64,000 nucleotides of DNA. Origin: an uncultured Gemmatimonadales bacterium. GTDB taxonomy: Bacteria > Gemmatimonadota > Gemmatimonadetes > Longimicrobiales > RSA9. The notes under the pieces were generated by a model, which saw nothing but the letters and a program-made list of their open reading frames with translations, was not told the origin of the DNA and did not search any database. The position numbers and the translations under genes are program-made. Location of the stretch: NCBI GenBank assembly GCA_963708135.1, contig OY970192.1, positions 4,192,001 to 4,256,000 of the forward strand, read 5' to 3'. Positions 1 through 64,000 of the stretch are shown piece after piece; the first letter of the stretch is position 1; every line of letters starts with the position of its first letter.

Positions 1-117
1 GAGATGCTCGAGCTCAGCGCCGGCACGGCGCGGGCCCACCTGTTCCGGGCGCGCCGCTCGATCCGGCAGCGGATCCTGGAGTGGCACCCCGAGATCTACG
101 AGGACTACCGGCAATGA
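1..117 (+). CDS. ECF RNA polymerase sigma factor, C-terminal end (partial)
   Basis: Frame 1 reads EMLELSAGTARAHLFRARRSIRQRIL*, resembling sigma region 4; stop overlaps next ATG (ATGA). Confidence 0.7.
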   Translation, partial: EMLELSAGTARAHLFRARRSIRQRILEWHPEIYEDYRQ

Positions 118-689
118 CCTGTGGCGCGTGGCGCGACCGGATGCTCGAGGCGGATCCCGCCGAGCTGCGCGGCCGGGAGGCGACGCCGCTCGCCGCGCAC
201 CTGGCGGCGTGCGCCGACTGCGCGGCCGTGGCGCGCCGGATCCTGGAGGGCGAGGCCGGGCTGGACGCCGCGCTCGGCGGGCTGGCGGCGGAGGCCGGGA
301 GGGGAGCCGGATACGGCGAAGCCACGGAATACGGCGAAACGCAGGGTGGCGGAGTGAGGGCGCGGCGGTGGCGGAAGGTGCTGCCCTGGGCGGTGCCGGT
401 GGCGCTGGCGGCGGCGGCGGGGGGGGTGTGGCTGGGGGTGCGGGGCGGGCGGTCCGTCGCGCCGGGGGGAGCGGGCGTGGTGGAGGCGCCGGCGGAGAGC
501 GGGCAGGCTGGCCGGAGTGCGCGGCCGGGAGCGCCGGACGCGATCGGCGGCGTGGTGGGAGCGGGGCGCGCGGCGGGCGGTGGGCGCGGCGGGGTCGCCG
601 TCTCGGCCGCGCGGGACTACGTGGTCTTCCAGACGGACGATCCGGACATCGCGGTGGTCTGGTTCCTGACACCCCGGAGGGGGCTATGA
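114..689 (+). CDS. Anti-sigma factor with zf-HC2-like motif and one TM helix
   Basis: MTCGAWRD...HLAACADC (HxxxCxxC), TM VLPWAVPVALAAAAGGVWLGV; coupled to sigma gene. Confidence 0.7.
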   Translation: MTCGAWRDRMLEADPAELRGREATPLAAHLAACADCAAVARRILEGEAGLDAALGGLAAEAGRGAGYGEATEYGETQGGGVRARRWRKVLPWAVPVALAAAAGGVWLGVRGGRSVAPGGAGVVEAPAESGQAGRSARPGAPDAIGGVVGAGRAAGGGRGGVAVSAARDYVVFQTDDPDIAVVWFLTPRRGL

Positions 690-1372
690 GCGCAGGGAGG
701 CGGACGGCCGCGCTGGCGGCCGTGCTGATGACGGCAGTGCTGGCGGCGGGAGGGTGCGCGCGCGACTCGCACCTCGAGACGCGCACGTTCCGGCTGCAAC
801 GGATGAACCCGGACGACGCGCTCAAGATCGTGCAGCCGTACGTGTACCCGGACCGTTCGGGGGCGCACGGGGCGGTGAGCGCGACGCGGCAGGCGCTCAC
901 CGTGCGCGAGCTGCCCGAGAACCTGGACCGGATCGCGGCGGTGCTCAAGGAGTACGACGCGGCGCCGGAGAACGTGCTGCTGCGGTTCCAGCTGATCGAG
1001 GCGGACGGCTTCGCGGGGCGGGACACGGCGATCGCGGCCGTGGAGTCGCAACTGCGGAAGCTGTTCCGGTTTGGCGGCTACCGGCTGGCGGCGAGCACGG
1101 TCGTTCAGGGGATGGCAGGGAGCTTCGTGCGGCAGGCGGTCTCGGACGCGGCGACGCCGTACACGATCGCGGCAGGGGTGGGCCGGCTGGAGGACGAGCC
1201 GAAGGGGCGGCGTGTGCCGCTGAACGTCTCCCTCATGGGACCCGGCAACCAGCGGCTGATCGAGGCGTCCGTCGATGTGCGGGACGGGCAGACGGTCGTG
1301 CTCGGCACCGCGCGGCCCGACCCGCGGAAGGGCGCGGTCATCCTGGTCGTGACCCCGACGATCGGAAGCTGA
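686..1372 (+). CDS. Lipoprotein with secretin N-domain-like (NolW-like) segment
   Basis: Lipobox-like AGGC; ALTVRELPENLDRIAAVLKEYD resembles secretin N repeat; VRDGQTVVLG near C-terminus. Confidence 0.55.
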   Translation: MSAGRRTAALAAVLMTAVLAAGGCARDSHLETRTFRLQRMNPDDALKIVQPYVYPDRSGAHGAVSATRQALTVRELPENLDRIAAVLKEYDAAPENVLLRFQLIEADGFAGRDTAIAAVESQLRKLFRFGGYRLAASTVVQGMAGSFVRQAVSDAATPYTIAAGVGRLEDEPKGRRVPLNVSLMGPGNQRLIEASVDVRDGQTVVLGTARPDPRKGAVILVVTPTIGS

Positions 1373-1556
1373 GCCGCGGGCGGCCACCACGCCGGGGAGG
1401 AGCCCGGCGCGGACGCCGCGGGCGAGCCGGCGCGCGGCTGGCCGGACGAGCATGGTGCGGCCGTGCCGGGGTGGCCATCTTGGCGGGAGAACCGGCCCGG
1501 CCTGCGGCCATGGCGGCCGCGGGGCCGGCCGGCCGACCGGAACGAAGGAGGCCACG

Positions 1557-1946
1557 ATGCTGCGGAGGATGCTCGGTCCCGTGCTGGCGGGGCTCGCAAT
1601 CGCGGCGTGCGCCAGCGCGCCCTCGCAGGGGACGCGGCCGAAGGGCGCGCGGGACACGATCACCCGGCAGGAGATCCTGGACGCGAACGTCCAGGATGCG
1701 TACGAGGCGGTCCGGCGGCTGCGGCCGCAGATGCTGACCACGCACGGCTCGGTCTCGATCCGCTCGCCCGGGGCGGACCAGCCGATCGTGTATGTGGACG
1801 GCGTGCGGATGGGCGGGCTGGACGCGCTCTCCTCCATCCGGGCCGAGCAGGTCATGGAGATCCGCTGGATCAGCCCGAGCGACGCCACCACCCGCTACGG
1901 GACGGACCACACGGGTGGCGTGATCGAGGTCATCACGGTCCACTGA
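1557..1946 (+). CDS. Stand-alone TonB-dependent receptor plug-domain lipoprotein
   Basis: RBS AAGGAGG; lipobox IAAC; PIVYVDGV...ATTRYGTDHTGGVIEVIT plug signature; no barrel. Confidence 0.75.
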   Translation: MLRRMLGPVLAGLAIAACASAPSQGTRPKGARDTITRQEILDANVQDAYEAVRRLRPQMLTTHGSVSIRSPGADQPIVYVDGVRMGGLDALSSIRAEQVMEIRWISPSDATTRYGTDHTGGVIEVITVH

Positions 1947-2056
1947 GACGGCCGGGAATCCGGCGCGCGCCGACCGGTCGGAGCGGTCGTTGCGGAGCTG
2001 ACGCGGCCAGCCCGCCGGCGGCGCCTCGTCGCGGCGGGCCCCCCGCGGCCCGCGCT

Positions 2057-3397
2057 TCAGCCGAGCAGCCCTCGGAAGCGCGCCGGGTCGATGGCGTAGC
2101 CGGGGAAGACGCGCTCCAAGTGCTCCGCCCCGAGCTGCCGGGTCGCGATCTCGGCGAAGACATCTCGGAAATCGGTGGTGACGGCCAGGTCGCGACCCTG
2201 ATAAAGGCGGTCGGGCTCGAGCCCGGGCCACTCGCCGTGGACCTTCCCGCCGTTCACCTCCCCGCCCATCAACAGCATGCAGTTGGCGTGACCGTGGTCG
2301 GTGCCGCCGGTGCCGTTCTCGGCCACGGTCCGGCCGAACTCGGACATGGTGAGCACGACCACGTCGCGCATGCGCTCGCCGAGGTCGTCGCGCAGGGCGC
2401 GCAGCCCCTGCCCCAGGTCCGCCAGCCGGCGCGCGAGCTGCCCCTCCGGGCCGCCCTGCGCGAAATGGGTGTCCCACCCGCCCAGGTCGGTGAAGGCGAT
2501 CTCCATGCCCACGTCCGCCTTGATCAGCTGCGCGATCTGGCGGAGCGAGCGGCCGAAGTCGCCCGGCGGATAGCGGACGCCGTCGGCCGGGCGGTAGCGC
2601 GTCGGGTCGGCGCGCTTCAGGATCTGCATCGCCTCGAAGGCATCGTCCGCCGCGCCGCTCACCGCATCGCCGCTCTCCGTGTGGTAGAGGCGCTCGAACG
2701 TGCCGGTCAGGGAGGCGTCGCGGCCACCGGCCACGCCGAAGTGGTCGAGGTCCGCGATGGCGAGCGCGGGGTGGGCGCCGCGGAGCGAGAGCGGAAGCTC
2801 CGCTCCGAGGGCGACGCCGCGCAGCGCCTCGACGCCGGCCCGCTCCGCCATCTTCGCCTGGCCGAGCCGGTGGTCGGCGGCGTGGAGCGCGGGACTCGCC
2901 AGGGTGCGGCCGGAGCACTCGGCGCAGCCGGACTCGGCCAGCACGCGGTCGAGCCAGCCGTCGCGGGCGGAGCGCACGCCCGGCATGGCCGTTTCCATGA
3001 AGTCCTGGGCATCGAAGTGCGAGCGTGTCGGGTCGGGGGAGCCCACCGCCTGCACGATGGCGAGCTCCTTCCGGCGGAACAGCTCGTGGAGCGGCGCGAG
3101 CGCGGGATTCAGCGCGAAGAAGCCGTCCAGGTCGAGCGCCGCCGTGGCGCCGCCGCTCCGTGGCGGCGGGATCGCGATCGAGCCGCGCCCGCGGTAGTAG
3201 GCTGCCTCGCCGTACGGGACGACCATGCTGAGCCCGTCCACGGCACCGCGCTGGAAGATGCAGATGAGCGTCTTGCGGCGGGTGGCGGCGCGGGTCTCGG
3301 CCAGCAGCGAGCGCGTCATGAACTCGGGCGGGAGCCCGAGCGCGAGCAGGGCGAGGGTGCCGCTCTTGAGGAAGAGGCGACGGTTCACGGGAGGCAT
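2057..3397 (-). CDS. DUF1501 family protein (Tat-like signal)
   Basis: NRRLFLK; FQRGAVDGL, RSHFDAQ, GGWDTH, SEFGRT, GTDHG motifs; adjacent to DUF1800. Confidence 0.9.
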   Translation of the reverse strand: MPPVNRRLFLKSGTLALLALGLPPEFMTRSLLAETRAATRRKTLICIFQRGAVDGLSMVVPYGEAAYYRGRGSIAIPPPRSGGATAALDLDGFFALNPALAPLHELFRRKELAIVQAVGSPDPTRSHFDAQDFMETAMPGVRSARDGWLDRVLAESGCAECSGRTLASPALHAADHRLGQAKMAERAGVEALRGVALGAELPLSLRGAHPALAIADLDHFGVAGGRDASLTGTFERLYHTESGDAVSGAADDAFEAMQILKRADPTRYRPADGVRYPPGDFGRSLRQIAQLIKADVGMEIAFTDLGGWDTHFAQGGPEGQLARRLADLGQGLRALRDDLGERMRDVVVLTMSEFGRTVAENGTGGTDHGHANCMLLMGGEVNGGKVHGEWPGLEPDRLYQGRDLAVTTDFRDVFAEIATRQLGAEHLERVFPGYAIDPARFRGLLG

Positions 3398-3406
3398 GGG
3401 CCGCTC

Positions 3407-5182
3407 CTATCTCCGCTGGAAGTCGGGGGAGCCGAGGACGAGGCCCGCGGCGCGCGCGAGGCGGGCGCGCGTGGGCAGCGCGGCGTGCTCGGCGAGGTCG
3501 GCGTCCACGGCGCGCTCGAGCTGCGCGGTCGGCGTGCCCGGCAGCAGCCGGGAGGCCAGGACGTGCACGGCGGCATCGGTGGCGACACCGCCGCCGCCAG
3601 CGTCCCCGGCGAGCGCGGGCACATCGATGCGCACGCCGTCCACGCGGCCGGCCGCGAGGGCCAGGCCGAGGTTCATCCGGGTGAGCAGCGCCCCGCTGTT
3701 CACCCAGTCGTCGGAGCGGGCGGGATACCCGGTCGGGAAGGAGGCGAGGTAGGGCGCCTCTCCGAGCGTGCGGAGCGTCTGCACGAGCATGCGCGAGGGC
3801 CCGACCTCCGCGTCCGTCGCCCGCAGCGCGCTGGCCACGAGCTCGAACGGCGTCTTCACCTTGCGATCGGCAGCGCCGCTCGCGTAGAGCTCGGGCGCGG
3901 TGAAGAGGGCGCGCGTCAGCGCGCGGAGGTCGCCGTGGGTGTCCAGGAAGACTCTGGCGAGACGGTCCACCAGCGCGGGAGGCGGCGCGTCGGAGACGAA
4001 GCGCTCGGCCAGCTCCCGCGCGATGTGGTGGGCGGTGGCCGGGCTGGTGGCCAGCACGTGCAGCACGTCCAGGCCGTCCTGCATCCCCCGGCCGGCGGCG
4101 AGGGCGTGGCCGAGGACGACCTTCTCGCCGTGGTCGTGCATGCGAGGCCGGAAGACGAAGCGCGGCTCCGCGGCCGCGGGCCGCATGCTGCCGCCGCCAG
4201 CGGCCCGGCGCGCGCCCGGACCGCCGCGGTCGAGGGTCCAGCCGGAGAAGGCACGCGCCACCTCGATCACGTCCTGCTGCGTGTAGCCGCCGTCCACGCC
4301 CAGCGTGTGGAGCTCCATCAGCTCGCGGGCGTAGTTCTCGTTGATGCCCGGCTGGCTGGCCGCGAGGTTCGCGGCCGCGCGGCGGAGGCGCTGGAGCTGG
4401 GCCTCGGTGATGCGGCCGGAGCGGGCCAGCGCATCCTGCTGCCCGGGCGAGAGCGCTGCGAAGCGCCGCAGCCGCTCGAGCGGGCGCGCCACGCTCGGAT
4501 CCGTGGTGTCCGGCACCACGCTGCGCCAGTTGTCGAGGTAGACCAGCATGGCCGGGTGCTCGGCCGTGGCGCGCAGCATGTCCTCGAAGCGGCCGAAGAC
4601 GTAGGGGCGGATCGCCTCGCGCTCATAGGAGCCGATGAGGTAGCGGTCCGCCGCCTTGCCGAAGAAGACGTTGAAGTGATTGAACCAGAACTCGGTCATC
4701 ACCTCCTCGAGCTGCCGGCGCGAGTACACCGCCCGCTGCAGCCGCGCCCCGATCAGGTCGAAGGCGATCCGCGCCGGGCCGCGCATCCCGCCCCGCCTCG
4801 GCGCCGCTCCAGGCGACGCGCCCGCCGCCGCGCGCCGGCGAGCCGCCGCCGCGGGCGGGAAGGCCGCGTAGAGCTCGGCCACGCTCATCGCCGCCGCCGG
4901 GAACGCGGCCAGGCGCGCGTCCAGCGCGGAGTCGTCGATCCGCTCCGGGTGCAGCTGCCCCTCGAGCCAGCGGTCCGGCCCCAGCGCGAGCAGCTCGGCG
5001 AGCTCCGTGGGCCGGGCGCCGAAGGTCGCGCGCGAGAGCAGCCGGAGCGCGCGGGTGCTGTCGGCCTGGCCCATCCCGGCGTGGCGGCCGGAGGTCCGGG
5101 CGCCCGCCGTCGGCAGCGGCGGAGCGAGGAAGAGGCCCAGCGCGAGCACCGCCGCGGTGGTCCGGCTCGTGAGAACGGCCAT
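3407..5182 (-). CDS. DUF1800 family protein
   Basis: EFWFNHFNV, PAMLVYLDN, NENYARELMELHTLG, SPDFQRR. Confidence 0.9.
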   Translation of the reverse strand: MAVLTSRTTAAVLALGLFLAPPLPTAGARTSGRHAGMGQADSTRALRLLSRATFGARPTELAELLALGPDRWLEGQLHPERIDDSALDARLAAFPAAAMSVAELYAAFPPAAAARRRAAAGASPGAAPRRGGMRGPARIAFDLIGARLQRAVYSRRQLEEVMTEFWFNHFNVFFGKAADRYLIGSYEREAIRPYVFGRFEDMLRATAEHPAMLVYLDNWRSVVPDTTDPSVARPLERLRRFAALSPGQQDALARSGRITEAQLQRLRRAAANLAASQPGINENYARELMELHTLGVDGGYTQQDVIEVARAFSGWTLDRGGPGARRAAGGGSMRPAAAEPRFVFRPRMHDHGEKVVLGHALAAGRGMQDGLDVLHVLATSPATAHHIARELAERFVSDAPPPALVDRLARVFLDTHGDLRALTRALFTAPELYASGAADRKVKTPFELVASALRATDAEVGPSRMLVQTLRTLGEAPYLASFPTGYPARSDDWVNSGALLTRMNLGLALAAGRVDGVRIDVPALAGDAGGGGVATDAAVHVLASRLLPGTPTAQLERAVDADLAEHAALPTRARLARAAGLVLGSPDFQRR

Positions 5183-5309
5183 GGTCGCCTCCAGTCCTGC
5201 GTGTGATGGAAGGGACGCGCCCGGCGCGCTGATCGTTAACCGCCCGGGCCAACCATTCTCGTCGCCCGAGGTGTCCAAGAGAGCGAAGGGACTCGAGCCG
5301 GAGCCGTCC

Positions 5310-5720
5310 GTGCGCCTCATCCTCGCCATTGCCGCCACCGCGGTCGCGCTCTACATGGCCGCCATCACTGAGCCGCACGCAGCGGCCCCGCGGGCCGGCC
5401 GGTGGCGGGCGAGCTTCGCGGGCGACACCGTCGCGCTCGCGCTGGACCCCGCCGCCGGCCGGTCGATGCGGCTCGTCCTGCGGCGGGGGCGGCTGACGGC
5501 GCTCAGCATCGAGCCCGCGCTGGACGGCGCCGCCCGCATCCGGTTCAGCCTCCTTCCGCGGCGGCAGGGCGGCCGGGGCGCCCGGCTGCCCGCCTCCGCC
5601 CGCGGCGGGCTCGGCTTCGAGGGCGTGATGCGCGGCGACAGCGCCTCGGGACGCTACGCGCCGCTGCGCGCGCAGCCACTGCCGACCGGCACTCCCGCGG
5701 GGAGCGGCCCCGGGACGTAG
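5310..5720 (+). CDS. Hypothetical secreted protein
   Basis: GTG start, hydrophobic N-terminus RLILAIAATAVAL; divergent from DUF1800; start uncertain. Confidence 0.4.
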   Translation: MRLILAIAATAVALYMAAITEPHAAAPRAGRWRASFAGDTVALALDPAAGRSMRLVLRRGRLTALSIEPALDGAARIRFSLLPRRQGGRGARLPASARGGLGFEGVMRGDSASGRYAPLRAQPLPTGTPAGSGPGT

Positions 5721-5836
5721 AGCCACGGCCCCGCCCAGAGGCCTCCCCGAACGCTCCCGCGCGTGCTATCCTACCGCCCGTCCGCCGCGCCGCCCGCGTC
5801 CGCGGCGCCGCCGTCCTCCGACTCCGAGATCCCGCC

Positions 5837-6013
5837 ATGCGACGCTCCCCGTTGCCTTCCGCTGCCGCGGGCGCGGCGATGCTTGCCCTCGCCGGTGCGC
5901 GGGCCGCGCGCGCGCAGACGCCCGCGACGATCCCCACCGACACGCGTGCGGCGGCCGAGCGGCTGCTCCAGGCCGCCGTGGCCGACAGGGGGCACGGTGA
6001 CGTTCAGGGGTAG
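5837..6013 (+). pseudogene. Truncated secreted-protein gene (signal peptide plus ~25 aa; possibly an M28 peptidase N-terminus)
   Basis: MRRSPL...ARAQ signal peptide, then AAAERLLQAAVAD, then runs into a G-rich repeat tract and stops. Confidence 0.4.
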
Positions 6014-6090
6014 GGGCAGGTGGAGGGGCAGGAACGGAAGCCAGAGGGCAGGGGCAGCGGGTGAAACGGTGGCGGGGGGCGGGGCGTAGG

Positions 6091-6138
6091 GGGTGAGGGT
6101 GAGGGTGAGGGTGAGGGTAGGGGTAGGGGTGAGGGTAA
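6091..6138 (+). repeat. (GGGTRR)8 hexamer tandem repeat within a ~200 bp G-rich tract
   Basis: gggtga x4, gggtag x2, gggtga, gggtaa. Confidence 0.9.
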
Positions 6139-6207
6139 GGGGGCCGGGGGGCGGGGGGCGGGGCCGGGGGCGGGGCCGGGGGATGGGGCCGAGGATCGGA
6201 GGATGGG

Positions 6208-6867
6208 ATGCGACTGACCACACGACAGCGGAAAGCGCTGATCTTCGCGGGGACGGCGGCGGGCATCGTACTGCTCTGGAGCACGCCGGTGCTCTACCCG
6301 CTGCGGCTGTTCGTCGTCTTCCTGCACGAGGCCAGCCACGCGGTGGCGGCGCTCGCGACGGGCGGTACCGTGGTGCGGATCGGCATCGACCCCCGGGAGG
6401 GCGGTTACACGCTCACGCGGGGCGGGAACGCGCTGGTCACGCTTTCGGCGGGCTACCTCGGCAGCCTCGGCTGGGGCGCGGCCATCCTGGCGGCGGCGCG
6501 CACCCGGCGCGCGGGACTCGCGACGGTCGCCCTCGGCGCGGCCGTGCTCGCCGTCACCGTCCTCTACGTCCGCAACCCGTTCGGGCTCGCGTTCGGGATC
6601 CTCTTCGGCCTCGCCGCGGTGGCCGCGGGCCGGCGGCTGCCGCACGCGATCGTCGCCTGGCTGCTCACGGCAGTCGGGCTGACCAGCTGTCTCTACGCGC
6701 CGCTCGACATCTGGTCCGACATCCTCGCCCGGCCGGCCATGCCGTCCGATGCGCGCATGCTGGCCGACATGACGCACGTGCCCACCATCGTCTGGGGCGT
6801 GCTCTGGCTCGGCATCTCCCTCGCCGTCTCCTGGCGACTGTTCCGGCGCGGCATCGCCGGGCGGTGA
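6208..6867 (+). CDS. M50B-like intramembrane metallopeptidase
   Basis: LHEASH zinc motif, SAGYLG, SDA motif, several TM helices. Confidence 0.85.
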   Translation: MRLTTRQRKALIFAGTAAGIVLLWSTPVLYPLRLFVVFLHEASHAVAALATGGTVVRIGIDPREGGYTLTRGGNALVTLSAGYLGSLGWGAAILAAARTRRAGLATVALGAAVLAVTVLYVRNPFGLAFGILFGLAAVAAGRRLPHAIVAWLLTAVGLTSCLYAPLDIWSDILARPAMPSDARMLADMTHVPTIVWGVLWLGISLAVSWRLFRRGIAGR

Positions 6868-7008
6868 GAGGGCCTTCCTCCGCCCGCCCTCCCTCACTCC
6901 GGCGCCACCCCGGCGCCCTTCCACCTCTCCACCCGCGACGCGGGGACGGGGGCAGGCGAGGTGCCCGACACGGGGCGGCCGCCGCAGGGATGCCCGCGAA
7001 GGCGGGGC

Positions 7009-7063
7009 TTGTCGCGGCGGCGGGGGCGGTCCTATCGTAGGCGTTGCATCCAAACCTGCATCC
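7009..7063 (+). promoter_or_regulatory. Sigma70-like promoter with tandem GntR-like boxes
   Basis: TTGTCG-18bp-TATCGT; TTGCATCCAA (7044) and CTGCATCC (7056), 12 bp apart. Confidence 0.45.
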
Positions 7064-7079
7064 GAGACCGGGAGGAGCC

Positions 7080-8918
7080 GTGAACGCGCTGAGTGCTGGA
7101 GGGCGGCGTCGCCGCGCGATGGGGGAAGGCGAAGCGAGACTCGGCCGGGGAGCGCGCCGCGCAGCGTCGGGGAGCGAAGTGTTTTCGGGGCGGCGCGGGG
7201 TCCGGGCGGCGGTGGCGGCCGCGGGGCTGGTGGTGCTCGGGGCGTGCGCGGGCGGCGCGCGGCCGGAGGGGCCGACGCCGGCGGGCGGGGCGTACGACGT
7301 GGTGATCGAGAACGGGAGGATCGTGGACGGCACGGGGGCGGCGTGGCACTACGGGGATGTGGGGATTCGGGGGGACCGGATCGCGGCGATGACGCCGCGG
7401 GGCATGCTGGCTGGGGCATCGGCGAAGCAGCGGATCGACGCGCGCGGGCTGGTGGTGGCGCCGGGGTTCATCGACATCCAGGGGCAGTCGGGCGGCTCGT
7501 TCCTGTTCGGCGACGGGCGGGACGTAAGCAAGGTGACGCAGGGGATCACGACGGAGATCCTGGGGGAGGGCTCGACGCCGGCACCGCTGAACCCGGCGCA
7601 GCTGGCGGGTGAGCTGCCGCGGGACCCGGCGCGGGCGAAGGTGGTGGAGAGCTTCGCGTCGCCGCACGGGTTCCGGAACTGGCTGGAGGCGATGGCGGCG
7701 CACGGGATCGCGCCGAACGTGGGCTCGTTCGTGGGGGCGGCCACGGTGCGGGTGTACGGCAAGCGGGAGGAGATGGGAGCGCCGACGCCGGCGGAGCTGG
7801 ACACGATGCGGTCGGTGGTGCGGCGCGCGATGGAGGACGGGGCGATGGGGATGGCCTCGGCGCTGATCTACCCGCCGGGGAACTACGCGACGACAGGGGA
7901 GCTGATCGAGGAGGCGAAGGCGATGGCGCCGTACGGCGGCGTCTACATCACGCACATGCGCTCGGAGGCGGACCATCTGCTGGAGGCGACGGACGAGGCG
8001 ATCCGGATCGGCAAGGAAGGGGGCGTGCCGGTCGAGATCTACCACCTGAAGGCGGCGGGGAAGGCGAACTGGGGGAAGGCGGCGCTCGAGATCGCGAAGA
8101 TCGACAGCGCGCGTGCGGCGGGGCAGGACGTGCAGGCGGACATGTACCCGTACACGGCGGGGGGGACGGGGCTCAGCGCGTGCTTCCCGCCGGCGGCGTC
8201 GGAGGGGGGCAAGCTGCTGGAGCGGCTGGCGAGCCCGGCGGAGCGGGCGAAAATCAAGCAGGAGGTCGAGCACCAGACCTCGGACTGGGAGAACCTGTGC
8301 ACGCAGGCGACGCCGGAGGGGGTGCTGCTCGTGGGCTTCACGAAGCCGGGCAACAAGAAGTGGGTCGGCAAGCGGCTGAGCGAGGTGGCGCAGGCGATGG
8401 GGACGGACTGGGTGACGGCGGCCATGGACCTGGTGGAGAGCGACAGCTCGCGGGTGGGGACGCTGTTCTTCCTCATGAGCGAGGACAACGTGAAGCTCCA
8501 GCTGCGGCAGCCGTGGATCAAGATCGGCACGGATGCGGGCGGCATGGACCCGGACAGCGCGAAGGCGCGCGGCCAGCTGGCGCATCCGCGGGCGTACGGG
8601 ACGTATCCGAAGATCCTGGGCAGGTACGTGCGCGAGGAGCACGTGCTGCGGCTGGAGGACGCGATCCGGAAGATGACGTCGGCGGTGGCGACACGGCTGT
8701 CGATCCCGGACCGCGGCATTCTGCGCCCGGGGCTCTACGCGGACATCGTCGTGTTCGACCCGGAGACGATCGAGGACCGGGCGACCTACGAGGACCCACA
8801 CCAGATCTCGGTAGGCGTGAAGCACGTGCTGGTGAACGGCGTCGAGATCGTGCGGGACGAGCGCTCGACCGGCGCGCTGCCGGGCCGCGTGGTGTGGGGG
8901 CCGGGGACGCGGCGGTAG
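7080..8918 (+). CDS. N-acyl-D-amino-acid deacylase (D-aminoacylase) family amidohydrolase, probable lipoprotein
   Basis: RBS GGAGGAG before GTG; LGAC; APGFID, THMRSE, IYHLK, DMYPY, IGTD, HPRAYGTYP. Confidence 0.88.
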   Translation: MNALSAGGRRRRAMGEGEARLGRGARRAASGSEVFSGRRGVRAAVAAAGLVVLGACAGGARPEGPTPAGGAYDVVIENGRIVDGTGAAWHYGDVGIRGDRIAAMTPRGMLAGASAKQRIDARGLVVAPGFIDIQGQSGGSFLFGDGRDVSKVTQGITTEILGEGSTPAPLNPAQLAGELPRDPARAKVVESFASPHGFRNWLEAMAAHGIAPNVGSFVGAATVRVYGKREEMGAPTPAELDTMRSVVRRAMEDGAMGMASALIYPPGNYATTGELIEEAKAMAPYGGVYITHMRSEADHLLEATDEAIRIGKEGGVPVEIYHLKAAGKANWGKAALEIAKIDSARAAGQDVQADMYPYTAGGTGLSACFPPAASEGGKLLERLASPAERAKIKQEVEHQTSDWENLCTQATPEGVLLVGFTKPGNKKWVGKRLSEVAQAMGTDWVTAAMDLVESDSSRVGTLFFLMSEDNVKLQLRQPWIKIGTDAGGMDPDSAKARGQLAHPRAYGTYPKILGRYVREEHVLRLEDAIRKMTSAVATRLSIPDRGILRPGLYADIVVFDPETIEDRATYEDPHQISVGVKHVLVNGVEIVRDERSTGALPGRVVWGPGTRR

Positions 8919-8943
8919 TCCCGGAGGGATCCAGCAGTCTGGC

Positions 8944-9831
8944 CTACGGCGCCATCTCCTCGAGCAGCGCGATCATGCGGGCGTCCCACGGGTCGGCGGA
9001 CGGGTCGTCGTCGGCGTAGTCGTAGCGCTCCTCGGGGGTCTCGAGGATGAGCGGGATCCTGCGCGCGCGGCGGTCGTGGAGCAGCCAGCCGAACGACTCC
9101 GCGCCAATGGTGCCCTCGCCGATGAGGGTGTGCCGGTCCCGGTTCGAGGCGAGCGCGCCCTCGCTGTCGTTCAGGTGCAGGAAGGACGGCGGCTCGCCGC
9201 ACGCCTCCTCGAACTCGTCGAGCACGGCGGAGAGGGCGGCGGGCGAGGCGGCGATGTCGTAGCCGGACGCAAAGAGGTGGCAGGTGTCCAGACCATAGCC
9301 CGCCCGCCCGCGCACCGCCTCCGGGATCCGCTCCAGCACCGCGGCGACCTCCGCCGCGGTGCGGCCGTAGGTGCTCCCCGCGCCCGCGGTGTTCTCGATC
9401 CACAGGCGGGTCTCGCCCTCCACGCCCTGGAGCGCTTGCGTCATGGCGCGGGCGACGCGCTGCGCCGCCGCCTCGGTTCCATCCTTCGCCGAGCCCGGGT
9501 GGAAGCACACCCCGCCGATGCCCAGAAGCGTGGAGCGCTCGAGCTCCTTCCGCAGCCCCGCGGCCGCGCGCGTCCACTTGGCCGCATCGTTGGTGGCCAC
9601 GTTCAGCACGTAGGCCGCGTGCGCCTGGACGTAGCGCGGCTGGATGCCGGTCTCCTCCAGGGCGGCCCGGAAACGCTCGACGCGCTCCGGCCGGATGCCG
9701 CTCTTGTCGCCGTAGAACCTGGGGATGGCGGTGAAGATCTGGAGCGCGGCCGCGCCGGCGGCCTTCGCGCGGCGGGCGGCCATGTCGATGCCGCCGGCGT
9801 CGACGGGGTGTACGCCAATGTGCAGGCTCAT
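8944..9831 (-). CDS. nfo: Endonuclease IV (AP endonuclease 2)
   Basis: HAAYVLN, FHPGS, IENTAG, LDTCHLFASGYD, HLNDS, DRH, ILETP. Confidence 0.92.
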   Translation of the reverse strand: MSLHIGVHPVDAGGIDMAARRAKAAGAAALQIFTAIPRFYGDKSGIRPERVERFRAALEETGIQPRYVQAHAAYVLNVATNDAAKWTRAAAGLRKELERSTLLGIGGVCFHPGSAKDGTEAAAQRVARAMTQALQGVEGETRLWIENTAGAGSTYGRTAAEVAAVLERIPEAVRGRAGYGLDTCHLFASGYDIAASPAALSAVLDEFEEACGEPPSFLHLNDSEGALASNRDRHTLIGEGTIGAESFGWLLHDRRARRIPLILETPEERYDYADDDPSADPWDARMIALLEEMAP

Positions 9832-9931
9832 GCGGGGTTCGGGTCAGGGTCACGAGGATGCGGCTCGAGCGGGAAACTGCGGCTGTGGTGGGCGCGGGGC
9901 AACGGGCGGAGCGGACCACGGACGGGAATGG

Positions 9932-9951
9932 GCCCGTGCACGTGCACGGGC
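9932..9951. repeat. Perfect 20-bp palindrome
   Basis: GCCCGTGCACGTGCACGGGC in the intergenic region upstream of nfo. Confidence 0.85.
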
Positions 9952-10021
9952 AGCTCCGGAAGGCAGTCGGGCAGGGGCAGCGCCAGGGGCACGAGAACGG
10001 GCGGGCCCGAGGGCAGCGCCC

Positions 10022-11746
10022 TCAGCTCAGCAGACCGGCCTCGGCGGGATCCAGCGCGGCGTAGCGATCGCCGAGCCAGAGGACGAAGCCGGCCAGCTCG
10101 GCATAGAGGATCAGGGCGCCGAGCACGCCGGCGAGGAGGGCGGCCGCGGCGCCGGTCCCGGCACCGAGCTGGAACGCGGCCCAGCCGGCCGCGACGGCGG
10201 CGAGGCCGATCGCGACGAACAGGAGGAGCCCCGTTGCGGCGAGGGTGAGCATCTGCTGGCCGAGGGCGTCCACGCCGCCCGGGCGGTCGGCGCCCAGCCG
10301 GACCCAGCCGGGGAAGAGGACGGCGAGGGCGTTCTGGGCACCGATCAGCAGGCCGTCCACGGCGGGCAGCAGGAGGGCGGCGGCGCCCATGGCGGTCACG
10401 ATTTCGGCCGCCCTGTCCGCCTGTGTGCTGAGCGGCAGGAGCGCGGCCACCGTGCCGAGCGCGAGCAGCTGGAGCACGTAGAGCGCGGCCGTCGGCGCCG
10501 CGAGCTCGGCGGCCACGAGCGCCCGCGGCGGGAGTGGCAGAGTACGCAGGATGGCGAGCCGCTCGAGGTCCGCGCGCAGGTCGCTGCGGAAGCCGAGGGC
10601 GCCGAAGAAGGTGAGGAAGACGCCGACGGCGGCGATGATGCCCATCGTCACATCGGCGGCCTCGCGGGTGGAATGGCCGCCGAGGCGAACGACGCCGAAG
10701 GCGACGACGCCGACGGCCGCGACCACGATGAGCATGCGCAGCCCCTCCTGTCGCAGCAGCGTCACCGCGTTCTTCCAGGCGACGGCGACCACGGGGCGTC
10801 CCGTCGCCCGCAGGGGGAGCGGCGTCCGGCGGGGTCCGGCGCGCGTGCCGGCGCGTCGGGCACGGCCGGTCCGGCGGTAGGAGTCGAGCAGCTTCGCGCG
10901 GCGGATCCCGGCCGACAGCGCGGCCTCCTCGAACGCGGCATCGGTGCGCAGCACCCAGACGTAATGGATCGCCGCGAGCAGCGCGGCGGCGGGAAGCGCG
11001 CGCAGGAACGCCCACGTGTCCGCTGCGAGGAAGGGTCCGAGCGCGATGCGGAAGGGGAGCAGGGCCGCGGCGAGCAGCGGCCCGTGGAGCGCGGCCGTAA
11101 CGCCGGCGAGTGCCTCGGCCTGCGTGCGCGCGCGCTCCGCGGCCCGGAGAAGCGCGAGCGCGCTCCCGGCCACGGCCACGCCCGCCAGGCCGAGCACGGC
11201 CACGCCGACGGCGCTGCTCCGGATGCCGGCCAGGCCGTGGCGCCTGGCGCCGGCGCGGATGAGCGAAGAGGCGAGCTGGTGCAGGCGCGCGGTGCTCGCG
11301 ATCAGCCATGCGCCCGCCAGGCGGAGCGGCCAGTCCAGCGGGGCGTCCCTCGTGAAGAGGACGAGCACCAGCGTGGCCAGGAGCACGCCCGGCTGCTCGC
11401 GCACGATCTTGTAGCGGATGAGCCGCCGCCGGCTGATCGGGGCCGGGAAGAGGAGTTGCGCCTCGGCGGGCGAGAAGGCGAGCGCGCCCGCAAATCCACC
11501 GCGGATCCACCACCATCCCACGAGGGCGGCGAGCAGCACGGGCGCGGCGAGCAGGACCGGGGGCGAGGCGGCGGCGTTGCCGTGGTGCCCGGGGTCGCGC
11601 AGCATGGTGTAGGCGATGAAGCCGAAGTAGGCGAGCCCGGCCAGGAGCGCGACGACGTGCTGCGGGCCGCGGCTGCGGCGCAGCAGCATGCGCACGCGGT
11701 TCCGGGCGCCGGCGGCGAGCAGCCAGAAGAGCGGATCGGCGCTCAC
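10022..11746 (-). CDS. Putative ABC exporter permease
   Basis: Multi-TM protein, FSPAEAQLLFPAPISRRRLIRYK; GTG overlaps ATPase stop. Confidence 0.75.
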   Translation of the reverse strand: MSADPLFWLLAAGARNRVRMLLRRSRGPQHVVALLAGLAYFGFIAYTMLRDPGHHGNAAASPPVLLAAPVLLAALVGWWWIRGGFAGALAFSPAEAQLLFPAPISRRRLIRYKIVREQPGVLLATLVLVLFTRDAPLDWPLRLAGAWLIASTARLHQLASSLIRAGARRHGLAGIRSSAVGVAVLGLAGVAVAGSALALLRAAERARTQAEALAGVTAALHGPLLAAALLPFRIALGPFLAADTWAFLRALPAAALLAAIHYVWVLRTDAAFEEAALSAGIRRAKLLDSYRRTGRARRAGTRAGPRRTPLPLRATGRPVVAVAWKNAVTLLRQEGLRMLIVVAAVGVVAFGVVRLGGHSTREAADVTMGIIAAVGVFLTFFGALGFRSDLRADLERLAILRTLPLPPRALVAAELAAPTAALYVLQLLALGTVAALLPLSTQADRAAEIVTAMGAAALLLPAVDGLLIGAQNALAVLFPGWVRLGADRPGGVDALGQQMLTLAATGLLLFVAIGLAAVAAGWAAFQLGAGTGAAAALLAGVLGALILYAELAGFVLWLGDRYAALDPAEAGLLS

Positions 11747-12468
11747 GAGCCGGTCTCGGTCAGGCTGAGGAAGACGTCCTCGAGCCCGCGTCCCTGGAGC
11801 TCGGGCCGGCTCGCGGCGATCTCGGCCACGGATCCGATGGCGACGCGGCGGCCCTGCTGCATGACCAGGATCCGCGAGCAGAGCTCCTCCACGAGCGAGA
11901 GCAGGTGCGAGCTGAGCAGCACCGCGGCGCCGCCCGCCGCGAGCTCCAGGATCGTCCGCTTCACGCGCCGGATGGCCGCGGGGTCGAGGCCCGTGAGCGG
12001 CTCGTCGAGCATGAGCACCCTGGGCTCGTGCAGGAGCGCGCAGGCCATGGCCAGCTTCTGCTTCATGCCGCGCGAGAGCTCGCCGGGCAGGACGTGCCGC
12101 TTCTCCTCGAGCTCGAGCTGGCGGAGCAGCACGTCCGTCCTGCCCGCGCTGTCCTCGACCTCGTAGACGCGGCCGATGAAGCGCAGGTGCTCGACCACGG
12201 TGAGGGAGTCGAAGAACTGCGGCTCGTCGGGGATGAAGGCGAGAGCGCGCTTGGCGGCGAGGGGCTCCGTGGCCAGGTCGTGGCCGGCGATCGCGATGCG
12301 GCCGCCGGCGGGCGGCAGGATGCCGGCGATGCAGCGCAGCGTCGTCGTCTTGCCCGCCCCGTTCGGGCCGAGCAGGCCCATCACCTCGCCCGGCCGGACC
12401 TCGAAGCTCAGCTCCGACACCGCGGGCAGCGCACCGTAGTACTTCGTCAGCGCGTGGACTTCCAGCAC
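11743..12468 (-). CDS. ABC transporter ATP-binding protein
   Basis: GPNGAGKTT, LSRGM, MLDEP, SSH. Confidence 0.92.
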   Translation of the reverse strand: MLEVHALTKYYGALPAVSELSFEVRPGEVMGLLGPNGAGKTTTLRCIAGILPPAGGRIAIAGHDLATEPLAAKRALAFIPDEPQFFDSLTVVEHLRFIGRVYEVEDSAGRTDVLLRQLELEEKRHVLPGELSRGMKQKLAMACALLHEPRVLMLDEPLTGLDPAAIRRVKRTILELAAGGAAVLLSSHLLSLVEELCSRILVMQQGRRVAIGSVAEIAASRPELQGRGLEDVFLSLTETGS

Positions 12469-12571
12469 AGGGACGTCCTGTTGATCGTGGGCGCGAGGGA
12501 GTGCAAGTTGGCGGCGCAGGGAAATTCGCGGTGGGGCTGGATTCGGGCAAGGACGAGCGGGAGGGGAGTCC

Positions 12572-13570
12572 ATGAACGTGCTGATCGTGACGCAGTCGGA
12601 GCTGCCGGCGCTGCTCCCGATGGCGGAGTGCATCGAGGCGATGGCCGAGGTGCTGGAGGCGCTCGGCCGGGGCGAGGCCGTGCTCCCGCTGCGGCAGCAG
12701 GTGGTGCTGCCGGACGGGACCGGGCGGCTCGTGCCGATGCCGGCCTACACGGCGAGCCCGCCCGCGCTGGGGATCAAGGTGATCACCTACTTTCCCGGCA
12801 ACACCGGGACGGAGTTCGACTCGCACCAGGGTGCCGTGCTGCTCTTCGAGCCCGTCCACGGCCGGCTGCTCGCCATCATGGACGCGAGCGCCATCACCGC
12901 GATCCGCACCGCCGCCGCGACCGGGCTCGCCACCCGGCTCCTCGCCCGCGAGGACGCCGGGGACCTGGCCATCCTCGGCTCCGGCGTGCAGGCGCGCACA
13001 CACCTCGAGGCCATGCTCACCGTCCGGCCGATCCGCCGGATCCGCGTCTGGAGCCGGACGCAGGCGAACGCCGCGGCGTTCGCGCGCGAGATGGAGCGGC
13101 GCCACGACGTCGCCATCGAGGTCGTGGCCGCGCGCCGCGAGGCGGTCGTCGGCGCGGACATCATCTGCACGGTCACCTCCGCGGCCGAGCCGGTGCTGCG
13201 CGGCGAATGGATCGCGCCCGGCGCCCACGTCAACGCCGTCGGCTCCAGCCTGCGCACGGACCGCGAGCTCGACGCCGAAGCCGTGCGACGCTGCCGCCTC
13301 TTCGTGGACCGTCTCGAGTCCGCCCTCGCGGAGGCCGGAGACTTCCTGCTCGCGCGCGCCGAGGGCGCCGTGGACGACGACCACATCGTGGGTGAGATCG
13401 GGCAGATCCTGCTGGGCGAGATCGAGGGGCGGCGCTCAGCCGACGAGATCACGCTCTTCAAGTCGCTCGGCCTGGCCGTCGAGGACCTGGCCGCCGCGCA
13501 CCTGGTCTACGAGAAGGCCATGGCCGACGGCGGCGGGACGGTGCTGGATTTCGGGGGGAACAGGGAGTAG
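12572..13570 (+). CDS. Ornithine cyclodeaminase / mu-crystallin family protein
   Basis: ITAIRTAAAT, GSGVQA, HVNAVGS, FKSLGLAVED. Confidence 0.9.
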   Translation: MNVLIVTQSELPALLPMAECIEAMAEVLEALGRGEAVLPLRQQVVLPDGTGRLVPMPAYTASPPALGIKVITYFPGNTGTEFDSHQGAVLLFEPVHGRLLAIMDASAITAIRTAAATGLATRLLAREDAGDLAILGSGVQARTHLEAMLTVRPIRRIRVWSRTQANAAAFAREMERRHDVAIEVVAARREAVVGADIICTVTSAAEPVLRGEWIAPGAHVNAVGSSLRTDRELDAEAVRRCRLFVDRLESALAEAGDFLLARAEGAVDDDHIVGEIGQILLGEIEGRRSADEITLFKSLGLAVEDLAAAHLVYEKAMADGGGTVLDFGGNRE

Positions 13571-13635
13571 GACGGGCGCGGGGCGCTGTGCTGGGGAGGC
13601 CTCTGTGCTGGCGGGCGTGCTGCCGCTGGCCGGGC

Positions 13636-13822
13636 GAGAGTGGGGGAGTGGGGGACCCCGGGCCGGCTCCGCGGCGCGCGCGGGGGCCGGGCCTCGCGAC
13701 CTGCCCTGGCGCGCGCGGGTGCGCCGGCGTGCCGCGAGGCCCGCGCAGTGCGGAGCGCGGCGCCGCGTCCGGGCCGCGGACGGGCCGCGGAGGACGGCCG
13801 CATCCCCCGCTCCCCCACTCTC
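13636..13822. repeat. 187-bp element with 20-bp terminal inverted repeats (MITE-like or structured RNA)
   Basis: GAGAGTGGGGGAGTGGGGGA ... TCCCCCGCTCCCCCACTCTC (19/20); inner GCCTCGCG/CGCGAGGC pair. Confidence 0.6.
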
Positions 13823-13832
13823 AACGCCCATG

Positions 13833-16800
13833 TCAGTGCCGCTCGAACTCCTCCTCCGAGATCGGCTCGTCCTCGCCGGCGCCCAGGTTGCCGATGCGCT
13901 GGACCTGGAGCTTGCCGGTGAGCGTCTGGCCGCCCACGCTCACGGAGATCGTGTACTGGCCGGGCGGCGCGGGCGCGGGTGCGCCGCCGAAGAAGCCGCC
14001 GCGGCCACCTGCGAACCGGCCGCCGATGCCCGGCACGCGGGTGAGGCGCAGAAAGTCCCGGAACAACTCACCGCCCGGGCCGCGCATGAACGCGGCGATG
14101 GCCTCCTCGCTCATGTCGGATGCTCCGGCGGCGCGGCCGGCGCGGGCGGGCCGGCCGGCCTGCGCGCCGCTCGAGTCCGGCGCGGCCTTCTCGCCGGCGC
14201 CGGCGGTCTCGCCGCGCGCGGCGACGCTGCGCTGCATCTGCTCGCCCGGGCGGTCCACCCAGACGCCGGGGCGCGCGCGGCCGCGCCCGCCGAAGCCGAA
14301 GCCGAACGGGACCGCGCCGGGGCCGCCGAACAGGGAGCGCCGGGCCAGCGCGGCCACGCGGCCGGCGAGCTGCGCGTCCGTGCCGGCCTTCTCGAGCGAA
14401 TCGGTGAGAAACGCGATGCGGACCTGGAGCCGCGCGCTGTCGCGCTTCTCCGAGGGCGAGAGCGGCGCCGGCGGCGGCGGCTCCTTGCGGTAGTTCCAGG
14501 CCACGGTGTGCAGGCCGGCGGCGCCGGGCCCGGTGAGCGTCTGCACGGTGTCGCCCTTCGCGTCCAGCACGGCAATGTGCGCGCGCTGGCGGCGGTCTCC
14601 GGAGGGCAGGTAGTAGGAGATCTCGGCGCCGTACGGCGCGCTCTCGCCCTCGAACACCTTCTGGCCGGGGGATCCGCCGCCGATCGGCGTCTCGCCGTAC
14701 TGGAAGGCGGTGGGCGGCTGGAACAGGGTGGCGGCCGCGAGCGTGCGCGCGCCCATCTGCTCGAGCGGCGCGATGCCGACGATCCAGATGGAGCGGCCGT
14801 GCGTGGCGGCGATCAGCTCGTGGTCGCGCGGCTGGATCTTGAGGTCGTGGACCGGCACCGTGGGCAGTCCCTCCATGAAGCGCTGCCAGTGGCCGCCGCG
14901 GTCGATGGAGACGTAGGCGCCCACGTCGGTGCCGGCGAAGAGCAGGTCGCGATTGAAGGGGTCCTCGCGCACGACGTGCACGAAGTCGGGGCCGCCCCGG
15001 GGCAGGTCCGAGGCGATCGAGCGGAAGCTCTTGCCGCCGTCGTCGGTGACGTAGAGGTAGGGGGTGAAGTCGCCGGTGCGGTGGCCGTCGAAGGCCACGT
15101 AGAAGGTGTTCGCGTCGAAGTGCGACGGCTCGATACGGCGCACCCAGGTGCCGTCCGGCACGCCGGGGAATCGACCGTTCAGCTTTTCCCAGTGCTTGCC
15201 GTCGTCGCGTGTCATCCAGGCGTTGCCGTCATCGGTGCCCGCGTAGAGCCAGCCCTTCCGCACGGGGCTCTCCGCCAGGGCGACGATGGTGGCGAAGGTC
15301 TCCGCGCCCGTCACGTCCCGGGTGATGCCGCCGGTCGTCTCCGTGCTGACGCGGATCTTCATGGTGTCGGCGCGGGTGAGGTCGGGCGAGATGGCGACCA
15401 GGTCGTCGCCGCGCTTCGTCGACTTGAGCACCTTGTTGGCGCCGGCGTAGAGGACGTGCTGGTCGTGGGGCGAGAGGAAGAACGGCGTGTTCCAGTTCCA
15501 GCGCAGGTCGTTGTCGGCCGAGTCCGCGGACTGGCGCGCGCGCAGCGTGGCGAGCCGGCTCTCCTGCGCGGGCGTCTCGGGCTTCGCGGTGTCGCCGCGC
15601 TCGATGACGATCGAGTCCTCGAAGGTCTTGTAGCGGTCGCGGAAGCTCGGCTTGCGCAGCCGCGTGCGCTCGCCGGTCGTCATGTCGAGCCGGGCCATGT
15701 TGCCGCCCTGGCTCTCGGCGTAGACGATGTTCGGGTCGGTCTGGTCCTGCGCCGTGAAGAAGCCGTCACCGCCGTTCACGGTGGCCCACATGTCGCTCGT
15801 GATGCCGCCGCGCGCGCGCCGGCTCGGGCCGCACCACGCGCCGTTGTCCTGCAGCCCGCCGCAGACATGGTACGGCACGGCCATGTCGTAGCTGACCTCG
15901 TAGAACTGGCCGATGGCGAAGTTGTTCAGGAAGTCGTAGTTGCCGCCGCGGTCCCAGGTCTGGGAGATGCCGCCGTCGTCGCCCACGATGAAATGGTTCG
16001 GGTCGTTCGGATCGATCCACATGGCGTGGTGGTCCACGTGGATGCCGACCGTGGCGTTGCCCATCGTCTTGCCGCCGTCATTGGAGAACTTGACCGGCGT
16101 GGACGACCAGTAGACACGGTTCGGGTCCCGCGGGTCCACCCGCACCTGCGAGTAGTAGAACGGGCGCGTGTCCTCCGCGTTCATCTTCGTCCACGTCGCG
16201 CCCGCATCGGCGGAACGGTAGAGCCCGGACTCGTTGGGAGCGCCCTCCTTCGCGCCGGCGGCCTCGACCAGCGCGTAGACCACGTTCGGGTCGCTCGGCG
16301 CGATGGCCAGCCCGATGCGCCCCTTCGTCCCCGCGGGGAAGCCGCCGCCCTTCACCTCCGCCCAGTGCGCGCCCGCGTCCGTCGTCTTCCACAGCCCGCT
16401 CCCCGGGCCGCCGCTCTGGAGCGAGTACGGCGTGCGCCAGCGTTCCCAGCTCGAGGCGTAGAGCACGTCCGGGTTCTTCGGGTCGATGGCCACGTCCACG
16501 AAGCCCGCGTGGTCGCTCACGAACTTGGAGAGCGTCCAGGTCCTGCCGCCGTCCGTGGTCTTGTACAGCCCGCGCTCCGGGTTGCTGTCCCAGATGTGGC
16601 CCAGGGCGGCGACGTAGACCACGTCAGCGTTCCTGGGGTCCACCACGATCCGGGCGATGACCTGCGTCTTCTCGAGCCCCATCAGCTTCCAGGTGAGACC
16701 GCCATCCATGGACTTGTAGATGCCGCCGCCGGGCGAGATCGAGTTGCGGCTGTTCTGCTCGCCCGTGCCGGCCCACACCTGCATGGTGTCGCTCGGCGCG

Positions 16801-17108
16801 ATCGCCAGGTCGCCCATGGCCACCACACGCTCGTGCTCGAACACGGGGCGGAACGTCGTGCCGGCGTTCGTCGTCTTCCAGATGCCGCCGCCGGCGGCCG
16901 CCACGAAGAAGGTGCGCGATGGGCTCGGGATCCCCTCGATGTCGGCCACGCGGCCGCCCATGTTGGCGGGCCCGATGCTGCGCCAGCGAAAGGCCGAGAG
17001 GACCGTGGAGTCCAGCGCCGTCGGGCCCTGGGCGTGGAGGGGGGCGGCCAGGCCGATCGTGAGCGCGGCGAGGACCGCCGCGGGCAGGCGTGAGCGTGCG
17101 GGTCTCAT
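13833..17108 (-). CDS. Secreted BNR/Asp-box repeat (VPS10/sortilin-like) beta-propeller protein
   Basis: Signal peptide; WRSIGPANMGGR; many S/TxDGGxTW Asp-boxes; ATHGRS. Confidence 0.85.
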   Translation of the reverse strand: MRPARSRLPAAVLAALTIGLAAPLHAQGPTALDSTVLSAFRWRSIGPANMGGRVADIEGIPSPSRTFFVAAAGGGIWKTTNAGTTFRPVFEHERVVAMGDLAIAPSDTMQVWAGTGEQNSRNSISPGGGIYKSMDGGLTWKLMGLEKTQVIARIVVDPRNADVVYVAALGHIWDSNPERGLYKTTDGGRTWTLSKFVSDHAGFVDVAIDPKNPDVLYASSWERWRTPYSLQSGGPGSGLWKTTDAGAHWAEVKGGGFPAGTKGRIGLAIAPSDPNVVYALVEAAGAKEGAPNESGLYRSADAGATWTKMNAEDTRPFYYSQVRVDPRDPNRVYWSSTPVKFSNDGGKTMGNATVGIHVDHHAMWIDPNDPNHFIVGDDGGISQTWDRGGNYDFLNNFAIGQFYEVSYDMAVPYHVCGGLQDNGAWCGPSRRARGGITSDMWATVNGGDGFFTAQDQTDPNIVYAESQGGNMARLDMTTGERTRLRKPSFRDRYKTFEDSIVIERGDTAKPETPAQESRLATLRARQSADSADNDLRWNWNTPFFLSPHDQHVLYAGANKVLKSTKRGDDLVAISPDLTRADTMKIRVSTETTGGITRDVTGAETFATIVALAESPVRKGWLYAGTDDGNAWMTRDDGKHWEKLNGRFPGVPDGTWVRRIEPSHFDANTFYVAFDGHRTGDFTPYLYVTDDGGKSFRSIASDLPRGGPDFVHVVREDPFNRDLLFAGTDVGAYVSIDRGGHWQRFMEGLPTVPVHDLKIQPRDHELIAATHGRSIWIVGIAPLEQMGARTLAAATLFQPPTAFQYGETPIGGGSPGQKVFEGESAPYGAEISYYLPSGDRRQRAHIAVLDAKGDTVQTLTGPGAAGLHTVAWNYRKEPPPPAPLSPSEKRDSARLQVRIAFLTDSLEKAGTDAQLAGRVAALARRSLFGGPGAVPFGFGFGGRGRARPGVWVDRPGEQMQRSVAARGETAGAGEKAAPDSSGAQAGRPARAGRAAGASDMSEEAIAAFMRGPGGELFRDFLRLTRVPGIGGRFAGGRGGFFGGAPAPAPPGQYTISVSVGGQTLTGKLQVQRIGNLGAGEDEPISEEEFERH

Positions 17109-17287
17109 GCCACCTCGAAGCGTTGAGTGACGATGTGAGGCCCGCCGCGAGGGCGGCGGGCGGGAAGCTACGTGACGGGGTACAGCCGGCGCTGCGGGAA
17201 CGTTGGGAGGGCACGCCGGACCCGGCGCCCGGGCGCACGGGTATGACTTCAGCTCCCGTGCGGACTCCTCGCCGGATCCGATCCCGC

Positions 17288-18997
17288 ATGCGCTTACTCT
17301 CGCCCATCCATGTCGCACGAACCGCGATCCTGCTCTGGCTCGCGGCGGTGGCGGTCGCTGGCTGCGACGGCCCGCGCGTCCCCGGGCGGCCGGCGCGCGT
17401 CGAGCGCGCCTACGGCCAGGGGCAGCGCGGCGTTGTGGGCCAGCCGCTCGCCCGACCCCTCGTCGTGCGCGTGCTGGACGGGAGCGGGGTGCCGCTCGCC
17501 GGGGTGCGCGTGGATTGGCGGGCGGCCGACTCCGCCGGCGGAGCGGTCCGCTTCGCGGGCCGGACGGACCGGTTCGGCTACGCCCGCGCGGTGTGGATGC
17601 CGGGCCCCCGGGCCGGGGTGCAGGTGGTATCGGCCGAGGTGAGCGGGCTGCCGCCCGTGTCGTTCACCGCACGGGCCGCGGCCCCGCGCCTCGCTGCGCC
17701 GGCCTCCCGCCTCGCGGCGGCGCCGCCCCGCTTCGCGACGCTGCGCAGCGCCCGGTCCGCCGCCGCTGCGCCGGTCCCCGTCCCGGCGATCGATCCTGGC
17801 GCTCCCGCCGCAGCGCTCCGGTTTCCGCCGGCCTCGATCATCGACAGCGCCGGCCCGCCCGCCGCCCCCTCGGCGAGGCCCGTGCTGGCGGGCCGCCTCT
17901 ACGCGGCGGACGACGGCCCGCTCCTCGGGCTGGAGGCGCGCATTGAGAGCCCCGCCGGCCAGGTGCTGGCCGAGGCGGCCGTGGACGGCCGGGGCCGGTT
18001 TGCCCTGCCGCTCCCGCGGTCCCCGGCCGGGGCCGCTCTTCTGGTGATTGCGGGCGCGGCGGGCGCCCCCGCCGCCTATCTGCCCGCGGTGGTGCCGCTG
18101 CCTCCGGCGACGGGCGGGGGCGTCCTCGAGGAAGGCGGGGCCAACGAGGAGGGCAGGGCCGACCAGGATACGGCGGTGGGGCCCGACCCGGTCCGGGGCA
18201 CGCCGGCCGGGCCGCGGCGCGAGATCGGGATCGTGCTGGTGCCGCGGCGCTGGCGGATCACGGCGGGGAGCTACGCGGGGCGGGACGTCGCCATCGAGCT
18301 GGAGGCTGCGTTCCGGGCGCCGTGCGGCGGGTGCTCGGCCTTCTTCCCCGCCCCGGCGGCGGGCGGATCGGAGAACGGGCCGGTGCGCGCGTGGGCGGAC
18401 ACGATGCTCCCGCTGCGCGTGCTGCTGGACCGGGCCGGCCCGGTCCAGCCGCTGGGCACGGCGGACTCCGCCGCGTTCTGGGGGGCGGCCGCCCTGTTCG
18501 AGCGCACGCTCGGCCAGCGGCTGTTCCGGCCGGTGGGCGACGAGCCGGAGGAAGGCGCGCCGGCGGGCGGGCTCGTGCTGGTGCGGATCGATCCGGGGCA
18601 GCTCGAGGCGGGGCTCAGCACGACGGCCTCGCAGCGGGGGGAGATCGGCGCGGCCGTGGTGAGCTTCCGGCACGCTGCGCTGCTCGGTGGGCCGGAAGGC
18701 GGGCACCTGGTCGGGCACGAGCTGCTGCACGCGCTGGGGGCGGGGCACACGTGCGCGTGGCGCTCGCTGGTGGCGGACACGGAGCGCTGCCCGGAGCGCT
18801 ACTCGAAGGATGCCACGCCCGAGGACGTGGCCTACCTGGAGCTGCTGGAGAGGGTGAAGGCGCTGGAGCGGCGGGAGGCGGCGGGCTACGGGCTGCGGGC
18901 CGCCCAGCGGGGGACCGCGCGGGAGGCGGCGGCGCGGCGCCGCGGCGGCGCCGCTCGCGGCCGGCTCAGGGGCCCGAGCGCGTCCAGACGAGGATGA
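17288..18997 (+). CDS. Lipoprotein with Ig-like domain and metzincin-type zinc motif
   Basis: VAGC lipobox; GQGQRGVVGQPLARPLVVRV Big-1-like; HELLHALGAGH. Confidence 0.6.
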   Translation: MRLLSPIHVARTAILLWLAAVAVAGCDGPRVPGRPARVERAYGQGQRGVVGQPLARPLVVRVLDGSGVPLAGVRVDWRAADSAGGAVRFAGRTDRFGYARAVWMPGPRAGVQVVSAEVSGLPPVSFTARAAAPRLAAPASRLAAAPPRFATLRSARSAAAAPVPVPAIDPGAPAAALRFPPASIIDSAGPPAAPSARPVLAGRLYAADDGPLLGLEARIESPAGQVLAEAAVDGRGRFALPLPRSPAGAALLVIAGAAGAPAAYLPAVVPLPPATGGGVLEEGGANEEGRADQDTAVGPDPVRGTPAGPRREIGIVLVPRRWRITAGSYAGRDVAIELEAAFRAPCGGCSAFFPAPAAGGSENGPVRAWADTMLPLRVLLDRAGPVQPLGTADSAAFWGAAALFERTLGQRLFRPVGDEPEEGAPAGGLVLVRIDPGQLEAGLSTTASQRGEIGAAVVSFRHAALLGGPEGGHLVGHELLHALGAGHTCAWRSLVADTERCPERYSKDATPEDVAYLELLERVKALERREAAGYGLRAAQRGTAREAAARRRGGAARGRLRGPSASRRG

Positions 18998-19736
18998 CGC
19001 CGCACGTGCTGTACTGCTGGTACTGCGGGGGGACCTCGGAGGCGCCGGCGTACGACTCGATCCCGGCGATGTCCTGGAGCGGGATCAGGTGGTCGAGGTC
19101 GTCGAGGTCGCTGGCGGGGTGGATGAGCCCGTCCACGATCAGCGCCGGCTGGCACTGCCTCCCGGTGCGCGTCGAGACGATGGTGTAGCCGTTCTGCCCG
19201 TTCGGCTCCACGTTGAACCCCGGCAGGCGCCGCGCCGCCATGCTCAGCGTGCTGCCGCGCTCGACCAGCGGCTCCAGGTCCTTCCGGTCCAGGAACGTCC
19301 CGCCGGCCGCGCTCTTCCGGCGATCGTAGAATCCGCGGTTCCGCAGCTCCGGCGTCTCGGCCTTGGCCTGGGCGGTCACGGTCGGCAGGCGCACCGGCTG
19401 CACGATGAGCTCCACCTTCGCGTCCACATCGGCGCCGGGCTTGAAGCCGATAGCCACGCGCACGGGCTCGTAGCCGAGCATCCCCACCACCACCACGCGC
19501 TTGCCTGGTGGGATTCCGGTCACGCGTGCCGCGCCGTCCGGCCCCGCCACTGCGCTGATCGTGGTGCCCTCCACGAGCACGGACGCGCCCGAGAGCGGCT
19601 TTCCGCTGCCCTGGTCGACGATGTGCACGGTGATCGCGGCCGGTCCCTCGTGCGCCTGCTGCGCCGAGACCCGCGCGGGCGCCGCTCCGACGCCGGCGAG
19701 GAGGACCGTCGCGAGAAGAAGTGAGCTCCGAGGCAT
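18966..19736 (-). CDS. Carboxypeptidase-regulatory-like domain + plug-like domain protein (no barrel)
   Basis: Signal peptide; VDQGSGKPLSGASV; RGFYDRRK; IAGIESY...CGVILVWT. Confidence 0.7.
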   Translation of the reverse strand: MPRSSLLLATVLLAGVGAAPARVSAQQAHEGPAAITVHIVDQGSGKPLSGASVLVEGTTISAVAGPDGAARVTGIPPGKRVVVVGMLGYEPVRVAIGFKPGADVDAKVELIVQPVRLPTVTAQAKAETPELRNRGFYDRRKSAAGGTFLDRKDLEPLVERGSTLSMAARRLPGFNVEPNGQNGYTIVSTRTGRQCQPALIVDGLIHPASDLDDLDHLIPLQDIAGIESYAGASEVPPQYQQYSTCGVILVWTRSGP

Positions 19737-19809
19737 ACCGCCGCTCTCCTGCCGTGAATGCGTGGGATGTGTGGAACACGCCAGACCGTCCCGGGTTCCG
19801 CGCGGGCCG

Positions 19810-20337
19810 CTATGCGAGTGGTGCCTGGCCTGCGTCGCTGGAGAACAGGCAGACCTCGGGCGCCCCTTGCGCGAGCGCGACGGTCCGCTCGAAGCGGAAG
19901 GCGAGCTTGCGGAGCACGTTCTCGGAGGCGGCGTTTCCGGGTGCCGTGATGGCCAGGATCCGGTCCAGCCCGAGCGGACCGCGCGCCTCGGCGAGCACGG
20001 CGCGGGCCGCCTCGGTGGCGTAGCCGCGCGCGCGGTGCGGCGCGAGGAAGGCGAAGCCGAGGTCGGGGGCGTCCAGACCGCCGCGGATGAGCAGCCCGCA
20101 GATCCCGATCGGCCCCGGCGCCTCCTTCCGCTCCACGGCGTAGAGGCCGAAGCCGTGAGCCGCGTAGCTTGCCGCGGGCCCGGCCCGAATGTAGGCGCGG
20201 GCATCCTCCACAGTGCGGACGCCGCGGTCCCCGATGTTCTGGATGAAGGCGGCGTCGTTGAGCAGTTCGAGCACGAAGCCGGCGTCGGCCTCGGTGAGCC
20301 GGCGCAGGATGAGGCGGTCGGTCTCGATCGCAGGCAT
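19810..20337 (-). CDS. GNAT N-acetyltransferase (RimJ/RimL-like)
   Basis: IETDRLILRR, GICGL, DLGFAF, RGYATEA, NAASENVLRKL. Confidence 0.88.
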   Translation of the reverse strand: MPAIETDRLILRRLTEADAGFVLELLNDAAFIQNIGDRGVRTVEDARAYIRAGPAASYAAHGFGLYAVERKEAPGPIGICGLLIRGGLDAPDLGFAFLAPHRARGYATEAARAVLAEARGPLGLDRILAITAPGNAASENVLRKLAFRFERTVALAQGAPEVCLFSSDAGQAPLA

Positions 20338-20348
20338 CCGCGGGTTGC

Positions 20349-21728
20349 TCAGGCGGCTTTCCGCCTCCAGAACCAGTAGACGGGTGTGCCGACGAAGACG
20401 ATGGCGAGGCCGACGGCGGCGCGGCCGGGCTGGGTGAAGAGCGTGTTCAGCACGATCGCCGCGGAGGCCAGGACGAAGAGCACGGGCGTGATCGGGTAGC
20501 CGGGCACGCGGAACGGGCGTGGAGCGTCCGGGAGACGTCGCCTGAGGACGAAGACGCTGGCGGCGCCGAGCGCGTAGAAGATCCAGCCGGAGAAGACGAC
20601 GTACGTGAGCAGCTGCTGGAAGGTCCCCGTCAGCGCCATGACCGCCGCCCATGCGGAGGAGACGAGGATCGCGAAGGCCGGCGTGCCGAAGCGCGGGTGC
20701 ACGTCGCCGAGGCGGCGGAAGAAGACGCCGTCGCGGCCCATGCGGTAGTACATGCGCGGCGCGGTGATGGTGAGCCCGTTGGCGGCGCTGAAGATCGAGA
20801 TCATGATCGCCGCGGCGACGAGCTTCGCCGCTCCGGAGCCGAAGAGCGAGTTGGCCGCGTCCGCGGCCACGGCGGAGGAGCCGGCCACGCCGGCGGGACC
20901 GAGCGCGGCGATGTAGCCGATGTTCATGAGCAGGTAGATCAGGATCAGGACCGTGGTGCCGATGGCGATGGCGGCGGGGAAGGTCCGGCTCGGGTCCCGG
21001 GCCTCGCCGGCGGAGAAGGTCACGTACTGCCAGCCCTCGTATGCCCAGAGCACCCCGATCATCGCCGTGCCCAGCGCGGAGAGCAAGCTCAGGTCCCAGA
21101 CGCGCGGCCAGGTCGAGGGGCCCGCGCCGCTGAAGCCGTGGCCAAGCGACAGGAAGAGCGCGCTCAGCACCAGCAGCGCGCCGACCTTGATGGCCGTGCT
21201 CACGTTCTGCACCCGGGCGCTGTCGCGCGTGCCCCGGATGTTGATGCCGGCGATGAGCGCGATCATGATGAGCGGCACCACCTTGTGCCCCACGGCGCCG
21301 AGGGGCGCCAGGCGCTCGAAGTACGACGTGAACGCCACGGCCAGCGTGGCCACGGAGCCGCTCGAGATGACGAAAAAGAAGGTCCAGCCGAGCAGGAAGG
21401 CCGGGAAGCGGCCGAACGCATCGCGCACGTAGACGTAGAGCCCGCCGGCCTCGGGGTTCATCGCGCCGAGCTCGCCGTAGGTCAGCGCGCCAAGCAGCGA
21501 GAGAATGCCCGCCACCAGCCAGACCAGCAGCGTCGGACCGATCACCCCGCCGCTCTCCTGCATCACCGTGCCCGGCACGATGAAGATGCCGGACCCGATC
21601 ACCGCGCCCACGACGATGAGCACCAGGTCGCCGAAGCCCAGCGAGCGCCGGAGCTCGCCGGCGCCCCCCTCCCCCCCGCTCGCGCCCGGCGCCGCGGCTG
21701 CTTCCGTCGTGCCTGTGGTGTCGCGCAT
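20349..21728 (-). CDS. APC family amino acid/peptide permease
   Basis: VGAVIGSGIF, EAGGLYVY, AYEGW, PFRVPGYP; multiple TM helices. Confidence 0.92.
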   Translation of the reverse strand: MRDTTGTTEAAAAPGASGGEGGAGELRRSLGFGDLVLIVVGAVIGSGIFIVPGTVMQESGGVIGPTLLVWLVAGILSLLGALTYGELGAMNPEAGGLYVYVRDAFGRFPAFLLGWTFFFVISSGSVATLAVAFTSYFERLAPLGAVGHKVVPLIMIALIAGINIRGTRDSARVQNVSTAIKVGALLVLSALFLSLGHGFSGAGPSTWPRVWDLSLLSALGTAMIGVLWAYEGWQYVTFSAGEARDPSRTFPAAIAIGTTVLILIYLLMNIGYIAALGPAGVAGSSAVAADAANSLFGSGAAKLVAAAIMISIFSAANGLTITAPRMYYRMGRDGVFFRRLGDVHPRFGTPAFAILVSSAWAAVMALTGTFQQLLTYVVFSGWIFYALGAASVFVLRRRLPDAPRPFRVPGYPITPVLFVLASAAIVLNTLFTQPGRAAVGLAIVFVGTPVYWFWRRKAA

Positions 21729-21731
21729 GCT

Positions 21732-23162
21732 TCAGCTCCCGGTCCGCTTGGCGATGGTGGTCTGTCCCCCCTGGTGCAGCTCCAGCCGGTCGGGCACGCA
21801 CCCGGCGGCGCCGACACGGCAGCCCGAGCTCGCATAGAAGCGGAGCCGGATGCCGTCGAACTCCTTCACGTCGTAGCTCGCCTCGCTCCGCGCGAGCAGC
21901 GTCAGCCGCATGCTGCCGATCACGGCATACGGCTGCCCACCTTCCAGCACGATGCGGATCGGCCCCACCTCACCGGTTTCGTACGTCCCCGTGAGGGATC
22001 GGAGCACCGCGGGCGCCACCGCCACGGCCGGCGCCGGGGGCGGGAACGGGTCCGGCTCGCCCAGCAGGTACGCGGCGATCTTGCGCGAGAGCCGCCCCGA
22101 CGGGAACGCCTCGAAGTTCGACAGCACCAGGACCGAGAGGTGGTCGTCCGGCAGCCGAAGCTCGTCCGTGGCGAAGCCGTTGATGCCGCCACCGTGGGCG
22201 ATCGTACGGTGCGTCCGCGCCTGCGCGTTCGACGCGTACGGCTGCACCTCCCAGCCAAAGCCGTACGGGAACGTGGAATCGTTCGACAGCTTCACGGGCG
22301 TGTACATCTCGGCGTACGCCGACGCCGGGATGAGCGCGTGCCGGTCGAGCGCCTCGTCCCAGCGCGCCAGATCCTCCACAGTCGAGTAGAGCGCGCCCGC
22401 CGAGAACGGCTGCGTCATGTCGAGGTACGTCGCGTTCCGCAGACGACCGTGCTCGTCCATGCGGTAGCCCGACGCGCGCCACCGGACCAGGTCCGCCGTA
22501 TGGTCGTACCCGCTGTGCTCCATCCCCAGCGGCGTGAAGATGTTCTCGCGCAGGAAATCGTCGTAGCTCTGCCCCGACGCCTTCTCGATCACCGCCCCCA
22601 GCAGCACGTAGCCCGAGTTGCTGTACGACCACTTGGTGCCCGGCTCGAAGTCCAGCGGCTCGTTCTTGAAGAAGTCGATCAGCTCCTGCAGCGTCATCGG
22701 ATCTCCCCACTTCTTCCGCCACGCCGGGATCGCCGTGTAGTTGTGCACCCCCGACGTGTGCGTCAGCAGCTGACGGATCGTGATCCGACCCGCGTTCGGA
22801 TAGTCCGGCAGATACTTCGAGAGGGGATCGTCCACCGAGAGCTTGCCGCGCGACTGCAGGATCATGACCGCCATCGATGTGAACTGCTTCGTGATCGATC
22901 CCAGCCGGAACACCGTGCGCGGCTCGTTCGCCACCGCAAGCTCCACGTTCGCCTCGCCGTAGCCCGCGCGGTGGATCACGCTGTCCCCGCGCAGCACCAG
23001 CACGGACGCCCCGGGACCGCGCAGCGGATCGACCATGCTCTCGGCGATCGAGTCGATCGCCGGAATCCGTTGCGCCGCCGCCGTCGTGGCCCCGGCGGCG
23101 AGGATCACGGGAACGAGCAGCGCACGCCGGAGCACCGGCGCGCCCACGCGCGAGTGTGTCAT
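21732..23162 (-). CDS. Secreted class C beta-lactamase-like serine hydrolase
   Basis: SITK, LLTHTSG, YSN, HGG. Confidence 0.9.
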   Translation of the reverse strand: MTHSRVGAPVLRRALLVPVILAAGATTAAAQRIPAIDSIAESMVDPLRGPGASVLVLRGDSVIHRAGYGEANVELAVANEPRTVFRLGSITKQFTSMAVMILQSRGKLSVDDPLSKYLPDYPNAGRITIRQLLTHTSGVHNYTAIPAWRKKWGDPMTLQELIDFFKNEPLDFEPGTKWSYSNSGYVLLGAVIEKASGQSYDDFLRENIFTPLGMEHSGYDHTADLVRWRASGYRMDEHGRLRNATYLDMTQPFSAGALYSTVEDLARWDEALDRHALIPASAYAEMYTPVKLSNDSTFPYGFGWEVQPYASNAQARTHRTIAHGGGINGFATDELRLPDDHLSVLVLSNFEAFPSGRLSRKIAAYLLGEPDPFPPPAPAVAVAPAVLRSLTGTYETGEVGPIRIVLEGGQPYAVIGSMRLTLLARSEASYDVKEFDGIRLRFYASSGCRVGAAGCVPDRLELHQGGQTTIAKRTGS

Positions 23163-23214
23163 GGCAGAACCCCGTTCCGTGGGGAAAAAGGCGCGGCGAT
23201 CGCCGCGCAGATCC

Positions 23215-23269
23215 TGCATACCGGATGGTGTACGACGCTCAGATTAGCGGCGAACCCACCCCTCTGGAA
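23215..23269 (-). promoter_or_regulatory. Sigma70-like promoter with tandem GntR-like boxes
   Basis: Minus strand TTCCAG-17bp-TAATCT; boxes TGCATACC (23215) and GGTGTACG (23227), 12 bp apart. Confidence 0.55.
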
Positions 23270-23465
23270 AGGGGCGCGAGCCTCGGGCAGGCCATGGCCG
23301 ACGGCGGCGAACCTTGCCCCGGGGGCTCCCCGCACCTTATTTCTGCTCCCACCCGGATCCAGTCTCCGGTCCAGCTTTGGACGCCGGGTGGCCCGCATGC
23401 CAGCGCACCCCTCGCCCCCGCACGGGTCCCATGGAGCCGCACCTCGCCAGCCAGGGGATGGTCGT

Positions 23466-24188
23466 GTGACAAAACGGAAGGCCGGCAGCAGCGCCAGCGC
23501 GGAGCGTCAGGACCGCGGCACGCGCGCGTACACGCAGCTCCGGGAGCTGATCGTGCACGGCAAGCTCGCTCCCGGGACGTGGATCATCGAGACCGATGTC
23601 GCAGACCGGCTCGGCGTCAGCCGGACGCCGGTGCGCGCGGCGCTGCAGCGCCTCCAGCAGGAGGGCTACATCATCGTGACCGCGCGCGGGCAGCAGTACC
23701 GCGCGGCCGTGGCGCCGCTCACGCGCGACGACTCGCGCGAGCTGTTCGGGATCGTGGGCGAGCTCGAGGCGCTGGCGGCCAGCTGGGCCGCTCAGCTCCC
23801 CGATGGGCGGCGTGCCACGGCGGTGGCCGACCTGCGCCGGCTGAACGGCGACCTGCTGGCCGCGGCGCAGGGGCCGCGGCCGGAGCAGAACGTGCTGTTC
23901 GACCTCGACACGACCTTCCACCGCCGCTACGTCGAGGCGGGCTCCGGGCCCCGTCTGCTCGGGCTGCACGAAGCCATCAAGCCGCAGGCCGAGCGCTACG
24001 TGCGCCTCTACATCAGCGCCCTCGTGGACGAGATCGGCACCTCCGTCGAGGAGCACGACGCGATCGTGGCCGCCATCGAGAGCGGAGACGCGGCGGCATC
24101 GCACCGGGCCGTGGAAACCAACTGGGCCAACGCCGCGGAGCGGCTGGCCCGGGTCATCGACACCGTGGGGGAGCGCGGCAGCTGGTGA
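23466..24188 (+). CDS. GntR family regulator (FCD domain)
   Basis: AYTQLRELIVHGKLAPG...LGVSRTPVRAAL wHTH; DTTFH, EEHDAIV. Confidence 0.9.
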   Translation: MTKRKAGSSASAERQDRGTRAYTQLRELIVHGKLAPGTWIIETDVADRLGVSRTPVRAALQRLQQEGYIIVTARGQQYRAAVAPLTRDDSRELFGIVGELEALAASWAAQLPDGRRATAVADLRRLNGDLLAAAQGPRPEQNVLFDLDTTFHRRYVEAGSGPRLLGLHEAIKPQAERYVRLYISALVDEIGTSVEEHDAIVAAIESGDAAASHRAVETNWANAAERLARVIDTVGERGSW

Positions 24189-24245
24189 GCGGCGGACGGG
24201 CGTGCTGTCACATCCCGGGCGGCGCGTGCGTTGAATGGATGTTCC

Positions 24246-24292
24246 TTGCGAAGGCGTGGCGTGCCTGTTAACGTAGCGCTACTTGTATACAA
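24246..24292 (+). promoter_or_regulatory. Sigma70-like promoter with GntR-type operator
   Basis: TTGCGA-17bp-TAACGT, then perfect palindrome TTGTATACAA (24283-24292). Confidence 0.7.
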
Positions 24293-24444
24293 ACTCCGAT
24301 CCATTGCGGTGTGCCGTGAGGCGCCCCGGGGGACGCGCACCGCCTCGCACGCGTTGCCGCCCCCGACCTGCCTTCAATCGAGCGCATGCCGATCCGCCCG
24401 CGCGGCGGGTCTGCTGATCCCGGAACCCATCAAGGAGGGTCCTT

Positions 24445-27400
24445 ATGCTTCCGTCGTATGGAATCGCTCCCCGGTCGGGGGGCGGAGGCCGGCGAGGCCG
24501 CCTGGCGGGGGTGGCGTGGACCGCGAGTCTGGCGGTCGCGCTGCTTACCCTGGCAGCGCCATCGCTCGTGGCACAGGGTGGCTCGGTGGGCGGCACGGTG
24601 GTGGAGGCCAAGACGCTGCGGCCGCTGGCGGGGGCGCAGGTCGTGGTGCAGGGCACCTCGCGGGGCGCGCTGACGGACGCGAACGGCCGTTTCCTGGTGA
24701 CGGGTCTCACGGGCGGCGAGGTGACGCTGCACGTGGTGATGCTGGGCTACAAGGCAGTGGACCAGGCCGTCGCGGTGGGGACGCTGGATGTGCGGATCGG
24801 GCTGGAGGAGGCGGCGGTCGCGCTGAACGAGATCGTGGTGACGGGGCAGCCGGGCGGCACGCAGAAGCGGGCGATCGGCAACTCGATCGCGCAGGTGAAG
24901 GCGGCGGACGTGGTGGCCACGAAGGACGTGCAGAGCGTGCAGGACGTGATCAACGGCCGGGCGCCGGGGGTGGTGGTGATGCCGGGGACGGGGATGATCG
25001 GCAGCGGCTCGCGCATCCGGATCCGCGGCACGAGCACGTTCTCGCTGTCGGGCGACCCGCTGATCTACGTGGACGGCGTGCGGGTGGACAATGAGACGGG
25101 CAGCGGCTTCTCGGTGCAGGCGTTCGGGTCTGGGGTGGTGTCGCGGCTGAACGACTTCAGCCCGGAGGAGATCGAGAGCATCGAGATCCTTAAGGGTCCT
25201 GCGGCGGCGACGCTTTACGGCACGGAGGCGGCGCGCGGGGTGATCAACATCATCACGAAGAAGGGTGCCCCGGGCGGCACGCGCTACTCGTTCACGGTGA
25301 AGCAGGGCGCGAACTGGTTCTCGGACCCGCAGGGGCGGCTGCCGGTGAACTACTGGCGCGATGGGTCGGGGACGGTGCAGAGCCTGAACCTGTACCAGCT
25401 GAACAAGGACAACGGCATCGACCTGTTCCGGACGGGCAACCTGCAGACGTACTCCGCGGGGGTGAGCGGGGGCGCGAGCGGTGTGCGCTACTACGTGAAC
25501 GGCGACCTGTCGCGGAACGACGGGGCGGAGCCGAACAACTTCCGCAACCAGTTCAGCGGGCGGGCGAACGTGCAGATCGAGCCGAGCGAGAAGTTCGACC
25601 TCTCGGCGAACACGGGCTGGATCACGAGCCGGACGGGGCTGTCGTGCGAGGCGGGATGCGGCGGCGCGATGTGGGGGCTGGTGTTCTCGACACCGCACTA
25701 CCTGCCCCAGAACTGCAACTTCGATGGCTGCGGGTTCTACCAGGGCTTCCGGAGCGGTCCGCCGAACCTGGTGGACCGGGCGTTCACGGACCACCAGATG
25801 GTGGGCCGGTTCACGGGCAGCGTGACGATGAACTACCGGCCGGCCAAGTGGATAACGAACAGACTGACGGTCGGCTCGGATGTGACGCAGGAGCAGAACG
25901 TCGAGTACCTGCCGTACCTGACCAACGACACGTCGCGCTACTTCTGGGGGCCGTACTACTCGAACGGCTACAAGGTGCAGACGCGGCGGGCGCTCACCTA
26001 CAACACCTTCGACTACGCGGGCACGCTGAACCTGGACGTGCGGCCGGGCCTCACGAGCGCGACGTCCTTCGGCGCGCAGTACTACCAGAAGCACATCGAG
26101 TTCATCGGCGCGGAGGGTGATGGCTTCGCCGGCGTCGGGATCCAGACCGTCAATGCCGCGGCCACCAAGCCGTACGCGTCGGATGACTTCGTGGACAACA
26201 ACACGCTCGGCGTGTACGGCCAGGAGACGGTCGGGCTGAACGACCGTCTGTTCCTGACGGGCGCGCTGCGCGTGGACAACAACAGCGCGTTCGGCTCGTC
26301 CTTCAACTGGGTCTACTACCCGAAGGCGAGCCTCTCCTGGGTGCTGAACGAGGAGCCCGCGGTGCGGGCCATCCTGCCCCGCTTCGTGGACGCGCTGAAG
26401 CTGCGGCTGGCGTACGGGGAGTCGGGCCAGCAGCCGGTCTCCTTCTCGGCGCTGCGCACGTACTCGCCGGTGACGGGCCCGAACGGCACGCCGTCCATCA
26501 CGCCGAACACGGTGGGCAACCCGGACCTCGGGCCCGAGCGCGGCAAGGAGTTCGAGGGCGGCTTCGACGCCGGGTTCCTCAACGACCGGCTCGCGCTCGA
26601 GTTCACCTACTACAACTCGAAGACGGTGGACGGCATCCTGCTGCGCACGGTGGCGCCGTCGAGCGGCTTCGCGGGCTCGCAGTACGTGAACGCCGGCGCG
26701 ATCCGCAACCAGGGCGTGGAGATCGGGCTGAAGGCGGACCTGCTCGAGAGGAAGAGCTTCGGGTGGGATGCCACCTTCAACTTCTCATCGAACAGCGGGA
26801 AGGTGCTCCAGCTGGCCGGTGGGGACACGACGATCGTGCTCGGCGACCGCCAGTACAAGATCGGCTTCGAGCCGAACGCGTGGTTCCGCGAGCACGTGGT
26901 CAGCGCCCAGCTGGACGCGAACGGCGACGCGATCAAGTCCACCGTCATGTGCGATGACGGCGCGGGCGGCGTGGTGCCGTGCTACACGGGCAGCGTCGTG
27001 ACGGCGCCGCGCGTCTACCTCGGCCGGACGACGCCGGGCATCGAGGGCTCGATCGGCACGGGGATCCGCTTCCTGGGCAACTTCCGCCTGAGCGGGCTGG
27101 TGGACTTCAAGACCAACTACAAGAAGTTCGACAACAACCTGCGCGCGCGCTGCCAGGTCTTCAGCCTGTGCCAGGAGAACATGAACCCGACCCAGTACGA
27201 CCCGGTGTTCATCGCGCAGATGCAGAGCAACAACACCCTGAAGGACTGGATCATCAACGACGCGAGCTTCGCCAAGCTGCGCGAGCTCTCGCTCACCTAC
27301 AACATGCCTTCGCAGGTCGCCCAGCGCATCGGCGCCCACAGCGCGACGCTGAACGTGGCCGCGCGCAACCTGCACACCTGGACGAGCTACACCGGACTCG

Positions 27401-27501
27401 ATCCGGAGGACATGTTCCTGGCGGGAAGCCCGGCATACCTGGAGCAGGACAACCTGCCGCAGCTCATGTCGTTCGTCACCTCGATCAACATCAACTTCTA
27501 G
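24445..27501 (+). CDS. SusC/RagA-type TonB-dependent transporter
   Basis: N-terminal CarboxypepD_reg-like domain, plug IEILKGPAAATLYG, YYPKAS, terminal Phe. Confidence 0.93.
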   Translation: MLPSYGIAPRSGGGGRRGRLAGVAWTASLAVALLTLAAPSLVAQGGSVGGTVVEAKTLRPLAGAQVVVQGTSRGALTDANGRFLVTGLTGGEVTLHVVMLGYKAVDQAVAVGTLDVRIGLEEAAVALNEIVVTGQPGGTQKRAIGNSIAQVKAADVVATKDVQSVQDVINGRAPGVVVMPGTGMIGSGSRIRIRGTSTFSLSGDPLIYVDGVRVDNETGSGFSVQAFGSGVVSRLNDFSPEEIESIEILKGPAAATLYGTEAARGVINIITKKGAPGGTRYSFTVKQGANWFSDPQGRLPVNYWRDGSGTVQSLNLYQLNKDNGIDLFRTGNLQTYSAGVSGGASGVRYYVNGDLSRNDGAEPNNFRNQFSGRANVQIEPSEKFDLSANTGWITSRTGLSCEAGCGGAMWGLVFSTPHYLPQNCNFDGCGFYQGFRSGPPNLVDRAFTDHQMVGRFTGSVTMNYRPAKWITNRLTVGSDVTQEQNVEYLPYLTNDTSRYFWGPYYSNGYKVQTRRALTYNTFDYAGTLNLDVRPGLTSATSFGAQYYQKHIEFIGAEGDGFAGVGIQTVNAAATKPYASDDFVDNNTLGVYGQETVGLNDRLFLTGALRVDNNSAFGSSFNWVYYPKASLSWVLNEEPAVRAILPRFVDALKLRLAYGESGQQPVSFSALRTYSPVTGPNGTPSITPNTVGNPDLGPERGKEFEGGFDAGFLNDRLALEFTYYNSKTVDGILLRTVAPSSGFAGSQYVNAGAIRNQGVEIGLKADLLERKSFGWDATFNFSSNSGKVLQLAGGDTTIVLGDRQYKIGFEPNAWFREHVVSAQLDANGDAIKSTVMCDDGAGGVVPCYTGSVVTAPRVYLGRTTPGIEGSIGTGIRFLGNFRLSGLVDFKTNYKKFDNNLRARCQVFSLCQENMNPTQYDPVFIAQMQSNNTLKDWIINDASFAKLRELSLTYNMPSQVAQRIGAHSATLNVAARNLHTWTSYTGLDPEDMFLAGSPAYLEQDNLPQLMSFVTSININF

Positions 27502-27512
27502 GAGCGGGGACC

Positions 27513-28796
27513 ATGATCAGGGTACTCGAGAATGGTGGCCGGCTCTCCGCCGCGGCACGGCGGCTCGCGGTGGCGGCGCTGGCGCTGCCGCTCCTGGCCG
27601 GCTGCAACACGGACAACCTGCTCAAGGTGTCGGCGCCGAGCCTGCTGCCGGCCGACCGCCTGGAGCAGCCGTCCCAGGCGGCGCTGCTGGTGAACGGCGC
27701 GATCTCGGACTTCGAGTGCGCCATCGGCTCGACCATCATGGTCGAGGGGATCATCGCCGACGAGTTCGGCGATGCCCAGCTCGGCGCCGCCGGGTGGGAC
27801 TACGACCGGCGCACCTCCAACCAGAACCCGGCCGGCTCCTACGGCGTGAACAGCTGCGAGGCCAACCAGACGCCGGGGATCTATACGCCGCTCTCCATCG
27901 CCCGGGGCTCGGCGGACAACGCGCTGAACCACCTGACGGAGTGGACGGACGCCGAGGTCGCGCACCGCGACTCGCTGCTCGCCACGGCCGCGCTGTACTC
28001 GGGCTTCGACTACACCTGGCTGGGAATGACAATGTGCGCCGCGGCCATCGACGTGTCGGCGCCGCTCAGCCCGGCGGAGCTCTTCGCCAAGGCGGAGGAG
28101 CGGTTCACCACGGCGATCACCACGGGCGCGGGCTTCCCGGCCATCCTGGACGCGGCCTACGTCGGGCGCGCCCGCGTGCGGCTGTTCATGGGCAACAAGA
28201 GCGGCGCGGACGACGACGCCAAGCACGTGCCCGACGGCTTCATGTTCTACGCGACGGCGTCCAGCGACAACAACCGGCGCTACAACCGCGTCTACGCGAG
28301 CAACATCCAGTTCGGCTTCTACACGGTCGAGCCGGCATCGCGCGCGCTGACGACGGAAGGCGTGCCGGACCCGCGCGCCGCGGTGGTCAACACCGGGAAC
28401 CGCGGCGCGGACGGCTCCATCATCTGGGCGCAGACGCTCTACACGTCCCAGTCCGATCCGATTCCCGTGGCCACCTGGTACGAGGCCCGGCTGATCTCCG
28501 CCGAGGCGCAGGGTGGCGCTGCGGCCGTGGCGCTGATCAACGCGATCCGCGACAACTACGGCCTGCCGCACTATACCGGCGCCACGGACGAGACGTCCAT
28601 CACCAACCTGATCGTCAGCGAGCGCAGGAAGCAGCTCTTCGCGCAGGGATTCCGGCTCTACGACCAGGAGCGCTTCAACCTGCCGTTCGACCCGCCCGTC
28701 GGCGCGGTCTATCCCGACAAGGGCGGCAACTATGGCGACACGCGCTGCCTGCCGGTGCCGGACGTGGAGAAGTTCAACAACCCGAACGCGGGGTAG
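27513..28796 (+). CDS. SusD/RagB-type surface lipoprotein
   Basis: Lipobox LAGC; EARLISAEA, ERRKQLFAQGFR, CLPVP; follows susC. Confidence 0.85.
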   Translation: MIRVLENGGRLSAAARRLAVAALALPLLAGCNTDNLLKVSAPSLLPADRLEQPSQAALLVNGAISDFECAIGSTIMVEGIIADEFGDAQLGAAGWDYDRRTSNQNPAGSYGVNSCEANQTPGIYTPLSIARGSADNALNHLTEWTDAEVAHRDSLLATAALYSGFDYTWLGMTMCAAAIDVSAPLSPAELFAKAEERFTTAITTGAGFPAILDAAYVGRARVRLFMGNKSGADDDAKHVPDGFMFYATASSDNNRRYNRVYASNIQFGFYTVEPASRALTTEGVPDPRAAVVNTGNRGADGSIIWAQTLYTSQSDPIPVATWYEARLISAEAQGGAAAVALINAIRDNYGLPHYTGATDETSITNLIVSERRKQLFAQGFRLYDQERFNLPFDPPVGAVYPDKGGNYGDTRCLPVPDVEKFNNPNAG

Positions 28797-28806
28797 GGCC
28801 GCGGCT

Positions 28807-28840
28807 CGCGGGCGGCGGAGCGCCGCTCCGTCCGCCCGCG
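28807..28840. terminator. GC-rich hairpin between convergent susD genes
   Basis: CGCGGGCGGCGGAGCG...CGCTCCG(T)CCGCCCGCG; no U-tract. Confidence 0.4.
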
Positions 28841-28912
28841 TGAAGCGCGCCTGACGGCGCGGTCGCCCGACCTTGATGGGGGGTCGCGGAGGCCGCGCCG
28901 TCCTCCGAGCGC

Positions 28913-30307
28913 TCAGCCGGTCCGGCCGCCGATGTTCGGGTTGCCGTTCACCTCGACCGTGGGCAGGGGCAGACAGGTGGTGTTGCCGAAGGGGTTGCCG
29001 CTCTGGTCCACGCCGTTCGGATACTCGGCGCCGGGCTCGCCCTTGAAGGGGACGTCGTGGCTGGTTCCGCGGAAGCGGATGTGGTCGTTGAAGCGGGCGC
29101 CGCCCTCCGCGAACAGCTCTCTCGCACGCTCCTGGATGACGTGGTCGATCACGCCATCCTGGGTGGGGGCGTCCGCCTCCGTGAAGGGCGGCAGGCCGAC
29201 CAGCGCGTGCCTGTCGTTGATGATCTGGCGCGCCGTGGCCAGGTCTCCCGAGCGCGCGGCGGCCTCGGCGATGATGAGCTGCGCCTCCGCGTAGGACACG
29301 AGTCGGTTGGGCGAATCGATGCCCGGCGTCTTGTTGTGGTAGTACCAGGGCGTGACGCCGTCGAAGCCGTTGGCGTTGCCGAAGGTGACCACCACGCGCG
29401 GATCCGCCATGCCCTTCCAGGCCAGGCTCCTGAAGGCGGGAGCGACGGAGGCGTGCCGCCACTGCGGCCCGTTCACGAGGTAGTAGTGGATGTTCCAGCG
29501 GCGCACGTCGGAGCTCGAGCGGGTCGAGAGGTACTCGAAGCCCTCCGGGATGTGCTGCGCGTCCGCAATGGCGCCGCTGAAGTCTCCGAGATCCAGGCGC
29601 ACGCGGGCACGGCCGCCGTAGGCCAGGAGCAGGATGTCGTTCGTCCCGGACTGTTGGGCGAGTGTGATGGCGTCCGTGAAGGTCGTCTCGGCGAGTTGGA
29701 GCACGTCCGCCGGCTGGAGCAGGGGGCCGCCGTCGAACGCGGCCTGGCAGAAGCCCTCGCCGAAGGCGATCATCGAGAACGCCTCGTAGGCCTTCATGGT
29801 GGCCTCCAGCGAGATCTTCTTCGGTACCTGCGCCTCCGTGAAGCCGTCGAGCCGATTGAAGATGTCCTCCGCCTGGAAGCGGGCCGTCTGGAGCGGGGTG
29901 TAGAGGCCGTAGCCGCTCTCGCAGGTCCCCTGCGCGAAGTTGGTGTTGTCGGCGGTGATCTGCCGATCCGCCCACTGCCGCTCGATCAGGTTGCCGGACG
30001 ACTGGATGAACTCGTCCGAGAGCACGTTCGTTGCGCCCACGTAGGTGTCCCACGCGCAGTCGAAGTCCGAGATGGCGCCGTTGACGAGCGTCTGCGCGAG
30101 CGCCGGGGCGTCGAGCGCGTCGGCGGGCACCGTCCCGGGCAGGTCCACCTTCAGGATATCCGCATGGCAGCCCCCGAAGAGGCCAAGCGAGAGGCCGAGC
30201 GCCGCCGCGCGCAGGAGCGGCCACCGCCTCCGCTGTCCGGTTCCCTTTGGCATGGTCGTCCGCTCCGATCGGTTCGGCGTTGCGATTTGGGTGCTGGATC
30301 CGTTCAT
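28913..30307 (-). CDS. SusD/RagB-type surface lipoprotein (second)
   Basis: FGGC lipobox; EAQLIIAEA, ERARELFAEG, CLPLP; alternative start 30253. Confidence 0.85.
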   Translation of the reverse strand: MNGSSTQIATPNRSERTTMPKGTGQRRRWPLLRAAALGLSLGLFGGCHADILKVDLPGTVPADALDAPALAQTLVNGAISDFDCAWDTYVGATNVLSDEFIQSSGNLIERQWADRQITADNTNFAQGTCESGYGLYTPLQTARFQAEDIFNRLDGFTEAQVPKKISLEATMKAYEAFSMIAFGEGFCQAAFDGGPLLQPADVLQLAETTFTDAITLAQQSGTNDILLLAYGGRARVRLDLGDFSGAIADAQHIPEGFEYLSTRSSSDVRRWNIHYYLVNGPQWRHASVAPAFRSLAWKGMADPRVVVTFGNANGFDGVTPWYYHNKTPGIDSPNRLVSYAEAQLIIAEAAARSGDLATARQIINDRHALVGLPPFTEADAPTQDGVIDHVIQERARELFAEGGARFNDHIRFRGTSHDVPFKGEPGAEYPNGVDQSGNPFGNTTCLPLPTVEVNGNPNIGGRTG

Positions 30308-30318
30308 TGCGCGCCTCC

Positions 30319-33300
30319 TCAGAACGTCACGCGGAGCGTGGCGAGGAAGCTGCGGAACATCGGCCAGCCCTCCTGGTTGTACGCGAGCATGCCGCCCGGA
30401 TCGTTGCCCGAGGGGGCGCTGTTGCGCGCCTCGGGGTCGATGATCTTCGCGCCGAAGATCGAGCTCTGGGCGCGCCACAGGACGGCCAGGTTCTCCATGG
30501 AGAGCGTGAGCGCGGCCCGGGAGGCGCCCACCCGGCTGGTGATCACGTCGGGCAGGGTATAGGTGGCCGAGAGGCGCCGCAGTCGGGCGAAGCCGCCCTT
30601 CGCGGCCCCCTGCGGCCCGAGACTGTAGCCGAGCTGGCCGTAGCCGAGCAGGATCGGATCGGTCCGCTCGACGGCCGCCTTGGAGTCGACGAAGAAGCTG
30701 TGCTTTCCGGCGACGTCGCCGTCGATCCACTCGCTGCCCGCGTCGCCTTCCACCAGCCCGTAGAGCTCCAGGTTGCGCAGCAGCGTGAGCGTCGCCGAGA
30801 AGCCGCCGGTCCAGGTCGGCAGCGGCGAGCCGTAGTAGACGGCGGGCGCCTGGGCACACGGCACGGGCGGCCCGCCGCCGCGCGAGAGGTTCGAGTTGGG
30901 CTCGAGCGGCCCGCTCTCGCACATGAGGTTCGTCGCCACGTTCCGGCCGTTGACCTGCGTGAGGTCGGCGGAGACGATCCGCTTGAAGAAGATGCTGCTC
31001 AGCGGGTAGCCGGGGAGGTGGAACTGCCCGAACGTCGCGTTCATCACGAACGGTGCTCCGCCCCCGATGTCGAGCACGTCATTGGTGTTGTGGGACAGCG
31101 TCAGGTCGAGGTCGAGCCCGACGTTGCGGCCGTGGTAGGCCGCCCCCTTGATGCTCGACTCGAAGCCGCGGTTGCGCACCTCGCCGATGTTCTTGTACTG
31201 CGTGCCGGGGAAGCCGAGGGAGGGGAGCGCGGGCACCGGCACGATGGCGTTGGTCGTGAGCTTGTTGTAGTAGGTGAAGCTGAGGCCGAGGCGGTCCTGG
31301 AAGAGGCTGGCGTCGAGGCCGGCCTCGAGCTCCTGCCCGACCTCCGGCTTCAGGTCCGCGTTCCCCAGGTTCTGCGGGGTGAGCGCCGGCTGGTCCCCGA
31401 CGCCGACCTGCGGGGCATAGGTCCGCAGCGCCGCGAAGACGTCGGGCTGCTGGCCCGCCTTGCCCCACGCCGCGCGCAGCTTGAGGGCGTTAAGGAAGGA
31501 GCGTCCCCGCAGGAACGGCTCGTCGCTGACCACCCAGCTGGCGCTGAACTTCGGATAGACCACGAACTTGAAGTTCTTGCCGAAGGCGCTGTTGTCGTCA
31601 CCGCGGACGGCTGCGGTCAGGAACAGCCGGTCCTTCCAGGCGAGCTGCTCCTGGGCATAGGTGCCGAAGGTCTTGTTCTCGAGATAGTCCTCGGCGGCCG
31701 TCTTGGTGCCCCCCGCCGTCACCGTCTCCAGCTGGCTCACCGGGAAGACATCGCCCTGCCCGAAGATGTAGCCGCTCGCCTTTCGGTAGTACTGTGCGCC
31801 GGCCGAGGTGGCCGAGTTGAGGTTCCTGGCGAGGTCGAACGTCGCCGTGGCGCTGTAGTCCACGCTGGCATAGGAGACCCGGTTGCTCACCACCTGCTTG
31901 CGGCCCTGCGGGTAGTTCGAGCCGATGCCCGCGATCCGCTTGTAGAGCTCCGAGTTCTGCGTGTCCGTGAAGTCCCCGCCCACCGTGAGGCGGTGCGTGA
32001 GCCAGCCAACGGGCTTGTGCGTGGCGGTGAAGCTGTACGTCGTGCGGTCCAGGTTCTGGTAGCCGAAGATGTCGTTCTGCTCCACCTCCGGCAGATAGCC
32101 GATGTAGCCCCGGAACGCGCCGTCGAGCGCGTTCGGCAGACCGCTCCCCGGCGCGCAGCCCGGCGCGGGACACGCCCAGATGATCGACGTCGTGATCGGC
32201 TGCTGCGCGGACGCGGTGCGCAAGGTGCTCCGCACGGCGCCGATCCCGAAGTCGAGCGTCAGCTTGTCCGTGGGCACCCAGTTGAGGGTGCCACGGCCGT
32301 TCAGCTGGTTCTTCCAGTTGTACGACACCACCCCTTCGTTCCGGTCCCAGTCGAAGGAGAAGTAGTAGTTCACCTGCTCGCCGCCCCCGGAAAGATTGGC
32401 GCCGTAGCCGCGCGGCAGGCCCGTGCTGAACACGGAGCCCTTGCACACGTCCCCCGCCTGGCTGTACGGCGCCGGACAGTAACCGTACTGGGTCACGGGG
32501 AAGCCGACCGTGCGGTCGTGCGTCAGCACGTTCACGGCGACGGCCTGGCCGTCGGCGCCCTTGTAGTAGACGGGGCCGAAGAGCTCCTCCGGGTTGGGCA
32601 GCCAGTTGGCCCCCTGACGCGCCTGGAAGTGGAAGGTCGGCTTTCCGGCGTGCCCCTTCTTCGTGATGATGTTGATCACCCCGTTCGAGGCTTCGGTGCC
32701 GTACAGCGTGGCCGCCGACGGCCCCTTGATGATCTCGATGCTCTGGATGTCCTCCGGGTCGATGTCGTTCAGCCGCGACGGCGGCGTGCGCGCGTCCGTC
32801 CCCACGCCCGCCGCGCCGCCGAAGTCCGCGTTGTTGTTGTTCACCCGCACCCCGTCAATGTAGATCAGTGGCTCCGAGCTCAGGCTCATGCTGCTCACGC
32901 CGCGAATCCGGATGTTCGAGCCCGCACCGATCTCGCCGCGTGAGCGCGCCACCTGAACCCCCGCCACCTGCCCGCCGAGCAGCGATTCGAGGTTCGGCGG
33001 AGGCGCCTCCGCCACCAGCTGGTCCGCCCGCACCTTGCCCACCGAGTTCCCCAGCGAGCGCACCTGCTGCGCACCCGGCGTCCCCGTCACCACCAGCTCG
33101 TTCAGCGTCAGCGCCGCTTGCGACAGCGCGATCCGGATCGCCAGATCGCCCACGCGTGCATCCTGCTCCGCCGTCCGGTAGCCCAGCATGACCACCTGGA
33201 GCCGCACGTCGTTCCCCGAAACGCCCTCGATCCGGAACCGCCCGTCCGCTGTCGTCAGTGCACCGCTCTGCGTCCCCATCACCACGACCTGGGCCCCCGC

Positions 33301-33480
33301 CAGCGGCCGCGCGGACGCCGCGTCCACCACCTGCCCGCCCACCGCCTGCTGAGCCCGCACCGCGGCCGGCGCCCAGAACCCCAGCAGCACCGCCGCCGCG
33401 ACCACCGCCCGGCCCGGCACTCCACCACCGCGCCCGGCACGACAACCCCGGAAGCTTCCCGGAGAGCGTCTGCTTGTCAT
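30319..33480 (-). CDS. SusC/RagA-type TonB-dependent transporter (second)
   Basis: IEIIKGPSAATLYG, VYPKFSAS, terminal Phe; clear paralog of 24445. Confidence 0.93.
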   Translation of the reverse strand: MTSRRSPGSFRGCRAGRGGGVPGRAVVAAAVLLGFWAPAAVRAQQAVGGQVVDAASARPLAGAQVVVMGTQSGALTTADGRFRIEGVSGNDVRLQVVMLGYRTAEQDARVGDLAIRIALSQAALTLNELVVTGTPGAQQVRSLGNSVGKVRADQLVAEAPPPNLESLLGGQVAGVQVARSRGEIGAGSNIRIRGVSSMSLSSEPLIYIDGVRVNNNNADFGGAAGVGTDARTPPSRLNDIDPEDIQSIEIIKGPSAATLYGTEASNGVINIITKKGHAGKPTFHFQARQGANWLPNPEELFGPVYYKGADGQAVAVNVLTHDRTVGFPVTQYGYCPAPYSQAGDVCKGSVFSTGLPRGYGANLSGGGEQVNYYFSFDWDRNEGVVSYNWKNQLNGRGTLNWVPTDKLTLDFGIGAVRSTLRTASAQQPITTSIIWACPAPGCAPGSGLPNALDGAFRGYIGYLPEVEQNDIFGYQNLDRTTYSFTATHKPVGWLTHRLTVGGDFTDTQNSELYKRIAGIGSNYPQGRKQVVSNRVSYASVDYSATATFDLARNLNSATSAGAQYYRKASGYIFGQGDVFPVSQLETVTAGGTKTAAEDYLENKTFGTYAQEQLAWKDRLFLTAAVRGDDNSAFGKNFKFVVYPKFSASWVVSDEPFLRGRSFLNALKLRAAWGKAGQQPDVFAALRTYAPQVGVGDQPALTPQNLGNADLKPEVGQELEAGLDASLFQDRLGLSFTYYNKLTTNAIVPVPALPSLGFPGTQYKNIGEVRNRGFESSIKGAAYHGRNVGLDLDLTLSHNTNDVLDIGGGAPFVMNATFGQFHLPGYPLSSIFFKRIVSADLTQVNGRNVATNLMCESGPLEPNSNLSRGGGPPVPCAQAPAVYYGSPLPTWTGGFSATLTLLRNLELYGLVEGDAGSEWIDGDVAGKHSFFVDSKAAVERTDPILLGYGQLGYSLGPQGAAKGGFARLRRLSATYTLPDVITSRVGASRAALTLSMENLAVLWRAQSSIFGAKIIDPEARNSAPSGNDPGGMLAYNQEGWPMFRSFLATLRVTF

Positions 33481-33696
33481 CGACTCCTCCTGTGTCTCGC
33501 TGGGGGATCAACGCACGCTAAAGGCGGCAGGCCGGCATCGGCTGTCGCTGACGTCCGGGCGCGCCCCTCCCGCGGGAGGAGCGTCCCATCGACTGGGTGG
33601 TTGTCTGGGCAAAAGCGTCAACGGAGGCCGCGGCAACGCGGGACACCCCCGTCCACCGGCAGGCGAGCCCCACAGCGTGCGGGCCGCGGGGGATCC

Positions 33697-33817
33697 TGTA
33701 CACTAGCTTGTACACGGCTGCCCCTGCGGTCAAGGGTTTTGGCGGCGGGGGGGGGGTGGGCACGGGGGGCTTGCGCGGGGGCCGCGCGGCGGCTTACTGT
33801 GCCCGTGTCTGTATACA
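33697..33817. promoter_or_regulatory. Divergent sigma70-like promoters with GntR-like boxes
   Basis: Minus: TTGACC-17bp-CAAGCT with TGTACAC at 33697 and 33709; plus: TTGCGC-18bp-TACTGT then TGTATACA at 33810. Confidence 0.65.
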
Positions 33818-33955
33818 ATGCCGCTTCCCCATCGAACGATCCACTCCGCTCACGCGCCGCAGCCGAGGCCACGGGGCCGAAGCCGCGGGCGGGGCCGGAC
33901 CGGGCGCCGTCGCGGGAAGCGCACGCTCGCCGCGCGACCACATCGAGGAGGACTC

Positions 33956-35527
33956 GTGCGAACGCTCCGTCAGCCGTGGCTATCCGTCCTGGCGCTCCTG
34001 CTGGCGTGCGCGGCTCCCGCGCTCGGCCAGCAGCAGCGCGCGCCGAAGGGGCTGGATGCCTACATCGAGAGCGCCATGAGAGCCTGGCAGGTGCCGGGGG
34101 TCGCGCTGGCCGTGGTGCGGAACGACTCGGTGGTGTACGCGCGCGGCTATGGTGTGCGGCAGCTGGGGAAGCCTGACCGCGTGGACACGCACACGATCTT
34201 CGCGATCGGCTCGTCGTCGAAGGCGTTCACGGTGGCGGCGATGGGGATGCTGGTGGATGAGGGGAAGGTGAAGTGGGACGACCGGGTGACGGAGGAGCTT
34301 CCGGGGTTCCAGATGTACGACCCGTGGGTGACGCGGGAGATCCGGGTGCGGGACCTCATGTGCCACCGGGCGGATGTCGAGCGGGCGGACGGGGTGTGGT
34401 ACGGCACGCCGTACGGCCGCGAGGACCTGGTGCGGCGGGTGCGGTTCCTGAAGCCGATTGCGAGCTTCCGGAGCGAGTACAGCTACAACAACATGATGTT
34501 TCTGACGGCCGGGCAGATCGTGGCGCGCGAGTTCGGGGCGTCGTGGGACGACGTGGTGCGCACGCGCATCTTCGAGCCGCTGGGGATGACGCGGACGGTG
34601 ACGACGACGAAGGTGCTGCCGTCGATGCAGGACGTTGCCACGCCGCACGAGCGCGTGGACGGGAAGGTGGTCCCGATCCGGTGGCGGAACCTGGACAACG
34701 TCGCGCCGGCGGGGGCGATCAACTCGGACGTGCTGGACATGGCGCAGTGGGTCCGCTTCCAGCTGGGCGATGGCACGTTCGGCGGCAAGCGGCTGCTGGC
34801 CGCGAAGACGCTCTCGGAGATGCACTCGCCGCAGACGATCATCCACCTGAGCCCGTGGCCGGAGAGCGAGCCGGACCCGGTGCGCGCGCTGATGGTGCCG
34901 GGCACGCACTTCATGGCGTACGGGCTCGGCTGGTTCCTGCAGGACTACCACGGCAGCCTGCTGGTGGGGCACGGCGGCGCGATCGACGGCATGCGCGCGC
35001 AGGTGGCCTTCCTCCCGGAGCGGCACCTGGGTCTCGTGATCCTGACCAATCTGGACAACAGCTCGAACAACCTTCCCGAGGCGCTGCTCTTCCGGGTGCT
35101 CGATGCCTACGCGGGCGAGCCGACGCGGGACTACGCGGGCGAGGAGCTGGCGGCGCTGCACGCCAACGATGCGAAGGTGGAGGCGGCGAAGGCGAAGGCG
35201 ATCGCGGAGCGCAACGCCGCGGCGGGGCCGTCGCTTCCGCTGGCCGGCTACGCGGGAGAGTACGCTGACAGCCTGATGGGGAGCGCGCAGGTGGCGGAGG
35301 AAGGCGGAAAGCTGACGCTGCGGCTGCCGGCGTTCTTCGGGGACCTGACGCACTGGCAGTACGACACGTTCCGCTTCACGGAGCGTGATGCGCCGGCGCC
35401 GCTGGACGTGCTGGTCACCTTCCAGATCGACGCCAGCGGCAAGGTAGTGTCGATGCAGGTGCCGGGGCTGACGACGTTCGGCCGGGTGGCGGAGCCGCTC
35501 AAGGCGGCGCCGGGAGGTGGCCGATGA
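33956..35527 (+). CDS. Serine hydrolase (class C-like) with DUF3471-like C-terminus
   Basis: RBS GAGGAGG; SSSK, YNN, HGG; HWQYDTF. Confidence 0.9.
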   Translation: MRTLRQPWLSVLALLLACAAPALGQQQRAPKGLDAYIESAMRAWQVPGVALAVVRNDSVVYARGYGVRQLGKPDRVDTHTIFAIGSSSKAFTVAAMGMLVDEGKVKWDDRVTEELPGFQMYDPWVTREIRVRDLMCHRADVERADGVWYGTPYGREDLVRRVRFLKPIASFRSEYSYNNMMFLTAGQIVAREFGASWDDVVRTRIFEPLGMTRTVTTTKVLPSMQDVATPHERVDGKVVPIRWRNLDNVAPAGAINSDVLDMAQWVRFQLGDGTFGGKRLLAAKTLSEMHSPQTIIHLSPWPESEPDPVRALMVPGTHFMAYGLGWFLQDYHGSLLVGHGGAIDGMRAQVAFLPERHLGLVILTNLDNSSNNLPEALLFRVLDAYAGEPTRDYAGEELAALHANDAKVEAAKAKAIAERNAAAGPSLPLAGYAGEYADSLMGSAQVAEEGGKLTLRLPAFFGDLTHWQYDTFRFTERDAPAPLDVLVTFQIDASGKVVSMQVPGLTTFGRVAEPLKAAPGGGR

Positions 35528-36741
35528 GTGTCGCCGGGATCACGCGCCGGGAGGCGCTCCGGCGGGTGGGGCTCGCGGGCGCCGCCGTCGTCGCCGCGCC
35601 GATGGTGAACCTCGGTCGCTACCGCCTGTTTGCCGGCATTCCCACGGAGTACTCGGCGCGCGCGGTGAAGCTGGTCACGGAGTCGCTGGTGATCGACATG
35701 CTCGGTCCGATGCAGCTCGCGGACTCGATCGAGAGGAAGTGGTTCGGGACGCCGGACGGCTTCACGGCTGCGGACTTCCAGCGCTTCCGCGACTCGCAGA
35801 TCAACGTCTTCCACATCGCGGTGGGGATCGGCGGCCGGCAGGCGTACGAGTCGGTGCTGCTATTCGTGGCCGCGTGGAACTCGTTCATCGCGGCGCACCC
35901 CGAGTGGCTGGTGCGGATCGACCAGGCGGGGGACCTCGACACGGTGCTCGGCTCGGGGCACGTGGGCGTGCTGATCGGGCTGCAGGACTCCGACCACTTC
36001 CGCCGGCCGGAGGACGTGGACCTCTTCCACTCCCTCGGCCAGCGCGTGTCGCAGCTGACCTACAACAGCCGCAACCTCATCGGCAACGGCTCGACCGAGC
36101 GGGTGGACGGTGGCGTGAGCGACTTCGGCGCCGCGATCATCGCGCGCATGAACCAGGTCGGCATGGCCGTGGACGTCTCCCACAGCGGGGACCGCACGAC
36201 GCTGGACGCGTTGGACCTCTCGAAGCGCGCCGTCCTCTTCACGCACTCGAACTGCCGCGCCCTGAACCCGGGACACCCGCGCTGCAAGACGGACGAGGCG
36301 ATCCGCAAGATGGCCGCGCAGGGCGGCGTCATGGGGATCACCGCCGTGCGCATGTTCGTGAAGGCGACGGAGCCCACGACGATCGAGGACCTCCTCGACC
36401 ACTACGACCACGTGCGCGACCTGGTCGGCCCCGAGCACCTCGGCATCGGCACCGACAGCGATCTGGACGGCTACGACAGGATGCCGGCCGACGAGAACAA
36501 GCGGCTGCGCGCCGGCTACAAGGGCAGCTACGGCTTCCGGGACCGGATCGACATCGACGGCATGAACCACCCGAAGAAGGTGTTCGACCTCACGGAGGGG
36601 CTGATTCGCCGGAAGTACTCGGACGCCGACATCCGCGCCATCCTCGGCGGCAACTTCAAGCGCGCGCTGACGGAGATCTGGGCGGGTATGCCCGCGCCGG
36701 AGACGGCGTCGGGCACGGGGTCGGGGCAAGCCGGATCGTAG
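35524..36741 (+). CDS. Membrane dipeptidase (M19) family, Tat-exported
   Basis: TRREAL; QLTYNSRN, VDVSH, THSN, GIGTD, ILGGNF. Confidence 0.88.
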   Translation: MSVAGITRREALRRVGLAGAAVVAAPMVNLGRYRLFAGIPTEYSARAVKLVTESLVIDMLGPMQLADSIERKWFGTPDGFTAADFQRFRDSQINVFHIAVGIGGRQAYESVLLFVAAWNSFIAAHPEWLVRIDQAGDLDTVLGSGHVGVLIGLQDSDHFRRPEDVDLFHSLGQRVSQLTYNSRNLIGNGSTERVDGGVSDFGAAIIARMNQVGMAVDVSHSGDRTTLDALDLSKRAVLFTHSNCRALNPGHPRCKTDEAIRKMAAQGGVMGITAVRMFVKATEPTTIEDLLDHYDHVRDLVGPEHLGIGTDSDLDGYDRMPADENKRLRAGYKGSYGFRDRIDIDGMNHPKKVFDLTEGLIRRKYSDADIRAILGGNFKRALTEIWAGMPAPETASGTGSGQAGS

Positions 36742-36797
36742 GGTCCGGATTTCCGGGCGTGGGCACGGGCCGAAAGCGAAAGCGAAAGAGAATGCGA

Positions 36798-38366
36798 ATG
36801 CGTGACGGGAGCGGGATCCGGAGGGGGGCACGCGCGGGGGTGCTCGCGGTGGCGGTGCTCTGCTCTGCGGCGCTGCCGACGGCGGGGCAGAAGGCGCCGC
36901 TCCAGGGGCTGGACGCCTACATCGGGCGGGCCATGACGGACTGGGGCGTGGCCGGGCTGTCGATCGCGGTCGTGCAGGATGACAGCGTCGTGTTCATCAA
37001 GGGGTACGGCGTGCGTGAGGCGGGCAAGCCGGCCCCGGTGGATGCCAACACGGTGTTCGCCATCGGCTCGAACACGAAGTTCTTCACGGCGGTGGCTGCC
37101 GGCACGCTGGTGGACGAGGGCCGCTTCTCCTTCGATGACCACGCCACGAAGTGGCTGCCGGACTTCCGGCTCTACGATCCGTGGGTCACGCGCGAGATCA
37201 CGATCCGGGACATGCTCTCGCACCGGAGCGGGCTGGGCCGCCGCGGCGACCTCCTCTGGTACGGCTCGCCGTACTCGCGCGCCGAGGTGCTGCGCCGGAT
37301 CCGCTACCTCGAGCCGAACACGAGCTTCCGCTCGCAGTTCGGCTATCAGAACATCATGGTGATGGGGGCGGGCCAGGCGGCCGCCGCCGCGGCGGGGATG
37401 AGCTGGGACGCCCTGGTGAAGGAGCGCATCCTCCAGCCGCTCGGCATGAGCTCCACGACCACCAGCGTGCGCGAGCTGGCGGCCATGTCGGACGTGGCCT
37501 CGCCGCACATCTGGATCGACGGCCACCCGGTGCCGATCGCCTACCGCGACATCGACAACATCGCGCCCGCCGGCTCGATCAACTCGAGCGCGCGCGACAT
37601 GGCGCAATGGCTGCGCCTGATCCTGGGCGACGGCCGCTACGCCGGCCACCAGGTGATCAAGCCCGCCACGCTGCACGACATCGAGTCGCCGCAGACGATC
37701 TCCGGCGCGCCGCACGACACGCTGCGGCCGTCCACCCACTTCGTCATGTACGGCCTCGGCATCGGCATGAGCGACTACAAGGGCGTGAAGGTCCTCCAGC
37801 ACACGGGCGGGATCGACGGCATGCTGTCGCTCGTGGCCATGGTGCCGGAGCGGCACTTCGGGCTCGTCGTGCTCACCAACACGCAGGGCCACAACGATCT
37901 GTTCACCGCGCTCATGTACCGGGTGCTCGACGCCTATCTGGGCGGCCCGACACGCGACTGGAGCGCCATCGGCCTCGCCCAGGCGAAGCGGGACGAGGTG
38001 CGCGCGGTGGAGATGGAGAAGAAGCTCGAGGCGGCGCGGGTCCCGAACACCACGCCGTCGCTGGCGCTCGAGAAGTACGCCGGCACGTACACGAGCGAGC
38101 TGTACGGCGACGCCGTGGTCACCCTCGCGGGCGACACCCTCTCGCTCCGCTTCGGGCCGAGCTTCGCGGGCACGCTCGAGCACTGGAACTACGACACCTT
38201 CCGCGCCCACTGGACGACCGGCGGCCGCGCGGCCGAGACGCTGCTGGGGCGGCCGCTCGTGACCTTCACGCTCGGCGCGGATGGGCGGCCGGCCAGCCTG
38301 GAGATCCAGGGCATCGCCACCTTCGAGCGGGCGAAGGAGAAGGCGGCGGAGCAGGAGAGGGACTAG
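36798..38366 (+). CDS. Serine hydrolase (class C-like) with DUF3471-like C-terminus
   Basis: SNTK, YQN, HTGG, HWNYDTF; start 36792 or 36798. Confidence 0.9.
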   Translation: MRDGSGIRRGARAGVLAVAVLCSAALPTAGQKAPLQGLDAYIGRAMTDWGVAGLSIAVVQDDSVVFIKGYGVREAGKPAPVDANTVFAIGSNTKFFTAVAAGTLVDEGRFSFDDHATKWLPDFRLYDPWVTREITIRDMLSHRSGLGRRGDLLWYGSPYSRAEVLRRIRYLEPNTSFRSQFGYQNIMVMGAGQAAAAAAGMSWDALVKERILQPLGMSSTTTSVRELAAMSDVASPHIWIDGHPVPIAYRDIDNIAPAGSINSSARDMAQWLRLILGDGRYAGHQVIKPATLHDIESPQTISGAPHDTLRPSTHFVMYGLGIGMSDYKGVKVLQHTGGIDGMLSLVAMVPERHFGLVVLTNTQGHNDLFTALMYRVLDAYLGGPTRDWSAIGLAQAKRDEVRAVEMEKKLEAARVPNTTPSLALEKYAGTYTSELYGDAVVTLAGDTLSLRFGPSFAGTLEHWNYDTFRAHWTTGGRAAETLLGRPLVTFTLGADGRPASLEIQGIATFERAKEKAAEQERD

Positions 38367-38389
38367 GCTCGGGCTTCGCGGTTCGGGGG

Positions 38390-40075
38390 ATGACAGGGAA
38401 CGGACGAAAGCGAATGCGAATGCGAAAGCGTGACAACCGCTGGGCCGCGGCGATGCTCGTGGCCGCCGTGCTGCTGCCTGCAGCGCTGCGGGCGCAGGCG
38501 CCGGAGTACGACATCGTGATCCGGAACGGCCGGGTGCTGGACGGGGCCGGCAACCCGTGGATCCGCGCCGACGTCGCCATCCGGGATGGCCGTTTCGCGA
38601 AGCTCGGCCACGTGACGGGCAGGGGGAAGGTCGAGATCGACGCCGCGGGCAAGTACGTGTCGCCGGGCTGGATCGACATGATGGACCAGTCGGGCGATGC
38701 CCTGCTCCAGAACGGGCTGGCGGAGAACAAGCTCCAGGAGGGCGTGACCACGGCCATCGGCGGCGAGGGCGGCTTCCCGGTGCCGGCGGAATCGATCCCG
38801 GACTACTGGGCCCGGCTACGGAAGCAGGGCATCAGCATCAACTTCGGCAGCTACTTCAACGAGGCGCAGGCGCGCGTCCCGCTGCTCGGCTACTCGGCGC
38901 GGGAGCCCACGCCGGTCGAGCTGGACAGCATGAAGCGGATCATGGCCACGGCCATGAGGAACGGCGCGATGGGGATGAGCACGGCGCTGATCTACCCGCC
39001 GCTGTCGTACGCGAAGACGCCGGAGCTCGTGGCGGTGGCGAAGGTGGCGGGCGAGTACGGCGGCATCTACGCGAGCCACATGCGGGATGAGGGCAAGGGG
39101 ATCCTGGGCGCGGTGCACGAGGCGATCGAGATCGGGGAGGAGGGTCATCTGCCGGTCGAGATCTTCCACCTGAAGGTCGCCTACGCGCCGGGCTGGGGCG
39201 TGCTGATGCCGAAGCTCGCCGCGCTGGTGGACAGCGCGCGCGGGCGCGGCGTGGACATCGCCGCGGACCTGTACGTCTACACGGCCGGCGGCACGGGGCT
39301 CGAGGCCACCATCCCGGCGTGGGCGCACGAGGGCGGGACGGATTCGCTGAAGGCGCGCCTGGCCCGGCCGGAGGTGCGCGCGCGGCTGAAGCGCGAGATC
39401 CGCACCGGCTCGCCCGGCTGGTGGAACATCGTGGAGGCGTCGGGCGGGTGGAAGAACATCATCCTCGTGAACGCGCGCAACGAGGCGAACGCGAAGTACG
39501 AGAACAAGTCGCTCGAGGAGATCGCGAAGGCGATGGGAAAGAGCCCGGCGGACGCGGCCTTTGACCTGGTGTCGGAGGGCCACGGCCGGGTCATGGCGCT
39601 CTACTTCATGATGACGGACAGGGACATCCGGACGGCGCTCCAGCTCCCGTGGACGAGCATCGGCAGCGACGCGGGGGCCTCCGTGACCCGCGGCGGCGTC
39701 GGGCCGACCGGGCTCACCCACCCGCGCGCGTACGGCAACTTCCCGCGCTTCCTCTCGCACTACGTGCGTGACGAGCACCTGATGTCGCTGCCGCAGGCGA
39801 TCCGGAAGATCACCTCGTGGCCGGCCACGCGCATGCGCCTGGACGACCGCGGCGTCATCCGCGAGGGGGCGTGGGCCGACGCCGTCGTCTTCGACTATCA
39901 GAAGCTCACGGACCGGGCCACCTACGAGCACCCGATGGAGTATCCGGAGGGCATCGACTACGTGCTCGTGAACGGCCGGGTCGTGATCGACCACGGCCGG
40001 CACACGGGCGCCCGCCCCGGCATGCCGCTCTATGGACCCGGCTACGACGGCCAGCGGGTGAGCAGCCGAGACTGA
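38390..40075 (+). CDS. D-aminoacylase family amidohydrolase
   Basis: SPGWID, SHMRDE, IFHLK, IGSD, HPRAYGNFP; start could be a later ATG. Confidence 0.88.
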   Translation: MTGNGRKRMRMRKRDNRWAAAMLVAAVLLPAALRAQAPEYDIVIRNGRVLDGAGNPWIRADVAIRDGRFAKLGHVTGRGKVEIDAAGKYVSPGWIDMMDQSGDALLQNGLAENKLQEGVTTAIGGEGGFPVPAESIPDYWARLRKQGISINFGSYFNEAQARVPLLGYSAREPTPVELDSMKRIMATAMRNGAMGMSTALIYPPLSYAKTPELVAVAKVAGEYGGIYASHMRDEGKGILGAVHEAIEIGEEGHLPVEIFHLKVAYAPGWGVLMPKLAALVDSARGRGVDIAADLYVYTAGGTGLEATIPAWAHEGGTDSLKARLARPEVRARLKREIRTGSPGWWNIVEASGGWKNIILVNARNEANAKYENKSLEEIAKAMGKSPADAAFDLVSEGHGRVMALYFMMTDRDIRTALQLPWTSIGSDAGASVTRGGVGPTGLTHPRAYGNFPRFLSHYVRDEHLMSLPQAIRKITSWPATRMRLDDRGVIREGAWADAVVFDYQKLTDRATYEHPMEYPEGIDYVLVNGRVVIDHGRHTGARPGMPLYGPGYDGQRVSSRD

Positions 40076-40107
40076 ACACGGACGCACCCTACAGGAGGAC
40101 GAGAGTC

Positions 40108-42012
40108 ATGCGAATCCAGGACACGCGTCCCGGCCGCGCGGCGGCCGCGCTCACGCTCGCCGTCGCGCTGCTCGCCGGCGCCGCGCCGCGGGCGGGCGCG
40201 CAGCAGGCGGAGGACATCGCCGCGCGCTTCGATCGGCAGGAGGTGATGATCCCCTCGCGCGACGGCGTCAAGCTGCACACGCTGATCTTCGTGCCGAAGG
40301 CGCAGCACGGGCCGCTGCCCTTCATCCTCACGCGCACGCCCTACGGCATCGGCAACGGCGCCGCGGAGCGGGCCATCGCCAACTCGTACCGCGAGATGGC
40401 GCAGGACGGCGATGGCTACATCTTCGCCTTCCAGGACATCCGCGGCCGCTACGGCTCCGAGGGCCAGTTCGTCATGCAGCGGCCGGCGCGCAGGCCGGGG
40501 GACACGAAATCGATCGACGAGGGGACGGACACCTACGACACGATCGACTGGCTGCTCGAGCACGTGCCGAACAACAACGGCCGGGTCGGCATGCTGGGCG
40601 TCTCCTACCCCGGCTGGCTCACGGCCATGGCCACGCTCGAGCCGCACCCGGCGCTCAAGGCGGTCTCCGAGCAGGCCTCGCCCGCGGACATGTGGCTGGG
40701 CGACGACTTCCACCACAACGGCGCGTTCCGGCTGAGCTACGGCTTCGAGTACGCCGCCATGATGGAGACGTCGAAGGAGAACGAGCAGTTCCACTTCGAC
40801 CGCTACGACACCTACCAGTGGTACCTGGACCTCGGCTCGCTGGCCAACGCCAACAGCAAGGTGCTGCACGGGAAGATCCCGACCTGGAACGACTACGTGG
40901 CGCACCCGAACTGGGATGAGTTCTGGCAGCGCCAGACGCTGGTGCCGTACCTGACGTCCGTGAAGGTGCCGGAGCTGAACGTGGCGGGCTGGTGGGACCA
41001 GGAGGACTTCTACGGGCCCGTCCGCATCTACGAGGCGCTCGAGAAGCACGACACCAGGCACATGAACTACCTGGTGGTCGGCCCCTGGAACCACGGCGGC
41101 TGGGCCCACGGCGAGGGCCAGAAGCTGGGCGACATCGACTTCGGCAGCGCCACCTCGAGGTATTTCCGCGAGAAGGTCGAGGCGCCCTGGTTCGCCTACT
41201 GGCTGAAGGACCAGGGCACGCTCGACCAGCCGGAGGCGCTCACCTTCCAGTCGGGCACCAACAGCTGGGAGCGCTGGGACAGCTGGCCGCCCCGGGCGCG
41301 CACGCAGGACCGCCCGCTCTACTTCGGTCCGCACCGCGAGCTCGGCTGGGCGAAGCCCGCCGCGGCCGGCGCCGCGCCGTACGACAGCTACGTCTCGGAT
41401 CCGGCGCACCCCGTGCCCTACCGGCACCGCCCGATCCAGGCGACGTACTTCCCGGGTGGATCGGGATGGTACACCTGGCTGACCGAGGACCAGCGCTTCG
41501 TCGATGAGCGGCCGGATGTCCTGAGCTGGGAGACGGCGCCGCTGGACAGCGATGTGACCGTCGCGGGCGATATCGTCGCCGACCTCTTCGCGGCCACCAC
41601 GGGCAGCGACGCCGACTTCGTCGTGAAGCTGATCGACGTCTATCCGGAGGACTTCCCGCAGGACTGGAAGTGGGCCGGCCGCGAGCTCATGGTCTCGAAC
41701 GAGGTCTTCCGGGGCCGCTACCGCAACAGCTTCGAGCACCCGGAGGCGATCACGCCCGGCAAGGTGACGCACTTCAGCTGGAGCCTGCACACGCAGGATC
41801 ACACGTTCCTCAAGGGCCACCGCATCATGATCCAGGTGCAGAGCACCTGGTTCCCGATCATCGACCGGAACCCGCAGACCTTCGTGCCCAACATCTTCGA
41901 GGCGAAGGACTCGGACTTCAGGAAGGCGACGATCCGCATCTATCGCTCGCCGCAGTTCCCGTCCCACGTAACCGTGCCGGTGGTGGTGAAGCCGTCAACC
42001 GCCACGCAGTGA
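40108..42012 (+). CDS. CocE/NonD family hydrolase (alpha-amino acid ester hydrolase / glutaryl-7-ACA acylase-like)
   Basis: RTPY, QDIRGRYGSEG, GVSYPG nucleophile motif, GPWNHG, QSTWFP. Confidence 0.9.
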   Translation: MRIQDTRPGRAAAALTLAVALLAGAAPRAGAQQAEDIAARFDRQEVMIPSRDGVKLHTLIFVPKAQHGPLPFILTRTPYGIGNGAAERAIANSYREMAQDGDGYIFAFQDIRGRYGSEGQFVMQRPARRPGDTKSIDEGTDTYDTIDWLLEHVPNNNGRVGMLGVSYPGWLTAMATLEPHPALKAVSEQASPADMWLGDDFHHNGAFRLSYGFEYAAMMETSKENEQFHFDRYDTYQWYLDLGSLANANSKVLHGKIPTWNDYVAHPNWDEFWQRQTLVPYLTSVKVPELNVAGWWDQEDFYGPVRIYEALEKHDTRHMNYLVVGPWNHGGWAHGEGQKLGDIDFGSATSRYFREKVEAPWFAYWLKDQGTLDQPEALTFQSGTNSWERWDSWPPRARTQDRPLYFGPHRELGWAKPAAAGAAPYDSYVSDPAHPVPYRHRPIQATYFPGGSGWYTWLTEDQRFVDERPDVLSWETAPLDSDVTVAGDIVADLFAATTGSDADFVVKLIDVYPEDFPQDWKWAGRELMVSNEVFRGRYRNSFEHPEAITPGKVTHFSWSLHTQDHTFLKGHRIMIQVQSTWFPIIDRNPQTFVPNIFEAKDSDFRKATIRIYRSPQFPSHVTVPVVVKPSTATQ

Positions 42013-42038
42013 ACGACCCAGCAACCGGGGACCCCACC

Positions 42039-43574
42039 ATGATCCAGAGCCGGATCCACGCGCGTCGCGCACTGCCTCTCCTGCTCCTCGCCCTGGCTGC
42101 CGCCGCGCCGGCGGCGGCGCAGAAGGCGCCCTTCAAGGGGCTGGATGCGTACGTCGAGAAGTCGATGAAGGACTGGGAGGTGCCGGGCCTCGCGCTCGCC
42201 ATCGTGAAGGACGGGCAGGTCGTCTACGAGAAGGGCTACGGCGTGCGCGAGCTGGGCAAGCCGGACGCGGTGGATCCGCAGACGCTCTTCGCCATCGGCA
42301 GCTCGAGCAAGGCGTTCACGGCCACGCTCATGGCCATGCTCGTGGACTCCGGGAAGGTCAAGTGGACGGACCCGGTCACGGACTACCTGCCGTGGTTCAG
42401 GACCTACGACCCGTACGTGACGCGGGAGATGACGATTCGCGACCTGCTCACGCACCGGAGCGGCCTGTCGCGCGGGGACGAGCTCTGGTACGGCACCACG
42501 TTGCCGCGTGACTCGATCATCTGGCGCATCCGCTGGCAGAAGCCGAGCTGGGGCTTCCGCTCCCGCTTCGGCTACAACAACATCATGTTCCTCACGGCGG
42601 GCCAGGTCGAGGCCGCGGTGACGGGCCGGACCTGGGACGAGCTGGTCCGCGAGCGCATCTTCCAGCCGCTCGGCATGGCGCGCACGGTGACGAGCACGGA
42701 GGCGCTGCCGCGCATGAGCGACGTGGCCACGCCGCACGAGAAGATCGACGGCACGGTCAAGCCGATCCGCTGGCGCAACATCGACAACATCGCGCCCGCC
42801 GGCTCGATCGTCTCGGATGTCGAGGACATGTCGAAGTGGCTGCGCCTGCAGCTGGCGGACGGGGCGTGGCAGGGGAAGCAGCTGGTGAGCGCGAAGCAGC
42901 TGGAGCAGACGCACGCGCCGCAGATGCTGATCGACATCTCGGCCGAGGCCAGGAAGCTGCACCCCACCACCCACTTCTCCACGTACGGCAACGGCTGGTT
43001 CCTCGTGGACTACCGCGGCCGCGAGGTCATCCACCACGGCGGCAACATCGACGGCTTCAGCGCCGAGGTCGACCTCGTGCCGGAGGAGAAGCTCGGGATC
43101 GTGATCCTCACGAACCTGAACGGCACGGCCCTGCGCGACGCGCTGCCGTACCGGATCTACGACATGGTCTTCGGCGGCCCGCAGAAGGACTGGAGCACCG
43201 CCTACCTCGCGCTGCGCGACAAGGCGCTCCAGCGGGCGGATTCCGTCCGGGAGGCAATGGAGAAGAAGCGGGTGGCGGGAACCAAGCCGACGCTCGCGCT
43301 GCCGGCCTACGTCGGCACCTACCGGGACACGATGTACGGGGACGTCGCCGTCACGCTCGAGGACGGGCACCTGGTCCTGCGCCGGGGGCCGGGCTTCACC
43401 TACGACCTCGAGCACTGGCAGTACGACACGTTCCGCGCGATCTCGCGCTACGAAGCCGACGCCAAGTCGTTCGTCACGTTCGATCTCGACGCCACCGGCA
43501 CGCCGGCCGTGCTGCGGATCCGCAACCTCGCCGACTTCGAGCGCGTGCCGGACACGAAGGAAGGGAGCCGGTGA
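42039..43574 (+). CDS. Serine hydrolase (class C-like) with DUF3471-like C-terminus
   Basis: SSSK, YNN, HGG, HWQYDTF. Confidence 0.9.
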   Translation: MIQSRIHARRALPLLLLALAAAAPAAAQKAPFKGLDAYVEKSMKDWEVPGLALAIVKDGQVVYEKGYGVRELGKPDAVDPQTLFAIGSSSKAFTATLMAMLVDSGKVKWTDPVTDYLPWFRTYDPYVTREMTIRDLLTHRSGLSRGDELWYGTTLPRDSIIWRIRWQKPSWGFRSRFGYNNIMFLTAGQVEAAVTGRTWDELVRERIFQPLGMARTVTSTEALPRMSDVATPHEKIDGTVKPIRWRNIDNIAPAGSIVSDVEDMSKWLRLQLADGAWQGKQLVSAKQLEQTHAPQMLIDISAEARKLHPTTHFSTYGNGWFLVDYRGREVIHHGGNIDGFSAEVDLVPEEKLGIVILTNLNGTALRDALPYRIYDMVFGGPQKDWSTAYLALRDKALQRADSVREAMEKKRVAGTKPTLALPAYVGTYRDTMYGDVAVTLEDGHLVLRRGPGFTYDLEHWQYDTFRAISRYEADAKSFVTFDLDATGTPAVLRIRNLADFERVPDTKEGSR

Positions 43575-46111
43575 TGCGGCGCGCGGCGCGGCCGCCGCTC
43601 CTCCCCGCCCTGCTCGCGGGCGCCGGGGCCCTCTCCATCGCGCTGGGCGGGTGCACGGCGCGCAAGTCGGCACCCGAGGCGGGGGGGGCGGCGGGCAACA
43701 TCGCGGCCACGTCGCAATACGCGCCCGTGGCCGCGGCGCTCGAGCCGTTCATCCGCCACGAGCGGGCGCAGAAGGGGATCCCGGCCATCTCCGTCGCCCT
43801 GGTGGACGGGCAACACATCGTCTGGGCGCAGGGCTTCGGGATGGCGGATTCCGCGGCCGGCGTTCCGGCCACGGCGGAGACGGTCTACCGCGTCGGCTCG
43901 GTCTCGAAGCTGTTCACGGACATCGGCATCATGCAGCTGGTGGAGAAGGGGAAGCTGGACCTGGATGCGCCGGTCGAGCGCTACGTCCCGGAGTTCCACC
44001 CGCGCAACCCGTTTGGCACGCCGATCACGATCCGGGAGCTGACCTCCCACCTGGCCGGCCTGACCCGGGAGCCGCCGGTCGGCAACTACTTCGATGACAC
44101 GGAGCCCTCGCTGCGTGCGACGGTCGAGAGCCTCGACAGCACCACCCTCGTGTACGCGCCGCGCACCCACACCAAGTACTCGAACGCGGGCATCGCGGTG
44201 CTCGGCTACGTGCTCGAGAAGACGCAGGGCGAGTCCTTCTATCCGTACCTGAAGAAGGCCGTGCTCGACCCGATGGGGCTGGCCCACAGCGCATTCCAGC
44301 CGCTGCCGGCGCTCCAGGCCCGGCTGGCGAAGGCGTACATGTGGAGCTGGGACGGCAAGCGCTTCGAGGCACCCACCTTCCAGCTCGGGATCGGCCCGGC
44401 CGGCAGCCTGTACACGACCGTCGAGGACATGGGCCGCTTCATGTCCGTGCTGTTCGACGGCGGGCGCAGCGCCGATGGCCGGCAGATCGTCACCACGGCC
44501 ACCCTCGACTCGATGTGGACGCCGCAGTTCACGCCGGCGGGGCAGACGTCGGGCTACGGGATCGGTTTCCACATCGGCACGCTGGACGGGCACCGCGCCG
44601 TGGGCCACGATGGCGCGATCTACGGCTTCGCGACGGCGCTCGAGGCGCTGCCGGACGACCGGCTCGGCGTCGTGGTCGTGGCCACGCTGGACGGCGCGAA
44701 CACGACCGCAGACCGGATCGCGGCCGCCGCGCTCCGCATGATGCTGGCGCAGAAGGCGGGAACCCCGCTGCCGGTGCCGGACACCACGCGCGCGCTGCCG
44801 CCCGGCAGGGCGCTGGCGCTTCAGGGGCGCTACGCGGCCGGCGGGACGGAGGCCGCGGCGCGCGCGGCGATCAATGCGGCGCCGACTCACGACCTGTCGA
44901 GCGGCAGCTCGTCCCACTTCGGCGCCCCCGAGGTCAGGGCCGTCGATCTGACCGAATACGAGGGCCGTCTCTACCTGATGCCGCTGCGCGGCGGCAGCCG
45001 CGCCGAGATCCGGCAGGCCGCGGACGGCGGCCTCATCGTGGATGACGCGCTGGACTACGGTCAGCGCATCGGGACGCCGACGGAGGGGAGGATCGTGATC
45101 GGTGCGGACACGCTCTCGCGCGTACCGACGCGGCGTCCCGTCGCACTGGTCACCGATCCCCAGCCCGCGCAGCCCGACGCCGCGTTCACGGGCCTCATCG
45201 GCGAGTACGGCTGGGACCACGACGTGCTCTACATCCTGGAGAAGGACGGGCGGCTGAACGCGCTGATCGAGTGGTTCACGGAGTACCCGCTGACGCGCGT
45301 GTCGAAGGACGTCTATGCCTTCCCCCACTGGGGGCTCTACGACGGGCAGAAGATCGTCTTCCACCGCGACGCGCACGGGCAGGCGTACGAGGCCGTGGCC
45401 GCGAACGTCCGCTTCCGCCGCCGCCCGCTGCCCGGGGACGACAACGCGGTCTCGTTCCGCATTACCCCCGTGAAGCCCGTGGCCGAGCTGCGCAAGGAGG
45501 CGCTCGCCGCCCACCCGCCCGCGGAGAAGGGTGAGTTCCGCAAGCCCGACCTGGTCGAGCTGAGGAGTCTCGACCCGACCATCCGCTACGAGATCCGTTA
45601 CGCGGGCACCAACAACTTCATGGGCGCGCCGTTCTACACCTCCTCGCACGCCTTCATGCAGCGGCCGGCGGCGGAGGCGGTGGCGCGCGTCAGCGCGAAG
45701 CTGCGCGCGCTCGGCTACGGGCTCCTCGTCCACGACGCCTACCGCCCGTGGTACGTCACGAAGATGTTCTGGGACGGCACCCCGGTGGACAAGCACGACT
45801 TCGTGGCGGACCCCTCCCAGGGCTCCCGCCACAACCGCGGCTGCGCGGTGGACATCACGCTCTACGACCTCGGGACAGGCCGGTCGCTGCGCATGCCCGG
45901 CGGCTACGACGAGATGTCGGAGCGCTCCTTTCCGCTCTACCCGGGCGGGACCTCGCTCCAGCGCTGGCAGCGCGACGTGCTCCGCCACGCCATGGAGTCC
46001 GAGGGCTTCAACGTCTACGAGTTCGAGTGGTGGCACTTCGACTACAAGGACTGGCGCCACTACCCGATCCTGAACGTCCGCTTCGAGGACCTGGCGCGGA
46101 CGAGCGCGTGA
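43574..46111 (+). CDS. Lipoprotein fusion: class C-like serine hydrolase + D-Ala-D-Ala dipeptidase (M15D, VanX/DdpX-like)
   Basis: LGGC; SVSK, YSN, HDG; C-terminal DAYRP, SRHNRGCAVD, EWWH. Confidence 0.88.
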   Translation: MRRAARPPLLPALLAGAGALSIALGGCTARKSAPEAGGAAGNIAATSQYAPVAAALEPFIRHERAQKGIPAISVALVDGQHIVWAQGFGMADSAAGVPATAETVYRVGSVSKLFTDIGIMQLVEKGKLDLDAPVERYVPEFHPRNPFGTPITIRELTSHLAGLTREPPVGNYFDDTEPSLRATVESLDSTTLVYAPRTHTKYSNAGIAVLGYVLEKTQGESFYPYLKKAVLDPMGLAHSAFQPLPALQARLAKAYMWSWDGKRFEAPTFQLGIGPAGSLYTTVEDMGRFMSVLFDGGRSADGRQIVTTATLDSMWTPQFTPAGQTSGYGIGFHIGTLDGHRAVGHDGAIYGFATALEALPDDRLGVVVVATLDGANTTADRIAAAALRMMLAQKAGTPLPVPDTTRALPPGRALALQGRYAAGGTEAAARAAINAAPTHDLSSGSSSHFGAPEVRAVDLTEYEGRLYLMPLRGGSRAEIRQAADGGLIVDDALDYGQRIGTPTEGRIVIGADTLSRVPTRRPVALVTDPQPAQPDAAFTGLIGEYGWDHDVLYILEKDGRLNALIEWFTEYPLTRVSKDVYAFPHWGLYDGQKIVFHRDAHGQAYEAVAANVRFRRRPLPGDDNAVSFRITPVKPVAELRKEALAAHPPAEKGEFRKPDLVELRSLDPTIRYEIRYAGTNNFMGAPFYTSSHAFMQRPAAEAVARVSAKLRALGYGLLVHDAYRPWYVTKMFWDGTPVDKHDFVADPSQGSRHNRGCAVDITLYDLGTGRSLRMPGGYDEMSERSFPLYPGGTSLQRWQRDVLRHAMESEGFNVYEFEWWHFDYKDWRHYPILNVRFEDLARTSA

Positions 46112-47115
46112 GCGAGACCGTCCGCGTGGCCGTGGTACAGGCGGCGCCGCGCCCGTTCGACCGCGAGGCGGCCGTCCTCCGGGTGCGCGAGCTCGCCCTC
46201 GAGGCGGCCCGCCGCGGCGCGCGGCTCGCCCTCTTCCCCGAGGCCTACATCCCCGCCTACCCGTGGGGCCTCATCTTCGGCACCCGCGTCGGCGGCCGCA
46301 GCGAGGAGGGGCGCCGGCTGTGGCAACGCTACTGGGAGAACGCGGTCGCGGTGGACGAGGAGGGCGACGTCGCCGGCTCCGCCCGCCACGCCCTCTCCGA
46401 CGCCGCCCGCGAGGCGGGGCTCCACCTGGCCGTAGGCGTGGTGGAGCGGGACGCCCGCCACTCCCGCGGCACGCTCTACTGCACGCTGCTTCACTTCGGC
46501 CCCGACGGCCGGCTGCTCGGGAGGCATCGGAAGCTCAAGCCGACCGCCGCCGAGCGCATCATCTGGGGCGAGGGTGATGGCAGCACGCTCCCGGTCGTGG
46601 CGACGCCGCTCGGCCGCGTGGGCGGGCTGATCTGCTGGGAGAACTACATGCCGCTGGCCCGCATGGCCCTCTACGACCGCGGCGTCGAGATCTACCTGGC
46701 GCCCACGGCCGATGCCCGCGACGCGTGGCAGGCCACCATGCGCCACATTGCCGTCGAGGGGCGCTGCTTCGTCCTCGGCTGCAACCAGTACGTGACGCGC
46801 GACCTCTACCCGGCCGACCTGCCCGGGCTCGCCGAGGTCGAGGGCCTCGACCGCGCCGACGGCACGCCCGGCCGGCCGAAGGTGCTCTGCCGGGGCGGCA
46901 GCGTGATCGTCGGCCCGCTGGGGGACGTGCTGGCCGGCCCGCTCTGGGACGAGGAGGGGATCCTCACGGCCGACCTCGACATGGGCGCGCTGCCGCGCGC
47001 GAAGTTCGACTTCGATGTCGTCGGGCACTACGCGCGCCCCGACGTGTTCCGGCTGATCGTGAACGAGGCGCCCGCCGAGCCGGTCGAGCGGCAGGGCGCC
47101 GGGGAGGAAACATGA
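46108..47115 (+). CDS. Nitrilase / carbon-nitrogen hydrolase
   Basis: FPEA, HRKLKPT, ICWENYMP triad; DVVGHYARPD. Confidence 0.9.
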   Translation: MSETVRVAVVQAAPRPFDREAAVLRVRELALEAARRGARLALFPEAYIPAYPWGLIFGTRVGGRSEEGRRLWQRYWENAVAVDEEGDVAGSARHALSDAAREAGLHLAVGVVERDARHSRGTLYCTLLHFGPDGRLLGRHRKLKPTAAERIIWGEGDGSTLPVVATPLGRVGGLICWENYMPLARMALYDRGVEIYLAPTADARDAWQATMRHIAVEGRCFVLGCNQYVTRDLYPADLPGLAEVEGLDRADGTPGRPKVLCRGGSVIVGPLGDVLAGPLWDEEGILTADLDMGALPRAKFDFDVVGHYARPDVFRLIVNEAPAEPVERQGAGEET

Positions 47116-48086
47116 GACGATCACGTCTGGCCACGGCGGCGCTTCTCGCCGGCGTGGGGTCGGCGGCGGCGGGCGTGAGCGCGGCGGCGCAGTCGCCGCT
47201 CGAGGACTCCGTGCGGGCGGTGCTGGCGGGCATCCCGGCGTCGAGCTCCGTCTACGCGCAGCACCTGCCGGACGGGCGCACGCTCGCGATCCGCGCGGAC
47301 GTGCCGATGAACACGGCCAGCGTGATCAAGATCCCGGTCATGGTGCGGGCGTTCCGGGATGCCGAGGCGGGCAGGCTCGACCTCGACGCCCGCTACACCA
47401 TCCGGCCGGAGGACCAGCGCCGCGGATCGGGGCTGCTACAGACGTTTCAGCCGGGGCTCGCGCCGACGTACCGCGACCTGATCACGCAGATGATCATCAC
47501 GAGCGACAACACCGCCACCGACATCATGATCCACACCGTCGGCCTCGCCCGTGTGAACGCGCTCCTCGATTCCCTCGGCTACCGGCAGACGCGGCTGCGC
47601 GAGACCGTCGGCGACGCGTTCCGCGCCGTCTGGGAGCTCGCGAGCCCCGCCAACCAGAAGATGACGGACCGCGAGGTCTTCGAGCGCGGCTTCCCCGCGG
47701 ACAGCGTAGTCGCCCGCAAGATGCCGGCGTTCGTGGCCGACTCCTCCGAGTGGCTGGGCCGAACGACGGCGCGGGAGATCGCGCGCCTGCTCGGGCAGAT
47801 CTACGGCGGCAACCTGGCCAACGCCGAGCACACGAAGGAGATGGTGGGTATCCTGCGCCGGCAGTTCTACACCTCGCGCCTGCCGCGCTACATCCAGGAG
47901 AAGGCGTCCGTCGCCCACAAGACCGGGGACTGGCCGCCCTTCCTGGCCAACGATGTGGGCATCCTGTTCTACAACGGCGGCCCGACCATCGCCGCGGTGT
48001 TCACGAACGGCAACACCGGTCCCTACATCGACGTCGAGCGCGCCATCGGCCGCGTGGCCGAGCTGCTCGTCAACGGCTGGCGCTGA
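47112..48086 (+). CDS. Class A beta-lactamase-fold serine hydrolase
   Basis: Signal peptide; SVIK, SDN, KTG; atypical omega-loop region. Confidence 0.85.
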   Translation: MRRSRLATAALLAGVGSAAAGVSAAAQSPLEDSVRAVLAGIPASSSVYAQHLPDGRTLAIRADVPMNTASVIKIPVMVRAFRDAEAGRLDLDARYTIRPEDQRRGSGLLQTFQPGLAPTYRDLITQMIITSDNTATDIMIHTVGLARVNALLDSLGYRQTRLRETVGDAFRAVWELASPANQKMTDREVFERGFPADSVVARKMPAFVADSSEWLGRTTAREIARLLGQIYGGNLANAEHTKEMVGILRRQFYTSRLPRYIQEKASVAHKTGDWPPFLANDVGILFYNGGPTIAAVFTNGNTGPYIDVERAIGRVAELLVNGWR

Positions 48087-48156
48087 AAGGCCGCCGGCCC
48101 GGTGCGGCCGGCGCATCCGGCGGCAGCCAGCGCACCCGCCCCGCCGCCGCGCGCGG

Positions 48157-48200
48157 CCGGCGCACCCGGCGCACCCGGCGCACCCGGCGCACCCGGCGCA
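48157..48200 (+). repeat. 9-bp tandem repeat (CCGGCGCAC), ~5 copies
   Basis: Read directly. Confidence 0.9.
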
Positions 48201-48267
48201 TGTCCGCGCGGCCGGCGCATTCGGCGCCAGCCCCCTTTGCGAGCGGCGGCCGTTGCGTACGCGGGCC

Positions 48268-48438
48268 GTGAACTCCCCACCCGAGCCCCGGCGCGGAGAC
48301 CGTTGGGGAGTTGACCGCGCTATTCGTTGTCAACTCCCCACGGGTCGGAGGTCCACGGGAACGATCGGGGACTTTACCACGCTATTCGCAGTCAAATCCC
48401 CAACGGTCCATTCCACCACCGATCCGTGAGGACTTTCC
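48268..48438. repeat. Array of palindromic units with 61-62 bp period
   Basis: TGGGGAGTTGAC-N13-GTCAACTCCCCA (48304-48340), degenerate copy 48367-48401, half units at 48268 and 48428. Confidence 0.75.
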
Positions 48439-48723
48439 TACCCTCGCGACCCTCGCGGGCCGATACGTCGGCACGGACAACGCTCGACGGATGGTCGAGC
48501 CGGACAGCGCCCGGCGGAATCGACGCCCGAGCCGGGACCGTCTCTTTTCCGGCCCGCCGGGCCCGCTCACGATCGCCTGGCCGGCCGCGGGCGCCGCCAC
48601 GTCGGGCTGGCCCCCGGGCGGCCGTCCTCCGGGCCCGCGCATGATCGCCACGCCTCCCACGCACCGCCGTCGCGAGATGGGCCCGCCGGCGCGCGCGCCG
48701 GTCCGGGCCCCGGGCGCTGAACG

Positions 48724-49824
48724 TCAACGGGGCGTCCCCGCGCCCGTCCCCGACTCCCCCGGATTGAACGTGAAGTAGTCGTAGACCGCGCGCGCGATCT
48801 GCGCGATCCCCTTCACCCGCTCCTCTTCCCGCAGCTTCGAGTCCTTGATGAAGAGCGCGACGGCGACGTGTCCGGCGCCGTCCGGCAGCGTGATGATGCC
48901 CACGTCATTGGCCGTGCCGCCGATGGTGCCGGTCTTGTGCGCCACCACGGTGCCGGGCGGGAGCATCCCCTTGATGCGGTCGGGCCCCGTCTGGCAGCGG
49001 CTCATGATGTCGAGCAGCAGGCTCGTGCTCGCGGGGGAGAGCGCCTTGCCGCGCCAGATCCGCGTCAGCAGCGCGAGCATGGCGTCCGGCGTCAACTGGT
49101 CGCGCGGGTCCGAGCTGAAGGCCGCCTCGGCCGCCTGGCGCCGGTCCGCCGGCACCGCCCTGGCCAGCTCGCGGAAGCGCTCCGGCGAGATCGCGCCGTC
49201 GGCCGGGACGTCGGCTACGCCCAGCCAGTCCCCGATGAGCTGCGAGGTGTAGCGGTCCACCCGCAGGCCATCCACCCCCAGCGCCCGCACGCGTGCCGTC
49301 ACCGCGGCGGGGCCGCCCGACAGCCGGTCGCTGAGGTCGGCGGCGCTGTTGTCGCTGATCAGCATCATCAGCTCGAGGATGTTGCGCACCGAGAGGGCGA
49401 CGCCCGGCTTGTTGAACAGGTCGGTCAGCGTGCCGCTGCCCGGGTGCAGGTCCTCGGGCTGGATCGTGACCATGCTGTCGAGCCGGAGCTCGCCCCGATC
49501 GACCCGCGTCAGCACCGCGGTGGCGATCGCCACCTTGTACGTGCTGGCCATGGGGAAGGGCATGTCCGCGTGCAGCGCCACGCGCCGTCCGGTCTCCAGG
49601 TGGACGGCGACGACGCCCATGGTGCCTCCGGAGACCGGCTCCAGCCGCGCGATCTCCCGCTCGAGGCGCGCGAGGCCCGGGTCGGCGGCACGGACCTCGG
49701 CGCGCGCGGCGGCCGGCCGGGCGCCCGTCGCCTGCGCGACGGCTCCGCTCGAGGAGAGGGAGAGCAGCGCGGCGGCGAGCAGCGGCCCGCCCGCGCGGCG
49801 GATGCGCATCGGGTTCACCTTCAT
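48724..49824 (-). CDS. Class A beta-lactamase-like protein with omega-loop insertion
   Basis: FPMASTYK, SDN, HKTGT; VDRYTSQL where Glu166 is expected. Confidence 0.85.
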   Translation of the reverse strand: MKVNPMRIRRAGGPLLAAALLSLSSSGAVAQATGARPAAARAEVRAADPGLARLEREIARLEPVSGGTMGVVAVHLETGRRVALHADMPFPMASTYKVAIATAVLTRVDRGELRLDSMVTIQPEDLHPGSGTLTDLFNKPGVALSVRNILELMMLISDNSAADLSDRLSGGPAAVTARVRALGVDGLRVDRYTSQLIGDWLGVADVPADGAISPERFRELARAVPADRRQAAEAAFSSDPRDQLTPDAMLALLTRIWRGKALSPASTSLLLDIMSRCQTGPDRIKGMLPPGTVVAHKTGTIGGTANDVGIITLPDGAGHVAVALFIKDSKLREEERVKGIAQIARAVYDYFTFNPGESGTGAGTPR

Positions 49825-49936
49825 GGCGGACCTCCTGGATGGATGGGCGGATGCACGGCGCGCGGGCTCGGCGCCAGGCGGGTTCCTCGCGTGGGGGCGG
49901 CGTGGTGCGGCGGACGGCCGGTCGACCGCCCCCCGT

Positions 49937-51058
49937 CTAGCGTGCGAGGGTGGCGCGGCGCACGGTCAGGTCCTCGATCCGGTCGAGGTCCACCTCCACC
50001 CCGAGGCCAGGCCGGTCCAGGGGCACGGCCACCATCCCGTCGGCGTCCATGGTCCATTCCGGCTTCACGATGTCGCGCGCCCAGTAGCGTGCGCTCGGCG
50101 AGAGGTCGCCCGGGATCCGGAAGTTCGGCAGCGAGGCGAGAGCCACGTTGTGCGCCCGTCCGATCCCGCTCTCCAGCATCCCGCCGCACCATACCGGGAT
50201 GTCGTTCTTCGCGCACAGGTCGTGGATCGCGATCGAGACCGCGAAGCCGCCCACCCGGCCCGGCTTGATGTTGATGATGCGGCCGCTGCCGAGCGTGATC
50301 ATGTCCTCCGCCCGGTTGAGCGAGGTGATCGACTCATCGAGGCAGATCGGCGTCCGCAGGCGTCGCTGCAGCGCCGCGTGGCGCACCAGGTCCTCGCGCT
50401 CGAGCGGCTGCTCGATCATGACCAGCTCGAAGGCGTCGAGCTCCGCCAGGTGATCCGCATCCTCGAGGGTGTAGGCGTTGTTGGCGTCTGCCATGAGCGG
50501 CGCGTCGGGAAGCGCCCGCCGCACCGCCCCTACGTACTCCACGTCGTGGCCCGGCTCGATCTTCAGCTTGATCTTGTGGTAGCCCTCCTGGTAGGCGCTC
50601 CGCGCGCGCAGCACGAGGTCCTGCGGCGTCGCCTGGATCCCCAGCGAGATCCCCACCTCGATGCGCGGCCGCGTCCCCCCGAGCCGCCTCGCCAGCGGCA
50701 CCCCCTCCAGCTCCGCCGCGAGCGCCCATACTCCCATCTCGATCGCGGCCTTCGCCATCCGATGGCCGCGGATGCCGTCGTCCAGCATCCCGATCGCATC
50801 CTCCGGGCTCGAGAGCTCGCGCCCCAGGATGCGCGGAGCCAGCCACTTCTCGAGCGCCAGCCACGCGGTGTCGATCGTCTCCGGGCTGTAGTTCGGCTGC
50901 TCGTCCGCCACGCACTCCGACCACGACGTCGCCCCGTCGGGGTGATGCAGCTCCAGCAGACAGATCCGCCGCTCCGACATCACTCCCGACGAGATGCGGA
51001 ACGGCTCCTTGAGCGGAAGATGGATCTCCCGCAGATCGATCGCGTCCACGCGCAGCAT
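49937..51058 (-). CDS. menC: o-succinylbenzoate synthase / N-acyl(succinyl)amino acid racemase (enolase superfamily)
   Basis: KIKLKI, ADAN, IEQP, LDES, NIKPGRVGG, WCGGMLE, GDLSPSARYW; no other men genes nearby, so the racemase role is likelier. Confidence 0.85.
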   Translation of the reverse strand: MLRVDAIDLREIHLPLKEPFRISSGVMSERRICLLELHHPDGATSWSECVADEQPNYSPETIDTAWLALEKWLAPRILGRELSSPEDAIGMLDDGIRGHRMAKAAIEMGVWALAAELEGVPLARRLGGTRPRIEVGISLGIQATPQDLVLRARSAYQEGYHKIKLKIEPGHDVEYVGAVRRALPDAPLMADANNAYTLEDADHLAELDAFELVMIEQPLEREDLVRHAALQRRLRTPICLDESITSLNRAEDMITLGSGRIINIKPGRVGGFAVSIAIHDLCAKNDIPVWCGGMLESGIGRAHNVALASLPNFRIPGDLSPSARYWARDIVKPEWTMDADGMVAVPLDRPGLGVEVDLDRIEDLTVRRATLAR

Positions 51059-51930
51059 CAGGTCTTCGCCCCCCTCTCGGGTCCGGTCAGGACGTAGAAG
51101 CACCGCCCACTCGCCGGATCCCGGTAGAACCCCCGCACCCGGCACCCCGCGCCGAGCGCCCACGCCAGCGCCTCGCGCGTCGGAAGCCGCCAGCGCATCG
51201 CACCCGCACGCCCCGACTCCGCCACCACGGCATCAATGTCCTCCGGGATCTCCAGCCGGACCTCCCGCCCGTACGGCCGCAGCAGCGCGTTCCGCTCCGC
51301 GACCGACAGGCCGTTCAGCACCGGCGCTTCCCCGTGCGCCTGCGCCTGCGCATCCGGCCGCGGCGGCGAGGCCGGCTTCTGCGTGCCGACCTCCCATGAC
51401 ACGATGAAGCGGTCCGTGCCGAAGCCGTGCAGCTCGCTGCCGGTGTCCCCGTACATGTCCTCCACGTGGTCCGTCACCACCGCGCCGAGGAGGTTCAGGT
51501 TCAGGTGCGCGTTGCGCGCCACCAGCGGGTCGAACGTCCAGTATATCCGGCGGATCCCGCGCTCCGCGAGCACCTGCCACTGCAGCCGCTTCAGCCGCCG
51601 CCCGATCCCGTGGTCCCGCAGCTCCCGCCGCACCGCTAGCATGTGCGACCAGTGCACCAGCTCACCATCCTCGATCCCCGTCATCCCGAAGACGAAGCCC
51701 ACCAGCCGGCCCGTGCCATCGAACGCACCCGCCGTGACACCGCCGATCCGATTGGTGATCTTCAGGATCGTGGCGGGTATTACCTCGTTGAAGCCTTCGC
51801 CCCACGTGTCGCGCTGCAGCTCCAGGCACGCGTGGTATTCCTCCCGCGTGTGGAGCAGCCGGATCTCCATCGCGCGCAGCGCCGGATCCGGCGAGGCAGT
51901 CAGATGTGGAGAAGACTCGTAGGTAGCCAT
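51058..51930 (-). CDS. GNAT acyltransferase of the NSAR-associated type (putative D-amino acid N-succinyltransferase)
   Basis: HWSHMLAV, WTFDPLVARNAHLN, DMYG, TDRF; stop overlaps racemase start. Confidence 0.8.
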   Translation of the reverse strand: MATYESSPHLTASPDPALRAMEIRLLHTREEYHACLELQRDTWGEGFNEVIPATILKITNRIGGVTAGAFDGTGRLVGFVFGMTGIEDGELVHWSHMLAVRRELRDHGIGRRLKRLQWQVLAERGIRRIYWTFDPLVARNAHLNLNLLGAVVTDHVEDMYGDTGSELHGFGTDRFIVSWEVGTQKPASPPRPDAQAQAHGEAPVLNGLSVAERNALLRPYGREVRLEIPEDIDAVVAESGRAGAMRWRLPTREALAWALGAGCRVRGFYRDPASGRCFYVLTGPERGAKT

Positions 51931-52006
51931 GCAGCGGTCGTTTGGGTGGGCGGCTCTGGCAGCGCGTGCAGGCGCTTGGCAGCGCGCACTGGCGGTGCCG
52001 GCCAGG

Positions 52007-52050
52007 TGTGTACATGCTAACACGCGTCATGGTATCCGGCAAGGTATACA
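52007..52050 (-). promoter_or_regulatory. Sigma70-like promoter with GntR-like boxes
   Basis: Minus TTGCCG-17bp-TAGCAT; boxes TGTGTACA (52007), GGTATCCG (52031), GGTATACA (52043). Confidence 0.65.
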
Positions 52051-52110
52051 GAGGGCGAACGTGGGCGCGCGCCGCGCGAGGCGCCCAACGTTTCCGGGGA
52101 GGGGCCTGTA

Positions 52111-52668
52111 ATGGAAGGTAGCGTGGATGAGGCGCGGCTGGTCGAGCGGGTGCGCCGGGGAGATGCGGAGGCGTACGGCGAGCTGGTGGAGCGGCACGCG
52201 CGGCGGGCCTTCTCCATCGCCTATCGGCTGCTGGCGCACCGGGAGGACGCGGAGGACCTCGTGCAGGACGCGTTCATCGCTGCGCTGGAGGGGATCGACG
52301 GGTTCGACAGCGGGCGTCCGTTCGGGCCGTGGCTGTACCGGATCGTGACGAACCGGGGGCTGAACGCCCGGAAGGCGCGGGCGCTGCGGACGACGGAGGA
52401 GGTGCCGGTGGATGCGGCGAGCTCGCTGCCGCCGCCGGATCGGTCGGTGGAGCGGGCGGAGGCGCGGGCTCGGCTCGGCGCGGCGCTGTCGGCGCTGCCG
52501 GAGCGGCAGCGGGTGGTGGTGCAGCTGTACGAGCTGGACGGGTTCTCGGGGCCGGAGATCGCGGAGCTGCTGGGGCTATCGGAGGGAACGGTGCGCTGGC
52601 ACCTGCACGAGGCGCGGAAGGCGCTGCGGGCGGAGCTGGAGCCGGAGACAGGAGGGGCGACGGAATGA
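52111..52668 (+). CDS. ECF sigma factor
   Basis: DAEDLVQDAF, PWLYRIVTN, IAELLGLSEGTVRWHL. Confidence 0.92.
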   Translation: MEGSVDEARLVERVRRGDAEAYGELVERHARRAFSIAYRLLAHREDAEDLVQDAFIAALEGIDGFDSGRPFGPWLYRIVTNRGLNARKARALRTTEEVPVDAASSLPPPDRSVERAEARARLGAALSALPERQRVVVQLYELDGFSGPEIAELLGLSEGTVRWHLHEARKALRAELEPETGGATE

Positions 52669-53207
52669 TGGATCGAGCGAACGGCGGCGCGCCGGTTCCG
52701 CGGCGGGATGGCGCGGAGCGGGCGCTGCCCGGCGGCGGCTGGCCGGAGCCGGATGAGGCGCTCGGCTCGGCGCTCCGGGAAGTGGTGCCGGAGGCACCGG
52801 TGGAGCGCGTGGACTGGCGGGCGTTCCGGGCGGCGGTCCTGGCGCGTGCGGAGCTGCCGCTGGCGCGGCTGCGTCGGCGGCAGCGGCAGCGGTGGTGGGA
52901 AGTGACGGCGGGGTGGGCGCGGGCGGCGGTGCCGGCGGCGGCGGCGGCGGGGGTGGTGCTGGCGCTGGCGCTGGGAGCGTTCGACCGGCTGGGCGCTGGC
53001 GGCAAGGTGGCGGAGCGGGGCGGGGAGGCGGAGATGACGCAGGTGGCATCGGCGCGGGGTGGGCGGGCGCGGCTGGTGACGGCCTCGTCGCGGATCCCGC
53101 TGGAGCAGGCGTTGTCGGCGGGGACGCCGCAGGATGCGATCACGAACGTGCTGTTCGAGACGGCGGGTCCGGATGCACTGATCCGGGCGGCCGTGGAGTC
53201 GAGATGA
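52665..53207 (+). CDS. Putative anti-sigma membrane protein
   Basis: Coupled to sigma gene; single TM helix. Confidence 0.55.
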   Translation: MMDRANGGAPVPRRDGAERALPGGGWPEPDEALGSALREVVPEAPVERVDWRAFRAAVLARAELPLARLRRRQRQRWWEVTAGWARAAVPAAAAAGVVLALALGAFDRLGAGGKVAERGGEAEMTQVASARGGRARLVTASSRIPLEQALSAGTPQDAITNVLFETAGPDALIRAAVESR

Positions 53208-53686
53208 TGGAATCGAGCGAGAAGGGGAGCGGTCTGGGTCCGCGCTTTACGGCGGCGCTGCTGCTGGGGCTGGTTCTGGTGGTGGGGGCGCTGGGCGGCG
53301 TTGTGGTCGACCGGCTGGTGCTGAGGCCGCCGGTGGCGCGGGCGGCGGAGGCGGCGGCGGACACGTCGCGGTCGGCGATGACGGAGCGCGGCCGGGGCAG
53401 GGAGCGGGGCCGGGAGCGCTACGTCCAGCAGCTCACGCGCGAGCTGGAGCTGACGCCGGCGCAGCGGGCGCGAGTGGATTCGATCACGGTGGTGCGGGAG
53501 GCGCGCATGCAGGCGCTGATCCAGGAGGTGCACCCGCGCTTCCACGCGCTGATCGAGCAGACGCGGGCGGAGATCGACAGCGTGCTCACGCCGGCGCAGC
53601 GCGAGAAGCTGGAGGCGCTGCGGGAGGCGCACGAGAGAAAACAGCGGGCCGAGCGCGGGGATAGCGCGCGCGACACGGCTCGATAG
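53204..53686 (+). CDS. Membrane-anchored Spy/CpxP-like periplasmic protein
   Basis: N-terminal TM; ELELTPAQR and VLTPAQR (LTxxQ x2). Confidence 0.7.
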   Translation: MMESSEKGSGLGPRFTAALLLGLVLVVGALGGVVVDRLVLRPPVARAAEAAADTSRSAMTERGRGRERGRERYVQQLTRELELTPAQRARVDSITVVREARMQALIQEVHPRFHALIEQTRAEIDSVLTPAQREKLEALREAHERKQRAERGDSARDTAR

Positions 53687-53704
53687 CACGGGAGACGTGA
53701 CGGG

Positions 53705-55096
53705 ATGACGAAGCAGAGGACTTTCTGGCCGGGGGCGGCGCTGGCCCTGGTGGCCGTGGTCGGTGCGGCGGCGCCGGGGAGGGCGCAGCAGCCCTCGAAG
53801 CCGAAGGTGGCCGCGGACACGGCGCTGCCGACGGCGGCGGCGGACACGGCGCTACCGCCGAGCGTGGGCGCTGAGGACCGGCGGACGGTGACGCTGGAGG
53901 AGGCGGTGCGGCTTGCGATGCAGGCGAGCCCGGCGATCACGCAGAGCGAGGGGCAGATGCGACAGGCGTCGGCGGCGGAGCGGACGGCGTACGGCAACTT
54001 CCTGCCGAGCCTGAGCCTTTCGACGACGGCGGCGGTGAACAGCACGCAGCGCTACAACCCGACGACGAACACGTCGGTGAGCGGCTCGTCCGACTCCTAC
54101 ACGACCGGCTTCTCGGGGTCGTGGGACATCTTCACGGGGCGCCGCTTCGCGCAGCTGAAGCAGGCGAAGGCGGGCGAGCAGTCGGCGCAGGCCGGGCTCG
54201 TGACACAGCAGTTCGCGGTCGCGCTCTCGGCCAAGACGACCTTCTTCAACGTGCTGCGCGCGGACGAGCTGATCCGCGTGGCGCAGAGCCAGCTGGCCAC
54301 CGCCCAGGAGGGGCTGGACGCGGCGAACCAGCGCCTCAAGGTCGGCTCGGCCACGCGCTCCGACGTGCTGCGCGCGCGGCTCTCCGTCACGCAGGCCAAG
54401 CAGGCGCTGGCGCAGGCGGAGAACCAGCGGCGCACGGGAGCGTACGCGCTGGGCCGGACGGTGGGCGTGGACGGCGCCGTGGGCGCGCGTCTGGAGACCC
54501 CCCTCGAGCCGACGCCGCTGGCCTACACGCCGGAACAGCTCGCGCAGATGATCGAGGCGGAGGCGCCCTCGGTGCGGGCCGCCGCGGCGGCCGCCCGCGC
54601 CAGCGGCGCGGGCGTCACCGTGGCGCGCGCCCAGTACATCCCGTCGCTACGGCTGTCAACCGGCTACGACTGGTACAACGACACTCCGGCGTTCTCGAGC
54701 GCGCAGGCGAGCTGGAACGTCCGGTTCGGCCTCTCCTACCCCCTGTTCAACGGCTTCCAGCGGGAGCAGACGGTGGAGCAGGCGAACGTGGCGGCGGATG
54801 TGGCGAACGCGCAGCTGGCGGACGCGCGGCGGGCGGCGCACTCGGAGCTGGAGAGCGCGCTCGGCGCGCTGCGCCTGGCGGAGCAGCAGCTGGAGCTGAA
54901 CCAGGAGGCGGTGCAGGTCGCCGCGGAGGATCTGCGCGTGCAGCAGGAGCGATACCGGCTGGGCGCCTCCACGATCCTGGACCAGATCACGTCGCAGTCG
55001 GCGCTGGTCCAGGCGCAGACGAACCTCGTGAACGCCCGCTACGACTACCAGATCGCGCGCGCGCAGCTCGACGCGCTGGTCGGGAAGGATCTGTAA
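53705..55096 (+). CDS. TolC family outer-membrane protein
   Basis: [27 protein letters not shown]. Confidence 0.9.
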
Positions 55097-55854
55097 TGGC
55101 CACCGCCGAGCGCACGGTCCAGGACGTCATCATCAAGACCGAGGGGCTGGAGAAGAAGTACCTGCTCGGCTCCGAGACCGTCCATGCGCTGCGGGGCGTG
55201 GACCTGGTGGTGGCCCGCAACGAGTACGTGGCGATCATGGGCCCGTCGGGCTCGGGCAAGTCGACGCTCATGAACCTGATCGGCTGCCTGGACACGCCGA
55301 CCGCGGGCGAGTACTGGCTGAACGGGCAGCCCGTGGCGCGGCTCAGCGACGACGAGCTGGCGCGCGTGCGCAACCGCGAGATCGGCTTCGTGTTCCAGAC
55401 CTTCAACCTGCTGCCGCGGGCCACGGCGCTGCACAACGTGGAGCTGCCGCTGATCTACGCGGGAGTGAGCGCGAAGGAGCGCCGGGCGCGCGCGGAGCAG
55501 ATGCTGGAGAAGGTGGGGCTCGGCGACCGCATGACGCACCGGCCCACGGAGCTTTCGGGCGGGCAGCGCCAGCGGGTGGCGGTGGCGCGCGCGCTGATCG
55601 CCGGGCCCGCGATCCTGCTGGCGGACGAGCCGACGGGGAACCTGGACAGTCAGACGAGCGAGGAGATCATGGCGCTGTTCTCCGAGCTGCACGACGGCGG
55701 CCAGACGATCGTGCTGGTCACCCACGAGCACGACATCGCCGCGCACGCGCAGCGCCAGATCCATCTGCGTGACGGCGTGATCGAGCGCGATGAGCGTACC
55801 GAGGTATGGAACCGGGCGGGGACAGCCCCGCTGAACCCTGGAGGTGTGGCGTGA
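55096..55854 (+). CDS. MacB/LolD-type ABC ATP-binding protein
   Basis: [37 protein letters not shown]. Confidence 0.93.
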
Positions 55855-55862
55855 GGGCAGGC

Positions 55863-57350
55863 ATGAAGCGGTGGTTGGCCGGCGCGGTCATGGCGCTCGT
55901 CGGGGTGGCGCTGGCCGCGTGTGGGGCGGCGTCGCCGAAGGCGGATCCGCAGGCCGCGGACCAGGTGGCCGAGGTGACCCACCGCCCGCTGGACGTGAAG
56001 GCGGAGGCCTCGGGAACGGTGCAGCCGGTCCTGATCGTGGAGGTCAAGTCCAAGGCATCGGGCGAGATCCTGAAGCTGCACGCGGAGACGGGCGAGGAGG
56101 TCAAGAAGGGGACGCTCCTGGCGGAGATCGATCCGCGCGACGTGAGCAACGCCCTCTCGCAGGCGCAGGCGGACCTCGAGGTCGCCCGCGTCCGGCTGCA
56201 GACCTCGAGCGAGCAGCTCAAGCGCTCCGAGCAGCTGCGCAAGAGCAACGTCATCACGGAGCAGGAGTACGAGACCGCGGCGCTGGACGAGGCGAACGCC
56301 CGCGCGCAGCTCGTGAAGGCGCAGACCAACCTCGAGCTGGCGCAGCAGCGGATGGGCGACGTGACGATCCGGGCGCCGATCGACGGCACGCTGATCGAGA
56401 AGGACGTCGAGGCGGGCCAGATCATCGCCTCGGCGAGCCAGACCGTCTCGGGCGGCACGACGCTGTTCAAGATGGCCGACCTCTCGACCATGCAGGTGCG
56501 GGCGCTCGTGGACGAGACCGACATCGGGCGGGTGCAGCCGCACCAGGTCGCCCGCGTCACGGTGGACGCCTACCCGAACCGCGTCTTCACGGGCGCGGTC
56601 GAGAAGATCGAGCCGCAGGCGGTGGTCGACCAGAACGTGACCATGTTCCCCGTCCTGATCACGCTCGACAACGGCGAGAAGCTGCTCAAGCCGGGCATGA
56701 ACGCGGACGTCGAGGTGCAGGTGGCCCGGCGCGACAACGCGCTCGTGGTGCCGAACGACGCGGTCGTCTCGATGCGCGAGGCGGCCACGGTCGGCACGGC
56801 GCTCGGGCTCTCGGAGGACCAGGTGCAGAAGCAGCTGGCCGGCACCGTGCCGGTCTCCGATCCGCCCGCGCAGGGGGCCAAGGCCGCACCGGGCCAGGCG
56901 CCGCAGGGCGCCGCGGGCCAGCAGCCGGCGGCGCCGGGGCAGGTGGCGGCCGCGGGCGCGCCCGGCCAGGGAGCGTCGGCCGACTGCATGGCGCTGGTGC
57001 AGAAGATCCGGGCCGCCGGCGGCTTCCAGGCGATGTCGTCGCTTAGCGAGCAGGACCGGACGAAGCTGCGCGCCTGCCGGGGCCAGTTCGGTGGCGGGCG
57101 CGGTGGACCGGGTGGCCGCGGTGACGGCACGCGGCCGGCCGTCGTGTTCGTGCAGACGGCGCAGGGGCCGGAGGCGCGGCGCGTGGTCCTTGGCGTGAAC
57201 GACTTCGACTACACGGAGGTGCTGCGCGGGCTGAAGGATGGGGAGAAGGTGATCCTCGCCTCCGTGGCCCGGCTGCAGCAGCAGCAGACGGACATGCAGA
57301 ACCGGATCAGGGAGCGCACGGGTGGCCCGCTGCGCTCGGGAGGTCGTTGA
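55863..57350 (+). CDS. MacA-like periplasmic adaptor (membrane fusion protein)
   Basis: LAAC; VKSKASGEI, IRAPIDG, VDETDIG, LKPGMNA. Confidence 0.9.
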   Translation: MKRWLAGAVMALVGVALAACGAASPKADPQAADQVAEVTHRPLDVKAEASGTVQPVLIVEVKSKASGEILKLHAETGEEVKKGTLLAEIDPRDVSNALSQAQADLEVARVRLQTSSEQLKRSEQLRKSNVITEQEYETAALDEANARAQLVKAQTNLELAQQRMGDVTIRAPIDGTLIEKDVEAGQIIASASQTVSGGTTLFKMADLSTMQVRALVDETDIGRVQPHQVARVTVDAYPNRVFTGAVEKIEPQAVVDQNVTMFPVLITLDNGEKLLKPGMNADVEVQVARRDNALVVPNDAVVSMREAATVGTALGLSEDQVQKQLAGTVPVSDPPAQGAKAAPGQAPQGAAGQQPAAPGQVAAAGAPGQGASADCMALVQKIRAAGGFQAMSSLSEQDRTKLRACRGQFGGGRGGPGGRGDGTRPAVVFVQTAQGPEARRVVLGVNDFDYTEVLRGLKDGEKVILASVARLQQQQTDMQNRIRERTGGPLRSGGR

Positions 57351-57351
57351 C

Positions 57352-58563
57352 ATGCTCTGGGGCGAGATCCTGCGGGTCGCCATCGCGTCGATCCGGGCGA
57401 ACAAGCTGAGGTCGTTCCTGACCATGCTCGGCATCATCATCGGCATTGCCGCGGTGATCGCGATGGTGGCGCTGGGCGAGGGCGCGCAGCGGTCCGTGCA
57501 GGAGCGGCTCTCGCAGCTCGGCACGAACGTGCTGACGGTCCGGCCGGGGCAGGGTTTCATGGGCGGCGTGGACCGCGGGGACGCCAAGCTGACCACGCAG
57601 GATGCGGAGGGGCTGGTCCGCGCGCCTGTGTACGTGCAGCGGGTGGCGCCCGAGATGCAGCGGCGCTACCAGGTCACGTTCGGCAGCGGCAACGCCAACC
57701 TGACGGCGCTCGGCACGTGGCCGGACTACTTCCCGATCAACAACAGCAAGGTGGCGGCGGGCCGGCTGTTCACGATGGGCGAGGAGCGCGGCCGCCGGCG
57801 CGTGGCGGTGGTGGGCGCGAACGTCGGCGATCGGCTGGGCGGGGTGGCCAGCGCATCGCTCATCGGGCAGAGCATCCAGATCCGCGGCATCCCCTTCGAG
57901 GTCGTCGGCGTGCTCGAGTCGAAGGGCGACGAGGGCTGGCGCAGTCCCGATGACATGGTCTACATCCCGCTGTCAACGGCGCAGTTCCGCGTTTTCGGCA
58001 CGGACCGGGTGAACCAGATCGACGCGCAGGCGGTCGATGAGAAGTCGATGGACCTGGCCACGGCGGAGATCGACCGGGTGCTGCGCCGCGAGCACCGGAT
58101 CAAGCCGGGTGAGGCGAGCGACGTCAGCGTTCGCAACCAGACGGCGCTCATGAGCACGTTCCAGGAGACCACGAAGACGTTCTCGATGTTGCTCGCGGGC
58201 ATCGCCTTCGTCTCGCTCGTCGTGGGCGGGATCGGCATCATGAACATCATGCTGGTCTCGGTGACGGAGCGGACGCGCGAGATCGGGGTGCGCAAGGCGC
58301 TGGGCGCGCGCCGCAAGGACATCCTGATGCAGTTCCTCATCGAGGCGCTGGTGCTCTGCCTGGCCGGCGGCGCGCTGGGCCTCGCGCTGGGCGCGGGCGG
58401 CGCGTACCTCATGCACCGCATCGCGCAGTGGAACACGGCGGTGGCGCCGAGCGCGGCGGCCATGGCGCTGGTCTTCTCCTCGGTGGTCGGCCTCTTCTTC
58501 GGGCTGTGGCCGGCGCGGCGCGCCGCGCGGCTGGACCCGATCGTCGCATTGCGGTACGAGTAG
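57352..58563 (+). CDS. MacB-type ABC permease
   Basis: RSFLTMLGIIIG, GIMNIMLVSVTERTREIG, ALRYE. Confidence 0.93.
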   Translation: MLWGEILRVAIASIRANKLRSFLTMLGIIIGIAAVIAMVALGEGAQRSVQERLSQLGTNVLTVRPGQGFMGGVDRGDAKLTTQDAEGLVRAPVYVQRVAPEMQRRYQVTFGSGNANLTALGTWPDYFPINNSKVAAGRLFTMGEERGRRRVAVVGANVGDRLGGVASASLIGQSIQIRGIPFEVVGVLESKGDEGWRSPDDMVYIPLSTAQFRVFGTDRVNQIDAQAVDEKSMDLATAEIDRVLRREHRIKPGEASDVSVRNQTALMSTFQETTKTFSMLLAGIAFVSLVVGGIGIMNIMLVSVTERTREIGVRKALGARRKDILMQFLIEALVLCLAGGALGLALGAGGAYLMHRIAQWNTAVAPSAAAMALVFSSVVGLFFGLWPARRAARLDPIVALRYE

Positions 58564-58718
58564 AACCATCCACGGAGCCAGGTTCCCGTACCCACCGCCA
58601 CGCCGGTCGTGGCGGAGCAGGAGCCGAGAGGGCGTGGTCGCGAGGCGGCCCGCCCTCTCGTGCATCCGGCGGGGCCGCCGCTATGGACGCCCTGCCGTCG
58701 AAGGCGTAGCATCCGGGC

Positions 58719-60023
58719 ATGGCACAGCGCGAGCAGAAGAGGCTTCGCGGGGATACGGACACCGTCGATCGGGCGGTCGAGATCCTCGAGGGGCGCGGCG
58801 AGCGGGGCTTTGTTGCGCGCACGCTGCCGTTCCTGGGGCCCGCCTTCGTGGCGAGCGTCGCCTACATCGACCCGGGCAACTTCGCCACCAACATCCAGGG
58901 CGGCGCCGAGTTCGGCTACATGCTGCTTTGGGTCGTGGTGGCGAGCAATCTCACGGCGATGCTCGTGCAGGCCCTCAGCGCGAAGCTCGGGATCGCCACG
59001 GGAAGGAACCTGGCCGAGCTCTGCCGCGACCGCTTTCCCCGCCCCGTCGTCTGGGGCATGTGGGCGGTCAGCGAGCTGGTGGCCATGGCCACGGACCTGG
59101 CCGAGTTCCTGGGCGCTGCGCTCGGCTTCTACCTGCTCTTTCACATCCCGCTGCTGCTCGCCGCGTTGCTCACCGGCCTGGTCACGCTCGTGATCCTGGC
59201 GCTCGAGCGGCATGGCTTCCGGCCGGTGGAGGCGGTGATCACCGGGTTCGTGGGGGTCATCGCCGTCGCCTACCTGATCGAGACCGTGCTCGACCGGCCG
59301 GATTGGGGAGCGCTCGCCGTGGGCGCGTTCGTGCCTCGCTTCGCCGGCAAGGAGAGCGTGCTCCTGGCGACGGGGATCCTGGGCGCCACGGTGATGCCGC
59401 ACGTGGTCTTCCTGCACTCCGCGCTCACGCAGCACCGCATCGTGCCGCGCAGCGACGAGCAGGCGCGCCGGCTGTTCCGCTTCGAGGTGATGGACGTGAT
59501 CATCGCGATGGGGCTGGCGGGGCTGGTGAACGCGGCCATGCTGATCATGGCCGCGGCCACCTTCCACTCGCACGGGCTCACCGGCATCGCCACCATCGAG
59601 GAGGCGCACCGCACGCTCGCGCCGCTGCTCGGCGCCGCCTCGAGCGTCGTCTTCGCCGTCTCGCTCCTGGCCTCGGGGCTCTCCTCCTCCACGGTCGGCA
59701 CCATGGCGGGGCAGGTGATCATGCAGGGCTTCCTGCACTACCAGATCCCCGTCTGGGTCCGGCGCCTGTTCACCATGGTGCCCGCGATCGTCGTGATCGC
59801 CACCGGGCTGGACCCCACGCGCACGCTCGTGCTCAGCCAGGTCGTGCTCAGCTTCGGGCTCCCGTTCGCGCTCGTCCCGCTCGTCCTGTTCACGGCGCGC
59901 CGCGACGTCATGGGCGCGCTCGCCAACCGCCGCGCCACGACCTGGATGGCCTGGGCCGTCACGGCGGTGATCGTGCTGCTCAACCTCTTCCTCCTGTACC
60001 AGATCGCGCTCTCCGGAGGATGA
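58719..60023 (+). CDS. mntH: Nramp family divalent metal transporter
   Basis: AYIDPGN, GATVMPH, GTMAGQ. Confidence 0.93.
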   Translation: MAQREQKRLRGDTDTVDRAVEILEGRGERGFVARTLPFLGPAFVASVAYIDPGNFATNIQGGAEFGYMLLWVVVASNLTAMLVQALSAKLGIATGRNLAELCRDRFPRPVVWGMWAVSELVAMATDLAEFLGAALGFYLLFHIPLLLAALLTGLVTLVILALERHGFRPVEAVITGFVGVIAVAYLIETVLDRPDWGALAVGAFVPRFAGKESVLLATGILGATVMPHVVFLHSALTQHRIVPRSDEQARRLFRFEVMDVIIAMGLAGLVNAAMLIMAAATFHSHGLTGIATIEEAHRTLAPLLGAASSVVFAVSLLASGLSSSTVGTMAGQVIMQGFLHYQIPVWVRRLFTMVPAIVVIATGLDPTRTLVLSQVVLSFGLPFALVPLVLFTARRDVMGALANRRATTWMAWAVTAVIVLLNLFLLYQIALSGG

Positions 60024-60025
60024 CC

Positions 60026-60946
60026 ATGTTCGCCCACCTGCTCGTCCCGCTCGACGGCTCTGCCACGGCCGAATCGGTGCTCCCCGCGGCCTCGCTCCTG
60101 GCCCGCCGCATGGACGCGCGCCTGACGCTGGTCCACGTGCTCGAGCCCGCGCCGCCGGCGCGCATCCACGGCGAGCGCCATCTCGGCCGCAAGGACGAGG
60201 CGGAGGCGTACCTGCGGGAGGTGGCGGCGTGGCTGGAGGCGCACGGGGCGAGCGCGCAGACGCGCGTGGAGCGTGGTGGAGGCGACGTCGCCCTGCAGAT
60301 CTTCCGGGGTGCGCGCGCGGTCGGTGCCGACCTGGTGGCGCTGTGCACCCATGGGGGCCGCGGCGTGCGCGGGTTCCTCTTCGGCCGCGTGGCGCAGCAG
60401 GTCCTCTCTCACGGCGACATCCCGGTGCTGCTCGTGCCGCCGCGCGGGGCGGGGCGGGAGGACCCCTTCGACGTGCGCCGGATCCTGCTCCCCCTCGACG
60501 GCAGCCCGACGGCGGAGACCGCGATCCCGGCCGCGACGTCGCTGGCCCGGCAGCTCGATGCCGCGCTGCTCCTGGACTGGATCGTCCCCACCGTGGGCAC
60601 GCTCATGGGCGAGCGCGGCGTGGCCAGCCGGCTCATGCCGACCGCGGCCGCGAAGCTGCTCGAGGATGAGGCCCGCCAGGCGGCGGCCTACCTCCAGCGC
60701 ACGGCGGCCCGGCTGCGCGAGGGGGGAGTCGAGGTGGGCGGCGTGGTGGAGCGGGGGGACGTCGGGCGCGTGCTCGGCGATGCCGCGAGCCGGCACCGCA
60801 CCGACATGACCGTCATGGCCACGCACGGCCGCTCCGGCGTCTCGGCCGTCTGGGCCGGCAGCGTGGCCTCCCGCGTGCTCGAGCGGAGCAGCCGGCCGGT
60901 GTTGCTCGTCCGCATTGCCCCCGTGCCCGCGGGCGCGCCGCGCTGA
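60026..60946 (+). CDS. Tandem-domain universal stress protein
   Basis: Two VPLDGS/LPLDGS...THG repeats; start 60020 or 60026. Confidence 0.88.
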   Translation: MFAHLLVPLDGSATAESVLPAASLLARRMDARLTLVHVLEPAPPARIHGERHLGRKDEAEAYLREVAAWLEAHGASAQTRVERGGGDVALQIFRGARAVGADLVALCTHGGRGVRGFLFGRVAQQVLSHGDIPVLLVPPRGAGREDPFDVRRILLPLDGSPTAETAIPAATSLARQLDAALLLDWIVPTVGTLMGERGVASRLMPTAAAKLLEDEARQAAAYLQRTAARLREGGVEVGGVVERGDVGRVLGDAASRHRTDMTVMATHGRSGVSAVWAGSVASRVLERSSRPVLLVRIAPVPAGAPR

Positions 60947-60985
60947 CGAGAGATCCCGCCGCGCGGCGCCCGGGCGCCGGCGCGG

Positions 60986-62311
60986 CTACGGCTCGACCGA
61001 GTACTTCCAGCCGGCCATCTGCGCCGTTATCGGGATCGATGCCTGGAACTCCGCGGCCGGCGGCTCCTCGGCGGGTGCCTTCCCGCTCGCCGCCGCCGGC
61101 CGGTCGGGCGCGTTCAGTGTCACCGTCACCACGTCCGAGCCGACCTCCTTGCCGTCGAGCCCCAGGAACGAGAAGCGGAGCTTCACGACGTCGCCGGCCT
61201 TGAGCGAATGGTTCTTGACCTTGCCGGCGACCTTGACCGTGTCCGCGCCCGGAGTGAGCGAGACGTCGGTCACCTCGAACGGCAGCGCCTGTGCCTTCGT
61301 GAGCACGGCCAGCGTCGAGTCCTGCAGCGCCTTCTTGGCCCCCGGGCTCGTGGCCGCCAGCGCCAGGCCACGATAGGCGCGCCCGACCATCAGGTACAGC
61401 TCGGTGTTGTTCGGGTCCATTGCCTGCACCTTGCGCGTGATGGCGATCAGGTCGCGGAAGAGCGGCTCGAGCTGCTTGTGGTACTGCGCCTGATCGGCCG
61501 GCTTGGCCGCCTTCCGCTGCTCATCGATCTTCTGCGCCTCCGAGTAGATCGACTGCGCCAGGTTGTAGGCGTAATCGCGCGAGTACGGGTTCACCTCGAG
61601 CGCCTTGCGGAACTCGGCCGCCGCTACCGTGAAGCTGTCGGCGTTGAACGCCGTGATGGCATCCTGCGCATCCATCTGCGCGAGGTTCATCTTCGCCACC
61701 GCCTCGTACTGCTTCCACTGCGCCTGGTCCTCCGGCTTCAGCTTGTCGCGCAGCGGGCCGTTCAGCCGCTCGATCGCGGTGCGGAACGCCGCACGCGCCT
61801 GCTCGGGCTTGTTGTTGTTGGCGTACAGCATGCCCAGGTTCAGCTCGGCCTCGGGACGCGCGTCGTAGATCGTCTCCGCCTTCTCCATGTAGTAGATGGC
61901 GGAGTCGGGCTTCTGCGCGTCCATCGCGCTCGCCCCCGCCTGGAACGCCTTCAGCCAGGCCTGCTCGCGCGACGGCGTGACCTCGTCCTTGTAGTCGGGG
62001 TACAGCTGGACCGCCTTGTCGAACGCGGAGTCCGCCGCCGCGTAGCGGTCCAGTCCCGCGTAGACCTGCCCCGCAAGCAGCCAGACCTTGGCGTTGTCCG
62101 GCTCCTTCTGCATGCCTTCCTGAAGCGACTGCAGCGCCTGGTTGTAGAGGTCCTGCTTCTCTTCCGGCTTCTGCTTCAGCTCGGCCAGCGTCAGGTACTT
62201 GGTGGCGTCCTTCGTCCACTTGTTGTCCTTCGGCTCCTGCGCCCGCAGCCCCGTCGGGACGAAGGCGAGGGCCAGGACGAGGACCCACCCGAATCTCTGC
62301 AACCGTGCCAT
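60986..62311 (-). CDS. Secreted TPR-repeat protein
   Basis: Signal peptide; repeats such as PDNAKVWLLAGQVY, ALEVNPYSRDYAYNLA. Confidence 0.8.
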   Translation of the reverse strand: MARLQRFGWVLVLALAFVPTGLRAQEPKDNKWTKDATKYLTLAELKQKPEEKQDLYNQALQSLQEGMQKEPDNAKVWLLAGQVYAGLDRYAAADSAFDKAVQLYPDYKDEVTPSREQAWLKAFQAGASAMDAQKPDSAIYYMEKAETIYDARPEAELNLGMLYANNNKPEQARAAFRTAIERLNGPLRDKLKPEDQAQWKQYEAVAKMNLAQMDAQDAITAFNADSFTVAAAEFRKALEVNPYSRDYAYNLAQSIYSEAQKIDEQRKAAKPADQAQYHKQLEPLFRDLIAITRKVQAMDPNNTELYLMVGRAYRGLALAATSPGAKKALQDSTLAVLTKAQALPFEVTDVSLTPGADTVKVAGKVKNHSLKAGDVVKLRFSFLGLDGKEVGSDVVTVTLNAPDRPAAASGKAPAEEPPAAEFQASIPITAQMAGWKYSVEP

Positions 62312-62497
62312 TGTGTCCCGCCTCCAGTATTGGGCTTACTCCGTGTGGCGCCGATACTTCCGAATGCGGCGCAACGACCGTTCGCATACCTGGCAGACCG
62401 CCCGAACGTTCCGCGCGCGCGAGGAGCGCCCGCAGCCACGGACTCAGTGCGGCGGCGCGACGCTCGACTGCTACGGCGGCTCTCTGAAAGGGGTTAC

Positions 62498-62526
62498 AGA
62501 ATAATCGGCCACGCCGCCTTTCACAA
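62498..62526 (-). promoter_or_regulatory. Sigma70-like promoter for the TPR gene
   Basis: TTGTGA-17bp-TATTCT. Confidence 0.5.
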
Positions 62527-62540
62527 GGCAAGCCGCGCCG

Positions 62541-63872
62541 CTACTGCTTCTCCGGCGGCACCATGAGCGCCGTGGCCGCGTGCAGCCCGGCTGCCACCTC
62601 GGGGACGATGCCGAGACGTACGAAGACCGGCCGGATCTCGACGCGGAGGGCGGGCAGCCGATGCGCGAACCAGAACGCACCCAGGATCGAGGCGACGCCG
62701 CCCGCCGCGATCGTCCAGGGCGCGCCGATCCTCGCGGCGGCCGCGCCCGCCAGGAGGCTGCCGAGCGGGACGGTGCCGGTGAACGCCATGGTGTAGAGGC
62801 TCATGACCCGTCCGCGCTTGTCCTCGTCCACGATGGTCTGGAGTATGGTGTTGCTCGCGGCCATCTGCACCATCATGCCGAAGCCGGTCACGAGCAGGAG
62901 CGGCAGCGAGAGCCAGAGCCGTGTGGAGAAGGAGAAGGCGACGAGTCCCGCGCCGAAGACCGCGGCGGCCATGACGATGACCCGGCCGAGCCCCACCACG
63001 GAGCTGCGCGCGGCCAGGTAGAGCGCGCCGATGAGGGCGCCCAGCCCGGTCGCCCCCATGAGCGCGCCGAGCGTGCTCGGCCCGCCGTGCAGCACCCGGG
63101 TGGCGATGACCGGCATGAGGACGGTGTACGGCACGCCCACGATGCTGACCAGTGCGAGCAGGGTCAGCACGGCGCGGATCGGGCCGAAGCCGAAGGCGTA
63201 GGTGAAACCCTCGCGCAGCCGGGCGACGACTCGCGGCCGCCGCTCCGGGCGGGCGGGCGGCGGCAGGCGCATGGCCAGCAGCGCTGCAATCACGGCCAGA
63301 TAGCTCAGGCCGTTCAGCAGGAAGCAGGCGCCCTCGCCGACGAGGGCGATGAGCATGCCGGCGAGCGCGGGTCCCACGAGCCGGGCGCCGTTGAACATGG
63401 AGGAGTTCAGCGCGATGGCGTTGGCGAGGTCCTGCTTCTTCTCGACCATCTGGACGAGGAAGGCCTGGCGGGTGGGCGTGTCGAAGCCGTTGACCACGCC
63501 GAGCAACATGCTGAGGACGAGGATCTCCGGGACCGTGATGCGGCCGGCGAGCACGAGGCCCGCCAGGAGCAGCGCCTGTACCATCGAGAGCGCCTGCGTC
63601 GCCACGATCGTGCGGTGCCGGTCCCAGTGGTCGGCGAGCACGCCGGCCACGGGCGAGACGATGAAGGCGGGGATCTGTCCGAAGAAGCCGACCAGGCCGA
63701 GCATGAAGGCGGAGCCGGTCAGGCGGTAGACCAGCCAGCTCAGCGCGACCTGCTGCAGCCAGGTGCCGACGAGCGAGATGCTCTGCCCGGCGAAGAAGAG
63801 GCGGAAGTTGCGCGAGCCGAGCGCGCGCACGGCGAGCCGCGGCGCGGGCGCCGCGGCCGGGCGGCGGCTCAT
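62541..63872 (-). CDS. MFS transporter
   Basis: RNFRLFFAGQ, GVLADHWDR, RGRVMS; multiple TM helices. Confidence 0.9.
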   Translation of the reverse strand: MSRRPAAAPAPRLAVRALGSRNFRLFFAGQSISLVGTWLQQVALSWLVYRLTGSAFMLGLVGFFGQIPAFIVSPVAGVLADHWDRHRTIVATQALSMVQALLLAGLVLAGRITVPEILVLSMLLGVVNGFDTPTRQAFLVQMVEKKQDLANAIALNSSMFNGARLVGPALAGMLIALVGEGACFLLNGLSYLAVIAALLAMRLPPPARPERRPRVVARLREGFTYAFGFGPIRAVLTLLALVSIVGVPYTVLMPVIATRVLHGGPSTLGALMGATGLGALIGALYLAARSSVVGLGRVIVMAAAVFGAGLVAFSFSTRLWLSLPLLLVTGFGMMVQMAASNTILQTIVDEDKRGRVMSLYTMAFTGTVPLGSLLAGAAAARIGAPWTIAAGGVASILGAFWFAHRLPALRVEIRPVFVRLGIVPEVAAGLHAATALMVPPEKQ

Positions 63873-64000
63873 CGCTCGGCCTCGCGTCGGCGGGCGCCGC
63901 CGTCCCCGCGCGGCGGCGCTCCCGGCGCGTTCCTCACCGCCGCGTCACGCGCTCAGCGGTCGGTGCTGGTGGACGGCGGCTTGCGCGGCATCATCTCGTC

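Follow-up and report, generated by a model that had tools for sequence, protein, structure and literature searches.

A candidate locus for uptake and salvage of peptides that contain D-amino acids in an uncultured Gemmatimonadales bacterium

Introduction

What does a soil-type bacterium take up through two SusC/SusD pairs that stand among serine hydrolases, and what becomes of the cargo? The question is raised by a locus within a 64,000-nucleotide stretch of DNA (the window) from an uncultured Gemmatimonadales bacterium, which the initial annotation had read as a D-peptide utilisation locus. Our analyses favour, with somewhat better than even confidence, a regulated system for the uptake and salvage of peptides that contain D-amino acids, for which peptidoglycan stem peptides and similar debris of dead bacteria would be the most plausible substrates.

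Results

Genes were called by a GC3-based procedure and assigned to families by Pfam and NCBIfam profile searches (Table 1). Positions 19810-51930 hold two SusC/SusD pairs, a GntR regulator, an APC permease and five S12 serine hydrolases, together with an M19-like protein, a DAA-like amidohydrolase, an AEH-like S15 hydrolase of the CocE/NonD family, a nitrilase, two class-A-fold proteins (PF13354), NSAR and two GNATs. All five PF00144 proteins carry the SxxK, YxN and HxG motifs and one of them is a fusion with PF01427 (VanX). The families listed in the initial annotation (SusC/SusD, APC, S12, class A, M19, D-aminoacylase, CocE/NonD, VanX, nitrilase, GNAT and NSAR) were thus all recovered in place, and its statement that no glycosidase lies inside the locus held, Pfam giving no match to glycoside hydrolase families in 19810-52050. 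The GntR/FCD regulator and the second GNAT had been missing from that list. N-termini, read by eye and not with a predictor, are of Sec type in S12a-d, the DAA-like protein, CocE, both class A proteins and both SusC; SusD1, SusD2 and the S12-VanX fusion have a lipobox and the M19-like protein a twin-arginine signal, in agreement with the earlier claim that most hydrolases have export signals. The nitrilase, NSAR and both GNATs show no export signal.

Gene clustering at the locus is far above chance. Of the 4228 gene calls in the genome, 27 are S12 genes, and random placement would bring five of them into a 13-gene span with P ~5e-5; an S12 gene lies at most seven genes away at 6 of 12 SusD loci (random mean 1.13, P ~1e-4). 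The nine plus-strand genes from S12b on are separated by gaps of at most 50 nt or joined by 4-nt overlaps, and the nitrilase gene is translationally coupled on both sides.

Table 1. Features of the locus (positions in the window)
Feature	Position	Strand	Evidence and remarks
GNAT175, Acetyltransf_3	19810..20337	-	PF13302 92.5 bits; no signal peptide; last of S12a-APC-GNAT175 run
APC-superfamily amino-acid permease, LAT-like	20349..21728	-	PF13520 190.9 bits
S12a, exported S12 serine hydrolase	21732..23147	-	PF00144 249.9 bits; SITK/YSN/HGG
GntR/FCD transcription regulator	23466..24188	+	PF00392 and PF07729
TGTATACA palindrome as part of TTGTATACAA, GntR-SusC1 intergenic region	24284..24291	.	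Motif search; proposed operator
SusC1, SusC/RagA-type TonB-dependent transporter	24445..27501	+	TIGR04056 457.6 bits > 368
SusD1, SusD-like lipoprotein	27513..28796	+	LAGC lipobox; 41-42% identical to SusD2; start refined
SusD2, SusD/RagB lipoprotein	28913..30253	-	FGGC lipobox; PF07980 57.1 bits
SusC2, SusC/RagA-type TonB-dependent transporter	30319..33420	-	TIGR04056 443.4 bits > 368
TGTATACA palindrome, SusC2-S12b divergent promoter region	33810..33817	.	Motif search
S12b, exported S12 + DUF3471	33956..35527	+	PF00144 202.8 bits, PF11954; SSSK/YNN/HGG
M19-like protein, non-canonical metal site	35524..36741	+	PF01244 240 bits; twin-arginine signal
S12c, exported S12 + DUF3471	36792..38366	+	Pfam and motifs; start refined
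DAA540, exported D-aminoacylase-like amidohydrolase, distinct subfamily	38414..40075	+	Amidohydro_3; nearest solved 1M7J, 4.3e-63
CocE634, exported S15 CocE/NonD hydrolase	40108..42012	+	TIGR00976 264 bits > 66
S12d, exported S12 + DUF3471	42039..43574	+	Pfam and motifs
S12-VanX fusion lipoprotein: S12, middle and M15 D-Ala-D-Ala dipeptidase domains	43571..46111	+	PF00144 229.9 and PF01427 112.6 bits
Nitrilase-family CN hydrolase	46108..47115	+	PF00795 189 bits; no signal peptide
ClsA310, exported class-A-fold protein	47112..48086	+	PF13354 202 bits
ClsA366, exported class-A-fold protein without omega-loop Glu166	48724..49824	-	NF033103 227.5 bits > 200; STYK/SDN/KTG
NSAR373, N-succinyl/N-acylamino acid racemase, NSAR/OSBS subfamily	49937..51058	-	MR_MLE; TIGR01928 329.5 bits > 200.65
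GNAT270 acyltransferase	51058..51930	-	Weak PF00583; 290 aa in database gene model
Degenerate motif copy GGTATACAGAGG upstream of GNAT270	52043..52054	.	One mismatch to extended consensus; weak evidence

Membership of the organism in Gemmatimonadota was supported. The genes were compared with 52 related loci of at least 12 kb, of which 21 are from Gemmatimonadota, where the recurring core consists of SusC1/D1, two or three S12, the DAA-like gene, the S12-VanX fusion, GNAT270, NSAR, APC and GntR. In one Gemmatimonadales MAG (L039) the genes GntR-SusC1-SusD1-S12c-DAA-S12d-fusion-GNAT270-NSAR-APC follow each other collinearly on a single strand, some with 4-nt overlaps, and G008 has SusD1-SusC1 and DAA-S12c-S12d. 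Among the 52 loci, NSAR occurs in 17, GNAT270 in 14, APC in 19, the DAA-like gene in 23, an extra S12 in 19 and CocE in 11; SusC and SusD occur in 6 and 7, all within the 21 Gemmatimonadota loci. The core recurs in Acidobacteriota as a transporter-free set without SusCD, with a TonB-dependent receptor of another type in its place (Pfam-confirmed in two loci) and an RpiR regulator in the place of GntR in five, and is common to two major soil phyla. Conservation, which the initial annotation had made its decisive check, thus holds for the core but not for the remaining genes. The nitrilase, ClsA310 and GNAT175 were each found in none of the 52 loci, so that membership of GNAT175 in the locus is weak. 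In 26 of the 52 the fusion has no NSAR, DAA, GNAT270 or M19 gene closer than 10 kb; among these are three complete genomes from the same order, in which it occurs by itself.

SusC1 orthologues (44-66%) adjoin the module in six related loci and in G008, and a SusD1 orthologue, in a further genome, directly adjoins the fusion; more distant homologues of both SusC/SusD pairs are unlinked. SusD1 itself gave no Pfam match at E<=1e-5. The nearest paralogue of SusD2 in the genome (50%) belongs to a GntR-S12-SusD-SusC locus (L037), which also holds the single paralogue of the GntR/FCD regulator, whose orthologues (48-66%) are present in 6 of the 21 Gemmatimonadota loci. The APC permease scores 277 bits against TIGR00911, under the cut-off, and its orthologue (55-69%) adjoins GNAT270-NSAR in 19 of the 52 related loci.

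The palindrome TGTATACA has 14 copies in the 5.45 Mb genome, 13 of them intergenic; 6 of the 12 intergenic regions in which it occurs lie next to S12 or SusC genes (binomial P 1e-7), and it also stands at promoters of three more SusCD-peptidase loci of the genome. Equivalent promoters keep it in six related loci and G008, and in L039 the copy between GntR and SusC1 is at the same position. TGTACAC half-like sites occur at 33697 and 33709 in the SusC2-S12b region, and GTGTACAT at 52008 upstream of GNAT270. Instead of a GntR operator, the motif may represent a promoter element.

The best solved relatives of S12a are Pab87 (2QMI, 7.5e-40), alkaline D-peptidase (4Y7P), the R61 DD-peptidase (1CEF) and D-aminopeptidase (1EI5). 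S12c has orthologues in five related loci (49-59%) and in G008 (52%), and those of S12d (50-64%) adjoin the fusion in four. The fusion shows SVSK and YSN in its S12 domain and the VanX motifs SRHNRGCAVD and EWWH, the latter two unchanged in seven fusion orthologues; its relatives in species-representative genomes number at least 685. Among the exported enzymes, the VanX domain is the only one for which D-specificity is strongly implied, and for the S12 enzymes we infer it from family membership.

Two annotated activities were weakened. The "M19 dipeptidase" does belong to PF01244 but keeps only two of the five canonical Zn ligands (His198 and His219), the HxD being missing and the Glu125 position occupied by Gln, and may be non-catalytic. 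Its orthologues lie directly after a SusD on two contigs from other genomes. Published work on PvdM describes a solved homologue without a Zn site and ties M19-like PvdM homologues to TonB-dependent uptake and D-amino-acid peptides. The "D-aminoacylase", DAA540, has D-aminoacylases as its closest solved relatives and keeps His, His and Asp, but it is without HxH and without the Cys that serves AfDam as a ligand. Sister enzymes of this fold instead deacetylate an oxidised amino sugar.

NSAR373 matches solved NAAAR structures at 1e-96 to 2e-91 with complete catalytic motifs (KxK, D, E, D and KxxR, including the R266 equivalent). Because the genome has no MenB above cut-off and carries two MqnA/D genes, OSBS activity would not be needed. 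The NSAR gene is overlapped by 1 nt by GNAT270, whose AlphaFold model (pLDDT 88.5) has GNAT-fold matches and which lies beside NSAR in most of the loci that hold it; a paralogue exists without NSAR. The proposed D-to-L module is therefore present in the locus as GNAT and NSAR but lacks its third enzyme there, the one M20 homologue lying 1.7 Mb away. An M20 acyl-L-amino-acid amidohydrolase (TIGR01891, 336 bits > 153) stands between NSAR and APC in one related locus, and an M20 adjoins NSAR in another. Two further loci include an M55 D-aminopeptidase (DppA) and another two a D-Ser-dehydratase-like gene (PF14031).

Discussion

Since the core recurs and relatives add M55, D-Ser-dehydratase-like and M20 genes to it, uptake, periplasmic trimming and D-to-L conversion are supported, and this much of the D-peptide utilisation reading stands; the non-conserved genes, the odd metal sites and the M20 gene outside the locus tell against its full extent. 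Elsewhere in the genome, too, SusCD loci hold peptidases and no classical glycosidase. By analogy with RagAB, the two SusC/SusD-type transporters would bind peptides at the outer membrane and bring them in. Judging from family membership, the S12-VanX lipoprotein, the four other S12 enzymes, the AEH-like S15 hydrolase, the atypical M19-like and DAA-like proteins and the two class-A-fold proteins would trim them, on the cell surface or within the periplasm, until free amino acids are left, and the APC permease would carry these across the inner membrane. In the cytoplasm, GNAT270 would N-acylate D-amino acids, NSAR373 would racemise the N-acyl-D to the L form, and M20, encoded elsewhere here and in-locus in relatives, would free the L-amino acid. 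The GntR/FCD regulator may control the operons through TGTATACA operators shared with the three other SusCD-peptidase loci, as the distribution and conservation of the motif suggest.

The same genes could serve the general uptake of oligopeptides and protein debris, SusCD taking in L-peptides, the S12, S15 and M19-like proteins acting as ordinary amino- and carboxypeptidases, and NSAR and GNAT being neighbours by chance. This is unlikely, although it finds support in the other SusCD loci of the genome, which hold ordinary peptidases (tricorn S41, M1, GGT, met-zincin) and Opp ATPases, in the S12 match list, which includes esterases, L-peptide proteases (LACTB) and acyltransferases, and in RagAB, which brings in ordinary peptides. 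Against it stand the physical coupling of the VanX domain, NSAR and GNAT270 to S12 genes in two phyla and the single protein in which a D-Ala-D-Ala dipeptidase is joined with an S12 domain; the M55 and D-Ser-dehydratase-like additions in relatives argue in the same direction.

That the S12, class-A-fold and VanX enzymes trim the cell's own wall, with the cytoplasmic module reclaiming D-amino acids, appears improbable. AmpH-type and PBP4B-type models among the S12 matches, the similarity of the class-A-fold proteins to PBP-A Tll2115 and the periplasmic location suggested by the by-eye signals are consistent with such recycling, but the two outer-membrane importers and the other receptor type in Acidobacteriota point to uptake from outside, and a housekeeping role fits badly with a fusion as patchy as this one, matched in ~18 of 40 relatives among the matches listed.

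The initial annotation had also considered beta-lactam-type substrates, for which we found no specific pointer, and an island whose serine beta-lactamase-fold enzymes, acylase of AEH type and renal-dipeptidase-like protein detoxify or catabolise beta-lactams or non-ribosomal peptides seems quite improbable. Alpha-amino acid ester hydrolases are active on the side chains of ampicillin and cephalexin, and CocE634 is nearest to these enzymes (4PF1 6e-156, AEH 1MPX 3.5e-151); a penicillin amidase is encoded at a different SusD locus of the genome. ClsA366 exceeds the NCBI class A beta-lactamase cut-off, but its aligned omega loop has no Glu166 and its closest solved relative is LRA-5, which as wild type gives no resistance; ClsA310 reaches 97.6 bits against bla_class_A (cut-off 200) and the S12 proteins 81-109 bits against the class C model (cut-off 415). 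Pfam matches in the locus include no downstream genes for the catabolism of antibiotic side chains, and the partners that are conserved belong to amino-acid salvage; ClsA366 has an orthologue adjoining NSAR in two related loci.

A loose pile-up of paralogous hydrolase genes without joint function is very improbable, since a genome rich in such families (13 SusD, 7 DAA-like and 6 CocE genes besides the S12 set) and a fusion alone in half of the related loci are outweighed by the tight operon spacing, the collinearity in L039, the sub-modules recurring across phyla and the rare promoter motif in common.

Uptake and salvage of peptides that contain D-amino acids, the reading we prefer, has partial counterparts in known systems. 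The SusC/SusD pairs are likened to RagAB, a SusCD-type importer of peptides. For the subsequent conversion, work on Geobacillus describes a D-to-L pathway of GNAT, NSAR and M20; here GNAT270 and NSAR373 stand together in the locus, whereas M20 is encoded elsewhere in the genome.

Gene content and organisation of the locus

Genes of the window, the G+C content of which lies at 68-77%, were called by third-position G+C because open reading frames alone mislead at such a composition; they were named with Pfam and NCBIfam, and their starts were refined afterwards (see the table below). The inventory proposed by the initial annotation was recovered as listed, and a GntR/FCD regulator and a second GNAT have to be added to it. 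Its two further statements also stand: no glycoside hydrolase, lyase or esterase family of Pfam was matched among the 22 locus proteins, and export signals, judged by eye from the sequence, are carried by every hydrolase of the locus but the nitrilase. The same inspection gave lipoboxes for the S12-VanX fusion and both SusD proteins, a twin-arginine motif for the M19-like protein, and no signal peptide for the nitrilase, the NSAR or either GNAT. The locus does not have the carbohydrate-active enzymes beside susC/susD by which a Bacteroidota-type PUL is recognised.

Positions of the features discussed (window coordinates unless a genome position is indicated)
Feature	Position	Strand	Remark
S12a	23147-21732	minus	
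APC permease	21728-20349	minus	
GNAT175	20337-19810	minus	
GntR/FCD regulator	23466-24188	plus	
SusC1	24445-27501	plus	
SusD1	27513-28796	plus	
SusD2	30253-28913	minus	
SusC2	33420-30319	minus	
S12b, M19-like, S12c, DAA-like (DAA540), CocE/NonD (CocE634), S12d, S12-VanX fusion, nitrilase, ClsA310	33956-48086	plus	nine-gene run; spacing of at most 50 nt or 4-nt overlaps
ClsA366	49824-48724	minus	
NSAR (NSAR373)	51058-49937	minus	1-nt overlap with GNAT270
GNAT270	51930-51058	minus	
DUF1501 + DUF1800 gene pair	2057-5182	minus	
Second DAA-like amidohydrolase	7179-8918		11 kb upstream of the locus
Sortilin/BNR-repeat protein	13833-17108		
Short repeats	36742-36839; 38367-38452		intergenic
Tandem run	48150-48200		directly past the ClsA310 stop
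Dispersed repeat	48271-48448		between convergent ClsA310 and ClsA366
ECF sigma factor to efflux set	52123-58563		adjoins the locus
L028	C1:305526-316604		genome position
L030	C1:579118-594722		genome position
M20 homologue	2532325-2533515		genome position
L033	C1:3112254-3121734		genome position
L037	C1:5147771-5161064		genome position

The clustering of these genes exceeds what random placement would give. The genome is one contig of 5.45 Mb with 4228 called genes, among which phmmer found 27 S12, 13 SusD, 17 strong SusC, 7 DAA-like (D-aminoacylase-like amidohydrolase), 6 CocE/NonD, 5 class-A-fold, 2 M19 and 1 NSAR paralogues. Five S12 genes fall within a 13-gene window (P ~5e-5 under random placement), and an S12 gene lies within seven genes of SusD at 6 of 12 SusD loci, against a random mean of 1.13 (P ~1e-4). 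A promoter scan of 33300-52200 was uninformative: it returned no sigma-70-like promoter and one terminator-like site, fewer than in shuffles. A search of sequencing runs with 34000-43900 listed no RNA data set that contains this stretch.

Several other elements of the window are worth recording. The dispersed repeat of ~175 nt has internal hairpins and at least 24 genomic copies at 84-90% identity (blastn), with the look of a MITE or REP element; the tandem run consists of GGCGCACCC units; and the two short intergenic stretches have in common GAAAGCGAA/GAATGCGAA repeats that encode the near-identical, positively charged 'MRMR(K/D)' signal-peptide starts of S12c and the DAA-like protein. The 1091-aa Sortilin/BNR-repeat protein is one of 19 paralogues in the genome, and relatives of it (35-41%) occur near the fusion in five other genomes or loci (G009, G027, L054, L070, L106). 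The region adjoining the locus encodes a TolC-MacA-MacB type efflux set together with an ECF sigma factor and two small unnamed proteins; ECF and MacAB relatives are also found near the NSAR in the relative genome G017.

Transporters and exported hydrolases

SusC1 and SusC2 reach 457.6 and 443.4 bits with TIGR04056 (cut-off 368.25), which places them among the SusC/RagA TonB-dependent transporters; with the short signature TIGR04057 they stand at 41.3 and 41.0 bits, just under 46.2. SusD2 matches PF07980 (57.1 bits, cut-off 23.1), and SusD1 has no Pfam match at 1e-5, yet is 41-42% identical to SusD2. By family, lipoprotein signal (lipoboxes by eye) and position directly after SusC, both are SusD/RagB lipoproteins.

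The SxxK, YxN and H/KxG motifs of the S12/DD-peptidase fold are intact in all five S12 proteins (S12a-d and the fusion, whose third motif is HxG as read from the alignment pattern H[GD]GAIYGF). Those nearest to S12a are Pab87, alkaline D-peptidase, R61 DD-peptidase, D-amino acid amidase and D-aminopeptidase, with LACTB and esterases also matched. The VanX domain of the fusion scores 112.6 bits with PF01427 (cut-off 27) and belongs by family and motifs to VanX/DdpX (M15D), its score with the DdpX equivalog being 134.8 bits, under the cut-off of 176. Its SRHNRGCAVD and EWWH motifs are intact and invariant in seven fusion orthologues, as are the S12 motifs. The VanX domain points to stem peptides ending in D-Ala-D-Ala as a candidate substrate. 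CocE634 passes TIGR00976 (264 bits, cut-off 66) and matches alpha-amino acid ester hydrolase 1MPX at 3.5e-151; it is a candidate enzyme of that type.

Two assignments and one substrate proposed by the initial annotation are weakened or not supported. The first is the D-aminoacylase. DAA540 aligns to D-aminoacylase 1M7J (4e-63) and keeps two His and the Asp, with DMMDQ in place of HxH and GGEGG at the position of the Cys ligand; the 10 close orthologues all share these replacements, as do the linked paralogues. The metal ligands of the D-aminoacylase AfDam are Cys, His and His. Judged on these residues, DAA540 is not a canonical D-aminoacylase of the AfDam type (amidohydrolase subtype V) and represents a distinct subfamily. 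An OngB-type amino-sugar deacetylase is retained as a caveat only, because AfDam is the nearer match (4e-63, against 3.5e-46 for PpOngB) and the conserved neighbours are amino-acid genes. The second DAA-like amidohydrolase of the window (579 aa, E 2e-122 to DAA540), which stands among unrelated genes, is also devoid of HxH.

The second assignment is the M19 dipeptidase. The M19-like protein scores 240 bits with PF01244, and it and its orthologues have neither His20 nor Asp22 and show Gln at the Glu125 position. Of the five Zn ligands described for M19 enzymes (His20, Asp22, Glu125, His198, His219), they retain just the two site-2 histidines, His198 and His219. All five are present in the second M19 of the genome and in a canonical M19 found at a related locus, L092. 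Periplasmic M19-like PvdM homologues without Zn sites have reportedly been linked to TonB-dependent uptake and D-amino-acid peptides.

As for beta-lactam-type substrates, nothing specific points there. Taken as class C beta-lactamases, all five S12 proteins reach 81-109 bits against an NF033085 cut-off of 415. ClsA366 passes NF033103 (227.5 bits, cut-off 200) and contains SxxK, SDN and KTG; its omega loop aligns without Glu166, the general base of class A beta-lactamases. The same residue is missing from wild-type LRA-5, its closest solved relative, which confers no resistance. Bacterial M19 enzymes reportedly prefer L-Xaa-D-Xaa, a preference on which nothing here rests.

A proposed cytoplasmic D-to-L module

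Of a D-to-L module of the GNAT + NSAR + M20 type, the locus has candidates for the first two members, GNAT270 and NSAR373; no M20 lies inside it, and the one good homologue in the genome (E 1e-65 to 3e-70) is 1.7 Mb away. NSAR373 scores 329.5 bits with TIGR01928 (cut-off 200.65), matches N-acylamino acid racemase structures from Deinococcus, Thermus and Amycolatopsis at 1e-96 to 2e-91, and has the motifs of the NSAR/OSBS subfamily intact (K162xK164, D191, E216, D241, K265-P-G-R268); the catalytic lysines and R266 are named in the literature as functional residues of that subfamily. An OSBS role is rejected: the genome has no MenB over the cut-off (best match to the model 153 bits, against 342.7) and two MqnA/D genes (PF02621) over it, which argues for the futalosine route, so that OSBS activity should not be needed for menaquinone and NSAR is the biological function that fits.

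The family of GNAT270 counts more than 6437 members, most of which carry the name 'predicted GNAT superfamily acetyltransferase'. The AF2 model of GNAT270 (pLDDT 88.5) predicts a GNAT fold, with Foldseek probability 1.0 to Naa60, RimI, PA4866, ArsN and FeeM over ~180 residues; this first part matches amino-acid and small-molecule N-acetyltransferases and is followed by an extra C-terminal domain. A paralogue is encoded in another SusCD locus of the genome, L028, without NSAR.

Recurrence in Gemmatimonadota and Acidobacteriota

The closest relatives of the fusion (at most 71% identity) are found in MAGs titled Gemmatimonadales and Gemmatimonadaceae, which places the organism of the window in that group, and its VanX part is matched in at least 18 of 40 relatives among the matches listed, a count that takes in the unpublished genomes G016, G019 and G026. 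Synteny around the fusion in six relatives is partial: a 20-kb stretch of G009 holds ECF, GNAT270 (51%), NSAR (68%), two GntR genes and the fusion, DAA adjoins VanX in G017 and G018, and in three complete genomes of the same order the fusion stands by itself. A wider scan of species-representative genomes with an alignment of the seven fusion orthologues gave at least 685 confirmed relatives of the fusion; 79 loci were retrieved, by title 34 from Gemmatimonadota, 38 from Acidobacteriota, 5 from Planctomycetota and 2 others. Window proteins were compared with them by tblastn, and counts were made over the 52 loci of at least 12 kb. Genes of the Acidobacteriota loci, which are lower in GC, were taken as the longest ORFs between tblastn matches in place of calls by third-position G+C, and genes unmatched by window proteins were scanned with Pfam and NCBIfam.

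The core of the locus is conserved across the two phyla. DAA-like proteins occur at 23 of the 52 loci, the APC permease and further S12 proteins at 19 each, NSAR at 17, GNAT270 at 14, CocE at 11, SusD at 7, SusC and GntR at 6 each, and the M19-like protein and ClsA366 at 2 each, figures that express recurrence and not a statistical test because the relatives are not independent. The synteny across Gemmatimonadota and Acidobacteriota that the initial annotation wished to see checked is thus borne out for this core and not for the nitrilase, ClsA310 and GNAT175, each at 0 of 52. Neither NSAR, DAA, GNAT270 nor M19 was matched by tblastn in 26 of the 52 loci, and the 5 loci of Planctomycetota or other origin yielded none of them either. 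SusC and SusD occur exclusively within the 21 Gemmatimonadota loci.

The most complete relative is L039, on a single strand throughout with 4-nt overlaps at five junctions, in the order GntR, SusC1 (66%), SusD1 (61%), S12c (56%), DAA (74%), S12d (64%), fusion (71%), GNAT270 (50%), NSAR (70%) and APC (69%); L054 and L058 are rearranged versions of the module. In G008, SusD1-SusC1 stands beside DAA (68%), S12c and S12d, and SusD1 directly adjoins the fusion in G002:C764 and in the unpublished G016:C19. Close orthologues of SusC1/D1 are linked to the module, whereas more distant homologues (41-49%) are unlinked. M19-like orthologues of at least 57% occur in 4 of 40 relatives, directly after SusD and ahead of S12 in G002:C658 and the unpublished G016:C113.

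Of the eight Acidobacteriota loci that have GNAT270, NSAR and the fusion together, seven also encode the APC permease and six a DAA-like protein. An RpiR-type regulator (five loci) takes the place of the Gemmatimonadota GntR, and where Gemmatimonadota have SusCD there is a TonB-dependent receptor of another type, ~1100 aa long, confirmed only in L057 and L089, with ORFs of similar size in L074, L080 and L083. Related loci also bring in enzymes that the window does not have: an M20 lies between NSAR and APC in L054 (TIGR01891, 336 bits, cut-off 153) and adjoins NSAR in L081, L059 and L062 encode an M55 D-aminopeptidase (no M55 was found in the genome of the window), a PF14031 D-Ser-dehydratase-like protein follows DAA in L080 and L089, and asparaginase accompanies the canonical M19 of L092. 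By sequence, the M20 beside NSAR in L054 and L081 would complete a GNAT + NSAR + M20 pathway of the type described for Geobacillus kaustophilus.

A shared palindrome and the other SusCD loci of the genome

Of the 14 genomic copies of the palindrome TGTATACA, 13 are intergenic and fall into 12 separate regions. Half of these regions flank S12 or SusC genes, which flank 2.2% of the intergenic length (binomial P 1e-7): two are in this locus (GntR>SusC1 and between SusC2 and S12b), and the others belong to the SusC of L028, the S12 and Amidohydro_2 genes of L035 (two copies), the upstream region of the SusC of L037, and one lone S12. Equivalent promoters in L039, L054, L056, L081, L111, L115 and G008 have conserved the motif, and a degenerate copy lies upstream of GNAT270. 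In form the palindrome agrees with GntR operators of the GT...AC type. The genome has only two such GntR/FCD paralogues, in this locus and in L037, and they and TGTATACA may form a regulator-operator pair.

No classical glycosidase was found at the other SusCD loci of the genome, except one GH3-S12 fusion among amino-sugar genes, and at least six of these loci have peptidases or amidases (S12, S15, GGT, tricorn, M1, met-zincin, penicillin amidase). L037 is a small counterpart of the window locus (GntR-S12-SusD-SusC-PGA_cap ... MR_MLE). Its MR_MLE protein is nearest to the N-acetyl-D-Glu racemase DgcA (256 bits, cut-off 400) and to L-Ala-D/L-Glu epimerase, both below cut-off, and its PGA_cap protein to the lasso-peptide Trp epimerase MslH (243 bits, cut-off 700). 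The 1004-aa GH3 + S12 (PF00144) fusion of L030 is accompanied by two SSF transporters, NagB/PIG-L, a BadF-type kinase and then a SusCD pair, a content that looks like amino-sugar or muropeptide salvage. L028 encodes an S12, a gamma-glutamyltransferase over its cut-off, SusC with a TTGTATACAA site upstream, SusD, an S15 CocE/NonD protein and the GNAT270 paralogue; in L033, SusD has a penicillin amidase (PF01804, 389 bits) in its vicinity, and the SusC is apparently truncated, a 299-aa barrel fragment being the only part called.

Discussion

The best-supported reading is that the locus is a regulated salvage system for D-amino-acid-containing peptides. Such peptides would be imported by SusCD, trimmed by the exported enzymes, carried inwards by the APC permease and converted in the cytoplasm by GNAT and NSAR, possibly with M20; the direction of transport and all substrates are inferred, and the S12, S15, DAA-like and M19-like proteins would presumably be D-specific. 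It is tempting to go further and to propose an undescribed 'D-peptide utilisation' system common to Gemmatimonadota and Acidobacteriota, a composite to which, taken as a whole, we give somewhat less than an even chance. TonB-dependent importers, SusCD in one phylum and the other receptor type in the other, would bring in D-amino-acid-bearing peptides of microbial necromass; these would feed the exported S12-VanX fusion and, within the amidohydrolase superfamily, two new subfamilies with mononuclear sites (M19-like and D-aminoacylase-like); GNAT-NSAR-M20 conversion would make the released D-amino acids usable; and in this genome a GntR/TGTATACA regulon would cover four SusCD-peptidase loci.

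In soils and sediments, the D-amino acids of peptidoglycan and other bacterial peptides make up a large pool of nitrogen and carbon that is degraded slowly. The nutrition of Gemmatimonadota and Acidobacteriota, phyla abundant in soil but poorly cultured, is mostly a matter of guesswork. If true, the proposal gives both phyla a concrete, testable route to feed on microbial necromass, offers NSAR a natural physiological role beyond Firmicutes and Actinobacteria, and adds D-peptides, outside Bacteroidota, to the range of SusCD-type transport. Several enzyme subfamilies would then be of possible interest for D-amino acid and D-peptide biocatalysis, namely the S12-VanX fusion, the D-aminoacylase-like clade with Glu/His/His and the M19-like clade with Tat export. 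Genes auto-named 'beta-lactamase' in such genomes are probably peptide-processing enzymes.

Among the papers listed by a literature search, none describes this module. The nearest published ideas are RagAB, the Geobacillus pathway, the PvdM homologues and a gene-context note of 2012. RagAB of Porphyromonas gingivalis is a SusCD-type importer of oligopeptides and not of glycans, and shares with the locus a SusC/RagA-type TonB-dependent barrel and a SusD/RagB lipoprotein lid with no glycosidases alongside; the locus differs in its phylum, in having two pairs amid ~12 exported hydrolases, and in their coupling to a putative cytoplasmic D-to-L module and a GntR regulator. In Tang et al. 2012, a TonB-dependent transporter gene adjoins a D-aminoacylase in the gammaproteobacterium NOR5-3, and gene context likewise predicts N-acyl-D-amino-acid derivatives as transporter substrates; only one pair of genes is concerned there, in a different phylum and without peptidases, VanX or a racemase module. 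PvdM-type proteins resemble the M19-like protein in their periplasmic M19 fold, lost Zn ligands and TonB-dependent transporter link, but PvdM keeps one Zn2 histidine where the window protein keeps both, and the latter best matches 2I5G, not the PvdM structure 3B40, with a twin-arginine signal and no pyoverdine context.

Bacteroidota PULs likewise combine tandem susC/susD, exported degradative enzymes and a dedicated regulator; unlike them, the locus has peptidases and amidohydrolases instead of CAZymes, a GntR/FCD regulator and a host outside Bacteroidota. In the ddp operon of E. coli, a D-Ala-D-Ala dipeptidase is accompanied by a Dpp-type ABC importer. VanX/DdpX and the fusion have in common an M15 domain with SxHxxGxAxD and ExxH motifs, and the ddp system also couples a D-Ala-D-Ala dipeptidase to nutrient uptake; here, by contrast, VanX is the C-terminus of an exported 846-aa lipoprotein joined to an S12 domain, and uptake would be by TonB-dependent transporters and an APC permease. 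For the conversion itself, the DgcN-DgcA D-glutamate pathway combines an N-acetyltransferase with an enolase-superfamily N-acetyl-D-Glu racemase, an acylate, racemise and deacylate logic similar to that of the locus. NSAR373 differs in being of the NSAR/OSBS subfamily (105 bits only with the DgcA model). The acyltransferase families presumably differ as well. With the Geobacillus pathway the locus shares an NSAR/OSBS-subfamily racemase translationally coupled to a GNAT, which in L054 and L081 are accompanied by an M20 of the acyl-L-amino-acid amidohydrolase subfamily; unlike that pathway, the locus has an M20 homologue only at a distance and combines its module with an APC permease, exported peptidases and importers of the outer membrane.
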